Source: a plasmid
Sequence record: NZ_CP044066.1
Strand: one strand, 5' to 3'
Length of the DNA: 64,000 bases
The notes beneath the pieces were generated by a model. The model searched no databases. It had not been told where the DNA came from and saw only the letters and a program-made list of their open reading frames with translations. This document shows positions 1 through 64,000 of the stretch, one piece after another; the stretch's first letter is position 1; each line of letters starts with the position of its first letter. The translations under genes were made by a program, and so were the position numbers.

Positions 1-9307: not shown

Positions 9308-10870
9308 TCAAGCAGCGATCGCCGCAGCAGGCGCCTGCAGTTCAGCCAGGCGCGCACGGGCATAGGCCAGCGTGCCGTCCTTGGCCCGCAGCGGCCGCGA
9401 CACGCGCCGCGACGGATCGTAGATCCCGTAGCGGGTGACGCTGCCCCGCTTCTGCTCGAGCAGCTGCGAAAAGCCCGCATCGATGCAGAAATCCACATAC
9501 TCGCGGCCGTTCATCGTCTGCCCGGTCTCGAGGCGGTACGTCGTCGCTTCCGCATCCCGCTTGGCATCTGCCATCGCACGATCCTCGCGCCGCTGTGCAT
9601 GGGCGATGGTGGCCTGCGCCTCCCATTCCGCCTGCTCGTCCTCGGAAAAGCCGCAGAGGTCGAACAGCCGTCGCCGGCGCTCGGCCGCAGTGCAATGCAT
9701 GACATCGATGCCCAGCTCGTCGCGCAATGCGCGCTTGGAGTCGGTGTTCGAGTCGCGCGGACCGTCGAAGATCTGCAGGATGGCTGCGATATCGCGCTGC
9801 ATGACGGCGAGCGAGACACGGTTCGGCCATTCGAATCCGTACTGCCCGCGGTACCTCTCCGCCGAATGAGTGCGGTACTCATACTCGCGCTGGCTGATCG
9901 TCCGTGCATTGCGCTCGGATTGTGCGGCATCCACATTCTCACGATAATGACGCTGCGAGATCTTCTCGTGAATTCTTGCAGCAAGCGGGGTAACCGGCTG
10001 TGCACTCCCTCGCGAGAGTTGTCGCGGCGCTGGCATTGTGCGGACAGACACAATGCCAGCGGCATAGAGGGCGTCATCGACGTCCACAAGACCCCCATCA
10101 CTGGGAACATGACGGAGCGACGCGAGCAGCTTACCGACGTTGTGGCAAGTGATCTCGATCTTCTCGTGTCGCATGACGCTGCACAGCGCCTGCAGCACGC
10201 TCTTCGACAAAGCGCCGCGTAGCGCAGGCACGTCGATCAGTGGGCGCAGCACCCACAGATCGTACTGCCCGTGGTGCAGATTCTCGCGATACGTGCTGAG
10301 GATACATTCGCGTACCTTGTCACCGCGCATGAGCGCGTAGGCGACGTGGACCTCATGCCGGCTGTTCGGACTCTGGCTCGGGTCATACAACGGACCATTC
10401 GTGCCAAAGCCGAAGCGACGCATAAACTCGGTGTGGACGTAGTTTCCGACATCGAAGGCACCCTGCTCTTCGAAGAGATCCGCAGTCTGGAAGAGCGGAC
10501 CTGCATCGTCCTGCGTCATATCAAGGGCAGCCTCCGGCGAGTAGGCAAGAGCGCCCGCCGCAACGACGGCGCCCCAGGAGGCGCGGCTCATCTCGTACGG
10601 CTGCAGAACCCTGCCATTCGGCCGGACAATAAATCGATCCACTTCATCGATGACGGCGCTGATGATGCTGCGCCGGGTGCCCGTGGGTCTGACAGCAAAA
10701 CTGCCGGACCGGAGACGCACGATAGCAACCGCGCCACGTTCGATATGCCGTACGGTGATGTCCTCGAGCCGTGGCGCTGCTCGTTCGTTACGGTCCTCGT
10801 TCAGGTACTCGAGCACGCCGGCGAGCGTCGTGCGGTGTTCGGCGCGCTGGCCGATGTAAATAACGTACAT
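9308..10870 (-). CDS. hypothetical protein (~520 aa)
   Basis: Start MYVIYIGQRAEH at the ATG at 10870, preceded by an SD-sequestering hairpin (GCTCC gtctct GGAGC). The longer N-terminal extension overlaps the previous gene in a low-complexity frame. Confidence 0.55.
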   Translation of the reverse strand: MYVIYIGQRAEHRTTLAGVLEYLNEDRNERAAPRLEDITVRHIERGAVAIVRLRSGSFAVRPTGTRRSIISAVIDEVDRFIVRPNGRVLQPYEMSRASWGAVVAAGALAYSPEAALDMTQDDAGPLFQTADLFEEQGAFDVGNYVHTEFMRRFGFGTNGPLYDPSQSPNSRHEVHVAYALMRGDKVRECILSTYRENLHHGQYDLWVLRPLIDVPALRGALSKSVLQALCSVMRHEKIEITCHNVGKLLASLRHVPSDGGLVDVDDALYAAGIVSVRTMPAPRQLSRGSAQPVTPLAARIHEKISQRHYRENVDAAQSERNARTISQREYEYRTHSAERYRGQYGFEWPNRVSLAVMQRDIAAILQIFDGPRDSNTDSKRALRDELGIDVMHCTAAERRRRLFDLCGFSEDEQAEWEAQATIAHAQRREDRAMADAKRDAEATTYRLETGQTMNGREYVDFCIDAGFSQLLEQKRGSVTRYGIYDPSRRVSRPLRAKDGTLAYARARLAELQAPAAAIAA

Positions 10871-10937
10871 GGTGGCTCCAGAGACGGAGCACGCCCATCC
10901 GGGGACGTGCCCCGATTGGGTTGGAAGGAATGGTGAC

Positions 10938-11333
10938 TCAGGCGGCGACTGCGGTGCGACGCTTCGAGTTGCCGCGACTGGCGACAATGCGCGCTGCCGC
11001 GATCTGCGAGAGCAGCTCGGCATCGGCGATGCGCCAGATTTCGCCACGGCCGTGACCGATCTGGTTCCAGCGGCCTGTCTGCACAAACTTGCCGGTCGCG
11101 AGCAGTGCCCCCTTGAGGTCAGCCGGGAGATTCCAGTCCGCAGCGACAAGGATCTCGTCGTCCGCGAGTTCGGTCTGAGGCAGGTTCACTGTCAGCGCGC
11201 CGTAGGGCATGCCGTCATCTGCGCAGACGAGCGAGATGGCGGCGCGCAGGTTGGTCGAATACACGGATGCGCGCAGCAGGACACCGGCGGGATAGCTGGC
11301 CAGGCCAGCGGCATAAACGGTGGTGGCGTCCAT
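10938..11333 (-). CDS. hypothetical protein (131 aa)
   Basis: ORF with high GC3. The leader carries GACUCC ccaccaa AGGAGU (SD-occluding hairpin) and a CCC..ACGGG / CCCGU..GGG hairpin. Confidence 0.5.
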   Translation of the reverse strand: MDATTVYAAGLASYPAGVLLRASVYSTNLRAAISLVCADDGMPYGALTVNLPQTELADDEILVAADWNLPADLKGALLATGKFVQTGRWNQIGHGRGEIWRIADAELLSQIAAARIVASRGNSKRRTAVAA

Positions 11334-11390
11334 CGGGATACTCCTTTGGTGGGGAGTCGCCCCGACGGGACGACGCCCGTATGGGTGGGG

Positions 11391-11420
11391 AAAAGAAAAA
11401 ACGCACCCCGAGGGGTGCGC
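11391..11420 (-). terminator. Rho-independent terminator
   Basis: Minus orientation: GCGCACCCCUCGGGGUGCGU followed by UUUUUCUUUU. Confidence 0.55.
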
Positions 11421-11463
11421 TTAAGCGGTGAGCCGACGAATCGGCTCCTGAGAATGGATTGGC

Positions 11464-11565
11464 GTCAGTCCTTGTGAACGCGACGGCCGTTGCGGTCTGC
11501 CCACAGCAAGAACGCCGAAATTCCGACCGATAAGACCAGAACTACGATACCCATCATGTCAATCT
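11464..11565 (-). CDS. possible small membrane protein (33 aa, MMGIVVLVLSVGISAFLLWADRNGRRVHKD)
   Basis: Short hydrophobic ORF immediately after the stop of the 156-aa gene. Not verified. Confidence 0.25.
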
Positions 11566-12029
11566 CCTTTGGCTAGGACTGCTCCTGCCATGAATAATAC
11601 AACACCACCGGCCAACATGCTGAACGCCTGCAACGCGGAATAAAGCGACCAAGCCGAAACCGAGTTGACATAGCCGGCGAGCCCGATCAGTGCGGCCGCT
11701 GAGAGTGTATGGGCGAAGCGCCCATACTGCTGGCGCTGGTCCTTATGGGGCGCCGTGATCGCACGCCATGCAAGGCTCAGGAGCCCAGGGCGCAAACGGG
11801 AACTTCCGTCCAGCCGGTACTGACTGCCCGACACATGCAACAGCGGATACAGGTATCCGTTGTCATGGGCCACGACCTCGAACCCCTCTCCCGCAGATTT
11901 GGCACGGTCGATGGACGCCGAGATGCGTGTCGGCAATGTCACGAGGCCATTGGGACGATCGATCTTTGCCTTCCCAGACACCTCTTCCCCCGACGTGGCG
12001 AGAAAGGTCACCTTGATTAGCGTGGACAT
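11559..12029 (-). CDS. hypothetical protein with C-terminal TM helices (156 aa)
   Basis: SD AGGGGGA before the ATG. High GC3. Confidence 0.5.
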   Translation of the reverse strand: MSTLIKVTFLATSGEEVSGKAKIDRPNGLVTLPTRISASIDRAKSAGEGFEVVAHDNGYLYPLLHVSGSQYRLDGSSRLRPGLLSLAWRAITAPHKDQRQQYGRFAHTLSAAALIGLAGYVNSVSAWSLYSALQAFSMLAGGVVLFMAGAVLAKGD

Positions 12030-12038
12030 AGATTCCCC

Positions 12039-12422
12039 CTAACCACGACGCCCGGCTACCACGCGTAGCGTGGCAACGAGATCGGCATAGCCTTGGGCGC
12101 TGGCCAACGACTCCATGGTGACCGCATTGTCACGGCCACCCGTAAGGTCATCACGGCCGCGGCACGTGCGGTAGGACATGCGCACTCCACCCTCCGCACC
12201 GGCAGGGTGGTGAATCTCGACCAGCAAGGAATCGGTGTGCAAGGCGAACACGTTCACCTTACGACGACGCTGGCGGTGCTCACGAATCGTGAAATCGCGT
12301 GGTCGCAGTGCCATATCACCAGCAAAACGGCGCAACACGCGGCAGGCATCCTGACGGACAGCCTCGCATGCGGCAGGATGGGTCGGCGGATGCCGACGGG
12401 TAAAGGATTTGGGGAGTTTCAT
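12039..12422 (-). CDS. hypothetical protein (127 aa)
   Basis: ORF preceded by the full three-part leader (M1, GC hairpin, SD hairpin GGUGUCC..GGACACC). Confidence 0.45.
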   Translation of the reverse strand: MKLPKSFTRRHPPTHPAACEAVRQDACRVLRRFAGDMALRPRDFTIREHRQRRRKVNVFALHTDSLLVEIHHPAGAEGGVRMSYRTCRGRDDLTGGRDNAVTMESLASAQGYADLVATLRVVAGRRG

Positions 12423-12505
12423 GGGTGTCCAAGGTAAGAACGGGACACCCCCTCCCTGCGGGACGAGTGTGTCCCAGCTGGGTTGGTCCGGGCAGTGCCG
12501 GACAG

Positions 12506-12529
12506 GGTCGATGCGTCATTGACGCGGGT
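12506..12529 (-). repeat. M1 motif copy 4 (GGTCGATGCGTCattGACGCGGGT)
   Basis: About 90 nt upstream of the 12422 start. Confidence 0.6.
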
Positions 12530-12645
12530 GAAAACGGCTTGCCGAAGCCGCAGGGCTTGGGCAAGCCCTCTCGGGCTTGCGATGGGTTGGCCCGCGCGGC
12601 AAGCCGCGCGGGAGACAAAGATATGGAGCCCCGACGGGAGCCCGC

Positions 12646-13119
12646 TTAACGCGTCAGGCGATAACCGTTGCCGGACGACACCAGGTAAAGCTGCTGCCCG
12701 GTGGCGAATTGCTGATCGGCATCCTGCGTGACCACGATCTGTGTGCCATTTTCCTTGCGGACAATGACTTCCACGCCAGCACGACGGTTGAGCTGCGACG
12801 CGACGCCCTGTGCCAGCACTGCCGAGACAGTGCCGGACATGGCGCCTGCAACATAGCGACCGATTCCGCCGCCAATCACACGCGCGCCGAGCAAGCCGCC
12901 GACGAGCGCGCCAACAACGCCAGGAATGCCGCTGTTGGCCGACGAATAGCCGTCACTGTCGATGATCGTCACCTGACGGAGACGAACGACGGTCACGACT
13001 TCCGCGGAGCCCGTGCGCAGCGCTTCCGAACTGCGGTAGCTGTTCGGAGACGTCTGCTGAGCAGCGCAGCCGGTGAAGACAATCGAAGCAAGGAAAAGCG
13101 AAATGACGCGCTTGAGCAT
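12646..13119 (-). CDS. SlyB/Pcp-like glycine-zipper outer-membrane lipoprotein
   Basis: Lipoprotein signal (LASIVFTGC) and a glycine-zipper segment GVVGALVGGLLGARVIGGGIGRYVAGAMSG. Confidence 0.6.
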   Translation of the reverse strand: MLKRVISLFLASIVFTGCAAQQTSPNSYRSSEALRTGSAEVVTVVRLRQVTIIDSDGYSSANSGIPGVVGALVGGLLGARVIGGGIGRYVAGAMSGTVSAVLAQGVASQLNRRAGVEVIVRKENGTQIVVTQDADQQFATGQQLYLVSSGNGYRLTR

Positions 13120-13209
13120 GATGGCCTCTGAAAAAATGGGCCAACATGCCTACGGGCAGGATGGCCCGTAGGTGGGAGAAAAACAAATGTCCGGCTATAC
13201 AACCGGAAA

Positions 13210-13233
13210 GGTCGATGCGTCTGAGACGCGGGT
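13210..13233 (-). repeat. M1 motif copy 5 (GGTCGATGCGTCtgaGACGCGGGT)
   Basis: About 95 nt upstream of the 13119 start. Confidence 0.6.
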
Positions 13234-13387
13234 GATGAAGTAATGGTAGCAGGCTTACCCCGCGTTCAGCAATTGCTGATCGCAGCTATCGTTTTGACAC
13301 CTTCCGCGAGATGGCTTATTCGAAGACCGGATCCACCTCCGTGGCATAGCCATCGCAGAAGAACGGACCTTTCAATGGCTTCAGCCG

Positions 13388-13726
13388 TCAGGACAGCAGC
13401 TTAAGGACTACCGAGCGGGTCGTCACCTTGATGCGGATCTTCTTGACGGCCGGCTTAGCGAGTGCTTCTCGCAGGTCGGCGACTTCCATGTCTATCCCGA
13501 CATCGTCGCCGCCAAAAATCAGGAGAGTGTTCTCGTAGTAGTCCTCGTCCTTAGACGGATCGCAGCCTTTAAAGTAGAAAATGCATTGCTTGTCCGGGGT
13601 GAACCCAGTCATATAGCCGACGAAAGCGCCGCGGTCTCTGGCAACGTAGTACCTCTCAGATCCGGCGGCTTCGCAGAATGCGACCAGGGATTCGACTTGG
13701 GAACGGGAAAGGGTGATTTGCGCCAT
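13388..13726 (-). CDS. hypothetical protein (112 aa)
   Basis: ORF whose leader hairpin GUGCUCC gccaauccucu GGAGCAC occludes the SD. Confidence 0.5.
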   Translation of the reverse strand: MAQITLSRSQVESLVAFCEAAGSERYYVARDRGAFVGYMTGFTPDKQCIFYFKGCDPSKDEDYYENTLLIFGGDDVGIDMEVADLREALAKPAVKKIRIKVTTRSVVLKLLS

Positions 13727-13804
13727 GGATAAGTGCTCCAGAGGATTGGCGGAGCACTCCCCTACGGGAGACGCCCCGCACGGGTTAGAAAGGGTTGGTT
13801 GGGT

Positions 13805-14515
13805 TCAGATTCCGGCGACTTCGCGTGCCAGTTGGTCGAGCATGGCTTCGACAATGCGCTCGCGTCGATGCTGCAACGCCAGCGCATTAAAGGTCGCATC
13901 GGAACTCAGGTGCGCAAGCGCATCCACGATGCCGACCCTGCTCTCCACCACTACGGCGACGCGGACGACATTCGGGCCGACTGGCGTCTTGCTTGCGATA
14001 CACAGGAGTGCCTCGAAGCGCGAGAGATCCAGCGCGTGCTGAAGCTCCATACGTTGTTCGACGTAACCGGCAATCAGGAAGGAGCAGAAAGCGGACTGGC
14101 CAACGTACGCGTCGGCGGCCAGCGACTGAATCCACTCCAGCACGGCGGGCCGCACGTTCACAAATAGCGGCTCGCCAGAGGGCACTCGGTCAACTTCCGA
14201 CAGCTTCCAACCCCAGTCCGGGCCGATGGTATAGAACTCCATCATCTTGCCATCGATGACCTGAGGCGAGACGTCAAACCACGTCACGCGCCCATCCTCG
14301 ACCAGCGCGAACGCGTTCCGGCTCTTGTCGAAGCTCAGGCTGCGTATGTATTGGCACAACTGCAGGCCTTCGTGCCGCGTGAACAAAGGCGCTCGGAGTG
14401 GTTGCCAAGGCTTCCCGTTCGAGAATGCGATAGCGACCACGGGCATCCGCTGGCACGTCACAAAGATGCGACGTAGGGCCAGAGGCGATTGAGATTCAGC
14501 AACAGAGATACTCAT
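13805..14515 (-). CDS. hypothetical protein (~236 aa)
   Basis: Start MSISVAESQ. Leader hairpin GUGCUCC acuuuuuuu GGAGCAC. Confidence 0.5.
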   Translation of the reverse strand: MSISVAESQSPLALRRIFVTCQRMPVVAIAFSNGKPWQPLRAPLFTRHEGLQLCQYIRSLSFDKSRNAFALVEDGRVTWFDVSPQVIDGKMMEFYTIGPDWGWKLSEVDRVPSGEPLFVNVRPAVLEWIQSLAADAYVGQSAFCSFLIAGYVEQRMELQHALDLSRFEALLCIASKTPVGPNVVRVAVVVESRVGIVDALAHLSSDATFNALALQHRRERIVEAMLDQLAREVAGI

Positions 14516-14597
14516 GAATGTGCTCCAAAAAAAGTGGAGCACTCCGCCAGGGCAGGTGCCCCAACGGGTTGAGAAAGATGTGTGGCCATGGCCACGA

Positions 14598-14622
14598 AGT
14601 CGATGCGCCTATGGCGCGAGGT
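14598..14622 (-). repeat. M1 motif copy 6 (variant AGTCGATGCGCCtatGGCGCGAGGT)
   Basis: The palindrome arms are changed in a compensatory way (GCGCC/GGCGC). Confidence 0.5.
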
Positions 14623-14651
14623 GTGGCGGCATCTTAGCAGCCAGGTACGCG

Positions 14652-14690
14652 CGATTGCAACGGTGCCACATAAGAAAAAGGCCACTCTCG
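14652..14690 (-). terminator. Rho-independent terminator after the PRTRC operon
   Basis: Minus orientation: GCCACUCUCGACUCACGUCGAGAGUGGC followed by CUUUUU. Confidence 0.5.
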
Positions 14691-14711
14691 ACGTGAGTCG
14701 AGAGTGGCTGT

Positions 14712-15506
14712 TCAAACGGTCTGGCGCGACTTGCGCTTCTTCGGGGCGTTCAGCGTGTAGCCAAAGCGTTCCCATGCTGCAGGATCGACGGGCAGAGGAC
14801 TTGTCCTGCCCGTTGCGAGGTTCACGAAGGCGCCGCAAAACTGCAGCGTGCCTGTACGGAACAACGTCCACAGCAGGTTGTAGGCCTGCACCGCGATCGC
14901 CATGTTGATAACGAGCGACTGCTTCTGCAATGCCTCCGCCATCGAGCAGGACGGCGCGGCGTCCGCCTTGTCCCCTTTCGGGTCCAGCAGCTGCGGATAC
15001 AGATCGCCAACGTGCGGCAGACGCTCCGTTGCCTTGCCGCGGACTTGGCCGAGAATTACCTGACCGTCGTCCGCGTTGTTGCCGCAGTCGAGGTAGTAGC
15101 CACCGGTGCCGCGCTGCATGGCGTCCACGATCGCCTTGCGGGCGGCGCGGCTATCGACACAGCCAATGACCATGTCACACGCAAGGCGGTCAGCAGAGCC
15201 GATCCGCTGGACATGCGCTTCCCAGCGCGTACCCATCAGGTTGTTGAGCCGGTTCACGATCAGCGGCGCCTTGTGCTGGCCGACGTCGACCGGATAAAAG
15301 CCCTGCCGGCCGACGTTGGTCTCGCTGACCGTATCGTCATCGTAGACCGTACAGTCAATGCCACCGGGGTGTCCGAGTTCGAGCATCGCATGATGCAAGC
15401 GCGCGAGATTCGGCAACAGCGCACTGCCAGTACCGCCGGCACCGACTACCACGACACGCCAGGCCCGTCTCAGCATATGCTCAGGAATGCGATGAACATA
15501 CGTCAT
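14712..15506 (-). CDS. PRTRC system ThiF-family (E1-like) protein
   Basis: Rossmann motif VVVVGAGGTGSALL. Last gene of the PRTRC cassette, with its start overlapping the stop of protein A. Confidence 0.7.
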   Translation of the reverse strand: MTYVHRIPEHMLRRAWRVVVVGAGGTGSALLPNLARLHHAMLELGHPGGIDCTVYDDDTVSETNVGRQGFYPVDVGQHKAPLIVNRLNNLMGTRWEAHVQRIGSADRLACDMVIGCVDSRAARKAIVDAMQRGTGGYYLDCGNNADDGQVILGQVRGKATERLPHVGDLYPQLLDPKGDKADAAPSCSMAEALQKQSLVINMAIAVQAYNLLWTLFRTGTLQFCGAFVNLATGRTSPLPVDPAAWERFGYTLNAPKKRKSRQTV

Positions 15507-16144
15507 ACCGCAACCTCCGCCCGTGCAGCCGCGTACCACTCAAACGGGACCTTCTCGACGTTCTCGAAGATCCCCTTGGCGCACAGCCTCAGCGCCAGCG
15601 ATGGCACCACGGCGTTGCAGCTACCCATGACGAACGCGAACTTCACGTCGTGGCGGTCGTCCGTATCATCGGTAGACGAGAAGAATGCCGGATGGCCACC
15701 ATGAGAGTGGCAGTCCACCACCAGCACTTCGTCATCCGCCAGCGTGGGGCGTTCGTACTTCAGATGGCCCATCCCCTGATCCAGCACTCGCACGGGCATC
15801 AACCGAAACGCATGCGTGCGACAGTTCCAGACCACGAAAGCGCCCGTCTCGTTGGGATACGCAGCGCGCGCCATCACCGCGAACTCACCAATGACGTCTG
15901 GCGGGACACAACCGCAGAGCAACTCCGTCACCTCCACCGCCTCACCGTACGGAATGGCGGTGCGATGCTCGAACTTACCAAGGAGACGGACGACGCGAAT
16001 CCATGGCCGCACGATCTCAAGAAACACCCCATTGGCAGCGATGAGCAGTCGCTCACCGGAGCCACCCATGGGAGCAACCTCGCCGAAGCGCGGCACCATC
16101 ACGGAGGGAAACGATTGCTGCAATGCCATATCGGCAGGATGCAT
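15503..16144 (-). CDS. PRTRC system protein A (JAB/MPN-like)
   Basis: JAMM-like motif HSHGGHPAFFSSTDDTDD, in PRTRC gene order. Confidence 0.6.
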   Translation of the reverse strand: MHPADMALQQSFPSVMVPRFGEVAPMGGSGERLLIAANGVFLEIVRPWIRVVRLLGKFEHRTAIPYGEAVEVTELLCGCVPPDVIGEFAVMARAAYPNETGAFVVWNCRTHAFRLMPVRVLDQGMGHLKYERPTLADDEVLVVDCHSHGGHPAFFSSTDDTDDRHDVKFAFVMGSCNAVVPSLALRLCAKGIFENVEKVPFEWYAAARAEVAV

Positions 16145-16146
16145 GA

Positions 16147-16866
16147 TTAATTCTCCAGTTTGCCGGCGATCAGATCGGCCAGCTTCCATTTCATAGGGAC
16201 GAGAACCTGCTTCGGAAAGTCAGCGAACTGACCATCGAGCATGTCCTTCCAGAAAGCAAAAGCACCGCGCTCGTACTCGACGCGCCTGGTGCCGTGATTC
16301 GGATGAGTGAAGGCGGAGTTAAAGAAGCCCTCCTCCCAGCCGGCGATTGAGGCGACGTCGATCTGCTTCGGTACGTGTGCGGTGCCGATGCAGATCCGCC
16401 CGCGGTCCCACGTGTTGAAGTACGGCGGCTCGAACAGCGCGCTGCCCGGCACCGGACGTTCTTCGTCCTGCAGCGCGAAAACGCTGAAGCCGGCATGAGA
16501 CGCCTGAAACACCAACGCGGGATGCGGCACGATCGCGTTGCGCTGCCCCAGCTCTTTGCAATCGAAGAACACGCGGCGCTTCGCTGCCGGACACCACCAC
16601 GTCACGGCCTCGGTGCTGACTGAAAGCACGTTCGGTGTCAGGAACTCGCCCTTGGGTAACGCATGCTCTGCAATTTCACGAACGGCGTGAAAAACAGCAT
16701 CGCGGTTGAGCGGAACGCCGGCGCCAAGAATCGGCTGCCCGGTAGGGGTGGTCTCGATGCGGTGCGCGGTACCGTAGGAAAACTCGCCGGGCCGTGAGCC
16801 ATAAAGCAAAATGGCCCCCTGAAGAGCCACGTCATGCGACCGCGATGCGGTCTGAAGTTCGGCCAT
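16147..16866 (-). CDS. PRTRC system protein B
   Basis: Position in the PRTRC cassette. 239-aa ORF with high GC3. Confidence 0.55.
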   Translation of the reverse strand: MAELQTASRSHDVALQGAILLYGSRPGEFSYGTAHRIETTPTGQPILGAGVPLNRDAVFHAVREIAEHALPKGEFLTPNVLSVSTEAVTWWCPAAKRRVFFDCKELGQRNAIVPHPALVFQASHAGFSVFALQDEERPVPGSALFEPPYFNTWDRGRICIGTAHVPKQIDVASIAGWEEGFFNSAFTHPNHGTRRVEYERGAFAFWKDMLDGQFADFPKQVLVPMKWKLADLIAGKLEN

Positions 16867-16878
16867 GTGGCCCTCCTT

Positions 16879-18012
16879 TCATAAGAGATGCTCGAGCATT
16901 CGATCCAGTGCAGCGATCAGCTCAAGGGTGTTTTCAAGAACTGCGTATTGCTTGCGAATTGCAGCAGGCTTGCTAGCCAGGGGAATGAAGCACTGGAAGT
17001 ACGTCGCAAAGCCACCCCCGCTTGCGCACTCGTAGTGGTCATCCAGCACTTCACCGACGTAGTCGCTATCCGCGTATGCGATCGTCGCCGCGGAATAGGC
17101 AGGCTCGGCCCATTGGGAGTTGGCCAGCAGCGAGCCCTTTCCCAGATGCTCCAGAGCGAGGTCGAGATCAGCAAGCGCGCCGCACAGCTTCCCGCGCCAG
17201 TCCTTCGGGCCGCGTCGTGCCAGCTCACGGAGCCGCCGCCGGCTCAACGCGGACAATTTCCTGTCCTTCTGCATCCAGGCATGTTTTGGCAGCGACTCGT
17301 CAGGCGCCAACTCCGGCCGAACCACCGACGGCAGGCAACGCTCGATATCCGAGTCGCCCTCCCCGAACCGCTCCGCAAGGCACTCACGCGCCGCGTTGTC
17401 GTCAGTGAGTGCCTCGAAGTCCCAATGCCAGCGCGCGAACATATCGAGCAGGTCGTCCGGTGTACGTACGTACAGCGATTTACCGGTCGCCGCACGAATG
17501 AGATGGAACAAGGTGTATATGAGGCAGGGATGCAGACTGCGCAATGCCTCGGCGCGTTCGGTCGTGAGCGTGTAGACGTTTTCTTCTTCGAGCCGTATGC
17601 CAAGGTAGAGCGCCGACTCCTCGCGCGGGTCCCAGCCGAACTCGGAGAGTTCATTTAGGACGCTGGCATGGTCAACCAGAACAAAGTCGAACTTCAGTGC
17701 TCGGGTCTTCGGCAGGCGCGGACCGAGCCATGCATTGAAGCCCTGCGCGAACGCGTCGCCAGCAGAATGCGGGGACACGACGGCCTCAGTGTCGAGCACC
17801 CCCGCGCGGAACTGCGCGATGACGAATTCCTTCAGATCGGCCTCGTCTCCGTAGTTCAGAAGACCGTGTGCGGGTACGACTGGCGGCAGCGCCGGCAGCG
17901 TCAGAAAATCATGGGCAGGTCGATGTCTGGCAACGGGATGTTGTCGCGCAAACGACCATCCGGGTTGCCCTCCATCGAGCGCTGGAACAGACGACCGAGG
18001 ATCGAACAGCAT
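16879..18012 (-). CDS. PRTRC system protein F
   Basis: Position and size (377 aa). SD GAGGAG before the ATG. Confidence 0.55.
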   Translation of the reverse strand: MLFDPRSSVPALDGGQPGWSFARQHPVARHRPAHDFLTLPALPPVVPAHGLLNYGDEADLKEFVIAQFRAGVLDTEAVVSPHSAGDAFAQGFNAWLGPRLPKTRALKFDFVLVDHASVLNELSEFGWDPREESALYLGIRLEEENVYTLTTERAEALRSLHPCLIYTLFHLIRAATGKSLYVRTPDDLLDMFARWHWDFEALTDDNAARECLAERFGEGDSDIERCLPSVVRPELAPDESLPKHAWMQKDRKLSALSRRRLRELARRGPKDWRGKLCGALADLDLALEHLGKGSLLANSQWAEPAYSAATIAYADSDYVGEVLDDHYECASGGGFATYFQCFIPLASKPAAIRKQYAVLENTLELIAALDRMLEHLL

Positions 18013-18032
18013 TGTTGAGTCTCCTCAGAATG

Positions 18033-18058
18033 AAAAAAAACCGCCCTTCCGGGCGGCT
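18033..18058 (-). terminator. intra-operon Rho-independent terminator between PRTRC-C and -F
   Basis: Minus orientation: GCCGCCCGGAAGGGCGG followed by UUUUUUUU. Confidence 0.5.
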
Positions 18059-18097
18059 CAGTGGTTGTGGGGAACTGGCCAGCGGCCAGTGCCTTCA

Positions 18098-18325
18098 TCA
18101 GGTCAGCTTTGCGCATGCCGCGCCCTTGGCGCCGGCGGCGCGCACGAACGTGTAACGGGCAATCCCGTCCTTCACCTCCGGGCCGTCCACCGCAGCGGTG
18201 GTCAACTCGGGGTACTGGGCGGAATAAACGTCGCGCACCTGGTCCGGAGTGAACTGCGGACCCACGTCGACAAACGTCATGCCGTTGTAGGAGAACTGAC
18301 GGATCAGCTTGATGACTTCGAGTGC
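18098..18325 (-). CDS. PRTRC system protein C (small ubiquitin-like / ThiS-MoaD-like)
   Basis: 75-aa protein MALEVIKLIRQFSYNGMTFVDVG. Sits in the long ORF 18098..18619 but starts at an internal Met. Confidence 0.6.
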   Translation of the reverse strand, partial: ALEVIKLIRQFSYNGMTFVDVGPQFTPDQVRDVYSAQYPELTTAAVDGPEVKDGIARYTFVRAAGAKGAACAKLT

Positions 18326-18338
18326 CATGACAGTCTCC

Positions 18339-18794
18339 TTACAGCAGCGATGAGAGGTCGGTGCCCGAAGACACCGGCGTGGTGGTCGGCGCAGCTTCCG
18401 ATCCGGCCTGTGCTTCACCCGTTGCCGGGGTAGCACCTTCCGTATCGTCGTCCGCGTCATCGTCATCGTTCGGCTTCGACGGCGTGGCCGCTTTCGCCAG
18501 CGCCTTCGTTGCCTTCGACGACTGGGTGGTCTTGGCCGCGTCGAGGATCGACTTCGTTGCTTCAACCTGCTCGGCAAGCGAGCGGTGCGAAGCAGTGACG
18601 CCCGCAACCGCAGCCGCAAACTCGCCGTCCAACTCCACGGGTGTCGCCGACAGCGAAAGAGGAGTGGTCAACGCAGCATCCGCAGCGCTCTTGATGACCG
18701 GAAGCACAACGACGGACATGCTGTCGCCCTGCATCGTGAGCGTAATGACCACCTTGTCGCTCGCGCGTACGAGCGGTACCAATTCAGTGAACAT
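18339..18794 (-). CDS. PRTRC system protein E
   Basis: Position in the cassette. Acidic, Ala/Thr-rich C-terminus. Confidence 0.55.
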   Translation of the reverse strand: MFTELVPLVRASDKVVITLTMQGDSMSVVVLPVIKSAADAALTTPLSLSATPVELDGEFAAAVAGVTASHRSLAEQVEATKSILDAAKTTQSSKATKALAKAATPSKPNDDDDADDDTEGATPATGEAQAGSEAAPTTTPVSSGTDLSSLL

Positions 18795-18823
18795 GGTGAA
18801 TCCTTTTGAGGGAATAGGAAGAC

Positions 18824-18849
18824 AGATGGGCGCCGGCGGCGCCCATCTG
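18824..18849 (-). promoter_or_regulatory. perfect 11-bp-stem hairpin between parB and PRTRC-E (possible attenuator/processing site)
   Basis: GATGGGCGCC ggc GGCGCCCATC, followed in the coding direction by UCCU..AGGA SD pairing. Confidence 0.4.
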
Positions 18850-18871
18850 CAGAGTGGAGAGTGAATCCCGG

Positions 18872-20554
18872 TCAGCAGCCCAGCACTTTGGGCACCTTGC
18901 CGGTGTAGTCGAAGCCCTCGACCGCCAGAAGACCGGCGACGACTTCGGCCTTCGACTTGTTGAACAGCTTGGCGAACCCATCGCCCAGCGCCTTGCGAAT
19001 GCCCAGCTCGTCCGCGAGCACCTTCATTTCGGACTTAGTGAGCATCTCCAGGAAGTCCTGCGACTTCTGCAGGTTCCAGTGCAGCTTGAGGTCAAGCTTG
19101 TGATAGCGGCAAAGGTCACGAAGATTCGTGACCTCCATGCCGTCAATCGCCGCCACAGTCAGCGCGACGGTCAGCTGATGACGCTTGCCGTCGTCCAGCG
19201 ACTGCACGGCGCCAAGGCAGCCTTGCAGGGTCGAAGACGCCTTCTGCTCGGTCAGCTTCTCGAAGATCTTGCCCATCTTGTCGCCGGCGATGTTGCGCGC
19301 CAGTCCGCTCAGAGCGATCGAGATCAGATACGAGTTGGCCAGCGCAGCGTTCTGCGCGACTTCCTTGCGCAGGGCCTTACGCCAGAGATCGGTCCGATAG
19401 GCCTTGACCTTCTCCGACTCGCTGATCGACGTCACGGGTTTCTCGGTCGGTACAGCGGCTTTGCCGTCCCCCTTGGCGGGAGCCGACTTGCCTGCACCAG
19501 GTGCGCTCGCCGCAGGCTTCTGCGCTGCCGCTTTCGCGTCGCGCTCCGCCTTGAGTCGGGCGGCAACCTTCTCGGAATTGCAGACCGTGTCGAAGCACTG
19601 GCCACCATAGACCTTGCCGAGAGATCCCGGGAGGCCGCTCACCGCGGCGCCAAAATTCTGGCAGCCGTGGCAGGCCTTCGCCTGTTCCTCGCCAACCCCG
19701 GTCGGGCCATCGACCAACAACTGGACGCGAGTCTCGTTGTCGCCCGCGCGAACGATGCGGATGACCTGGTACTCGTCCTTCAGCCCGTAGGCAATGCCTT
19801 CGAGCTTTCGATCGGTCTTCTCGGTGTAGCAGGCGCGATTGGTACAGTTGCCCGTCGCGATTGCCTCGCCGAACATCTCCGTCTGCAACGAGGAATTGTG
19901 CTGGCAGGTGGTGCATTGCGCCTTATCGAAGATCGCCTTCTCAAGGCTGCACGCGGCGGCCTCGATCGTCTTCTTCAGTTCGGCAACAGGCTTTTTCTCG
20001 CTCACAATGACAGGCAGCAGCTTGTCCTGCGTGCCCTTCTCGAGCGTTGCCAGCAGTTCGGCATGGCCGAGCTGAATTGTGCGGGTGTTGAGCGATTCCA
20101 GAACGGTTTCGCTGCAGTTCATCAGCGCCAGGCGCTTGTCGAGCGTCGATCGCGACCAGCCTAGCTGACGAGCCGCCTCATCGCGGTCGCCCTGCAGCCA
20201 GCCGACGATCTTAGCCGCTTGCACCGCCTCCTCGGAGGGGGCCATGTCGGCACGCTGGATATTCTCGATGAGCGCAAAGCTATCTGCTTCGGCATCGGTC
20301 ATAACTTTGATGATGACCGGGACGGGATAGCCTTCGCCGTGGGCCGCAAGGGCTGCGCGGTAGCGGCGTTCACCTGCCACGACCTCGTACTCACGGCCGC
20401 CCTCGTCTTCTTCGACAGGGCGAATCAGGATGGACTGAAGCACACCATTGACCCGGACGGACTCGGTGAGCTCGCCCATTTCGGCAGGATCGAAGTACTT
20501 GCGCGGATTACGGCCAGGACGGATCTTGCCAACAACTACGGTGGGAGTTTGCAT
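18872..20554 (-). CDS. ParB/Spo0J-family nuclease-domain protein (large ICE-type ParB; first gene of PRTRC cassette)
   Basis: ParB N-terminal motif IENIQRADM...AVVAGERRYRA. Start MQTPTVVVGKIRPGRNPR. Confidence 0.7.
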   Translation of the reverse strand: MQTPTVVVGKIRPGRNPRKYFDPAEMGELTESVRVNGVLQSILIRPVEEDEGGREYEVVAGERRYRAALAAHGEGYPVPVIIKVMTDAEADSFALIENIQRADMAPSEEAVQAAKIVGWLQGDRDEAARQLGWSRSTLDKRLALMNCSETVLESLNTRTIQLGHAELLATLEKGTQDKLLPVIVSEKKPVAELKKTIEAAACSLEKAIFDKAQCTTCQHNSSLQTEMFGEAIATGNCTNRACYTEKTDRKLEGIAYGLKDEYQVIRIVRAGDNETRVQLLVDGPTGVGEEQAKACHGCQNFGAAVSGLPGSLGKVYGGQCFDTVCNSEKVAARLKAERDAKAAAQKPAASAPGAGKSAPAKGDGKAAVPTEKPVTSISESEKVKAYRTDLWRKALRKEVAQNAALANSYLISIALSGLARNIAGDKMGKIFEKLTEQKASSTLQGCLGAVQSLDDGKRHQLTVALTVAAIDGMEVTNLRDLCRYHKLDLKLHWNLQKSQDFLEMLTKSEMKVLADELGIRKALGDGFAKLFNKSKAEVVAGLLAVEGFDYTGKVPKVLGC

Positions 20555-20684
20555 TTGTGGGTTCTCGCGGAAATGGGGAACCCGTTGCCGCACCGGGAAC
20601 GTGGTTCCCGATGGGATCGAAAGGCGAACTGCCAGGCTATGCCGGCGAGTCGCTTACTACAGATGCTGGCACCTTGCGGTGCAG

Positions 20685-20710
20685 GGTCGATGCGTCTTGG
20701 ACGCGGTAGG
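20685..20710 (-). repeat. M1 motif copy 7 (GGGTCGATGCGTCttgGACGCGGTAGGT)
   Basis: About 130 nt upstream of the parB start. Confidence 0.55.
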
Positions 20711-20930
20711 TGCGCAGAGAATACCTAAAATGCTTCCGGCTTTCAAGCTGGTAAGCACGGGGGTAATGGCGACAGGAGCGGCGATCGGCTCAGCGTCCCG
20801 TGTGGCTCGACCATCGACGGCTTATCGGCATCTGTGCAACACCCCTCCTCAGCAGCAGGCCGCCTCCGCCGCCCATTCGATATCATCGCATCCAACATCC
20901 AATGCATCGCGAGGCGGGAAGAACCGGGCT

Positions 20931-21356
20931 ATGAGCCAACATCAGATGTGGTTTCGATCGACCTTGTTTGACGCCGAAGCTGGTGGGCCGAATTACGCGA
21001 AAGCCCCGGCGGGGCGACAGTTGGCCGAATGGTTGCGCGACCGCCTCGAGAGTGAGGGGCAAGCCGTCGAGGCCGTTATCCCCGAAGACTGGGGGTGGTG
21101 CATCGTCGTGCAGCGAAAACCCTCTCGACTATGGATCGGCTGTGGTCGCGTCGAGGAGGACCCGGCCGACGCCGAGAGATCGACTGGGCGCTCTCCTGCA
21201 ACGGAGGTGATCTGGTCATGCTTTGTGGCCGCTGAACGCTCGATCTTGGGAAAGCTGTTGGGCGGCCGGTCCTCGGGGAGCGCAGATGTTCTCTACCGGC
21301 AGATGTTAGCGATCGTTGAGAAAGATCCCGCAAACATGCTGGTCGAAGAACCGTGA
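20931..21356 (+). CDS. hypothetical protein (~141 aa)
   Basis: Start MSQHQMWFRSTLFDAE. An upstream in-frame Met is also possible. Confidence 0.4.
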   Translation: MSQHQMWFRSTLFDAEAGGPNYAKAPAGRQLAEWLRDRLESEGQAVEAVIPEDWGWCIVVQRKPSRLWIGCGRVEEDPADAERSTGRSPATEVIWSCFVAAERSILGKLLGGRSSGSADVLYRQMLAIVEKDPANMLVEEP

Positions 21357-21619
21357 TCCCTCGACAGTGACGCGCCGTGACCGTACACAGCGTCCCAAAA
21401 CGGCCAAGAGGAGTCATTTCATTGTGGCACCCAAGCAGCCGGTGTGTGCTTAGGATCGGCCATCAGGTAGCCGATCGGAGCCTTTGAGCGGCAGCTAGAC
21501 GTCGCCGCTTACGGACGCGCCGGCAAGGCCCCAGCCCACGGGTCGTGAGTTATTGCGGCAGTTGGAGCAGCCGACTATCTGAGCTCACGTGTATCGTTTA
21601 ATCGGACTAGGCGGTCCAG

Positions 21620-23128
21620 CTACGCGGCGGGCTGCAGGGCACGCATTAACGCGGTGACCTGCGCCTCGGCCTGTTCGGCGGAGGTGATATTGGTGTATCC
21701 AAGCAGCAGCGCGCGCCGGCCGGCCTTTCCTTTGCGCCAGGCCGTGAGCGAGAATACCTCAATGCCTGCTTTCCGAGCCCGATGGGCGAGTTCTACGTCG
21801 TCCTCGCCTTCCGGGACATCCAGCAGCAGATTCATGCCGCCGCTTTCCAGCGTGACCGAGTAGCCCTTGTCCGAATGGCGCCGCAGCGCCTGGACCAGCA
21901 GCGTGCGCCGCCGTGCGTATAGCGCCCGCATGCGCTTGATGTGGCGCGAGAAGTGACCCTGTTCGATAAACTCCGCAAGCGCGGCTTGCATCAGTTCGGG
22001 GCAACCGCCGTATACCGCGCGCTGGCTGGCCTGCGCGAACGCCGTGACGAGCGCCTTGGGTGCCACGATATAGGCAATACGCATCCCCGGAAACATGACT
22101 TTCGACATGGTCCCGGCGTAGATCACGCGATCCGCATTGTCCAGCGCCTTGAGCGCGGGAAGCGGGTGTCCGCGGAAGCGATACTCGCCATCGTAATCGT
22201 CTTCGAAAATCCACGCCCTGTTGGTCCTTGCCCAATTGAGCAATGCCACCCTGCGCGGCAGCGCCAGCGACACGCCGGTGGGACTCTGATGCGAGGGGGT
22301 CACGATCGCGACCCTTGCACTTCGGAACGACTGGGCGGCCATGCCGACGTTGATGCCTTGCTGATCGACCGGCACATGGCAGGGCCGAGCGTTCAGGCGC
22401 TCCACCATTACTGCGGTGGTAGGGAACCCGGGGCACTCGACCCACACGTCCGAAGGGCTCTCACGGCCTATTTCCCCGGCCAGTTTCAGCGCCGTGAACG
22501 CCAGCTCGAGTCCAGACGCATAGCAAGGCACCACGAACACCTGTGATGGCTCGACATCGAGGCCGCGCGCACGATTCAGGTGTCCAGCCAGGGCGTCTCG
22601 CAGTGGCGCATAGCCGTGCAATGCTGGCTTGAGCAGCGTGGTGATACGTCGGGCCTGACGCCCTATCAGTCTGGCCCAAACCTTATGCGGGAACTCATCC
22701 AGGGCGGGGTATCCCGGCTGCAGGATGGTCGGCGGTACGCCGGTGGCGCCGAGCGCCAGACTCTCGTCGTGCTCCATCGCTCGGAAGCATGCCATGGTCG
22801 CGGTGTTGCCGGCCGCGCCATCCGCGCCATCGCGGCTAGGCCGCTGGCGGAGGAGCGGCGTAGAGTCGGACACGAACGTGCCGGCGGGCCCTCGGGCCAC
22901 CAAATATCCCTCACCCACAAGCCGGTCGTAGGCGACCTGAACGGTGCCACGCGCGACGCCGAGCTCCATGGCCATCGCCCTCAGTGAGGCAACGCGCTGA
23001 CCGGGCCGGAGACGGCCCTGCTCGATTTGCGATCGAAACCGTTCATAGATTTGATCGTGAAGCGTTGTGACCGGATAAGACAGTTCGTAATCCTTGCGAT
23101 CCAAATCAAATTGCTTGTTTAACAGCAT
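21620..23128 (-). CDS. MocR/GabR-type transcriptional regulator (GntR HTH + PLP aminotransferase-like domain)
   Basis: N-terminal GntR HTH (LPGQRVASLRAMAMELGVARGTVQVAYDRLV) and an aminotransferase-fold C-terminal domain. Confidence 0.7.
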   Translation of the reverse strand: MLLNKQFDLDRKDYELSYPVTTLHDQIYERFRSQIEQGRLRPGQRVASLRAMAMELGVARGTVQVAYDRLVGEGYLVARGPAGTFVSDSTPLLRQRPSRDGADGAAGNTATMACFRAMEHDESLALGATGVPPTILQPGYPALDEFPHKVWARLIGRQARRITTLLKPALHGYAPLRDALAGHLNRARGLDVEPSQVFVVPCYASGLELAFTALKLAGEIGRESPSDVWVECPGFPTTAVMVERLNARPCHVPVDQQGINVGMAAQSFRSARVAIVTPSHQSPTGVSLALPRRVALLNWARTNRAWIFEDDYDGEYRFRGHPLPALKALDNADRVIYAGTMSKVMFPGMRIAYIVAPKALVTAFAQASQRAVYGGCPELMQAALAEFIEQGHFSRHIKRMRALYARRRTLLVQALRRHSDKGYSVTLESGGMNLLLDVPEGEDDVELAHRARKAGIEVFSLTAWRKGKAGRRALLLGYTNITSAEQAEAQVTALMRALQPAA

Positions 23129-23674
23129 ATCAATTACTAAAAGCACCGAACATAAGAAAAACAAACAATTTTAATATTTCATCCGCAATCCACCATTCTT
23201 CTGGCAGATTCTTATGTGTGATTGTTTTCGTTCTTTCGCCAGTAAGCTGAGCACGACGCCCTGGTTTGTTCCTCGTGCAGCAACGATGGTATCCATCAGC
23301 AGTGCCGCCGTTCGCAGTGTCGTATAGGTTGACCAACGTTTGCTAGGCGCACTGACAGCATAACTGAGTGGACCATCTGTGCCATAACTACGCTGGATTC
23401 CGTTGGTCCCGGTAGTGGATTCTTGTCGCGGTCGGCCAACATGGTGACGCAACGCGGTTACCGGCAACGCACCAAAATGGAACGAATCTTCATCGACCAT
23501 GGACCAGTCCAAGCTGCTGAATATGGCAAGATTTGGTCTTATTAAACAGACCATCCGCTGATAGGCTCGCTTGAACTGCGTCATCGAAGTCACATAACAT
23601 CGATGGGTCGAGAATGAAATCAATCGCCTCAACGGAATCTGCGCACCTATCGGCAGTCGCAGGAAGGATTACCC

Positions 23675-24442
23675 ATGCACAGCTCACTCGAGCCGATAGA
23701 AACGGTCTTGATCGTCGACGATGATGTGGGCGCCCGTCTGGCTCTCTCGAACCTGCTCCGCTCGGTCGATTTGCGTGTGCTTCTGTTCGCGTCAGCAGAG
23801 GAACTGCTCGCGATAACGCCGCCCGAGGGGCCAACGTGCCTCGTGCTGGACGTTCGGCTCAAGGGGCTCAGTGGCCTGGCATTGCAGTCGATTCTTGTGC
23901 AGGGACGGCGCGCGCTGCCGATCATTTTCATCTCCGGATATGCGGATGTTCCGATGGCCGTCGGGGCAATGAAGGCGGGTGCCGTGGACTTTATCGAGAA
24001 GCCTTTTCGCGATCAAGAGATGCTGGAGGCAGTCCGTGAAGCTCTGAAGATCGACATCGCGCGTTACAAGCGCCTGCGGGCGGCGGACGACCTGCGGCAG
24101 AAGTACGTGTCATTGACGCCCCGCGAAAGGGACGTCATGGCGCTGGTCACCTGCGGACTGCTGAACAAGCAGGTGGCGGATCGCCTAGGACTGAGCGTCG
24201 TCACGGTGAAGATTCACCGTCGTCAGGTCATGCGAAAGATGACCGCCGGTTCGTTCGCGGAACTGGTGAGAATGAAGGAACTCGTGGAAATCGCCATCTT
24301 GCCGCGCCACATGCCGGACGGCATCCCGGCCGTGACATATGTCGACAATGCTTCGCCACGGCTGGAGCTGCAATCCGAAAATGAAGTGTGTGGCGTTCAC
24401 TTCAAGATGCCATCGTCTGGTGGGGGCGTGAACCTCGAATAA
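23675..24442 (+). CDS. LuxR/FixJ-family two-component response regulator
   Basis: REC domain (LIVDDD...LDVRLKG) and a LuxR HTH (LTPRERDVMALVTCGLLNKQVADRLGLSVVTVKIHR). Confidence 0.7.
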   Translation: MHSSLEPIETVLIVDDDVGARLALSNLLRSVDLRVLLFASAEELLAITPPEGPTCLVLDVRLKGLSGLALQSILVQGRRALPIIFISGYADVPMAVGAMKAGAVDFIEKPFRDQEMLEAVREALKIDIARYKRLRAADDLRQKYVSLTPRERDVMALVTCGLLNKQVADRLGLSVVTVKIHRRQVMRKMTAGSFAELVRMKELVEIAILPRHMPDGIPAVTYVDNASPRLELQSENEVCGVHFKMPSSGGGVNLE

Positions 24443-24539
24443 CGTCCCTATGGCTGAGCATCTCAATATTGTCGTCACGCTGGAGCGAGGTGTGTCAGAC
24501 TCTGGAGTTGCCCCCGTATCCCCGGACATGGTCACACCG

Positions 24540-25421
24540 TTAGATTGATAAGGCCATTGCACGCCTGAACTCCCGCGGGGAGCGGTAATTCAGGGCGCTA
24601 TGGGGGTGCTGCTCGTTGTAATGCTCAAAGGCGATCGCCAGATTGCGAGCCGCCGTCTGCGCATCGGGCTTGGGCATGAACGCGACGTAGTCGCGCTTCA
24701 TGGTCTTCACGAAGCTCTCGGCCATTCCGTTGCTCTGCGGACTGCAGACCGGCGTGGTCAACGGCTTCAGGCCGATCGCTGACGCAAACGCCTTGGTCTT
24801 GTCGGCCGTGTAGCCCGAGCCGTTATCAGTCAGCCATTCGACTTCTGCTGGAGCTCTCATAGCGTTGCCGAAGCGGTGCTCGACGGCGGCCAGCATTACG
24901 TCGCGGACTACGTCTCCACTATGCCCACCGGTGGTTGCCGCCCAGCGCAGGGCCTCGCGATCGCAGCAGTCCAGGGCGAACGTCACGCGCAGTGGCTCAC
25001 CGTTGTCGCAGCGGAACTCGAAGCCGTCGGAACACCAACGCTGATTCGTCTTGTCAACAGCGACCTTGCCGTCGTGTCGCCGTCGAGGCCTTGGTGGAAT
25101 CGGCCTGCGCTGCAGCATCAGTCCGTGTACGCGCATGACCCGGTAGACACGCTTCACGTTCACGGGCGGCACTCCATGGCGCTCGCGTTCCCGGCGCAAT
25201 ACACCCCACACGCGCCGATAGCCGTAACTGGGCAAGTGTGCCACCGCATCTCGGATCTCTTTGACCAACCCTGCGTCATCGATCCTTCTGGCGCCGCGAC
25301 CATCCTGCCAGTCAGCAGGACGAGCCAGCTTCTCTGCCACATTCGAGCGCGCTACACCGAGAACTTCGCAGACCCGCTTCACAGGTCGTCCCCGGGCAAT
25401 GAGGGTGAGCGCGCAATCCAT
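24540..25421 (-). CDS. IS3-family transposase OrfB (DDE integrase core)
   Basis: Motifs WCSDGFEF...DNGSGYTA...[11 protein letters not shown]. Confidence 0.75.
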
Positions 25422-25774
25422 TTTCGCGACTTCATTACCTCCACGGCCTCGCGGAGAATTTCGTTCTCCATCGTCTTCTTGCCCAGCAGCCGTTGTAGTT
25501 CTCGAATTTGCTTGAGCGCGTCACCCAGTTCGGAGGCAGGAACCACTTCCTCGCCAGCGCTGACCGCGGACAGACTGCCGTCCTGATACAGCTTCCGCCA
25601 TTGGAAGAGCTGGTTGGGATTGACGCCATGCTGACGCGCAACCATCGATACGGTCTTGCCTGGCTCGCAGCTCTCGCGCACCATCGCAAGCTTCTCCTCA
25701 GGCGACCACCGCCGCCGGCGCTCCGGCCCCGTCAACACTTCTACCAATTCCTGCTTCGTTTTAGTCATAAACAC
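25379..25774 (-). CDS. IS3-family transposase OrfA (HTH)
   Basis: [30 protein letters not shown]. Overlaps orfB in the -1 frame. Confidence 0.7.
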
Positions 25775-26272
25775 AGTCGTATGCCTACCCGCTATTGTAA
25801 GTGGGTGACTGTGTCCGGCGATTCAGGGGGCTGTTCCAGACTCGGAACGAGTGAGTATCGTATCGGATCTATCGAGACTTTACGCATCGTACTTCGGGAA
25901 CATTCAAGACGTTTGTCGCATCAGTTGCCGGACGGGAGAAGCCCGTTGCAAGTCCTGGCCTACGGCAAGAGGCATGCTGGAATTCCCTCTGACTGTCGAC
26001 GAACTTTTGTTCATTTATGGTGAAAAACTGGATCCATCCGGTATTAGAGGTAGCGTCCACATTGTCGCAATCGCAGGAGCACAGGATCAATTAATACTAC
26101 TGGCACGTGCCCCGCTACGGCCATCGGCCTGATTCAAAGGTATGCGTCACCATACCAAGTCGCAATTCCGGTTGCGCCTGATAATCAAGAATTGGATCTA
26201 AAATGCAATAGGCATACGCCATTGTTGCCGTGCATTCGGCACGTATCAAACATTAACGAGGATCTATCTTTG

Positions 26273-27262
26273 ATGACCGATATCGATAACGCCATGCAGG
26301 TTAATTCCGCACGGCGGGACCTGCTCGCACTCGGCTTAGGGACGTTGTCCTTCGCGATGCTTCCGGCCATGCCGGCAATTGCCCAATCCACAACTCGAGT
26401 TCCAACCTCTCAGGGAAGTACGACGATGAGCTCTGTTACTACGCGCGACGGCGTTGAGATTTTCTATAAGGACTGGGGGCCCAAGACAGCTCAGCCCATC
26501 GTGTTCCACCACGGTTGGCCGCTGTCGGCCGATGACTGGGATAACCAGATGCTGTTCTTTCTGCAAAACGGCTATCGCGTGGTGGCACACGATCGGCGCG
26601 GGCATGGTCGTTCCACTCAGGTCAGCGAAGGGCATGACATGGACCATTATGCAGCGGACGTCGCCGCTGTGGTCGAGCATCTCAACCTCAAGAATGCCGT
26701 GCACATTGGTCATTCGACGGGTGGAGGGGAGGCGCTGCACTATGTGGTTCGTCACGGCCAACCGCAGAAGCGGGTGGCAAAGCTGGTGTTGATCGGGGCG
26801 GTTCCGCCGTTGATGGTCAAGACCGCGAGCAATCCTGGCGGCCTGCCCATCGAGGCGTTCGACGGACTGCGCAAGTCTTTGGCGGACAATCGCTCGAAGT
26901 TCTACGTCGATCTGCCGACGGGACCCTTCTACGGCTTCAACCGGCCGGGCGTGACACCGATACAGCCGGTGATTCAAAACTGGTGGCGACAGGGCATGAT
27001 GGGCGGTGCCAAGGCTCATTATGACGGTATCAAGGCCTTCTCCGAAACCGACTTCACCGAAGATCTCAAAGCGGTGGAAGTACCGACACTGGTCATGCAC
27101 GGTGACGACGATCAGATCGTACCGATTGCGGACTCGGCGCTGCTGTCGGTCAAGCTGCTGAGGAACGGCATGCTCAAGGTGTATGAGAAATTCCCGCACG
27201 GCATGTGCACCACGCATGCGGGCGTCATCAATCCGGATCTGCTGGCCTTTGTGAAGAAGTAG
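26273..27262 (+). CDS. Tat-exported alpha/beta hydrolase (non-heme haloperoxidase / arylesterase-like)
   Basis: Tat signal RRDLLALGLG. Nucleophile elbow GHSTGGG. Family motifs HHGWPL and DDLK. Confidence 0.7.
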   Translation: MTDIDNAMQVNSARRDLLALGLGTLSFAMLPAMPAIAQSTTRVPTSQGSTTMSSVTTRDGVEIFYKDWGPKTAQPIVFHHGWPLSADDWDNQMLFFLQNGYRVVAHDRRGHGRSTQVSEGHDMDHYAADVAAVVEHLNLKNAVHIGHSTGGGEALHYVVRHGQPQKRVAKLVLIGAVPPLMVKTASNPGGLPIEAFDGLRKSLADNRSKFYVDLPTGPFYGFNRPGVTPIQPVIQNWWRQGMMGGAKAHYDGIKAFSETDFTEDLKAVEVPTLVMHGDDDQIVPIADSALLSVKLLRNGMLKVYEKFPHGMCTTHAGVINPDLLAFVKK

Positions 27263-27725
27263 TATCGGGGATAAAGCGTGGAGGGATGGTCGATGGCAAC
27301 GTCGATAGCTCCCGCCACGCCCGAGCACATGATTGCTTCAATGACTTTTCTCGGGCTCCCATCTGGAGATGCGCTGAGACCTTCGTACCGGTGCAGCCCA
27401 GATGGTTGACAAGCACCCCATACTGAGACTTTTCGGCGTACGCGTGATGTCCATACGACGGCGCGCGCACGTGGGCAATGCCGGAGAGTGTCCGTCGGAA
27501 GCACCGGCCTCGATCCATACCTTGAACCCTCAAGTAGCAATAGAAATGATTAGCCCGATCTACCTCCAAAGATCCGGCTCTCATTCGGATGATCGGCTGA
27601 TTGGGAACGGAAAATGGCGGCCTGCTCTTCGAGCACTCCTCGGTCGACAAAGGAGTGTTGAAGGATCAGTGTTCAATTGTCTGGGCTAACCGGCTGAATG
27701 CATGCGGGTGGATTGCGTGCCTCGA

Positions 27726-28172
27726 TTACGCCTTTGCCGCAACTGGAAGCCGAAACGGGGCGCCGAGACGATTGAATGCGTTCATGGCGGCAATCGTTAT
27801 CGTGAGATCAACGAGGTCCTTGGGCGAAAATGCTGCCGATGCGGCCGCATAGGCTTCGTCTGAGGCATGCGTCTCACTGACGCGCGTCACTTCCTCCGCC
27901 CAGGCCAATGCGGCCCGCTCTTGCTCGGCGAATAGGTGCGGAACTTCATCCCACACCGGAACCAGCGTGATCTTGTCGACCGACATGGTCTTTCTGAGAT
28001 CGCGACTATGCATGTCAATGCAATGCGCGCATCCGTTGATCTGGGAGACGCGGAGGAACACGAGGTGGACAAGCTCCTCGGGGAGATCCGTCTTCTTCGT
28101 GACGTAGTGGTGGATACCAAAAAGCGCCTTCGCGCCGTCAGGCGCTATCTCTTGCCAGTTCAAGCGGGTCAT
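27726..28172 (-). CDS. carboxymuconolactone decarboxylase (AhpD-like) family protein
   Basis: CxxC motif NGCAHCIDMH. Start MTRLNWQEI. Confidence 0.6.
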   Translation of the reverse strand: MTRLNWQEIAPDGAKALFGIHHYVTKKTDLPEELVHLVFLRVSQINGCAHCIDMHSRDLRKTMSVDKITLVPVWDEVPHLFAEQERAALAWAEEVTRVSETHASDEAYAAASAAFSPKDLVDLTITIAAMNAFNRLGAPFRLPVAAKA

Positions 28173-28326
28173 CTCGGTCCTTTTCTGTTGGTGATTCGGT
28201 CCAGCGTCGCGGTCAGCGCGCCCGAGCCGCCTATCGACTTGGGCCGCGATTCGTGTCATAACGCAAAGTTACTCCGCCAGGCATTGAAGATACAGGCCCA
28301 AAAATTGGAGAAACGACTGGCCCAAA

Positions 28327-29760
28327 ATGACTCACCCGAACTCGCCCGCTGCGCTGTCCATCCTGGTGGACCGTGCCACTGCCATGCCGATCGGCGATCA
28401 GATCCATGCGAGCTTGCGACAGGCAATCGTCGAGGGTCGGCTTGCACCTGGACAGCGTCTTCCTTCCGGTCGAGACCTCGCTGCGCAGCTTGGTGTCGCC
28501 CGCGGCACCATTCGCGTGGTCTACGACCGTCTGATCGCCGAGAATCTGGTGTTCGGCGCAGGCTCTTCGGGCACACACGTATGCTCGCGGCTGGACGTCG
28601 GGAGAGCAGGCCGCGAAGCTTCGCTCGACGGGCCTCTGGCGGATTTCAACCGCCCATTTTCGAGCGCGCCGCTTCCGTTTCAAATGGGCGTACCTGCCCA
28701 GGACGCGTTTCCCGCCAAGCTCTGGGCTCGCATGCGGACGCGCGCCGTACGTGCCGATGCTATCGCTTACACGGCCTATGGCGATCCACGCGGCGAACCT
28801 GCCCTGCGGGCTCAGATAGCGAGCCACCTAGCCGTAAGCCGACAGATGCAGTGTCATCCCGACCAGATCCTCGTCACCAGCGGATACCGGCAGGGCCTGA
28901 TGCTTGCACTCACCGCACTGCGCGCGCATGGACGCAAGGCGTGGCTCGAGGAGCCAGGGTATCCGCTGGGAAGACGCGCGCTGGAGGTGATTGGAGCCGA
29001 GGTCGTACCCGTACCCGTTGATGCCGAGGGGTTGCGCGTGGAAGCTGGCGTCGCCAGCGCGCCAGACGCCTTGCTGGCGCTGGTCACGCCGGGCCAGCAT
29101 GCACCGCTGGGCGTGACCATGTCGCCTGAACGAAGGCGCGCGCTGCTTGACTGGGCGGCGGCACGGGGTGCCTGGATCATCGAGGACGACTATCTCGGAG
29201 AAATACAGCTCGACGGACGAGCCGCACCGGCCCTTGCGGCTGGCGAAGGTGCCGAACACGTAGTTCACATCGGAGCGTTCAGCAAGACGATCAGCCCGGC
29301 GCTGGGCCTCGGGTTCGTCGTCGCCCCACGTTCAGCGGCGGAGCGCCTGGTGGAGGTCTCCGCCGTGCTGGCCCCAGCTCCGAACCGGACAACCCAATTG
29401 GCGGTGACAGAGTTTCTGCGGGATGGGCACTACCTGCGGCACCTGCGCCAGATGAAGGCTCTCTACGCCGAGCGCCGCCGCCTCACATTAACGCATGTAA
29501 GGGAATTTTTGCCAGGCACGCTGATGGCGGGCCTTGGAGTAATCGCACCGCTCCCACAATCCGCCGACGACCGCGTCATCGTCGGCATCGCCCGCGCACA
29601 CGGCCTCGCGCCTTCGGCCCTCTCTGCCTGGTACCTTCGCCGCAGTCACGCGCAAGGTGGCTTGATACTCAGCGCGACGAACGTGCACCCCGACAACATC
29701 GGTGCCGTTTGCGCGAAGCTTGCGAGTATCGTTGCTTCATCGAGTTCTGGCACACATTAG
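28327..29760 (+). CDS. MocR/GabR-type transcriptional regulator (second copy)
   Basis: GntR HTH (LPSGRDLAAQLGVARGTIRVVYDRL) plus an aminotransferase-like domain. Divergent from the AhpD-like gene. Confidence 0.7.
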   Translation: MTHPNSPAALSILVDRATAMPIGDQIHASLRQAIVEGRLAPGQRLPSGRDLAAQLGVARGTIRVVYDRLIAENLVFGAGSSGTHVCSRLDVGRAGREASLDGPLADFNRPFSSAPLPFQMGVPAQDAFPAKLWARMRTRAVRADAIAYTAYGDPRGEPALRAQIASHLAVSRQMQCHPDQILVTSGYRQGLMLALTALRAHGRKAWLEEPGYPLGRRALEVIGAEVVPVPVDAEGLRVEAGVASAPDALLALVTPGQHAPLGVTMSPERRRALLDWAAARGAWIIEDDYLGEIQLDGRAAPALAAGEGAEHVVHIGAFSKTISPALGLGFVVAPRSAAERLVEVSAVLAPAPNRTTQLAVTEFLRDGHYLRHLRQMKALYAERRRLTLTHVREFLPGTLMAGLGVIAPLPQSADDRVIVGIARAHGLAPSALSAWYLRRSHAQGGLILSATNVHPDNIGAVCAKLASIVASSSSGTH

Positions 29761-30121
29761 TCCAACGATCACGAACGCGGCCTCGGAACGTGGTCCCGGA
29801 AGCGGCCCTGACTGTCCGAATCAAGAAGACTTTCGATACTCTCGTCCTTCTTGGACTCTCGAAGCGATGCCAGCGGACCCCAGTTGACATCACCGGATCG
29901 ACACTGGCGCCGCGCGTTGCGCTATGGCCGATCTGCCCCCAAGAACGGACAGAATAAGGGGAACGCTGACAGGCCGGAAAGGGTCGGAAGCGGCCATCCC
30001 GGGTAAAGACAAGGTCCTCATTTCGAGCATCGAACAAGTGCCGCATCGGTAACCCAAAGCTCAGTGGTCCGCCCCAACGCGCCACCTAGTCAACGAGCGG
30101 CAATCGCAATTGCTGTCTCAT

Positions 30122-30148
30122 AAAAAAAGCCCCTCGCAAGGAGGGGCT
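30122..30148 (-). terminator. Rho-independent terminator
   Basis: Minus orientation: AGCCCCUCCUUGCGAGGGGCU followed by UUUUUUU. Confidence 0.5.
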
Positions 30149-30267
30149 GGTAGGAACGGGTCCATCTGAGAGAGCCTGTAGCGGTGTCGTGCTACAGAGA
30201 TCATCTTATCGTCAGACCCCCGCCCCGCAGGAGGCGAAAGCTCGCCAATTTCGGGGGTGTTTTGCGG

Positions 30268-31158
30268 TTAGAACAGCGCGAGCTGGTCGTCAGGCACAAG
30301 GACGCGCAGTGCCGCTGCGGGAATGGGAGCTTCGTCAGCGCGCAACGACACGTCGGCCGTACGGTCGGCGCCCTCCGTCTCGTCTACGCGCTTCTGGCTC
30401 TGGAGCAGCTCCCGCATGGCCTCGGCCAGCCGGCGAAACCTGAGCTTTTCTCCCCAGCCGCCCACAACATGCGCGGGCGTGAACCACGTGGACCACGCCT
30501 CGACAGACAACGCATTGCCGTGAACGACGATGGCGGGAATGTGCAGCAGGGACAGCTGGACATAAGTCATGTGCACGCACCGCGGATCGATATCGATGCA
30601 CGTGGCGTGCATCGTCAGCTGGTAGTTGTGGCCGGCATCGTGCAGCGCATCGGCACAGGCAATCGCCATGCCGCCTGCGCCGCAGGCTGGTTCGCTGAGC
30701 GTCACGAACCCATCACGCTGGATGAACGGAGCACCATCGCCGATGTTCATCCGTGCCATGAGCCGCGAGACGCTGTACGGTGTAAAAAACTGCCCTGCCT
30801 TGTCGTTTCCGAGCTCGAGCATCATGTACGTCTGGCCAAGGACATCGGCCAGGCCGTCACCGTTCGGTACCCATCCCTGCACCAAATCCTCGAACGTCTG
30901 CACGAGCGCCCCGAACATCTGGGGAAAGCGCTCGCGGTCCGCGCGCTCGTACCGCTTGATGATCTCTTCGTACCGCTTCTCGCGAGCCTCGGCTTGGTGG
31001 CGATCAACGGTGTTGCTGATGGACAGGGATGCGATCTCCACGAAATCGGAGAACACCTCGTGGACCGGGTATCGGGGGCCGAACTGCTTGAAGTGCGAGA
31101 GCAAGGCCTTGTGAGGCTCGCTCGCGGTGCCTTCGAACTTTCGTTTCGCGGCGCGGCT
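30268..31158 (-). CDS. SAM-dependent N6-adenine DNA methyltransferase-like protein (orphan)
   Basis: Motif I-like EPACGAGGM. Start ambiguous between the ATG at 31158 (MSRAAKRKFEG) and the GTG at 31266. Confidence 0.55.
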   Translation of the reverse strand, partial: SRAAKRKFEGTASEPHKALLSHFKQFGPRYPVHEVFSDFVEIASLSISNTVDRHQAEAREKRYEEIIKRYERADRERFPQMFGALVQTFEDLVQGWVPNGDGLADVLGQTYMMLELGNDKAGQFFTPYSVSRLMARMNIGDGAPFIQRDGFVTLSEPACGAGGMAIACADALHDAGHNYQLTMHATCIDIDPRCVHMTYVQLSLLHIPAIVVHGNALSVEAWSTWFTPAHVVGGWGEKLRFRRLAEAMRELLQSQKRVDETEGADRTADVSLRADEAPIPAAALRVLVPDDQLALF

Positions 31159-31299
31159 CATTTCGCCCACCCACGCAGAAACGGGTACGCTGCGGTGCCG
31201 GGGCAAGCCATCGGCGGATGTGTGTGGGGCATTTCGATCAGCTTTTTGGCCGGAGAAACGCCCCACCGGGACGTATCCCGGCAGGGTTAAAGAATTGGT

Positions 31300-31779
31300 T
31301 CAGTGCAGACGGTAAGCCGTCGTGACAGGCGTGAACCCCATGGCCCACCATTGGGCGATGGGATGGTTGGGAAACTGCGGGATCTGCCCGCTCCGGAACA
31401 CGTCCGGTACGAAGGCGAGTGCTTCGGGACGGACCATCACGGTCGCCCGCCATTTCGCCTGAAGCTCGAGCCAGGTGAGTTCGGCGCGCGCGATGTGGTC
31501 CCACTGCATCGGAAGCATTGCCTCGTCGAAGCGCTTCGCGCCCTCGGCCGTCATGACGGCCACCACTTCGTGGTAGCGCCCGAGTTCATGCGGAAAGCCG
31601 CAACGAACAAATCGGAGTTCCGCCGGATCGGGATTACCGAAGATTCGCTGCAACTGCCGGATGTACACGGCACACTCGCGCCGCGATCGTTCGCTGTAGT
31701 CGTCGTGGCCCACCTGCGCGCACGGCTCTTCCGCGGGCACGGGGCCGACTTCGATGCGGGTAGTTCTGGGGTAAGACAT
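31300..31779 (-). CDS. hypothetical protein (paralog A, ~160 aa)
   Basis: Shares ELRFVRCGFPHELGRYHEVVAV / EAMLPMQWDHIARAE blocks with the 32227..32742 product. Confidence 0.5.
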   Translation of the reverse strand: MSYPRTTRIEVGPVPAEEPCAQVGHDDYSERSRRECAVYIRQLQRIFGNPDPAELRFVRCGFPHELGRYHEVVAVMTAEGAKRFDEAMLPMQWDHIARAELTWLELQAKWRATVMVRPEALAFVPDVFRSGQIPQFPNHPIAQWWAMGFTPVTTAYRLH

Positions 31780-31878
31780 GTTGCGTTTCCTTTGTGGATA
31801 TGGGAAACGCCCCAACCGGGAGGTTTCCCGGTGAGGAGGAGCCGCGCGAGCCCGATGAAGGACTGCGCGCGGCGATGC

Positions 31879-32082
31879 TCAGGCCAGATGGCCAGAGAGA
31901 TGCGAGAACTTCGACAACACCCAGGCGGCGGCAACCACAAGGACGGCCGTTGCGAGAGAGGTCAGTTGGAAGTACAGCAGTGCGAGGCTCGCCGTCGTGA
32001 CGATGAAGAACAATGCGGCGAACAGGATCACGACCAACGCAACAACGGCGATGGCGGTCTCACGGGTCTCGATAACAGGCAT
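31879..32082 (-). CDS. small two-TM membrane protein (67 aa)
   Basis: MPVIETRETAIAVVALVVILFAALFFIV. SD occluded by AUGGCUCC aucuuucuuu GGAGCCAU. Confidence 0.4.
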   Translation of the reverse strand: MPVIETRETAIAVVALVVILFAALFFIVTTASLALLYFQLTSLATAVLVVAAAWVLSKFSHLSGHLA

Positions 32083-32168
32083 GATGGCTCCAAAGAAAGA
32101 TGGAGCCATGACCCATAGGGGACAAAGCCCCAATGGGTGGAAAAACAAGATGGCCGGTACGCCGGCGA

Positions 32169-32191
32169 GGTCGATGCGCAGTAGCGCGGAG
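32169..32191 (-). repeat. M1 motif copy 8 (variant GGTCGATGCGCagtaGCGCGGAG)
   Basis: About 90 nt upstream of the 32082 start. Confidence 0.45.
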
Positions 32192-32226
32192 AAGCAGGCA
32201 GATAGTAGCGTGCCCGCGCCGAGCTT

Positions 32227-32742
32227 TCAACTGCGTTTCGTTGCCAGGCGCGCGAGACGATTTGCCTCACGCAGCCGGTTGACCACTGCCCATCGCCGCT
32301 GGGCGACCTCCTCGGGGTTCTCGAGATTCGAGTAGTCCTGCGGCCCCATGAACGGCTCATATTCATCGGGAAGCTTGCCTGTCGCTGCGGCCGATTCGCG
32401 CAGCAGACGGGAAAGACCGTCCGTCGTTTCGCTGATGGCCACGTAGTCCCAGCGCTGGGGCACCGCGGCCTCCGAGAACCAGATCTCGCCCTCTCCCCGC
32501 CCGATCAGCGCGACCACGTCGTAGCGGCTCCCCTCTGCCGACGGGGTAGCTCGCACTTCGAAGCGCAACACATCCGGCCGCGGATGCCAGAACACGCGAT
32601 CGAGGTACCGCTTGAACGTGAACGCGTCCAGGCGCGCGATATCGGCGTACTGCGGCTGCCCGGCGGCAATGAACTCGGGCTCGCTCCTCGGGCGGGTGCC
32701 CAGAGAAACTTCACGGAACTGCGGCGTTGGAACGAACGACAT
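32227..32742 (-). CDS. hypothetical protein (paralog B, ~171 aa)
   Basis: Start MSFVPTPQFREV. Paralogous to the 31300..31779 product. Confidence 0.5.
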   Translation of the reverse strand: MSFVPTPQFREVSLGTRPRSEPEFIAAGQPQYADIARLDAFTFKRYLDRVFWHPRPDVLRFEVRATPSAEGSRYDVVALIGRGEGEIWFSEAAVPQRWDYVAISETTDGLSRLLRESAAATGKLPDEYEPFMGPQDYSNLENPEEVAQRRWAVVNRLREANRLARLATKRS

Positions 32743-32902
32743 GGCATCTCGGGGTAAAAAGCGCACGAAATTCTAAAGCTTTCCGGGCCAAATGCAGTCC
32801 CCACTAAAGCCAGAATGGTTGCAGGCGAACTACGCCCGTCAGTTGCCTCGACATTGCGCCGCCGCCGGTATCGTGGTCTCAGACACTCAATACACAGCCA
32901 CC

Positions 32903-33361
32903 ATGCGCTTTACCCGATTCCGATTCGAACGCTACGCTCCCATCCAACGCAATGCGCGCCGCGAGTCCGCCTTTGCCCGCAAGCAGACGCGCGAACGTGA
33001 ACGGTATCCGCTCTTTACCGACCATGTCGCCGCTGACCAGCACAGTGCTGACGACGAGTTCGCGCGCCGTCAGCGCCAGTCGGATCGCTTTGAGGCCACA
33101 CAGCGGGCGTTCCACGCACGTGTCTGGAGAGAGTCCCGTACCCGTTTCTTCTCGTTGCCGGAGCCGGTAAAGCAGCAGATTCGCGACAAGTGGCGCCTCT
33201 GGACTGGCCCCACGACCGCACTGTATTTCAGCTTCATGGTGGACGAACTCAGCGGTGACCAGGCGCGCCGCGTGGCCGAAGCCGCAGCACGGCAGCGTGA
33301 GTACATGGCACGCCGGTACGGCGATCTGGGAAACCAGCAACCACTGGAGCTGGCGCGATGA
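32903..33361 (+). CDS. hypothetical protein (~152 aa)
   Basis: Start MRFTRFRFERYAPIQ. Its stop overlaps the helicase start (ATGA). Confidence 0.45.
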   Translation: MRFTRFRFERYAPIQRNARRESAFARKQTRERERYPLFTDHVAADQHSADDEFARRQRQSDRFEATQRAFHARVWRESRTRFFSLPEPVKQQIRDKWRLWTGPTTALYFSFMVDELSGDQARRVAEAAARQREYMARRYGDLGNQQPLELAR

Positions 33362-34818
33362 AGCCGACTGTCGAGCAGCAGCAGGTCGTCGACACCGTGC
33401 GAGACGGGAGTACAGTCAAGGTCTTCGCCCGAGCCGGCGCCGGCAAGACATCGACGCTACGTATGAGCGCCGAGGCGCGCGGACGGGCGCGCGGCCTGCT
33501 TCTGGCCTTCAACACGGACATCGCCAAAGAGGCGGCGAGCAAGTTCCCACAGAATACCCGCTGCCGAACCTTCCACTCGTTTGCGTTCGGCGCTACCAGG
33601 CCGGAGATCACCCGCAAGCTAAGGAATCCCGTCGAGCCTCCGTATCAGCTGGCACTACGCTACGGCTTCGGAAAGCTGCGTCTCCCCACTACCATCGGCA
33701 AGGATCTGGAACTGGCCCCGGCCGCTGTCGCGCGACTGGTGATGGATGGCGTCGCCCGATTCTGTAGTTCCGCACAGGCGGAGCCGCAGGCGTGGCATAT
33801 CCCCGTCGCCTCGATCGTCAGGGAGAACGAGGCGCAGCATCTGCGCGAGTCGCTGCTACCGTCTGTCCAGAAGCTCTGGGCTGAATACATCGATCCCGCA
33901 TCCCCTTCCGCGATCTCCCATGGGGTGTACGTCAAACTCTGGGAGCGCAGCCGGCCGCGCATCGGCGCCGATTTCATCCTCTTCGACGAGGCGCAGGACG
34001 CCGACGGGCTGATGCTTTCAGTGCTCCGCGCGCAGCAGGCTCAGGTGATCTACGTGGGCGATCCGTACCAGCAGATCTACGAGTGGCGAGGGGCCGTCAA
34101 TGCGATGGACCATATCCGTGCGCCGGAATGCATCCTGACCGAATCCTTTCGCTTCGGCCCCGCCATTGCCCAGCTCGCGAGCCGCGTACTTCAGCTGATG
34201 GATGAGCATACCCCCGTGCGCGGCCAGGAACAGATCTCATCGCGCATCGTGCATGAGTCGGTGCCGGGCCAGGATAGATATGACGCGATCCTATGTCGCA
34301 AGAACGCCACGGTGCTTACCCATCTCGCGCAGGGTATCGGTAGAGGCGATCGGGTGGCGGTGCGCGCAAAAGTCGATGAACTGCGCGCCTTCGCAGACGG
34401 TGCCGAGAAACTGATGCAGGGGCAGCGCATCAGCTACCCCGCCACGCTGGCGCTCTTCGAGACATGGGACGAGGTGCAGGAGTACGCCGATTCGTTCGCC
34501 GGCCGCGACCTAAAGCCGCTGGTGAAGCTGATCGACGACGAAGGCGTGGACTACCTCCGACTGATCCTCACGCGCGTGTCGCCCGAAGACGAGGCCGACT
34601 ACATCGTATCCACCGTTCACCGCGCCAAGGGCCTCGAATGGGATCGCGTGCAGCTGGCAGGCGACTTCAAATTCAAGCACGGCGAAGACGGCAAGATGAC
34701 CATGGCGGCCGAGGAAATGCGGCTGCTCTATGTGGCCATGACGCGCGCCAGGCATTTGCTGGATGTCAGCGAGATTCGCCGCGACCTCTACACGATGTTC
34801 CGGGACGCCGGAGTCTAG
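33358..34818 (+). CDS. UvrD/Rep-family (SF1) DNA helicase, short form
   Basis: Walker A ARAGAGKTST. Motif II FDEAQD. C-terminal YVAMTRARHLL. Confidence 0.65.
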   Translation: MKPTVEQQQVVDTVRDGSTVKVFARAGAGKTSTLRMSAEARGRARGLLLAFNTDIAKEAASKFPQNTRCRTFHSFAFGATRPEITRKLRNPVEPPYQLALRYGFGKLRLPTTIGKDLELAPAAVARLVMDGVARFCSSAQAEPQAWHIPVASIVRENEAQHLRESLLPSVQKLWAEYIDPASPSAISHGVYVKLWERSRPRIGADFILFDEAQDADGLMLSVLRAQQAQVIYVGDPYQQIYEWRGAVNAMDHIRAPECILTESFRFGPAIAQLASRVLQLMDEHTPVRGQEQISSRIVHESVPGQDRYDAILCRKNATVLTHLAQGIGRGDRVAVRAKVDELRAFADGAEKLMQGQRISYPATLALFETWDEVQEYADSFAGRDLKPLVKLIDDEGVDYLRLILTRVSPEDEADYIVSTVHRAKGLEWDRVQLAGDFKFKHGEDGKMTMAAEEMRLLYVAMTRARHLLDVSEIRRDLYTMFRDAGV

Positions 34819-34828
34819 GAGAACAGAC

Positions 34829-36056
34829 CATGATCACTGTGCGCATAGGCGGCACCGAGTTCCCGCTCGACGACGTGCTAGACGACCCGGGCCGCTATGC
34901 CCGCCAGCTCGAGCGGGCGAAGACGGTCCAGGGCTTTGCCGAGTGCGGCTGCACCACCGCCCGTCCCCGCCCCAAACTGGTCATCCGGCGCCACCGCGAG
35001 ATTTTTCTGCTCGCGCGCTGGCCGGAACAGGCGCACCATCACGGCGTGGCCTGTCCCTTCCACCGGCAGGCGCACGCCAGCGGCGGCACTGCGGACAGTC
35101 TCGATGCGTTTCGCATCCGCGACGGTCATCACGACATCCGGCTTGATGCGACCTTGTCCGCATCCACCCATACGCCGACCAAGACCGTGCAACGCACGCC
35201 CCATGGGCAAAGCGCGAAGCCGCAGCGCCGTTCGGCGGGCCTGCTGGCGCTGCTCGAGTACGCATGGGAGCAGGCAGGCCTCAACGTCTGGCCCGGTACC
35301 GGCTCGCGCGGCTGGAGCGCCTGCTGGTCACAACTGACGACGGAACTCGCCGACTGCCGCATTAACGGCAAGGCGGCAGCGGACCTGCTGCACGTGATGG
35401 AGCGCTGGGACCCGGCACGCAAGGCGGAAATCCTCGGTGCCTTTGAGGCGTGGCAGGCCCGCCTTGCCCCGACAGCGGTCGGCAAGCCTCGGGGCATCCT
35501 GATTGGCGAGCTCAAGTCTCATGGCGAGAGCAAGTATGGCGGCAAGCTGGTGCTACACCAGAACACCCAGGCGCACTTCATGTCGGCGGAGCTCTACGCA
35601 CGCCTGCAAGCCTCGTTTGGTAGTGCCCTCGCTGCGACCGAGAAGGCAGAACAGCGGTGCATCGTCGTGATGCTGGTCGAGAAATCGCGATCGAACTACC
35701 TGACCGTGGTCGATATCGCCGCGATGCTGGCCAGCCGCCAGTTTCTGCCCTGCGATTCTTCGCACGAGGTGACCATGGCCGATCATCTCGTCAGCCGCGG
35801 GCGCGCCTTCCGCAAGCCCCTGCGCCACATCGGCCGCGCGGCCGTGCACCCGGACTTTGTGCTCACCGATGTCAACCCGGAGGTCGTCATCGAAGTGCTG
35901 GGTATGACGGGCAGCCCCGAGTACGACGCACGAATGGCGGCCAAGCGCCAGCACTACCGCGAGCACGGTATCCCATGCATCGAGTGGGATGCTGTGAATA
36001 CCGCGATCAACGGCCTCGAACTTGGCGTGGGCGGCAGGACACCGAATGCAGGCTGA
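34829..36056 (+). CDS. DUF1173-like protein (possible PD-(D/E)xK-type C-terminal domain)
   Basis: Start MITVRIGGTEF. C-terminal HPDFVLTDVNPEVVIEVLG. A family commonly found next to helicases in ICEs. Confidence 0.5.
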
Positions 36057-36375
36057 TGTGTTGTTCCAGAAAGCACTCGAGCTCGTCCACCAGCATCGCG
36101 CGGCCTCTGCGGCGCTGCTGCACCGGCACCTTGGCATTGACCCTGCGTCGGCCGAGATGCTGCTCGAGCGCATGGCGAGCGAAACAACCGCCGTCCGCCG
36201 TATGCCCAATGGCCTGTACCTCTACATCCACGGAGCGATTGGCGAAGAACTGGCCGCGCTGCACGGCTTCGCGCAGGTTGTACTGAAGGCGCTTGCGCAG
36301 GACAGGGTCGATGCTGGCCAGCTACGAGCGGCGGCCGTTCACTTTGGGCTGGCGAAGACGCTCACGAGCCCGTAG
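36046..36375 (+). CDS. hypothetical protein (~109 aa)
   Basis: ATG overlapping the upstream stop (ATGCAGGCTGATG). Confidence 0.4.
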   Translation: MQADVLFQKALELVHQHRAASAALLHRHLGIDPASAEMLLERMASETTAVRRMPNGLYLYIHGAIGEELAALHGFAQVVLKALAQDRVDAGQLRAAAVHFGLAKTLTSP

Positions 36376-36383
36376 ACACGAGG

Positions 36384-36420
36384 ACGACTTGACATTGTTG
36401 CCCTGTCGATAGGCTGAGAA
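36384..36420 (+). promoter_or_regulatory. sigma70-type promoter, ACGACTTGACATTG family copy 1
   Basis: ACGACTTGACATTG, a 15-nt spacer and then TAGGCT. About 45 nt before the ATG at 36443. Confidence 0.5.
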
Positions 36421-36442
36421 GGTCCAACACTTCTCCGTCGCC

Positions 36443-37594
36443 ATGCACCTGCCCCCTCCTCCGTTGCTCCCGCCGCGCTCCGCGCCGGCCCCTAACGTCC
36501 AGCATGCCCTCGATCGCATGGACGCGCTGATCGACCCGGCATGCGGTCTGCTGACCAACCCCGCAAACTCCGCAACCGCGCAGGCCAGCCGCCGCGACAT
36601 GGCACTCATTCGTGCTGCATGCACGTCCGCCGCCCTTCCACCGCCCGGGCCCTCTCCAGTCTCCGGACACTGGCGAAGTGGCAATGGCGTGATCTCATGC
36701 GGAACGCTGCGCATCTTCAGCGAGAACTTCGACACGAACCCAGCCGACCACATCAAGGCCGGCATCGTGCAATGGGTCTGCAACACGCTGAATGCCGCGC
36801 AACCGTCGCGCGCGCTCGCCGTGCAGCGGGACTGCGGGCCGGAATCCATCTATTCCCCGCCCCTCCATCTCGTGAACCACCTGGCCGCGCTGATCGCCGC
36901 GGATCTGCTGGGGCAGGCAACGGACGATGACCGGCTGCTGGTATCTATCCGTCTGGTCGAACTGCTCGTGCGCGCGAACACGCACCCGCGCTGTCCGCCG
37001 CCGCCGGACGAGGCCCGAGGCGGCCGAGCGCGAGCACCTAGGCTGCGCGAACTGCGGCACCGGCATTTACCACGCGCTCACAAATCCGCCCGCCACGAGC
37101 TAACGATGCCCAAGGACGATCGCTACTTTGGCAAGACCATCGACGAGCACTACGACGCCGGTAGCTGCTGGTTGTGCGGAAAATCCGTCGAGTACTCCCT
37201 GGGCTATCACACGCCTACGGGTGCGCACTGGGATTGTGTATCCGCGCTTCGAAGTCAGTTGGAGGATCTCGCCACCGACCGCCGGACAGTTCCGTATCTG
37301 GCCCGCGCCAACGGCGGCCACTACATCCACACCGTCGATCCCAGGACTGCCAGGTCGCTATGCGGGCACACCCCCAAGGACACGGCGCGACGCATGCGCT
37401 CGCGCGGCCGATGGATCGAAGTCCGAGACGTGCCGCGCGGCTACCGACGTTGCCCGCACTGCGAGCGCCTGGCCTCGGCCAATGGCGCCGTTGAGTATGA
37501 ATCGGCCGACGCCACCAGTCGGCATGACGTCAAGAACACCGAAACCGACCGCGACACCCGCACGCGAGATTTATTCGAGGAAGAATCGCCATGA
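36443..37594 (+). CDS. hypothetical protein with C-terminal Cys-rich zinc-finger-like region (383 aa)
   Basis: CWLCGKS...HWDC...CGH...CPHC. Confidence 0.5.
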   Translation: MHLPPPPLLPPRSAPAPNVQHALDRMDALIDPACGLLTNPANSATAQASRRDMALIRAACTSAALPPPGPSPVSGHWRSGNGVISCGTLRIFSENFDTNPADHIKAGIVQWVCNTLNAAQPSRALAVQRDCGPESIYSPPLHLVNHLAALIAADLLGQATDDDRLLVSIRLVELLVRANTHPRCPPPPDEARGGRARAPRLRELRHRHLPRAHKSARHELTMPKDDRYFGKTIDEHYDAGSCWLCGKSVEYSLGYHTPTGAHWDCVSALRSQLEDLATDRRTVPYLARANGGHYIHTVDPRTARSLCGHTPKDTARRMRSRGRWIEVRDVPRGYRRCPHCERLASANGAVEYESADATSRHDVKNTETDRDTRTRDLFEEESP

Positions 37595-38697
37595 GTGAAA
37601 ACAGCGCCATCGAGTGGACAGACCACACGTTTAACGCTTGGGAAAAAGGCTGCCAGAAGGTCGGCCCCGGCTGCGATCACTGCTACGCCGAGACGCACAA
37701 CGCGCGATTCGCTGGCGGTCACGCCGTGAACTGGGGACCGGGTGCGCCACGCCGACGCACCTCCCCTTCGAACTGGCGGAAGATGATCCGCTGGAACGCC
37801 GCGCACGCAGCCTTCGCCGCAGTGCACGGACGGCGACAGCGAGTCTTTTGTGCCAGCATGTCGGATGTCTTCGACAACGAAGTGCCGATCGAATGGTTCG
37901 TCGACATGCTCGACGTCTGGCGTGTAACGCCGAATCTCGACAAGCTGGTATTGACGAAGCGAATCGGCAACGCCACGAGGCGGCTGGCGGAAGCCTTCGA
38001 CGCCCTGATGATGCGCAACGACTGGGCGGACAACCCCCTTGTCCCGTGGCTGGCCACGTGGATCGCCGGGAACGCCCCTGCCGATATCTGGTTGGGAGCA
38101 ACGGTCGTGAACCAGGCCGAAGCTGACCGCGACATCCCGAAACTGCTTCGGGTCCCAGCGAAGATCCGCTTCCTCTCCATTGAGCCGCAGCTCGGCCATA
38201 TCGAGGTGTTCTCGACGCTCACGGGCGAGCTCCTCCACACATCCGGCAACAAATACGATCCGGGGGCAATCGACTGGATCATCGCCGGCGGCGAAAGCGG
38301 TCCGGGTGCGCGATTCACGCATCCGGCCTGGCCACGCTCGCTGCGCGACCAGTGCGCCGCGGCCCATGTGCCGTTTCTGTTTAAGCAATGGGGACGCTGG
38401 CACACTGCATTCGTAGATATCGGCACCGGTATATCCGTGTACCGCGAGTTCACCAGCTTCCAGCAATGGGTGAACAAGGCCGACACGTGGGTGGCAGGCG
38501 GCATCTGTATCGACCGGCATGGAAGGCAACTCGAACGCGGCGAGGATTTTATGCGCGCCCGCGATGAAACCGCCTTCCCGGTCACCGTGCTCCATGACGT
38601 TGGCAAGAAGGCCGCAGGGCGGCTCCTTGATGGCGTGCTGCACGACGCGTTTCCCGTGACGGCTTTGGCCTTCCGACGGGCAACCGAACCGAAGTGA
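37591..38697 (+). CDS. phage Gp37/Gp68-family (PF07505-type) protein
   Basis: N-terminus MSENSAIEWTDHTFNAWEKGCQKVGPGCDHCYAE, typical of this family. Confidence 0.6.
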   Translation: MSENSAIEWTDHTFNAWEKGCQKVGPGCDHCYAETHNARFAGGHAVNWGPGAPRRRTSPSNWRKMIRWNAAHAAFAAVHGRRQRVFCASMSDVFDNEVPIEWFVDMLDVWRVTPNLDKLVLTKRIGNATRRLAEAFDALMMRNDWADNPLVPWLATWIAGNAPADIWLGATVVNQAEADRDIPKLLRVPAKIRFLSIEPQLGHIEVFSTLTGELLHTSGNKYDPGAIDWIIAGGESGPGARFTHPAWPRSLRDQCAAAHVPFLFKQWGRWHTAFVDIGTGISVYREFTSFQQWVNKADTWVAGGICIDRHGRQLERGEDFMRARDETAFPVTVLHDVGKKAAGRLLDGVLHDAFPVTALAFRRATEPK

Positions 38698-38699
38698 CA

Positions 38700-38915
38700 A
38701 TGGCCCAGTACGACGACAACGAGCGCGAATACCCCGAGCCCGAGACGATCCTTGCCATCCGTGGAGCAATCAACACAGGACTACATGGTGGCCCCATGGG
38801 CCCGCCCGGACACTGGCTGAACGAATTCTGGCGAATTGGCGCAGCGCTGCGAGACCATACGGCCATGTTGCATGGTCAATTGGACACGGGACCTAGCGCG
38901 GGCGGTGACTGCTGA
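38700..38915 (+). CDS. small hypothetical protein (~71 aa)
   Basis: Short ORF immediately after the upstream stop. Weak support. Confidence 0.3.
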   Translation: MAQYDDNEREYPEPETILAIRGAINTGLHGGPMGPPGHWLNEFWRIGAALRDHTAMLHGQLDTGPSAGGDC

Positions 38916-39275
38916 CGTTTAGGTCTTGCTCGGCGGCCGACGGACCGCTCCCACGGCCGTCGGTAGTTTCGCGTTAGCCGGCGCGGCGCTCGTATTCGTT
39001 TCAGGGAATGCTGCGGCGTTCACACCTTACCGGAGAACACTGTCAGAGCCGTCGGAGGGGTCCCGCGCCGCGTCGGTGCATGGACGGGCGCTGCGGGGTT
39101 TCGATTAGCAAGTGCTTCATACACTCCGTAGCGAGCTGGAGAGGGAGCATTTCTGAGTCAGCCGACAGCATGACTGGATGGAGGTGCTTGGGAAGCCTCG
39201 ACCCTAACCTGCGGCTGGCCTATTGCTGATGCTTTTGACGCAGTCCGTGGCGCCATTGCCTCGGCGCAAATGATC

Positions 39276-39322
39276 GTTTCAGTAACGGTCACGATGGGCT
39301 ATACTTCACCGTTACTGAAACA
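39276..39322. promoter_or_regulatory. perfect 14-bp inverted repeat operator/promoter of the TA module
   Basis: GTTTCAGTAACGGT-N19-ACCGTTACTGAAAC. The spacer contains TATACT. SD AAGGAG lies 7 nt before the ATG at 39337. Confidence 0.6.
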
Positions 39323-39336
39323 AAAAGGAGCGAACG

Positions 39337-39549
39337 ATGGCACGAGACGTTGCGTTACGTGTCCGGGAACACCGAGCCGCCAAGATCGCCAAGGGGCTCA
39401 AGATGCATCAAATCTGGTTGCCAGATACCACTGCGCCGGGCTTCGCTGACATGTGCCGACGGGCCGTGGAGGGCCTGAAGAACGCACCTGAGCAGCAGGA
39501 AGCCCAAGAGGACATTTACGCTCTCTTTGACATGGGCGACGACGAATGA
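39337..39549 (+). CDS. type II antitoxin (PemI/MazE-like partner of the downstream toxin)
   Basis: 70-aa acidic-tailed ORF whose stop overlaps the toxin ATG. Confidence 0.55.
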   Translation: MARDVALRVREHRAAKIAKGLKMHQIWLPDTTAPGFADMCRRAVEGLKNAPEQQEAQEDIYALFDMGDDE

Positions 39550-39872
39550 AGCGTGGCGATATTGTGACGGTGGCAGCTAAGGGCAGATTCACAAGTAAGC
39601 CGCGCCCGGCCGTTATCGTCTCGTCTGACTTCTTCGAAGGGCATAGCTCTGTGGCGGTCGTACTCCTGACCGGCGAAGTGAGGGACATCCCGATGCTCCG
39701 CTGGACAGTTGAACCGAGCGCACAGAATGGACTGAAAAAGGCATCGCAGGTCCAGATTGACAAGATCACCGCAGTCGCAGTCGAAGACGTGGGCGAGCCG
39801 ATCGGGCAACTGAGCACCGAAGACATGACAGAGATTACCCGCTACCTTGCGACGTACCTAGGCGTTAAGTAA
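39546..39872 (+). CDS. PemK/MazF-family endoribonuclease toxin
   Basis: MKRGDIVTV...KPRPAVIVSSDFF, the PemK/MazF hallmark. Confidence 0.7.
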   Translation: MKRGDIVTVAAKGRFTSKPRPAVIVSSDFFEGHSSVAVVLLTGEVRDIPMLRWTVEPSAQNGLKKASQVQIDKITAVAVEDVGEPIGQLSTEDMTEITRYLATYLGVK

Positions 39873-40241
39873 CGCAGCACAATGGCAAGGCCGGGACCTA
39901 GCCTCGGCGCATCCCATGTGGGGCAGCTATGGCTCAGACGCTTTTTGGCATTCGCGGGCCGCGTCTCTTCCTGAAGACGACGAGGAAGAGGCAAGTCTTC
40001 TTCCGGCCTACATGCAATAGCAACGGAACGGCGCGCGTGTGATTGCGTTAGCGAAGCTGACGTTGGGGGGAGCAGGACGCAGGGACGCTGCTCGCATTCG
40101 GGACGTGGCCCGCATCAAGGCCGTGAGTCTTCCCAACTCAGGAGTCGTGTAGGCCGCTGATCGAACAGGACAGCCTCAAACGCCTGATATGGAAGCGTCT
40201 CGGGCAGGCATAATCCCGGCTTTCAGCACCGGATTTGTGCC

Positions 40242-40835
40242 ATGCCCAGCGGCCTCCTCCAATGCGCCCACTGCGACGGCGCCCCACTCTTCATCGCCGG
40301 CCGCCTGCAGGCCCTGATCGTCTGCGAAGAATGTGGGATCTCTACCCCACCCATTGACATGGACGGGCAGAACCGCGACGCCGCGTTCACTCAACTCAGC
40401 GCCATCTGGAACAACCGTGTCGAGCACCGCCCCGCCGACGCGACCGCCATCTCCATGACCGCGCGTCGCGCGTTGACGGCCTCCGACATCCCGTACTTCC
40501 TGAATCTTGTTGCCTTGACGGCGGCCGGCGATTGGGCAACGAATGGCCCGCGGCTGTCGGCCATGGCCGCAGCACTCGCGCAGCCAGGATACGAGTTTAA
40601 GCATGTCGATCCGCCCGAGACCGTCATCTCGCAGGCCGTGCGTTACCAGAAGCTGCTCAAGCGCGCCAAGATCATTTATGTGGACGGTGCCCCGATGGTT
40701 CGCTTCGAGCCGGTGCCCGCGCTTTGCGCCGAGATCGCCGAGGAAGCGCTGGCCGACAGGGATTGGCCGCTGCTGGATCTTCACGAGTACATTGGCAAGG
40801 CCATCGACGGCGTGCCAGACCACTGGCAGCCTTGA
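40242..40835 (+). CDS. hypothetical protein with N-terminal CxxC..CxxC zinc ribbon (Lar-like?)
   Basis: CAHCDGAPL...CEECGIS. Confidence 0.45.
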   Translation: MPSGLLQCAHCDGAPLFIAGRLQALIVCEECGISTPPIDMDGQNRDAAFTQLSAIWNNRVEHRPADATAISMTARRALTASDIPYFLNLVALTAAGDWATNGPRLSAMAAALAQPGYEFKHVDPPETVISQAVRYQKLLKRAKIIYVDGAPMVRFEPVPALCAEIAEEALADRDWPLLDLHEYIGKAIDGVPDHWQP

Positions 40836-40858
40836 CATTGCCACGCCGCGGGTAGGCT
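40829..40858 (+). promoter_or_regulatory. sigma70-type promoter, CTTGACATTG family
   Basis: CTTGACATTG, a 15-nt spacer and then TAGGCT, upstream of the nuclease gene. Confidence 0.45.
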
Positions 40859-40887
40859 AGGTTTAACTCTGGCCATCAATTTCCCCA

Positions 40888-41781
40888 ATGTTCCGCCGAC
40901 CGCTTCTCATCTTCGCCCTCGCCCTGACCGCAGCAAATGCCAGTGGCAAGGAGTCCGCATCCTGTGCGCATGTACTGGAATCTGGCCAGCCTGCCGTTCA
41001 TCGTTCGGCGGCTGAATCGCAACTGCTCTGCTACCGTGCCTTCGCGGTGCTCTACTCAGGCCAGACCCGGACCGCCCTATGGTCGGCCGAGCGGCTGACC
41101 GGGGCAGCGGCCGATGCGGCCCGCTCGTTGCCGCGCGATAGCGACTTCTACGAGGAGGCCCGCGTGCCTCCGGCCGATCGCGCGAAGCTGAAGGATTACG
41201 CCCGATCTGGAATGGACCGCGGCCACCTCGCTCCAAGCGGGGACTTCCCCGACAAGGCTTCGCAGGCCGAGAGCTTCAGCCTCGCCAACGTCGTACCGCA
41301 GGACAGAGATTCGAATCGCCGCACGTGGAGCCACATCGAAACGTCCACGCGGCGACTAGCGCGGCAATATGGCGTGATCCATGTCGTGACCGGCCCAGCG
41401 TTTACGCGGGACAGCCCGACGCTCAACGGTCGCATTCGGATCCCGGCGTTCCTCTGGAAGGCGATCTATGTGCCAGGCCTCGGCGCGGCCGCGTATGTTG
41501 TTCGCAACGACGCGACGCCGGCGTACAGCGTCACCAGCATCGAAGAGCTTGCGCAGTTCAGCGGCATCGATCCGTTTCCTGCGCTCGCCCGAAGCCAGCG
41601 CGCCGCCGCCATCGACCTCCCCCCGCCGGCGCCCCATCCGGGCGAAAGGGCCGCCCGGCGCGTTCCATTCGCGGCGCTTGTCTCCAGTGGCACCACGGAT
41701 GTGGGCAGCAACATATCATTGGATGCGCTAGCTGCGCGCGCTGGCGCACTTGCCGGCCGCGTTACCGCTTACCTGAAGTAG
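40888..41781 (+). CDS. secreted DNA/RNA non-specific (NUC / Serratia-type) endonuclease
   Basis: Signal peptide MFRRPLLIFALALTAANASG. Active-site motif DRGHLAP. Confidence 0.7.
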   Translation: MFRRPLLIFALALTAANASGKESASCAHVLESGQPAVHRSAAESQLLCYRAFAVLYSGQTRTALWSAERLTGAAADAARSLPRDSDFYEEARVPPADRAKLKDYARSGMDRGHLAPSGDFPDKASQAESFSLANVVPQDRDSNRRTWSHIETSTRRLARQYGVIHVVTGPAFTRDSPTLNGRIRIPAFLWKAIYVPGLGAAAYVVRNDATPAYSVTSIEELAQFSGIDPFPALARSQRAAAIDLPPPAPHPGERAARRVPFAALVSSGTTDVGSNISLDALAARAGALAGRVTAYLK

Positions 41782-41823
41782 TGGGTCCGATCGCGAAGAA
41801 AAACGTTCCTTTCGAACAATGCA

Positions 41824-41852
41824 AAAGAGGCGTCCGAAGACGCCTCTTTTGT
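41824..41852. terminator. bidirectional Rho-independent terminator
   Basis: AAAAGAGGCGUCcgaaGACGCCUCUUUU. Confidence 0.6.
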
Positions 41853-41870
41853 GTTCCAAGCGCGGCGCCG

Positions 41871-42797
41871 TTATCGCAGCAGCCAGAATGCCAGTAGCCC
41901 GTAATAGAACGAGAGCGGTATGCCCGCGCCGAGAAGCGATGCCGCAACGAACCGCAGCCGGGAAGGTCGCGGTGCATGGGCCAACGCTCGCGCACGCTCC
42001 CTGACCGTCGGCACCATGCTGCGAACTGGAGCACTCGAGACCGCGTCGATATCGCAGCCCGCGAGCCACTCCATGTCAGAGTTATGGATCTCCCCAACGA
42101 AGAGCGATATTTCCTTCGCGCCCAGACGACGCGCTCGCTCCGTCGCAAACTCGAGCATGAACACGCTTCGCAACGGAATGTTGAGCTCAGGCTCGATCAT
42201 CGCCAGCCATGCCCAATCCGGATCAGGGAACACCGGTCCACGCAAAGACCCAAGGCCCAGGCGCCGCCAGCAATTCTCTACGAGATATTCGTGCGGGCCG
42301 GGGAACCCAGCAAGCCTGCGGCGCTCGCCAGGCGCGATTTGGTGGAATGCGGCAGAGCCGCCAATGTCCTGCAGGCGCCGGGGGCCATCGCGCCCAAATC
42401 GATCGCGCCCGGTTCGTCGCTCACGCCAGCTGCTATACGCAACGCGAAACAATCTGGCGGGCGTCAACGCAGCTTTGAACTGCATGCGAAACGCATCCCG
42501 CAGCGGTATCTCGGTCCAATCGTCCATCTCGACCTGAATTCCGCGGTAGAGCTTGGAAAACTTCGTCTCACCGAATACCAGCTCCCCGGGGGCGCTCTGA
42601 ATCGCTCGCTCGACCAGCGCCTTGTACTGGCGATTCGTGCCACCCGTCAGCCCGTGGAGCACCCCGAAGACATGGCATCGCACATCCGCGTAGTCGAAAG
42701 TCAGGCCGTCGATGCGCTGAGCGATATCCTCTTCGCCGGCGAGAACGTCCGAGACGGAAAGATAGGCTGGCGCGCAGGCAGCGGCGGCATCAGCCAC
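41871..42797 (-). CDS. hypothetical protein (308 aa)
   Basis: ORF with high GC3 and C-terminal hydrophobic helices. Confidence 0.5.
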   Translation of the reverse strand: MADAAAACAPAYLSVSDVLAGEEDIAQRIDGLTFDYADVRCHVFGVLHGLTGGTNRQYKALVERAIQSAPGELVFGETKFSKLYRGIQVEMDDWTEIPLRDAFRMQFKAALTPARLFRVAYSSWRERRTGRDRFGRDGPRRLQDIGGSAAFHQIAPGERRRLAGFPGPHEYLVENCWRRLGLGSLRGPVFPDPDWAWLAMIEPELNIPLRSVFMLEFATERARRLGAKEISLFVGEIHNSDMEWLAGCDIDAVSSAPVRSMVPTVRERARALAHAPRPSRLRFVAASLLGAGIPLSFYYGLLAFWLLR

Positions 42798-43080
42798 GAC
42801 CGCCTCCGTTTACAGCCTCCCTGAATTTCTGCCCAGCCTTGAATCTGACCGTCTTTGCAGCCGCAATTGCGATTTCCTCTCCCGTGCGCGGATTGCGCGC
42901 CATGCGGGCAACACGGGCCCCGGGATTGAAGGAGCCGAAGCCGACCAGCGACAGCGTCGCGCCGCTGGCAACCGCGTCGATGATCGCATTCAGCGTAGCG
43001 TTGAGAACCTGCTCGGCCTTGGCCTTCGACACGCCATCGACGCCCGCCGCGATCACGTCGATCAATTCCGCTTTGTTCAC
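42790..43080 (-). CDS. HU/IHF-family nucleoid-associated DNA-binding protein
   Basis: MNKAELIDVIA...GFGSF...RNPRTGEEI...KFKAG. Confidence 0.75.
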   Translation of the reverse strand: MNKAELIDVIAAGVDGVSKAKAEQVLNATLNAIIDAVASGATLSLVGFGSFNPGARVARMARNPRTGEEIAIAAAKTVRFKAGQKFREAVNGGGRG

Positions 43081-43170
43081 TTTAATTCTCCGCTAGGTTG
43101 GTGAACGGTCATTCAACCATGCGGGTCCTGCGGGCGACCGCCAAAACCAGTGCCATTTCCTCGACGTTTC

Positions 43171-43733
43171 TCAGTCTGGTCTGTCTTCCTCTAACCGCTG
43201 GCGAAACGGGACTTCGAGGAAGGACTTCAGCCCAAGCAGATATGCACTGCCTTGGCAGCATTCGCCAAGACTCTCTACGTCGGCTCGGACAAGCGCGGCG
43301 GCTAGCGACCTCCCGAGGCGCCTGCCCTGATCGCGACTTGGCAGCTTCAGCTCAGCAGAGACGCGGAAGATGCAGCCCGCCTCGTGTAGCTTGCTGGGTT
43401 CCTGCAGCCAACCGGCCCGCGTGAGCATCCGCTCCGCCAGCCTCGCGAAGTGCATCGCCACGAGATCACTCAAGTAAGTGCCGATGGCAGGATCGCGCTC
43501 CCACATCTCCCCCAGCGCCAGATAGGGATTCTCCGCAAGCCGGCCCTCGATGCCGATCTCGCGCTTGTCCGCGACATCGTAGGTATAGAGAAGGATCGTA
43601 CCCCACGCGCTTCTCAACCCGCGCCTCTTCGCCACGCCTCCCCCCTGGCGGGACACCACTTGCCAGGGCCAGTCTGCAGTGGCCTCGGGCGTCAAGCCCT
43701 TCTCGAGCACGCGGGATATATCGCCGTCCGAGT
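43171..43733 (-). CDS. hypothetical protein (start uncertain; ORF extends to 43971)
   Basis: High GC3. The 14-bp palindrome TCGAGCATGCTCGA lies about 85 nt upstream of Met MYVDKLY. Confidence 0.4.
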
Positions 43734-43864
43734 ACAACTTGTCTACATACATTGCAAGCTTTCGTGGATCCGGGCCGCCAAAGCCGAGAGACACGCTATG
43801 TTTATGTCGCGTTACCAAGGAAATAGGTCGAGCATGCTCGAACTTTCCGGCGCAACCATCTATC

Positions 43865-45115
43865 TCAGGACTGGTCTCCGGACTCATAACGCTCGAACAG
43901 CCGATAAAGTGCACGTCGGCTAATCCCCAGAGATAGTGCAGCCCGGCTCTTATTCCCCTGGTGCTCCGCAACAGCGTGAACAGCCTGCTTCGGACTGATC
44001 ACAGGACGTCTCTTCGCCTCCTGCGTCGCGTAGGTAGACAAGTAGGCGTTGGCCTTACTGACACGACTGTGCCCCGCGGCCTCCGCCACCCGTCGCTGCC
44101 CTTCCCGGTGCACCTCACGATCAATTCTGTGTGAGCCTTCCTTGATCGGCGCGAGCGCACCGGTGATGTCCGAATAAAGTCCTTGCAGGTACTCGTGGCG
44201 CAGGCCGTGCGCAGTCCGTCCCAACCGGCCGTCTTTCGTTACGCCATGTTTGGCCAGCAGATCGTAGAAGTGATCGGACCAGGAGTCATAACTGTGCGCA
44301 TCAGGAATAGTGGAACCCGTCCGGCTGTTCGTGAAGCGTGCGGCGATCTCCAGCAGGTCATATTGCTCTTTTGGCCGCGTGATGGGGACGGGCCGGCTCC
44401 TGCCGCCCTTCGACCCCTCGCTGACATAGATGGCACCGTCTCGCAGATCCCGCACGGGCCGGAATTTGAATGCCTCCTCAACGCGAAGGCCGAATTTCCA
44501 CATCAGGCGTAGTTGAACCCCTGCAAGGACATCTTCTGCCTCGACTCTCCGGATCTCTGCTTCGATATCGATGCCCTTCGCCGACCAGCTCAGATCGTCT
44601 TGCGCTGTGTAATAGCGTTTCAAGCCTGCTGCTTTCCTATCCACGTAGCCTTCGAGCGTCAGCACGAGATTCGGCTTTCCCATCCAGTGGGCGATCGCCC
44701 GCAGGTACGTCAGCTTGTTCTCAATCGTACCGGCCGTCTGCCCCTTCTTCACCCAATACGTCACCAGCCACGCCACGTGCTTGTGACGGATCGACCAGGG
44801 CGACTCAATGGCATACCCACCGTCGTTCCGCAGCTCACGAATCGCCGCACATAAGCCGACGAGCCGATACTCCTGCGTTTTAACGCTCAGTGCATTTCGA
44901 CTACGGCGCGTCTGGCTGTGAATCCGATCGACATTGTCCTCAAACAATGCGATCAACTCGCTCTCAAGGCGCTTTGGGAAGCCGTAGCTACGGATCTTCC
45001 CCCGGTAGTCAATTCTGATGCCCATCCTGTCTTTCCTGTTGCTCGTGCTGAGCCGCCGCGCTACGCGTTTCCGCGCACTTTGCTGTCCCATCCCGCAGTT
45101 GAAAGCCCCGTTCAT
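43865..45115 (-). CDS. tyrosine-type site-specific recombinase/integrase with C-terminal Fis-like HTH
   Basis: Catalytic block RLGRTAHGLRHEYLQGLY. C-terminal NKSRAALSLGISRRALYRLFERY. Alternative starts at 45091 and 45025. Confidence 0.75.
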   Translation of the reverse strand: MNGAFNCGMGQQSARKRVARRLSTSNRKDRMGIRIDYRGKIRSYGFPKRLESELIALFEDNVDRIHSQTRRSRNALSVKTQEYRLVGLCAAIRELRNDGGYAIESPWSIRHKHVAWLVTYWVKKGQTAGTIENKLTYLRAIAHWMGKPNLVLTLEGYVDRKAAGLKRYYTAQDDLSWSAKGIDIEAEIRRVEAEDVLAGVQLRLMWKFGLRVEEAFKFRPVRDLRDGAIYVSEGSKGGRSRPVPITRPKEQYDLLEIAARFTNSRTGSTIPDAHSYDSWSDHFYDLLAKHGVTKDGRLGRTAHGLRHEYLQGLYSDITGALAPIKEGSHRIDREVHREGQRRVAEAAGHSRVSKANAYLSTYATQEAKRRPVISPKQAVHAVAEHQGNKSRAALSLGISRRALYRLFERYESGDQS

Positions 45116-45750
45116 CCAACCGCCGCCGACTGATTGTCCCCATCGGCACAGGGCACTGCCTTCCTATCCTTTAGCGATAACATCGATCAACCAGACACAG
45201 GGAAGAACTGTGCTCCGGCTGCCCGTGAAGCTGCCCAAGCGGCTCGCGCCGCCCGGTCTCCACGGATACCCCGCCTGCCGCGTGCATGACGCGTTCCGCA
45301 ACCCGCGGACGTTCCGGGGTCGCAAGCCTGCTGGGCAAATCGTTCTTGCGCATTCTGTTCCGGCTGCGCCTACCGGTCGTCATGTGAAGGGATTCGCGAT
45401 AGCCGAAGGCCCAATCGCTTCCAATCCCCCGTCCCCAAGTCGATTCACCTTGGCCGCAGTGTGTCGGGCCGCCTGAACCGTACCCAGCGCTATCGCTGTA
45501 AGGACGTATCTTCCGTTGGATGATGGGTGTGCGACTGTGCGCCTCCCAATCGGTCTCAATATGTTCCAGCGCACGCTTGGGCGCTGAGATCGAGTGTTAT
45601 CGCGGTGTGCAGCCTTCCTCAGTGTCGGCCACTTTCTGCTTGATTAGACTGAAAAAAATGCCGGTTCAATTTCCGGCGGGCACAGTGCGGCTTCGCGAGG
45701 TTCTTCGCACGGAAGAACCGGATGCCGTTGTTGCCGCGCGAAGGCGGCGA

Positions 45751-45773
45751 GGTCGATGCGTCGGGGACGCGGT
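45751..45773 (-). repeat. M1 motif copy 9 (GGTCGATGCGTCgggGACGCGGT)
   Basis: Lies within a ~700-bp non-coding stretch between the integrase and the parM promoter. Confidence 0.55.
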
Positions 45774-45843
45774 AAGAGCCCACAGAATAGCCGAACACCG
45801 GCGCATCGAACAACCGAAACGCGCGCGATTTTGGGAGGTTTCG

Positions 45844-45880
45844 ACGACTTGACATTGAATTCTGCTCGGTAGAGTTGGTG
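45844..45880 (+). promoter_or_regulatory. sigma70-type promoter, ACGACTTGACATTG family copy 2 (parM promoter)
   Basis: ACGACTTGACATTG, a 15-nt spacer and then TAGAGT. Confidence 0.5.
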
Positions 45881-45899
45881 ACATAGGGAGGCACTAGGT

Positions 45900-46000
45900 G
45901 GACCTATCGGTGAGCATCTGTCAGTTGCTCGCCGATAGTCACCGAAGCATCTGCCATCAACTGTCAGATACCGGACGAAAGTCACCGGATCTGTCAGATT
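45900..46000 (+). repeat. centromere-like iterons (parC-like) upstream of the ParM-like gene
   Basis: Three direct repeats of AGTCACCG(R)..ATCTGTCAG (45906..45924, 45931..45967, 45980..45997). Confidence 0.5.
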
Positions 46001-46057
46001 GAATCGGGCATTCCCTGTTCGTCATCAACCTCGCAACAAACCTCCCGGAGCGAATCC

Positions 46058-47089
46058 ATGCAGCAACAGTACGGCGAATCGAAGATCGCAAAGACTGCCA
46101 CCCTTGCGGTCGATGTGGGCTATGGCAACACCAAGACCGCCTTTGCGCTCGGTTCCGAGATCAAAACGAGCATGTTCCCTTCGCTCGCCCCGCAGGCGGC
46201 CACCTCGAGCCTCACGCCCGAAAGCGGCACGATCTTCCAGGCGCGCAAGGTGGTCAATGTCACGGTGGACGGCGCCCGGTATGAAGTCGGGCCCGGCGTG
46301 TCGCTGAGCGGGGCGTACAACACCGGACGTGCGCTGGCGGAGGATTACGTCACGACGCCGAACTATGCGGCGCTTCTCGCTGGAGCCCTCTTCTACTCCG
46401 GCGCTGCCGAAATCGATCGACTCGTCCTTGGCCTGCCGGTTCACAACACGCAGAAGTACGCCGGCTTCCTGCGCGACCGGTTCGTCGGTCAGCACGACTT
46501 CGGCTGGGGCGAAGTAATTGTGAAATCTGTGATGCCGCTACCGCAGCCCCTCGGCACGCTCGTGACCTACATGCAGCAAAGCGGCAAGCAATACGACCCC
46601 GAAAACTCGTATCTCGTGATCGACGTGGGGTACTTCACGACGGACTGGATCGTGGCCCGCGGCTACACGATGGACGATACCCGCAGCGGTGGCGTACCAG
46701 GTGGCGCGGCGCGCGTATATCAGCAGATCGCCAGCCTGATCGCGGCCGAGCAGGGTCAGCCGTTTGACGCGATCGAGCGCGTCGATCACGCGCTGCGCAC
46801 GACGGGCAAGCTGCTGTTCTACAAACAGGATCTCGAACTGAGCCGCTACCTCCCCGAGGCAATGGCTGTCACCAATCCGGCGATCAAGGAGCTGCAATCG
46901 CGGGTGGGGCGCACCGATGATATCCGGGCCGTCATCCTGACCGGCGGCGGTGCGGCCCTCTACGCGCCGACGATTCGCGCGGCCTTCCCGCTGAACGACA
47001 TTCACATGATGGACTCGCCGTGCTTCGCCAACGTGCGAGGTTTCTACACCATTGGCGCCGCACGTCAGGCGACCAAGGCGGCCGCTTGA
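46058..47089 (+). CDS. ParM/StbA-family actin-like plasmid segregation ATPase
   Basis: N-terminal phosphate-1 motif LAVDVGYGNTKTAF. Second nucleotide-binding motif LVIDVGYFTTD. Adenosine motif ILTGGGAAL. Confidence 0.7.
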   Translation: MQQQYGESKIAKTATLAVDVGYGNTKTAFALGSEIKTSMFPSLAPQAATSSLTPESGTIFQARKVVNVTVDGARYEVGPGVSLSGAYNTGRALAEDYVTTPNYAALLAGALFYSGAAEIDRLVLGLPVHNTQKYAGFLRDRFVGQHDFGWGEVIVKSVMPLPQPLGTLVTYMQQSGKQYDPENSYLVIDVGYFTTDWIVARGYTMDDTRSGGVPGGAARVYQQIASLIAAEQGQPFDAIERVDHALRTTGKLLFYKQDLELSRYLPEAMAVTNPAIKELQSRVGRTDDIRAVILTGGGAALYAPTIRAAFPLNDIHMMDSPCFANVRGFYTIGAARQATKAAA

Positions 47090-47105
47090 TCGACGGGGGG
47101 CACAT

Positions 47106-47546
47106 ATGGACAAGCTGGAGATGAAGGTCACGCTGACGTCCGACTCCACGCCAGAGCTGCTTCGCTATCTCAGCGGAATCTCCAGCGCCCGGGATCGCGC
47201 ATTCATCCTGAAGCGGCTCGCAACCGTCGGGCTGTCGATGCTGGGCGACGGCGCGGGCGCCGACGCGATGCTTCTGCCGTCACCGTCCGCCGCATTGCCG
47301 ACTGGGCGTCAGCCCGAAGCTGTGGAGCAACAGCAGGCTATGCAATCGACGCCGGCCGAGAAGACGCACGCCCCCGCGACGGTGCTTGAGCCTGCGGCAG
47401 TACCCTTGGCCCGTCCTGCGTCGGTGTCCCGCCCCGTCAATGATGAGGCAGTGGGCCAGCCAGATCCGGAGGACGCTCCTCTGGCTCTGGGATTCGACTT
47501 TCTGGATCTTGATGCCCTCAACGCAGCCACCGCTCAATTCGATTGA
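47106..47546 (+). CDS. ParR/StbB-like partner protein (putative centromere-binding adaptor)
   Basis: Small protein immediately downstream of parM with an acidic C-terminus. Assigned by position only. Confidence 0.4.
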   Translation: MDKLEMKVTLTSDSTPELLRYLSGISSARDRAFILKRLATVGLSMLGDGAGADAMLLPSPSAALPTGRQPEAVEQQQAMQSTPAEKTHAPATVLEPAAVPLARPASVSRPVNDEAVGQPDPEDAPLALGFDFLDLDALNAATAQFD

Positions 47547-47547
47547 G

Positions 47548-47590
47548 GACTTGACATACATATCCCTCTGGCAAGCTTGTACTATCTCTT
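47548..47590 (+). promoter_or_regulatory. putative promoter (GGACTTGACATA ..)
   Basis: TTGACA -35-like element upstream of the small membrane ORF. The -10 is unclear. Confidence 0.3.
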
Positions 47591-47609
47591 AACAAACCGA
47601 GGAGTAAAG

Positions 47610-47729
47610 ATGTTCGATTACCTGTCCACCACCGCTGACGTGAATCGCTTTGTCTTCTACGTCGCAATCGGCTTCTGCGTCCTGCAAGCCGTCATCGAGG
47701 TCTACAAGGTGGTTCGCCGCCGTAACTAA
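47610..47729 (+). CDS. small membrane protein (39 aa)
   Basis: MFDYLSTTADVNRFVFYVAIGFCVLQAVIEVYKVVRRRN with SD GAGGAG. Confidence 0.3.
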   Translation: MFDYLSTTADVNRFVFYVAIGFCVLQAVIEVYKVVRRRN

Positions 47730-47751
47730 CACCTCGAGCGCGCTGAGAAAT

Positions 47752-47783
47752 AAAAAAAGCCCCAGCAATGCTGGGGCTTTGTT
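47752..47783. terminator. bidirectional Rho-independent terminator
   Basis: AAAAAAAGCCCCAGCAaUGCUGGGGCUUUGUU. Confidence 0.6.
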
Positions 47784-47802
47784 CGTCAGGGATGGGCAAG
47801 CT

Positions 47803-48015
47803 TCAGTGAAGCGTGCCGTGGGCCAGGCAGAAGTCAGCGGCCGAGTCGAAGGACAGATTGCCTTTGACGAGCGTAAGATCGCGCGAGGGCTCGCGGCGAT
47901 ACACGTGAAAGAATTGCGCTTCCGACTGGATCGCCGGAACGTCGGACGTACCAGTCCGCCGCATCGCGTGAATCTGCAACTTGTTGACGATCGCGGTGAA
48001 GCCTTTTTGCGGCAT
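47803..48015 (-). CDS. hypothetical small protein (70 aa)
   Basis: MPQKGFTAIVNKLQIH with SD AGGAG. Confidence 0.35.
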   Translation of the reverse strand: MPQKGFTAIVNKLQIHAMRRTGTSDVPAIQSEAQFFHVYRREPSRDLTLVKGNLSFDSAADFCLAHGTLH

Positions 48016-48085
48016 TGCATTACTCCTGAGAGAGAGCCTGCCGAGGTAAAGATCCGCCCTATGGGACGAACCCACAGGGCAGAAG

Positions 48086-48113
48086 ATAAAAAGAAGCCGC
48101 CTCGAGGGCGGCG
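48086..48113 (-). terminator. Rho-independent terminator after the primase gene
   Basis: Minus orientation: GCCGCCCUCGAGGCGGC followed by UUCUUUUU. Confidence 0.5.
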
Positions 48114-48118
48114 ACGAA

Positions 48119-49189
48119 TCAGGCTGGGACGACTTGCTGCGACATCTGGCGCAACTGATGAACGGTGCGCCATTCATCGCAGAAATCGGTGCCACGCACC
48201 TTGGGTCGGTGCATCACGACCTTGAAGCCGGCTTGCCGCAAGCGCTTCTGCAATACCAGTGCATCGGCCATGCCGGGCGACTTGTGGGTCTCCGGATCAA
48301 TGGCATCGAAATCGGCAAAGATATGGACCGTTTCGATGCCAAGGCCTTGCGGCACCACGAACTGGCTGAGCAGCACCCGGTTCAGGCAGTACCAGGTGGG
48401 GACGCCGAATTGCATGTATGCGGCATACGCCGTTTCCATGCCTTCGGCAATTCCGAGCTCACCATTGCGTGGCGCCATCAGCCGCACTGCGCCGCCCGCC
48501 GGCGGCAATGCCGAAACATCGTTGCGCTTGGCAGGTAGCACCTCTCCGTCCGGCGTGATGACGATGGCTTTCTCCGGCTTGCGGGGATCCAATGACGTTC
48601 GATGCACGGTCGCCATACGGCCGTCAGGCAGCGTGAACTGCGCAACGATCGTAGGGTATCGGCCGACCACCCGCTTCTCGTACCAGTAGTCCTGCACTGC
48701 GAGCCTCAAGGCCTGCGGCCGTGGTGCTCGCAAGCCCGGAATGCGGGCCGCAAGATATCGCATGGCATGGTCGCCAGCGGACAAGCATGATGCGGTCGCC
48801 CACTGCTTCTCGATCCTGCGCAGCTTGGTCGCCGAGTCGGCCCGCGTTCGAGCGGGGCTGGCCCCGGATGTCGCAGGCACGCGGGCTTCGATCGGAGCAC
48901 CGTTGAGGATCCGCTTCAACTCCGAATACGACATTTCGGTGTAGCGGCGGACAAGCTCAAGCCCGTCGCCTCCGGCCGGACTGCCGTCATTGCACTTGCG
49001 ACACACCCAGTCACCGCGACCACGGTTGCGGGTATAGGTGAAGCGGTCTTTACCGCCGCACATCGGACAGGGGCATGGACGCCCGCGCCAGAAGGCATCC
49101 GTCAGGACGCCGGCTGGCAGGTACTGAGCAATGAGGGCGTCCCACTGCTCAGACTTCCAGCTCTTAACAATGTCACTGATAGCTTTCAT
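48119..49189 (-). CDS. zinc-finger + toprim-domain DNA primase-like protein
   Basis: Zn motif CPMCGGKDRFTYTRNRGRGDWVCRKCN followed by a toprim-like region. Start MKAISDIVKSW. Confidence 0.55.
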   Translation of the reverse strand: MKAISDIVKSWKSEQWDALIAQYLPAGVLTDAFWRGRPCPCPMCGGKDRFTYTRNRGRGDWVCRKCNDGSPAGGDGLELVRRYTEMSYSELKRILNGAPIEARVPATSGASPARTRADSATKLRRIEKQWATASCLSAGDHAMRYLAARIPGLRAPRPQALRLAVQDYWYEKRVVGRYPTIVAQFTLPDGRMATVHRTSLDPRKPEKAIVITPDGEVLPAKRNDVSALPPAGGAVRLMAPRNGELGIAEGMETAYAAYMQFGVPTWYCLNRVLLSQFVVPQGLGIETVHIFADFDAIDPETHKSPGMADALVLQKRLRQAGFKVVMHRPKVRGTDFCDEWRTVHQLRQMSQQVVPA

Positions 49190-49213
49190 GGGATGACTCC
49201 TTTTGGGAGTGGT

Positions 49214-49239
49214 GGGTCGATGCCTGAGACAGGCGAAGG
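49214..49239 (-). repeat. M1 motif copy 10 (variant GGGTCGATGCCTGagaCAGGCGAAGG)
   Basis: Directly abuts the SD hairpin of the primase gene. Palindrome arms co-varied to GCCTG/CAGGC. Confidence 0.5.
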
Positions 49240-49409
49240 AACGCTTGCTCAAAAGACATCCCGGCGGCGAGCCAGAAGGTCTTTTCAGCATGGCGTTTGC
49301 GGTTGAGCGAAAGGGAGATGCGCTGCGGGACGGCAGCCAGGAGGAAGGAAAGAACTGCTACCGGAAAACCGGCAGCAGGAGGAACGTGTAACGGTTGGCG
49401 AACCCCGGA

Positions 49410-49970
49410 TCAGCGTCGGAACGGAATGCCGTCCAACGCCAGGGGCGCCGCAAAGGGAATGTCGTCGTCCATATCTCCGAAGCCGCCATCGCGCGGTGCA
49501 CCGCCGCCGCCATAGCTTCCAGCTGACTGCTGTTCGCTGTTGGAGGGCTGGCGCTGCTGGCCGCGGCCCGCGCCTCGCTGGGAGCCTCCGCCGTACGCCC
49601 CCGCATCGGCGCCGTCGTCATCGCCCGGCCGGCCACCCCGGCCCCCCAGCATCTGCATCTGGTCGGCCACGATCTCGGTGCTGTACCTGTCCTGCCCCGA
49701 CTGATCCTGCCACTTACGTGTGCGGATGCGGCCTTCGATATAGACGGAAGAGCCCTTCTTCAAGTACTGGCCGACGATCTCCGCGAGCTTGCCGAAGAAC
49801 GCAATGCGATGCCACTCGGTGGCTTCCTTAAACTCGCCGCTTTGCTTGTCCTTGTAGCGGTCGGTCGTCGCGAGCCGGATGTTGGCCACGGCGTCGCCGC
49901 TGGGCATGTAGCGGACTTCAGGGTCTGCCCCGAGGTTACCGACGAGGATGACTTTGTTGACGGATGCCAT
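49410..49970 (-). CDS. ssb: single-stranded DNA-binding protein
   Basis: OB-fold N-terminus [21 protein letters not shown]. Gly-rich linker and acidic tail DDDIPF. Confidence 0.85.
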
Positions 49971-49979
49971 GTAGTTCCT

Positions 49980-50768
49980 TCAGTGGATGCGATTGATTGA
50001 CCAGACCCAGCGGTCCCAAAGCTTCTGCTGGTTGGTCGCACGATCAATAATGGGACGCCCGGTCTTCTGATCGAAGGCCGGCACTTTTTCCTTATGAAGC
50101 CGGCGAATGCCAACGCGCTCGCCTAGCTCGCAATGGGCGCTGGCCAGGACGTCCTTGAGGCCTTCGCCCTGCAGCACCTTCTCGCCAGCACTGGTTTCGA
50201 GCTTCACGGCGAACGAGGTGTAGGTCGGCTTGCCGCCCGGCTTGGGCTTGCGATTGGGAAACTCCATCTCGCCCCACTCCACCAGCTTTCCGACTGTGTA
50301 GTTGGACGAGGAAGCTTCAGCAGCGCGCGGTTTGACATGAGGCTGCGCGACGGCGTACTCATCGCGCGCCGCTCCACTGGGTTGCGTCTCCGGCTGGGCG
50401 CTCTTTCGAGCGGGCTGGATCGATTGCATCCTCGCGTCACGCACTACGTCTTCAGCGACCTTCTGCGGCGTGACGCCAGGCTGATCGTAGGTGCGAACCT
50501 TGCTCCAGCGCGGCACGACGTCGGGCAGTAGCTTGTTACCGAATGCGGTGTGGCGAATGCGACGATCGAACTCGGCCACGAAGTGCACCACGCGATCTCC
50601 TTCATCTCGAAACAGATGAGGGATGCCATCGATCTGCATGTGGAACTCGTTATCGGCGCCAGTGCCGACCGCGATCATGTCCGCCGGCGAGGGGTGGTCG
50701 CTCTGGAGCTCAGCACGGTCGCTGACCAGCGCGGCAGCGACCTGCTTGATTAGATTGAGCAGTGACAT
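49980..50768 (-). CDS. hypothetical protein (262 aa)
   Basis: High GC3. The N-terminus MSLLNLIKQ is echoed as a gene fragment at 45628..45660. Confidence 0.5.
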   Translation of the reverse strand: MSLLNLIKQVAAALVSDRAELQSDHPSPADMIAVGTGADNEFHMQIDGIPHLFRDEGDRVVHFVAEFDRRIRHTAFGNKLLPDVVPRWSKVRTYDQPGVTPQKVAEDVVRDARMQSIQPARKSAQPETQPSGAARDEYAVAQPHVKPRAAEASSSNYTVGKLVEWGEMEFPNRKPKPGGKPTYTSFAVKLETSAGEKVLQGEGLKDVLASAHCELGERVGIRRLHKEKVPAFDQKTGRPIIDRATNQQKLWDRWVWSINRIH

Positions 50769-50775
50769 GGGGATT

Positions 50776-51198
50776 TCATAATAGAGAGCCGTAGCACTGG
50801 CGCTTGACCTCCTCGAGGACAGCCGTCAGGCGAGCGTGACCAAAGACAACGTCTTGCAGGACGTCAGGGCTCACGCCGCTGATGTCGCAGACGTACTTGT
50901 AGGGAATGGCGCCATCCCAGAACCCGAAAATCCAGCCGATCGTCATGAAGAGCTCTTTGCGATCGACGGCTTCGTTACGGATGCACTCCCGGAACAGCTT
51001 TGCGCAGTCCAGCAGCGATTCGGGCATGTTGACGCCATGGCGGCTGCCACAGGCGAGGTCGATGAGCGCATCGGTCAGGCGCTCGCGCAGCGACTCGTCG
51101 ACTGGCTCTCGCCGGCTGCGATCCGTCGGGGGAGGAGCAACGATGGCGGTCGCTTCTCCGAAGAAGTCCAGTTGCCATCCTGCGTTGGTTGTTTCCAT
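50776..51198 (-). CDS. hypothetical protein (140 aa)
   Basis: ORF with high GC3. Confidence 0.45.
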   Translation of the reverse strand: METTNAGWQLDFFGEATAIVAPPPTDRSRREPVDESLRERLTDALIDLACGSRHGVNMPESLLDCAKLFRECIRNEAVDRKELFMTIGWIFGFWDGAIPYKYVCDISGVSPDVLQDVVFGHARLTAVLEEVKRQCYGSLL

Positions 51199-51297
51199 GA
51201 TGGTCTCCGGACGGGCGTCCGAAGACCCACCTGCCGGCGGGTATCGGATACCCGCGACAGGTGGAAGAAGGCCGCCCGGGAACCGGGCGGCGGTGGA

Positions 51298-51621
51298 TCA
51301 GGGACGGTTGTCCGTCCCGGTTCGACGAATCGGTGTCACAACTGCCGAGCGTTCGTACTTGCGCTCGGGCTGCTCCTCCGGTTGAGGCGCGTCGGCTTTC
51401 GGCTTGGACGGATAGTCCGGCATCGATACCTTCGGTGCTGCAGGGATGCTGCGGCTGCTGTTGACGGCCTTGTTGTACAGATACGAGATCCCAACGACCG
51501 TCACGAATACACCGACGGGAAACGACTGGGATGCGAGATACAGCACCATGCAGAGCACGAGCAGTTGCAGGGGGCGCTTGACGAGATGAGCAAGGGATTC
51601 CACGGTTTCTCTCCGAAACAT
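51298..51621 (-). CDS. hypothetical membrane protein (107 aa)
   Basis: Two TM helices. Start ambiguous between ATG and GTG. Confidence 0.4.
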   Translation of the reverse strand: MFRRETVESLAHLVKRPLQLLVLCMVLYLASQSFPVGVFVTVVGISYLYNKAVNSSRSIPAAPKVSMPDYPSKPKADAPQPEEQPERKYERSAVVTPIRRTGTDNRP

Positions 51622-51791
51622 TGCAAGGGATGGTCCTGACGGATGTCAGGCGCTGGTTCGATGCTCAATGAGCAAGGAAGCCCGTGGACTGCGCGCGTGA
51701 ACGCACTTGCGTCATGCCGCGGCATGGCGCAAAGGCGCTGGTGCTGGGGAAAGAAGGGAATGGGCGAGCGGCACGTAGCCAACTTCGCGCT

Positions 51792-51815
51792 GATCGATGC
51801 GTGTGGACGCGGTGT
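51792..51815 (-). repeat. M1 motif copy 11 (GATCGATGCGTgtgGACGCGGTGT)
   Basis: Upstream of the 51621 gene. The 21-bp palindromic repeat lies about 75 nt further on. Confidence 0.5.
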
Positions 51816-52157
51816 TCCGTAAATCCTAGCCGAAGATTCGAGGCTCAAGAACCCGGAAAGCTCACCAAAACCATACGTCTTTCTGCCGAAATAGGTCGAG
51901 CATGCTCGGTAGATTTCATAATACGAAACAAATGTATCTTCAGAACGGATACAAACGATTTAGATATTACTTAGATCTGATCTTCTTTTTATGCAGCTCT
52001 ATCCCGTAAGTTGGGGGTAACTCACTAAAGCTGTCCTTTCTCACCCCGATAAGACGCATACATGTAACCGTCTTAAGGCCGCCTTCCGAAAAAGGGGCCC
52101 GAAAAAACGTAGCTTTCTGCCGGCTGCTGTGGCCGGGCGTTTCGTAATCTCTGCGGA

Positions 52158-52190
52158 GGCTTGACAACGCAAATCAAACGCTACGCTGGT
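52158..52190 (+). promoter_or_regulatory. sigma70-type promoter (GGCTTGACAACG, 15-nt spacer, TACGCT)
   Basis: Same -35 / 15-nt spacer / TAnnnT architecture as the ACGACTTGACATTG family. Confidence 0.4.
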
Positions 52191-52217
52191 TGTCATGTTC
52201 ATCAACGAGAGTGAAAC

Positions 52218-53441
52218 ATGCCAGAAAAGAAGAAGAAACTTGATGGTCTATCGGTGCCGCCTGCGGAGTCGGCCAAGAAAGCCGATATCGTAGATTTTCC
52301 TGTCTCACGCCTGCAGGCCTCCATGGACGCTCGGTTGCGCGAGATCATGGGCCCCAGCCTCAGCGAGGATCAGCTTGGCCGCCTTGGCGACGCCATCCAT
52401 AACATTCGGCGGGTGCGCGAGAAGATCGAGCGCGCGCTGCTCGAGATGGGCTCCGAGTTGCAGAACATTCATGACCTGTCGATGGAATCGGTCATCGGGG
52501 AGTTCGGCGACACGCGCGGGGCGCGGATGCGTGGCTGGACCAAGTTCAATCAACTCGCGAAGGAACTGCTCGAGCTTCAGCCCAACCAGGCGAAGCTGTA
52601 TCTTGGCCTGTATGTCCGCTTCCAGAACCACAATGGCGCACTGAGCAAGCTCAATACCGGCGAACTGATGATCCTGCAGCCCGCCGAGTACACCGATGAG
52701 GAAGTCGACGCTGTCATCGAGTTCAAGGACACCGACCCAACGTACCGCCGCGGGAAGATCCGTGACTTCATCAAGCAACTGCGACGAAAGCACGAGCAGG
52801 TCATCGATGTGTCCACCCGTCTGGACATTGCAACCTCTGAACTTGCCAACACGGTTCAGGACAATGCTGACAAAGACCTCGAAATCCGTCGGCTCAACGA
52901 AGAAGTATCGCGGCTTGCTGCGGAGCGCGATGCCGATCGCGATGCCCTGAGTCACGTGCGCGAAGAACTCACCCGGCATAACCATTCGCAGAGCATGCAG
53001 CAGATGCGTATCCAGGATCTGGAGCGCGAGACCCGGGAGTTGCAGGAGCGCGTAGCGAGCGCGCGCGCGAATGCGCGCACCGAGACGGTGGAGGTACCGA
53101 TTGTCCCCCCCGGCTACGCTACGATCGAAGAGGCGCTGGCCGCGAAGAATTCGGAGTTGGAAGCAGCACGGAGCCAGCTTGCCGATATCGAAAACCGGCG
53201 CCTCGGGATCGAACAAGAGATCAAGGACCGCGCTAGCGTTCTGGATCGTCGCGCGAAGGCCGACGGCGCACTCGCGACGCTTGTCGATCAGTTTGAGAAG
53301 ACGGTCTCGGCGTTCGCGGCCACGCAACTGGCCGTGCAGATGGACGGCAGCGTCGATCAGTTCCAATCGACGCTCACGGTGCTTGACAGCATCGTGGGTC
53401 GCCTCCACGCAGATATTCGCGCTGCCCTCCAAACTCGCTGA
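52218..53441 (+). CDS. coiled-coil hypothetical protein (407 aa)
   Basis: Long heptad-rich, E/R/Q/L-rich sequence. Confidence 0.5.
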   Translation: MPEKKKKLDGLSVPPAESAKKADIVDFPVSRLQASMDARLREIMGPSLSEDQLGRLGDAIHNIRRVREKIERALLEMGSELQNIHDLSMESVIGEFGDTRGARMRGWTKFNQLAKELLELQPNQAKLYLGLYVRFQNHNGALSKLNTGELMILQPAEYTDEEVDAVIEFKDTDPTYRRGKIRDFIKQLRRKHEQVIDVSTRLDIATSELANTVQDNADKDLEIRRLNEEVSRLAAERDADRDALSHVREELTRHNHSQSMQQMRIQDLERETRELQERVASARANARTETVEVPIVPPGYATIEEALAAKNSELEAARSQLADIENRRLGIEQEIKDRASVLDRRAKADGALATLVDQFEKTVSAFAATQLAVQMDGSVDQFQSTLTVLDSIVGRLHADIRAALQTR

Positions 53442-53452
53442 TCAGACCTGCC

Positions 53453-54628
53453 ATGCAACAACAATCTTTGACGGCGGATTTTGAGCGCCTGCAATTGACC
53501 CGAATGACGTGCGATCGCATTCGTTCGGCCAACTACCATCTCACCGCTCACCTCGCCGAAGCGCTGAGCGCGCACCCCCAGCTGGATGCCGTTCTGCACA
53601 TTGATCGCGCGCATATCGACAAGCTGCGGAAGGCCGAGGCAACGCAACGGGACCTGATGGGTACGCCCTTCCTCGTTGTGGTACCGACACTCATGGACGT
53701 GCACGACTGGAAGTGTCTGACGGAGGGTACGACTACCACCGTCGCCGTGGACAAGCTCCGCCACCAACTGCCCAAATGGAGCAACGACGACAAGCTTCGC
53801 CTCTTCTTCAACAACCGCCATTACATCTGGCTGATGGTCGAGCTGCTGCATGTGAGTATCCTCGCTGCGCCGCTCCTCGGCATCAGCAAAGAGCTCGCCG
53901 AGTACCTTCGATCGCTGCCGCAGCACGTTCTCGACATGGTTATCGCGAAGGTCGATTTCCCGATCTTCCGCTGGTGCCTCGACAACAGGCGCTTCTGGAT
54001 CGACTTCGAAACATCGCGCCTGTCCTCGGATGCGATCGGCCACCATTTCTTGGCCACCGTGCCCATCCGCGCCGATCGGATCGAGGCGAACCAGAGTTGG
54101 ACGAACCTCCGCCTCGACCCGTTGAAGAAGAAGGTCTACGGTGAATTGATGATCCGGCAATACTGTCGCGCCTCCACGGTCACGTCGCTGCTCGGTATCA
54201 ATTCGACCAAGACTCGCCAGCTCTTCCAGTCAATTCATGGAGCCTCTTCGCCGACGGGTCAGCTGCCGACCTCGACAGCATGGTACTTCGAACAACCGTT
54301 GCATCGCATGCAGGCAACGATGATGGTGACGCTGTACCGGATCGGTCTCGCCTTTGGGGGCAGTGTCCCTGAAGCATTCATTGCCGCCTACGACTTGTTC
54401 GACAAGTTCTTCGGCCCCGATTCGCGGATCTCCGCAGACCGGGCGTGCCACATCTGCCGATCGATGTCCACGGACACACAGCTGGACCTTGCCCCCTGCC
54501 GAAGTTGCCGCACCCCTTACCTTATCGCCAACACAGCGCCCAAGATCGAGCTCAGCAACAGCTTCTCGTGCCCGGGCTGCAGCGGGGCGCTGGGGAACGG
54601 ACAACTCGGCCGCCGTCGCAAGCAATAA
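53453..54628 (+). CDS. hypothetical protein with C-terminal Cys-rich zinc ribbon (391 aa)
   Basis: CHICRS...CRSC...CPGC. Confidence 0.5.
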   Translation: MQQQSLTADFERLQLTRMTCDRIRSANYHLTAHLAEALSAHPQLDAVLHIDRAHIDKLRKAEATQRDLMGTPFLVVVPTLMDVHDWKCLTEGTTTTVAVDKLRHQLPKWSNDDKLRLFFNNRHYIWLMVELLHVSILAAPLLGISKELAEYLRSLPQHVLDMVIAKVDFPIFRWCLDNRRFWIDFETSRLSSDAIGHHFLATVPIRADRIEANQSWTNLRLDPLKKKVYGELMIRQYCRASTVTSLLGINSTKTRQLFQSIHGASSPTGQLPTSTAWYFEQPLHRMQATMMVTLYRIGLAFGGSVPEAFIAAYDLFDKFFGPDSRISADRACHICRSMSTDTQLDLAPCRSCRTPYLIANTAPKIELSNSFSCPGCSGALGNGQLGRRRKQ

Positions 54629-54640
54629 GAGAGGGAAGCC

Positions 54641-54994
54641 ATGGAATTCGTACTCAAGAAAATGCTCGAGATCGCGTTCTTGCACGTGCTCCCCTGCTAT
54701 TTCGCCTTCAAGTGGGCGAAAAGAGTCGGGAAGAATCCGTGGATGTGGGCGGTGCTCTGTTTCCTATTTTCGTACTTCGCACTGTTCTTGTTCGGCTTTC
54801 TACAGAACCGCAAGCGGCTACCCACCTACGAGGAATACCGCAGGGCGCATCCGAGCCACACCACGGCGAACGGCGTCTCCTGCAGCGAATGCGGATCGCG
54901 CAGCATCCGCATGTGGCGTCACCAGGTGTTCCTTCATGTGTACCAGTACCACCGGTGCAATCATTGCGGAACCACCCTTTATAGATCGCGTTAG
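54641..54994 (+). CDS. small membrane protein with C-terminal zinc ribbon (117 aa)
   Basis: TM helices followed by CSECGS...CNHCG. Confidence 0.4.
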   Translation: MEFVLKKMLEIAFLHVLPCYFAFKWAKRVGKNPWMWAVLCFLFSYFALFLFGFLQNRKRLPTYEEYRRAHPSHTTANGVSCSECGSRSIRMWRHQVFLHVYQYHRCNHCGTTLYRSR

Positions 54995-55105
54995 ATAGCC
55001 TTACCCCCCGCAACGGGGGTAAAGGATAGACGTCAGACCGCCGTTGTAATAGCGGTCGCGGTTCTTGTATCCTTGCGATCCTGTCGAATTTGTTACTTCC
55101 CAACG

Positions 55106-55303
55106 ATGCGCCTGCTCCTCGCTATCCTGCTCCCGTGGTTCCAGTTCTTCACGATCGGGCGACCGTTCGCCGGGATCATCTGCTTCATCCTTCAAAGCAC
55201 CATTATCGGCTGGATTCCGGCGGCGATCTGGTCCACCTACGCGCTGAGCCAGTACAAGACTGATAAGAAGATTGAGGCCGCTCTCAACAATCGCGGCCGC
55301 TAG
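55106..55303 (+). CDS. YqaE/Pmp3-family (UPF0057) small hydrophobic protein
   Basis: MRLLLAILLPWFQFFTIGRPFAGIICFILQSTIIGWIPAAIWS. Confidence 0.55.
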   Translation: MRLLLAILLPWFQFFTIGRPFAGIICFILQSTIIGWIPAAIWSTYALSQYKTDKKIEAALNNRGR

Positions 55304-55312
55304 GCATTTGGC

Positions 55313-55350
55313 ACGACTTGACATTGCCGCTCCGTCTGTAGGATGAAATC
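55313..55350 (+). promoter_or_regulatory. sigma70-type promoter, ACGACTTGACATTG family copy 3
   Basis: ACGACTTGACATTG, a 15-nt spacer and then TAGGAT, upstream of the lipoprotein gene. Confidence 0.5.
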
Positions 55351-55401
55351 AGGTAGTCCGACGGGTCTGCCACTCATCCAAACTCTGAGAAAGAAGAAAT
55401 C

Positions 55402-56217
55402 ATGCAAAAGAACAAGATCTCCTTCGCGGGCCTTACCACTCTGGCTGCTCTCGCACTGTCCGCCTGCGGTAGCGGCGGTGGCGATGCACCGGCAGCTCAG
55501 CAACCCGGCAATACTGCTCCGCCTGCTCCGGTGATCACCGTGCAGGGCACCGCTCCGTCTGTGTCGGCTGACCCACTGGCGTTCGTCTATGTGCCTGTGG
55601 ACGCCTCGTCCAGCGGCTTCTCGTCTCGAGCAGGCGCGACCGCGAACGCGCCTGCATCGCTTCAAGCCGTCACTGGCGAAGGCGCTTACAAGACCATCGC
55701 TGGCAACACTGCCAGTGCCCTCAGCCTGACGGCCGGCGTCATCACGGACGTAAGCGGTGACGGTCAATATTCGATTGGGCGTTGGACGAATGGCACGACC
55801 GGCATCGGGACGATCAGCGCGAATCAAGGCGCCCATTACGTGGTAGGACGGCCACTCGCGCTGGCCCGTGTCGCAGGCCCGACCGCGACACTCTCTTGTA
55901 CTCTTAAGGCAGCGACTCTTCCGACCGCCGTGTCCGGGAACTTCCCCGCTGGAAAGGTCAACGCCGCTACCGCTCTTATCAATCTAAATGGTCCGCTGGT
56001 GGACACCCTTTCGATTGACCTCTCGATCGGGTCGGACCATGTGACCAAGGCCTTCTCCGGTGTCGCGGTCACCGGTGCTAACCTTTCGGCTAGCGGTGCG
56101 CTTCTGACCGAAACGATGGGAACGGACCAGGCAGCGCCCTACCTCTCTGTCGGCTACACGGTGGCGACTCCCTCTAGCGGCGACGTGGCCGGCACTATCG
56201 TGCTGAAGTGTCAGTGA
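55402..56217 (+). CDS. lipoprotein (271 aa), Gly/Ala/Thr-rich
   Basis: Lipobox LALSAC after the signal peptide. Confidence 0.55.
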   Translation: MQKNKISFAGLTTLAALALSACGSGGGDAPAAQQPGNTAPPAPVITVQGTAPSVSADPLAFVYVPVDASSSGFSSRAGATANAPASLQAVTGEGAYKTIAGNTASALSLTAGVITDVSGDGQYSIGRWTNGTTGIGTISANQGAHYVVGRPLALARVAGPTATLSCTLKAATLPTAVSGNFPAGKVNAATALINLNGPLVDTLSIDLSIGSDHVTKAFSGVAVTGANLSASGALLTETMGTDQAAPYLSVGYTVATPSSGDVAGTIVLKCQ

Positions 56218-56238
56218 CCTATGTCCGCAAGACTTATG

Positions 56239-56266
56239 GAAGCCGGCTCACGCCGGCTTTTTTATT
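56239..56266 (+). terminator. Rho-independent terminator
   Basis: GAAGCCGGCucacGCCGGCUUUUUUAUU. Confidence 0.65.
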
Positions 56267-56267
56267 C

Positions 56268-57557
56268 CTAGTTGCCGTTGGATCCCCCGTTTGCGGTAGA
56301 GCCGGCGAGCCACGAAATGGTCCCCACAGGGCACGGTTGTCCGTAGGCGCCGAAGCTCGCTTCGTTCCCTTGGCCGCCAGGCCACAGGATGCACAATCCC
56401 CAACCGGATTGCTGGCTATTCATAGACAGCTTGCTCCAAGTTGCCACGACTGTTCCTTGGCCGGCTCCGCTGGCGGCTCGCCACACCCCATTCTGACATG
56501 ACAACGATTTGCCATTAGGGTCGCTGCGAATCGCACCCTGTGGATCTCCGCACCCCTGGCCCTCCGAGACCTTCTGTGACGGATCAAGCGAAGGGATGAG
56601 AGCACCGGACGCCGTGATGTAACCTGCGGCCGAGACGCTGCCGTATGACGCTATCGAATTGCCTGCGATCTGATTTGCGGTCATCGCACCGGCGACGTAG
56701 GCACTGCCATTCGACTGAACGTAGTTTCCGTACACTCCATTCCCGCTGACATTCGCCCCTGCGCTAACATTCCCGTCAGCGATGAGGCTGCCATTTGCAG
56801 TTACATTGCCCCCAGCTCCGACACTGCCTGCGGCCGATACCGAACCATTCGACTGGAAATTCCCCACCCGATTCATCGCCTGATTATTGGCGTCCATCGG
56901 ACCCGTCAGGTTCAGCGAGCCATCACGCTTGTAGAACTGGTTCATCGACTGCGCAAGTAGCGAGCTCGAGCCCGTGCGCATTGCCAGCACGCCGGACGGC
57001 TGACCCGCCACCGGGTTCACGGCCGACCAGCTGGCGGACATGCCCGTGATCGTCGCCGGCGTCTCCGCATAGGAGACGCCCGCATCCTGCCCCGCTTTCG
57101 CGACGGCAAGGCCAAGCAGGTCAGTCCGCACGCCACCCGTCGCGTCACGGTAGCCGGCGGTCGAGTACACCAGTCCGGGGATCGAGCATGCGCTCAGGTC
57201 CGCGCCGCAGTTTGCCGGCTTCAGATCGATTCGGAAGGACAACCCCAGCGGGCTCACATCCGAGTAGCCGATCGGCAGCAGATCGAAGTTGATCAGATCC
57301 TGCACCGTCGGGTGAAGCGGGCTCTGTATGCCAATGGTCTTGCCGCCGACAGTGAGGTTCGTGGGCCCTGCGGGACTCTTCGCGAGATCCGTGAAGGCCT
57401 CGAACGTATAGGTGTTCGCCGCGGCCGCAATATTGGCCATGTAGTTTCCAGTCCCGATAGACTGGATCTCCTCCACCTCGGCGTAGGTCCACGCAACCGA
57501 TCCCAACAGCCCCACGCTGCTCAGTGCGAGGCCCAGGGCGTAATTCGACATCAGCAT
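56268..57557 (-). CDS. PilV-like type IVb minor pilin / tip adhesin
   Basis: Last gene of the pil cluster. N-terminal hydrophobic pilin-like segment and a Gly/Asn/Ser-rich repetitive C-terminal half. SD GGAGAG. Confidence 0.5.
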   Translation of the reverse strand: MLMSNYALGLALSSVGLLGSVAWTYAEVEEIQSIGTGNYMANIAAAANTYTFEAFTDLAKSPAGPTNLTVGGKTIGIQSPLHPTVQDLINFDLLPIGYSDVSPLGLSFRIDLKPANCGADLSACSIPGLVYSTAGYRDATGGVRTDLLGLAVAKAGQDAGVSYAETPATITGMSASWSAVNPVAGQPSGVLAMRTGSSSLLAQSMNQFYKRDGSLNLTGPMDANNQAMNRVGNFQSNGSVSAAGSVGAGGNVTANGSLIADGNVSAGANVSGNGVYGNYVQSNGSAYVAGAMTANQIAGNSIASYGSVSAAGYITASGALIPSLDPSQKVSEGQGCGDPQGAIRSDPNGKSLSCQNGVWRAASGAGQGTVVATWSKLSMNSQQSGWGLCILWPGGQGNEASFGAYGQPCPVGTISWLAGSTANGGSNGN

Positions 57558-57622
57558 TTCCACTCTCCTATGCCAAAGCCCGGCCATCGGCCGGGCGTGT
57601 CATGCATGACGGTTGTGATCGG

Positions 57623-58267
57623 TCAGGACATGTAGAGATCGATCGTGTTGCTGTCGCTGCTGCAACGCACCTCGGTCATATTGACGCTGCTGCCGACATC
57701 TTTGATCGCCGTGCCATTGACGACGATCTTGCCCGCGCTGCTCTGGAATGCCGCCGCAATCTGCGTGCACGCCGCATCAGGCTGATTCGGGATCGTGTAC
57801 TGGACGGAGTCGTTGGTGGTCAGCAGCTTCCCCGGCGCGATCGTCAGCGAGCCGCCGCCCGGCTGCACCGTCACGGTGTTGCCCTCCACCGTCATCGTGG
57901 TCAGATCCTTGAACGTGCCGTTGCCCACGACTGCGGCAATGGTCACCGTGCCGTAGCGCCCGCGATAGTTCGTCTTCACCTTGCCCATCACCTTGTTGAG
58001 CTCGGTCGTGAACTGCTGCACCTGCGAATCAGTCGAGTTGCCGGAGAACAGTACGAGGATGGCAACGAGCGAGAAGGCGACAAGCAGCAGGTAAAAGCCG
58101 TATTCGTCAAGAATGCCGCCGTGCTGGCCACGCAGCCGCGGGTTGATGCGGATGCGCTTCCATTGTTGAGCACGGCTCACCGTGCTGAGCGCGTTGGCGT
58201 TGTCCGCGATCGCGGCATCGCGGCTGTCGTTATGAGTTTGGCGATTGGTTTCCATGTTGCGTGTCAT
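57623..58267 (-). CDS. PilS-like type IVb prepilin (major pilin)
   Basis: Long leader ending at ..RGQHG, then G-ILDEY-GFYLLLVAFSLVAILVLF (Glu at +5, hydrophobic helix). Confidence 0.6.
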   Translation of the reverse strand: MTRNMETNRQTHNDSRDAAIADNANALSTVSRAQQWKRIRINPRLRGQHGGILDEYGFYLLLVAFSLVAILVLFSGNSTDSQVQQFTTELNKVMGKVKTNYRGRYGTVTIAAVVGNGTFKDLTTMTVEGNTVTVQPGGGSLTIAPGKLLTTNDSVQYTIPNQPDAACTQIAAAFQSSAGKIVVNGTAIKDVGSSVNMTEVRCSSDSNTIDLYMS

Positions 58268-59502
58268 CAGTTGGATGGGAGGTGGGAGGGGCTGATACTC
58301 TTTTGATGCGTGCGAATGCCATTGGTCTGCATGCTCTGCTTGAGCTCACGCGCCATGAAGGCAGGCATGAACGCGAGCGCCGTGATAAGCAGAATGAGCA
58401 GGATCGATGCGCGGCGGTTGAACTTCGAGGCCTTATGCTCGAGTTCGCGCGGCGCGGCTTCCAGGACCGTCATCGACACCGTGTTGAGCATCTTCGACAG
58501 ATCGTCTTCGTACTCGGCGATATCCTGAATCCGGTAGGTCGTGTCGCGGTCGAACAGACCCGTGTCAAACAGCTTCCCGCCGGCGTTGGGCGACTCTTCG
58601 AGCATCGCTTCCATGCGGCGGATGTGTTGCGCCAGGTAGGGATAGGCGTTGCTGCGCATCATCTCCAGCGCGTTGGTCAGGTTGTTCATGTCACCGCCGA
58701 AGTTCTGCGTCACGGCCGACATGCCCGCCAGAAACTGCGCGCCCTGAAACCTGCGGAAGAAGTCGAAGACAATGACCTTGCGATCGAGCCATTCACGATA
58801 CGGACCGGTGTAGTGGCGCAGCGCCCGCACGACCCACCACACCGCCGCGGCCTCGCCGATCAGCACCAGCCAGCCCCACTCGCGAAGGAAGGTCGTGCCG
58901 ACGTGGAACGCCTTCGCGATCGGCCCGTAAGCCTCCACCGGGAGCAGGTTGGCGAAGCTGCGGTCGAGCATCGGCGCGACCATGAACGCCATCGCGCCAA
59001 GATAGACGTGCAGAATGATCAGCGTGATGCCGACGCTCGCCAGCATGAGCAGGATGTTGGACTTGGCGCTGCTCATGGCGCGCAGGTTCTCCGCCAGCCG
59101 GAACAAGCCCTGCTTCACGTCACCGCCCTGCTCGGCCACCGCGATGATCGCGAGATCTTCGTCCGGTACCGTCCCGCGAAGAATCTCGGCGAGGCGAGAC
59201 TCCTGCATCTGACCGTCAAGACCCTCATAGCGCGCGAGCCAGAGAGACGCCAGCAGGCCCAGCGGCTCGCCCGCGCGGCGCGCGGCATCCTTCGCAAAGT
59301 GGTTCGCAATCGCCTCGCCCGGCATCTTCTCGATGCGCATGGCCAGGTCGTAGTAGTAGTCAGCGCGCTTGGCCGAGAACTCGAGCTTTGCCCACCACAG
59401 CTTGTCCGGAAAGCGGCCGGTTGCACCGCTGAGGCTTTGCGAAGCCGCCGCGTACTTCCTGCGCTTGAACGCCGCCAGGGCTTCTTTGATTCGGTTCATC
59501 AT
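58267..59502 (-). CDS. PilR-like type IV pilus inner-membrane platform protein (GspF/PilC family)
   Basis: Polytopic membrane protein located between the ATPase and pilin genes. Confidence 0.65.
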   Translation of the reverse strand: MMNRIKEALAAFKRRKYAAASQSLSGATGRFPDKLWWAKLEFSAKRADYYYDLAMRIEKMPGEAIANHFAKDAARRAGEPLGLLASLWLARYEGLDGQMQESRLAEILRGTVPDEDLAIIAVAEQGGDVKQGLFRLAENLRAMSSAKSNILLMLASVGITLIILHVYLGAMAFMVAPMLDRSFANLLPVEAYGPIAKAFHVGTTFLREWGWLVLIGEAAAVWWVVRALRHYTGPYREWLDRKVIVFDFFRRFQGAQFLAGMSAVTQNFGGDMNNLTNALEMMRSNAYPYLAQHIRRMEAMLEESPNAGGKLFDTGLFDRDTTYRIQDIAEYEDDLSKMLNTVSMTVLEAAPRELEHKASKFNRRASILLILLITALAFMPAFMARELKQSMQTNGIRTHQKSISPSHLPSN

Positions 59503-61304
59503 GCGCGGGCTCCATTCATGCGCTTGAGTTTGGCCTCATAGGCATCGAGCGAGAGAATCCGCTCGGCCTGCCGGGGATCGACCGTGCCAGCGAAGACGTG
59601 GTACATGGCGACCTCGAACACCGATTTGCCAGTGCAGTCCGGAATGTCGAAGCCGGTGGTGCGCTTCTCGCGTTGATGCGCCTGCAACTCGATAGCGCGC
59701 GCATCACGGATGTACATGAGGTCGAGCTCGTCGGGTTCGAACATCTCTGCGGCCATGACGCGCCCACGGATGCCATTGAGATCGGGCAGATTGGCGCGGC
59801 GGCACTTCGGACAGCCCTCTTCACGACGCACGCGGATGCCCTCGACGTCGAACTGAAACAGCCGCTCGATCTGGCGGAGCTTTGCCGCGCCGAGGATGGC
59901 CTTCGCTTCGTCGCCGTGATGACCGCACTCGCACGTCTTCGCCAGCAGCGCCTGATACACGTAGAGGTTCACGAATCCGGGTGTCGCGAGCACGCTGCGG
60001 GGAATCTGCAATTCGCTGTCAGCCAGGCGGTCCGTCGCCGCGGTGGCGGACGGCGCGTGCACCGTCGTCATGGCGCGCAGACCCGCGCCGGCGACGTCGC
60101 GGAAAAGGCCAGCCGATTCGAAGTCGCGCACCTCGCCGATCATGACGAAATGCGGGTTCATCCGCTTCAGTTGGCGCTTCGCGACGATGAAAGGATCTTC
60201 CGCACGGTTGGAGCCGTCGAGTTTGCGAGCCACCGAGAAATGGTGCGTTCCATGCGCCATCAGTTCGACCGGGTCTTCGATCGACATCTTGTTCATCCAT
60301 CCCGGCAGGCGCTGCATGACAGCGTGCGCGGTCGTGGTCTTGCCGGAGCCGACCGTGCCGACAAGCACCACACCCCCGCCCATCTGCATCGTGCAGCGGT
60401 CGATGACGTCCGCCTGCTGCTGGAAGAACGCGAGATCCTTCACGAAGTCCACCTGAGTCGTCGTCGCATTCTCGGGATTCATCCGCATGACCGTCACATG
60501 GCCATCCGCGCTTTGCATCGACGCCCACCGAAACACCATCGGGACGCCATCGACGGCAGTCCGGATGCTGGTCTGCTGCGGCAGCACGCGGCTGAAGACG
60601 CCATGCGAGCCGCCCTTACCCTTCTGGTAGACGTGCGACAGCATGTCGAGCAAGTCGGCTGTCCGGACACGAAATTCGGGCGGCAGCACCAGGTGCCCAT
60701 CGATCGCGAACCGAATCTGCGACAACTCGCTGTTGTCCTTCACTTCGAAGTGGATGTCGGAGGCCTGCTCGCGCTTGGCGAACTCGGCCGCAGCGAGGAA
60801 CGTCTGCCAGAGCCCATTCGCGTTGCGCAGACTGGTCGTCTGGACACCATCGATCCGCGCGCTGCCCTCCACGCCGCGAGACAGAGCCGTCATGACCTGT
60901 GGGGTCGCGGCGAAGAACAGCGGCTCGGCGGCATCCCACCGCAGGCGCGCCTGCCGTACGATTTCGTCCGTGAAGTCCGAATGTCGCATCTCGTCGAGCA
61001 GGATCAGGGCGAACTTGCCCCGTTCGCCGTCTGCCGGCGACTCCATCAGCACCGGGCAGATTTGATGGCGCAGAGACTGGGCCATGCCAAGATCGTCATA
61101 CAGCGCCCGGACGAACGGAGGCAGTTCATCTGTGGTCTGCACCTCTGCTACATCGGCGCTGCCCGTCGGCAAGGCGGGCTCATGCCGTGACGGCTCGGCA
61201 CGGGCGGGCGCCGCCGGCCGCGCCGGGGCGTTGCCGGATAGCACCATGATCCCGCTGGAGGCTTCCGGCACGAGTGCCTTTCTCGATCGATCGAAGAATC
61301 GCAT
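59499..61304 (-). CDS. PilQ-like type IV pilus assembly ATPase (GspE/VirB11 family)
   Basis: Walker A VGTVGSGKTTT, a tetracysteine motif (CECGHHG...CPKC) and a His box. Confidence 0.75.
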   Translation of the reverse strand: MRFFDRSRKALVPEASSGIMVLSGNAPARPAAPARAEPSRHEPALPTGSADVAEVQTTDELPPFVRALYDDLGMAQSLRHQICPVLMESPADGERGKFALILLDEMRHSDFTDEIVRQARLRWDAAEPLFFAATPQVMTALSRGVEGSARIDGVQTTSLRNANGLWQTFLAAAEFAKREQASDIHFEVKDNSELSQIRFAIDGHLVLPPEFRVRTADLLDMLSHVYQKGKGGSHGVFSRVLPQQTSIRTAVDGVPMVFRWASMQSADGHVTVMRMNPENATTTQVDFVKDLAFFQQQADVIDRCTMQMGGGVVLVGTVGSGKTTTAHAVMQRLPGWMNKMSIEDPVELMAHGTHHFSVARKLDGSNRAEDPFIVAKRQLKRMNPHFVMIGEVRDFESAGLFRDVAGAGLRAMTTVHAPSATAATDRLADSELQIPRSVLATPGFVNLYVYQALLAKTCECGHHGDEAKAILGAAKLRQIERLFQFDVEGIRVRREEGCPKCRRANLPDLNGIRGRVMAAEMFEPDELDLMYIRDARAIELQAHQREKRTTGFDIPDCTGKSVFEVAMYHVFAGTVDPRQAERILSLDAYEAKLKRMNGARA

Positions 61305-61316
61305 GATCGCTCCTCC

Positions 61317-61928
61317 TCAGCCTACCGAAGGCGCGGCAGGCGAAGCGGGCGCGACGGGCGGCGCCATCGCGGGGACCGGCGCGGGCATCGAGGGCGCGAA
61401 CGGCATCGGTGCGGCCAGATTGTTTGCAGGGTTCTGACCGGGCAGCGGCTCCGCGGGGCGCGCCGCCGCGTTCACCGTGCGCGGCGCGGGCTCCTCGAGG
61501 AGAACGGCTTCGTCGTCCGCTCGCGCCGCTGTCAGCGTTTGCTTCCCCTTCGCGAACGTCGTGCCGTTCTCGGTGATGGAGATCACCTTGTAGCCACGGA
61601 CGCTTCCGCCCACGCGTGCCGCATACAGTTCGTTACCCCACTTCACGTAGCTGCGAAGCGTGACCGGCAGTCCCGCCTTGCTGCCATCGATACCAAAGAC
61701 AGCCACCGTCTTCGGCACCGAATGCGCCTCGCGGCTCGGAGCCGCGGGCGGCGTCACGACCACCGGGGCCGGGTTGGTCTTCGCCAGCTCCTGATCGGCC
61801 TTTTGCACGGCAATCTGAGCGTCCTTCTCGAGCAGCACGCGGGTGACGGACTTGTCGCCCTCCGCGTGTGCGCAAGTCGCGGTCATCGCGAGCGCAATAG
61901 TTGCCAGCGTCATGTCGAAGCGGTTCAT
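61317..61928 (-). CDS. PilP-like pilus assembly lipoprotein
   Basis: Signal peptide with lipobox (LAMTATC) and a Pro/Ala-rich C-terminus, in R64/PAPI-1 pil gene order. Confidence 0.5.
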   Translation of the reverse strand: MNRFDMTLATIALAMTATCAHAEGDKSVTRVLLEKDAQIAVQKADQELAKTNPAPVVVTPPAAPSREAHSVPKTVAVFGIDGSKAGLPVTLRSYVKWGNELYAARVGGSVRGYKVISITENGTTFAKGKQTLTAARADDEAVLLEEPAPRTVNAAARPAEPLPGQNPANNLAAPMPFAPSMPAPVPAMAPPVAPASPAAPSVG

Positions 61929-63292
61929 TGGTTTGCTCCATCGCGGGCGTACGCATCGCCCTTCACGTTGATCTCGAACTTGGATGTCTGGATGGTGGGT
62001 TCAGCGTCGAGCTTGACCGCCAGCTTGATCGCGGACACCGCCACGTTTGGCGGGAAGGTGGCGATCTCCCCGGCATTGCGCAGCGGGCCGTCCATCTCCC
62101 ATGGCGCGCTCTTGTAGACCTGGGGCACCGCTGCCATGCCCTCGCCCGGGATGGTCCCGAAGAGCGCGATATCACCAAGCACCGCCTTCGTCGCGGCGGG
62201 TCGGAGCAGCTGGAGCGTCGAGCCGAAGTCCGTGCGCAGCGCCATCGACGTCGGGAGCGCATCAAGGAGTGCCCCGAGTTTCGTTCCATTACCGAACGGC
62301 ACGTCCGCCTGCACCACGACCTCCTTGTCTTCCTTCGAGAAGACGGGTGCGGTAAATGCGTCGGGCAAAGCAGCCAGGAACGTGGCATTGGTGACGCCGC
62401 GAGGGCTTTCCTTCGCACCCTCGCCAAGGCTGTAGGTCAGCGAGCATGCCGCCGCCGGGGTCACGACCGCCGGGCAATCCACCTTGGTCAGTTTCCAGCC
62501 GCCTACAAACAGCGCGTCGGTGTCGGCAAACCATTTCGCGAACCGTGGCACGGCCTCGGATGCCCGTGCGGACGGCGCCATGCCACGCGCGAGGATGTCC
62601 TCTGCGTAGCGCTGGGCCGGGCTCTTCTGCGGTGGAGGCGGATGCTTGCGGGCTTCGTACGCGCGGTACTGTGCCATCCCGTACTTTCCGCCGATGGCAG
62701 CAACGACAGCCAGGACGGCAAGCGCCGCTGCGCGACGTTTCATGGCCGTCGAGCTTGGCTTGCGCAGGGCCGCATGGGAATCCGCCGCGTCAGCCAGCTG
62801 CTCGAGCGTCAGCGCGGAGAATGCGAGGCCAGGCACGTTCCCGAGCAGATGGCTGAGCTCAGGAAGGTTTCCTGCAAGGCGGAAGGAGCCGCCCGCGACA
62901 CGCGCAAACTCCACCACGACTTCGGACAACGCCTGCTCATCGTGAATCACGCGGTCAAAGCCGACGCGCGGGCGGCCTTTGAGGACGCCGCAGACGAGAT
63001 ACCCGACCTGTTGTCCAGCGTGCTCGAGTCGGTAGGCGAAGAAGACATTGGGCATCAGGCCCGGAATGCGCGCCACAGTGGCGGCGGCCGAGTACAGCTT
63101 GTCCTTGACCTTCGTCTGTCCATCCTCCGGCGCGAGGTAGCCCATGTGGAGGGCAGACCCATCGTGCCAGATTCGATTGGCCTTCACCTCACGTGCAACC
63201 TTGGCCGCGAGGTCCGGGGCGGGCGCATTGCCGGTCAGCGTGCGCCACTGCATGCCGAAAGCGATCGCCTTGCCATGGACGTCGAGGATCAT
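61925..63292 (-). CDS. PilO-like type IVb pilus biogenesis protein
   Basis: Position in the R64-type order N-O-P-Q-R-S-V. Single TM region (AALAVLAVVAAIGG). Confidence 0.5.
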   Translation of the reverse strand: MILDVHGKAIAFGMQWRTLTGNAPAPDLAAKVAREVKANRIWHDGSALHMGYLAPEDGQTKVKDKLYSAAATVARIPGLMPNVFFAYRLEHAGQQVGYLVCGVLKGRPRVGFDRVIHDEQALSEVVVEFARVAGGSFRLAGNLPELSHLLGNVPGLAFSALTLEQLADAADSHAALRKPSSTAMKRRAAALAVLAVVAAIGGKYGMAQYRAYEARKHPPPPQKSPAQRYAEDILARGMAPSARASEAVPRFAKWFADTDALFVGGWKLTKVDCPAVVTPAAACSLTYSLGEGAKESPRGVTNATFLAALPDAFTAPVFSKEDKEVVVQADVPFGNGTKLGALLDALPTSMALRTDFGSTLQLLRPAATKAVLGDIALFGTIPGEGMAAVPQVYKSAPWEMDGPLRNAGEIATFPPNVAVSAIKLAVKLDAEPTIQTSKFEINVKGDAYARDGANQ

Positions 63293-64000
63293 CGGACAAC
63301 TCCCGGCGACACGGTGTCGGTATCCGCCTTCGACAAGCGCATGCGCAAAAAGGAGCGGAACTCAGCCCTCTCGGCTGCGGGACCGCGCCTAGTACCGTCG
63401 GGGCTGAAGAGATCCACGCGCGCTGTCGTCGGTAGATTCAGTCGATGGCACAGGAAGTGCTCCAAGTCCGCGCGAAACTGGTTGCAGAACCCAATCGCGT
63501 TCGGCATGAACATGCCGTAGATCACAGCACCCCATGCGACCACCAGCACAAGGCCCTTAGCCATTGCATAAGCGAATGACTCCGGGGACGTCTGAGCTAG
63601 CGCCCAAAGCTTACGCGCTAGGGCCAGCGCTGTAACTGTGTCGAGAAGCAGGCCACCAATCACGATCCAGAATGCAAGGAACGGAATGGCCCGCGTCATT
63701 AAACGGACGGAGTTGAAGGCCATCTCGCAAAGGTTCGCGATTTGGCGCAGATAGTTTGCGCCCGAGAAGGCTGCGTGATGACGCAACGAGGCGTATTCGA
63801 CGTCTGAGATCACCCCGACATCCATCCCGTGGACCTGAACCGTCCAGGTGCGGTCGGTCGTGGCCAACATCCGTTGCTCAAGCGACAGGCCGAAGATAGA
63901 TAAGATCCCTTGGCCAATCAGTGTCAACACGGCCGACACCACGGCCACACCAACCATATCCTCAACATGTTGTATGAGGACCAACGAAAGGCCCGGCAAG
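63289..64000 (-). CDS. membrane protein of the pil cluster, C-terminal part (gene continues beyond window end)
   Basis: ORF reaching the window edge with two TM helices. Not secretin-like. Confidence 0.35.
   Translation of the reverse strand, partial: LPGLSLVLIQHVEDMVGVAVVSAVLTLIGQGILSIFGLSLEQRMLATTDRTWTVQVHGMDVGVISDVEYASLRHHAAFSGANYLRQIANLCEMAFNSVRLMTRAIPFLAFWIVIGGLLLDTVTALALARKLWALAQTSPESFAYAMAKGLVLVVAWGAVIYGMFMPNAIGFCNQFRADLEHFLCHRLNLPTTARVDLFSPDGTRRGPAAERAEFRSFLRMRLSKADTDTVSPGVVR

Follow-up and report, generated by a model that had tools for sequence, protein, structure and literature searches.

Putative sigma-70-type promoters with a conserved 15-bp spacer precede the rightward operons of a Burkholderiaceae megaplasmid backbone

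The window analysed here is a stretch of 64,000 nucleotides of a plasmid (record NZ_CP044066.1). Judged from its sequence, it is a backbone of the pHG1/pMOL28-type megaplasmids of Burkholderiaceae (Cupriavidus/Burkholderia). Pfam and NCBIfam matches identify a backbone module with a PRTRC cassette, PRTRC-D, primase/ssb genes, a pair of genes for a coiled-coil and an FlhC-like protein, and type IVb pilus genes. Synteny was found with pMOL28, pHG1, pENH92 and plasmids of Burkholderia, Ralstonia, Caballeronia, Paraburkholderia and Robbsia; in relatives, the DUF5131 operon also includes a DNA methyltransferase gene and a Lar-family restriction-alleviation gene. The MOBH IncC plasmids are distant kin (ParM/StbA homologue 29% identical, acaC/FlhC nearby). 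Among the traits encoded by pHG1, pMOL28, the pRALTA-like symbiotic plasmids and the Burkholderia plasmids are hydrogen oxidation, resistance to metals, symbiosis and virulence. To our knowledge, the control of the transfer and maintenance genes of these megaplasmids is essentially unstudied.

From 32.8 to 56.2 kb, one member of a repeated family of sites lies ahead of each rightward operon (TSS, transcription start site):

32847..32874, + strand: weak member CTCGACA-N15-TATCGT (CTCGACATTG-N12-TATCGT); predicted TSS ~32881; orthologue at pMOL28 94414; followed by an operon with a hypothetical gene (ATG 32903), a UvrD-like helicase gene (33358-34818), a DUF1173 gene and an FtsK-gamma-like gene (36022-36375)
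36384..36415, + strand: putative promoter with the exact 14-mer; -35 TTGACA 36389-36394, 15-nt spacer, -10 TAGGCT 36410-36415; predicted TSS ~36422; followed by a 383-aa ORF (36443) and DUF5131/Gp37 (37591-38697), probably onward to 40835; orthologues at pMOL28 97945 and pHG1 L008:102
40831..40858, + strand: putative promoter; -35 TTGACA 40832-40837, 15-nt spacer, -10 TAGGCT 40853-40858; predicted TSS ~40865; followed by Endonuclease_NS (40888-41781); pMOL28 orthologue at 123278, CTTGACT-N15-CAAGCT, ahead of an endonuclease gene
45844..45875, + strand: putative promoter with the exact 14-mer; -35 45849-45854, 15-nt spacer, -10 TAGAGT 45870-45875; predicted TSS ~45882; followed by PRTRC-D/ParM-like (46058-47089), then a 164-aa ORF
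47550..47577, + strand: variant member CTTGACA-N15-CAAGCT; predicted TSS ~47584; next gene a 39-aa membrane-peptide ORF (47610-47729)
52158..52187, + strand: putative promoter; -35 52161-52166, 15-nt spacer, -10 TACGCT 52182-52187; predicted TSS ~52194; followed by genes for a coiled-coil protein (52218-53441) and an FlhC-domain regulator (53453-54628) and two small ORFs; orthologues in the related sequences L001, L003, L005, L006, L008 and L010, with CAGACT-type variants in Burkholderia-type plasmids
55313..55344, + strand: putative promoter with the exact 14-mer; -35 55318-55323, 15-nt spacer, -10 TAGGAT 55339-55344; predicted TSS ~55351; followed by a 271-aa ORF (55402-56217), at whose place relatives have a CAP-domain gene; orthologue in 14/14 related sequences

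The exact 14-mer ACGACTTGACATTG is found in three copies on the + strand, at the positions given in a preliminary description of the window (36384, 45844 and 55313), with 0 expected by chance. The 15-nt spacer and the TAGGCT, TAGAGT, TAGGAT or TACGCT -10 previously ascribed to five close copies were borne out by exact matching: CTTGACA-N15-TAnnnT has five exact matches, all on the + strand (36388, 40831, 45848, 52160 and 55317), with the -10 hexamers TAGGCT, TAGGCT, TAGAGT, TACGCT and TAGGAT in this order. When up to one mismatch is allowed, the window contains 7 matches vs. 1.1 expected, and the weaker members at 32847 and 47550 bring the family to seven sites. The first of these two had been overlooked; the second, described as a looser copy at 47548, is indeed a variant of the family, but its -35 is perfect and it deviates by CAAGCT at N15 (C at -12). 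A copy placed at 40829 also exists, but CTTGACATTG begins at 40831. The genes behind the sites had been broadly correctly identified (DUF5131/Gp37, Endonuclease_NS, ParM-like PRTRC-D, and a coiled-coil followed by an FlhC-domain protein). Counted from the first base of the motif to the start codon, the claimed distance of 40-60 nt between motif and gene holds for 4 out of 6 copies, but it is ~214 nt for parM and 89 nt for the 271-aa gene.

The -35 is an exact TTGACA in 6 out of 7 sites (TCGACA at 32847), and all seven have an A at position 2 and a T at position 6 of the -10, the CAAGCT of 47550 keeping A-11 and T-7. The spacer is 15 bp in 7/7 sites, i.e. outside the 17 +/- 1 bp of the sigma-70 criterion. 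All the sites are intergenic and, as in annotated relatives, co-oriented with the next operon, with predicted 5'UTRs of 21-26 nt at five sites and of 51 nt and 176 nt at the other two; the 176-nt leader, predicted for the PRTRC-D/ParM-like gene, contains three CTGTCAG repeats. A scan of these intergenic sites for canonical 16-18 nt spacers gave 2 matches vs. 4.9 expected, neither at an operon start. Promoter predictors limited to 16-18 bp spacers miss all these promoters.

Fourteen related sequences, which belong to six genera and total 434 kb, were scanned for the pattern TTGAC[AT]-Nx-TAnnnT. Among the 167 TTGAC[AT] on the + strand, 39 have TAnnnT at exactly N15 vs. ~0.5 expected, and these 39 matches are all co-oriented and at orthologous positions. 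In the same 434 kb, no match was found at N17 or N18, nor at N15 on the other strand. A C at -36 is present in 39/39 sites though not demanded by the search (CTTGAC is thus found in 39/39), and a G at -14 in 31/39. Position -13 is G or A in 34 sites and C in 3, and the third base of the -10 is never T (0/39). When 12 parM-upstream regions were aligned, CTTGAC, T and TAGA.T were invariant and no indel fell between the two hexamers, with a spacer free in sequence. Apart from a weak TCG...CGA tendency (3 bp), the spacer holds no convincing dyad operator, and no conserved position outside the sigma contacts was found in the 39 sites or the 12-plasmid alignment. In Burkholderia-type plasmids, TTGACT and TAGACT have xxGACT in common, two helical turns apart.

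The TSS map of pMOL28 was taken from Grosse et al. 2022 (PMC9045368 supplement), its coordinates being checked against NC_007972.2. A TSS is located ~7 nt after the -10 in 2 out of 8 pMOL28 promoters of the 15-bp-spacer architecture: TSS_9289+5 (score 514) is exactly at the position predicted for TTGACA-N15-TACAAT (9289), and TSS_19245+5 (score 18) is 1 nt from that predicted for TTGACT-N15-TAGACT (19244). Both promoters belong to accessory regions for which the window has no homologue; they fire in ordinary culture, and Grosse et al. rated them as strong RpoD-type promoters (PMC9045368). At the six other sites, in the backbone, unstressed culture yielded no TSS; among them are the direct orthologues of 32847, 36388, 40831, 45848, 52160 and 55317 of the window. 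The divergent leftward promoter, ~100 bp from the pMOL28 parM site, is active in unstressed culture (TSS_130858-5, score 398).

The motif is real and evolutionarily conserved, and very probably marks a promoter set of the rightward operons. The promoter reading of the preliminary description is supported by position and orientation, the phylogenetic footprint, the TSSs of the two pMOL28 analogues and the lack of a canonically spaced alternative. It is hardly credible that these repeats are instead sites of a DNA-binding protein (e.g. direct repeats TTGACT/TAGACT 21 bp apart) or duplication remnants, as might be proposed from the 14 identical bases of the three window copies and from the xxGACT shared in Burkholderia-type plasmids. 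Two pMOL28 copies have a TSS at the predicted distance or 1 nt off, and the variation of the second element is that of a -10 hexamer (fixed T/C, A and final T, free middle). Moreover, the identity between the three ACGACTTGACATTG copies drops to 65-79% over 34 nt, with unrelated flanks, and in L005, whose FlhC-like protein is 88% identical, the orthologues of the FlhC-operon and 271-aa-gene sites do not retain the exact 14-mer.

We consider, with a probability of about 70%, that these sites are genuine sigma-70 (RpoD)-type promoters, forming the class that serves the rightward operons in the establishment/maintenance/regulator module. The hexamers fit the RpoD consensus of Cupriavidus metallidurans, xTTGACA/GxTATAAT, and among the rows of the same table both elements match RpoD only (PMC13492112 Table 4). 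As in canonical RpoD promoters (TTGACA-N17-TATAAT; C. metallidurans CH34, PMC9045368, PMC13492112), we find an extended -35, T-12, A-11, T-7, G at -14, a TSS 7 nt past the -10 in the two mapped analogues and co-oriented genes downstream. Unlike in these promoters, the spacer has a constant 15 bp, T is absent from the third -10 position and the architecture is kept as a class across six genera. In comparison, 48 host housekeeping RpoD promoters have spacers of 16-22 bp (0/48 with 15), and 24 of them have a T at the third -10 position, vs. 0/39 plasmid sites. Because of these two differences, another polymerase form is conceivable, and a form other than the plain RpoD holoenzyme may act at these sites.

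Among known promoter classes, FlhDC/AcaCD/SetCD-dependent class II promoters, with a box over the -35, were rejected, the -35 being perfect here with no extra conserved box. RpoS is tolerant of odd spacers. RpoS-dependent promoters (C at -13 with a TAnnnT -10, degenerate -35) were rejected as well, since C is found in only 3/39 sites and the -35 is fully conserved. RpoH, FliA and ECF promoters (CTTGAAA/CxTATTTT, TAAAGTT/CCGATAAT and GAAC.../CGT..., respectively) were rejected too, their consensus in the C. metallidurans list (PMC13492112) not fitting the sites.

A dedicated recognition factor, either an alternative sigma or a plasmid protein remodelling the RpoD holoenzyme as in sigma appropriation, is an unlikely origin of the 15-bp geometry. 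Such a factor would recognise a -35 similar to TTGAC and a TAGRnT -10 placed 2 bp closer than RpoD prefers, and the sites would form a true regulon, on only with the factor. The absolute spacing (39/39) and the avoidance of a third -10 T compared with the host promoters would agree with it, as would the silence of the pMOL28 backbone copies in standard growth despite a perfect -35. Moreover, gammaproteobacterial MOBH relatives (IncC, pCAR1 and a Shewanella plasmid) show no such architecture ahead of their parM/stbA homologue. However, no sigma-70-family protein was detected among the ~40 window ORFs scanned, the sole Sigma70_r4-like match being a LuxR-type response regulator in a cargo island. 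The sites match none of the RpoH, RpoS, FliA and ECF consensuses of C. metallidurans, and two such promoters fire in ordinary culture as strong RpoD-type promoters.

For RpoD-type promoters, the RNA polymerase holoenzyme would contact the extended -35 (aCTTGACwT), the G at -14 and the GC-rich -10 (TA[G/C/A][G/A]nT, sometimes CAnnCT), and transcription would start 7 nt past the -10. Spacers of 15 bp are near the lower edge of RpoD tolerance (PMC9303308). With a spacer always at 15 bp, 2 below the host optimum, and a -10 that never has T at its third position, these promoters would therefore be intrinsically weak or conditional, although the other contacts appear near-optimal and could offset the short spacer. 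The UvrD-like/DUF1173 and DUF5131 operons, the nuclease, the ParM-like PRTRC-D and the coiled-coil/FlhC-like regulator operon would be expressed at a low level or only under certain conditions. The leftward operons have promoters of another class, with canonical spacing. For the 15-bp spacer, the candidate reasons are torsional sensing, a dedicated factor and strength setting.

Torsional sensing is possible but doubtful. A 15-bp spacer would align the hexamers best on relaxed DNA, so that the set would be favoured on an under-supercoiled plasmid; relaxation after complementary-strand synthesis in a new transconjugant, or in stationary phase, would then trigger a burst in the expression of the establishment genes and the FlhC-like regulator. 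According to modelling, in vitro and in vivo data, relaxation gives a relative advantage to 15-nt spacers, and high negative supercoiling to 19-nt spacers (PMC9303308). The driven genes have typical establishment/maintenance functions, and the pMOL28 backbone copies are silent in steady-state culture. Nevertheless, a GC-rich -10 and a G-rich discriminator should tie opening to negative supercoiling, i.e. the opposite direction, and the spacer effect is modest, the 15-nt pheP mutant being "almost insensitive" to relaxation and not strongly induced (PMC9303308). The 15-nt-spacer pheP variants of Escherichia coli share the geometry of the plasmid sites, can be used by the RpoD holoenzyme and are relatively favoured by relaxation (PMC9303308), but they are laboratory constructs, whereas the plasmid geometry is natural, multi-copy and conserved. 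The plasmid class would offer a natural test case for whether the length of a spacer sets how a promoter responds to DNA topology or to a dedicated factor.

The leftward operons belong to a different promoter class, with TTGnnn-N17/18-TATnCT, an inverted repeat and the leader element M1, and one member of this class has a mapped TSS. The inverted repeat tied to these promoters is GAAAGC-N16-GCTTTC; at 45844, the -35 adjoins the inverted repeat of the divergent leftward promoter. Of the two strand-specific vocabularies proposed earlier, the difference in promoter class stands, but the split tracks function/module and not strand; genes within each set may be co-regulated. On the + strand of pMOL28, no promoter of the CTTGACA-N15 type was found for the T4SS operon.

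The similarities with the AcaCD/SetCD regulons of IncC plasmids and SXT/R391 ICEs include a MOBH relaxase, a ParM/StbA homologue, an FlhC-family regulator and a promoter vocabulary repeated over transfer/maintenance operons. The motif could by analogy be the site of the FlhC-like master regulator, acting at class II activator-dependent promoters; the regulator is encoded on the element, its own operon bears the motif, and the kinship with MOBH IncC plasmids is in line with this. This is nevertheless very improbable. The AcaCD-, SetCD- and FlhDC-dependent promoters have no recognisable -35, which the activator box replaces (PMC4542580), whereas the plasmid class has a perfect sigma-70 -35, no extra box and no conservation outside sigma-contact positions. 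A better candidate for the activator site is the inverted repeat tied to the leftward promoters. A repeated vocabulary in many backbone promoters, implying coordinated control, is also shared with IncP-1 RK2. In RK2, what recurs across many backbone operons are the KorA/KorB operators, repressor sites that supplement promoters of normal spacing; in the plasmid class, it is the core promoter that recurs. A core-promoter class with a conserved non-optimal spacer before the operon of a putative master regulator and before establishment genes is a cheap experimental handle.

More speculatively, the 15-bp spacer might be a regulatory code, defining a spacer-length regulon that mirrors the MerR-type 19-bp promoters; read efficiently only on relaxed DNA (for instance in the minutes that follow entry by conjugation) or with a putative plasmid or host factor that re-spaces the -35 and -10 contacts of RNA polymerase, it would set the timing of the establishment genes and of the FlhC-like operon, but we regard this as rather doubtful. 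MerR-type promoters (19-20 bp spacers) also combine a conserved non-optimal spacer with good hexamers, but they are 2-3 bp too long, whereas the plasmid class is 2 bp too short. A MerR-type spacer-distortion promoter with a dyad operator was thus rejected for these sites, and no cognate spacer-binding regulator was identified for the 15-bp class. The Tn501-like mer promoter of pMOL28 was recovered by the same scan, as TTGACT-N19-TAAGGT at 31666.

In the region between 32.8 and 56.2 kb of the window, every rightward operon is preceded by one site of a promoter-like family, CTTGACA-N15-TAnnnT. Allowing at most one mismatch, we found 7 such sites against 1.1 expected, all on the plus strand:

32847, plus strand, one mismatch (-35 TCGACA, -10 TATCGT)
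36388, plus strand, exact match
40831, plus strand, exact match
45848, plus strand, exact match
47550, plus strand, one mismatch (-10 CAAGCT)
52160, plus strand, exact match
55317, plus strand, exact match

When the whole window was scanned with relaxed criteria (both strands, spacers of 13-20), the same 7 plus-strand sites came back, all with a spacer of 15; the few remaining plus-strand hits were alternative registers that overlap the sites at 40831 (N20) and 47550 (N16). The 14-mer ACGACTTGACATTG occurs in three exact plus-strand copies (36384, 45844 and 55313), with none expected from shuffled sequence. Both searches bear out the preliminary description, which had reported this threefold 14-mer and a fixed 15-nt spacer. 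Its coordinates and hexamers were right apart from small position offsets, and it had overlooked the member at 32847. The predicted leader length is uniform (21-26 nt) at five of the seven sites, and the fixed distance of 40-60 nt to the gene that had been proposed fails at parM, with a predicted leader of 176 nt, and at the 271-aa gene, with one of 51 nt. A canonical sigma-70 scan (spacer 16-18 nt) from 36.2 to 56.1 kb gave 2 matches against 4.9 expected, none of them at an operon start, and no promoter with such spacing at any intergenic site of the 15-bp-spacer family.

Among Burkholderiaceae megaplasmids, the window is related to the pHG1/pMOL28 family and has the following gene content:

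Leftward, PRTRC cassette: ThiF, JAB, E2, alpha-helical, PRTRC-E and ParB
Leftward, DUF932, SbcD-like and Gp3-like genes
Leftward, primase/ssb operon (from synteny with pMOL28 and pHG1)
Rightward, UvrD-like/DUF1173 operon
Rightward, 383-aa ORF with DUF5131 (Gp37/Gp68)
Rightward, Endonuclease_NS gene
46058-47089, rightward, PRTRC-D, an actin-like ParM relative
Rightward, coiled-coil protein, then a protein with a C-terminal FlhC domain
Rightward, 271-aa protein
21620-29760, cargo island breaking the backbone

The cargo island carries two GntR/aminotransferase-type regulators, a LuxR-type response regulator, an alpha/beta hydrolase, a CMD-family protein and an IS3-family transposase (24540-25421).

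We then gathered the syntenic region from 13 related loci in six genera: Cupriavidus (pMOL28, pHG1, pENH92, the H19C3 plasmid, strain YR651 and two contigs of one metagenome-assembled genome), Burkholderia gladioli, B. ambifaria, Ralstonia solanacearum, Paraburkholderia atlantica, Caballeronia and Robbsia. A contig search with a single FlhC-like protein supplied four close loci, and the broader diversity was drawn from PLSDB, in which 69 plasmids carry the FlhC-like gene; the FlhC-like proteins of the related loci share 35-89% identity with that of the window. The pattern TTGAC[AT]-Nx-TAnnnT was tested at each spacer from 10 to 25 over 434 kb. N15 gave 39 matches, all in the orientation of the FlhC-like gene, against about 0.5 expected among 167 plus-strand hexamers; N17 and N18 gave none, and other spacings at most 2 per strand. 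An N15 match lies upstream of PRTRC-D in all 12 loci covering that region, upstream of the 271-aa/CAP-domain gene in 14 of 14 sequences, and also upstream of the coiled-coil/FlhC-like operon. In Burkholderia-type plasmids, this operon opens with an extra NERD gene and its -10 is CAGACT, CAAACT or CATGCT, with N15 kept. The N15 matches thus occupy orthologous positions.

The logo of the 39 sites reads aCTTGACwT-N11-CGrTAvrnTgGaa. The C at -36 is present in 39/39 sites, although it was outside the search pattern, G-14 in 31/39, and a T at the third -10 position in none. When the 12 parM-upstream regions are aligned, the core promoter is invariant at CTTGAC, the next T and TAGA.T, and some positions of the neighbouring inverted repeat are invariant as well; the hexamers keep their distance without insertion or deletion, and the spacer between them varies freely in sequence. 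This conservation pattern is a classic promoter footprint. Three further patterns were rejected: a spacer dyad TCG-N9-CGA and a direct repeat TTGACT/TAGACT were too weak and inconsistent for an operator, and a GCTCGA half-site common with the 30-nt palindrome at 51888 was inconsistent between sites.

For comparison with the host, we recomputed the hexamer spacers of the 48 housekeeping RpoD promoters in Table 2 of PMC9045368. The spacer is 16 bp in 7 promoters, 17 in 16, 18 in 13 and 19-22 in 12, and in none is it 15 bp; the mean is about 17.8 bp. The paper itself gives 15.8 +/- 1.4 bp between -35 and -10 ('RpoD promoter motifs'), which corresponds to about 17.8 bp because the endpoint is the start of a 10-nt model beginning 2 nt before the hexamer. 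Read literally, "15.8 bp" could wrongly make 15-bp spacers seem normal in C. metallidurans. As an internal control, the spacer scan of pMOL28 recovered the MerR-controlled mer promoter (TTGACT-N19-TAAGGT). The family keeps both the -35 and the G-14 of the host RpoD consensus, xTTGACA / GxTATAAT; the third -10 base is T in 24 of the 48 host promoters. The host consensus sequences of RpoH, RpoS, FliA and ECF promoters do not fit the family. Sigma-32 promoters have a hexamer spacing of 15-16 bp and the -10 CCCCAT; the latter is absent from the 15-bp-spacer sites.

The best-supported reading is that these sites are RpoD-type promoters in which all contacts are near-optimal except the spacer. The extended -35, G-14 and G-rich discriminator would provide the near-optimal contacts, and a spacer 2 bp short combined with a GC-rich -10 would make the promoters intrinsically weak or conditional. 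What sets them apart as a sigma-70-type class is an invariant non-optimal spacer, conserved across six genera.

Transcription starts on pMOL28 bear on this reading. The map of C. metallidurans CH34 by Grosse et al. 2022 (PMC9045368) lists 5,763 TSSs, and we checked that its replicon-5 coordinates are those of NC_007972.2. A TSS was predicted 7 nt after the -10 of each pMOL28 15-bp-spacer site, and the positions were compared with this map. TSS_9289+5 (score 514, rank 704), listed with -35 TGGCTTGACA and -10 GATACAATGG, coincides exactly with predicted position 9289, and TSS_19245+5 (score 18) is 1 nt off predicted 19244. At these two of the eight pMOL28 sites, a promoter of this architecture therefore fires from the predicted base or 1 nt from it. 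In unstressed CH34, no TSS is listed at 94447, 97978, 123311, 130962, 137391 or 141627, the orthologues of the window's backbone sites. Sensitivity near the parM site is not the problem, since a leftward divergent promoter about 100 bp away was detected (TSS_130858-5, score 398). By -10 sequence, the copy with the best hexamer (TACAAT) is strong and the one with TAGACT very weak; the backbone copies, with TAGRnT, did not reach detection in unstressed culture. In the window, the predicted starts are 32881, 36422, 40865, 45882, 47584, 52194 and 55351. For pHG1, our literature search found no TSS map.

Three options, not all mutually exclusive, may be hypothesized for the fixed 15 bp. The short spacer may just hold expression low. 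It could instead sense torsion and time the genes to plasmid entry or stationary phase, as relaxed DNA relatively favours 15-nt spacers (PMC9303308). A dedicated sigma or remodelling factor might also read the 15-bp geometry, but no sigma factor was found among the approximately 40 window ORFs, where the sole match is the LuxR-type response regulator of the cargo island, and none of the known host consensus sequences matches. Activation by the FlhC-like protein in the fashion of AcaCD/SetCD is unlikely, since promoters of that type have no -35 and carry an activator box in its place. The predicted targets of the coiled-coil/FlhC-like pair (52218-54628) are instead the leftward promoters with the inverted repeat and M1. 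The core finding is solid and testable by simple spacer insertions; a regulatory meaning of the spacer is hypothetical.

Leftward operons have a distinct promoter unit, as conserved as the 15-bp-spacer class and made of three parts: an inverted repeat GAAAGC-N16-GCTTTC, a canonically spaced TTGnnn-N17/18-TATnCT (e.g. CTTGAAA-N17-TATTCT at 20747), and CGCGTC-N3-GACGCATCGA at transcript +7 to +25, a hairpin called M1 in the preliminary description, which may serve as an RNA leader or a DNA operator. Its copies are:

Window, leftward: 1632, 5280, about 9147, 12526, 13230, 20705, 45771 and about 51813
pMOL28: 75112, 78877, 82670, 83378, 90663, 130852 and 136997

TSS_130858-5 lies 7 nt after the TATGCT of a pMOL28 copy. 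At the parM locus, the two promoter classes stand back to back, the inverted repeat lying directly against the ACGAC extension of the 14-mer. The cargo island holds no 15-bp-spacer site and, by strict pattern, no M1 copy. Two regulatory vocabularies, described earlier as strand-specific, do exist. They divide by module rather than by strand as such; on pMOL28, the T4SS operon is on the plus strand and lacks a 15-bp-spacer promoter. Between the M1-type promoter at 5280 and the Gp3-like and SbcD-like (Metallophos_2) genes farther downstream, the minus strand at 4853-5007 matches the Rfam family sbcD RNA (RF01757) over its full length, scoring 148.8 bits where the gathering score is 40. A structured-RNA motif that has already been described thus makes up at least one leader in the leftward set.

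Beyond this family, homologues of the ParM-like protein (29-33% identity) occur on IncC plasmids, pCAR1 and a Shewanella MOBH plasmid; IncC ParM/StbA shares 29% identity with PRTRC-D. In the IncC plasmid pECO-dc1b (3989-6919 of our locus L018), the parM/stbA homologue lies between mobI and an H-NS-family gene plus the gene of an FlhC-family regulator, which suggests that the window module corresponds distantly, within the Burkholderiaceae, to the oriT-proximal regulatory region of IncC/SXT. A 210-aa ORF at 5419-6051 matches AcaB below threshold (E = 0.009). The 15-bp-spacer architecture is absent upstream of the IncC, pCAR1 and Shewanella homologues. It thus characterizes the Burkholderiaceae plasmid family rather than MOBH relatives in general. 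The searchable literature yielded no description of such a promoter class, and nothing relevant on PRTRC regulation or on 15-bp-spacer promoters of conjugative plasmids.

A near-perfect palindrome of about 30 nt (GAAATAGGTCGAGCATGCTCGACCTATTTC-like) occurs at 7095-7124, 43820-43849 and 51888-51917, and its copies look like candidate operators; the third sits between divergent genes, some 270 nt before the promoter of the FlhC-like operon. The parM leader (45882-46057, 176 nt) contains CTGTCAG three times (45918, 45961 and 45991) and an inverted repeat CCTATCGGTGAGC...GCTCGCCGATAG. By analogy with parC, these repeats may form a centromere or autoregulatory site; in the relatives, the gap from promoter to PRTRC-D is likewise long (roughly 170-250 nt). 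It is of note that a 15-bp-spacer promoter is placed ahead of the putative master-regulator operon. In pMOL28 (29710-30902 of locus L001) and pENH92 (11127-13873 of locus L007), an IS lies exactly between this promoter and the coiled-coil/FlhC-like operon. The two insertions, IS1086 in one plasmid and an IS66-family element in the other, are independent; they uncouple the putative master regulator from its own promoter and may reflect selection for silencing transfer functions.
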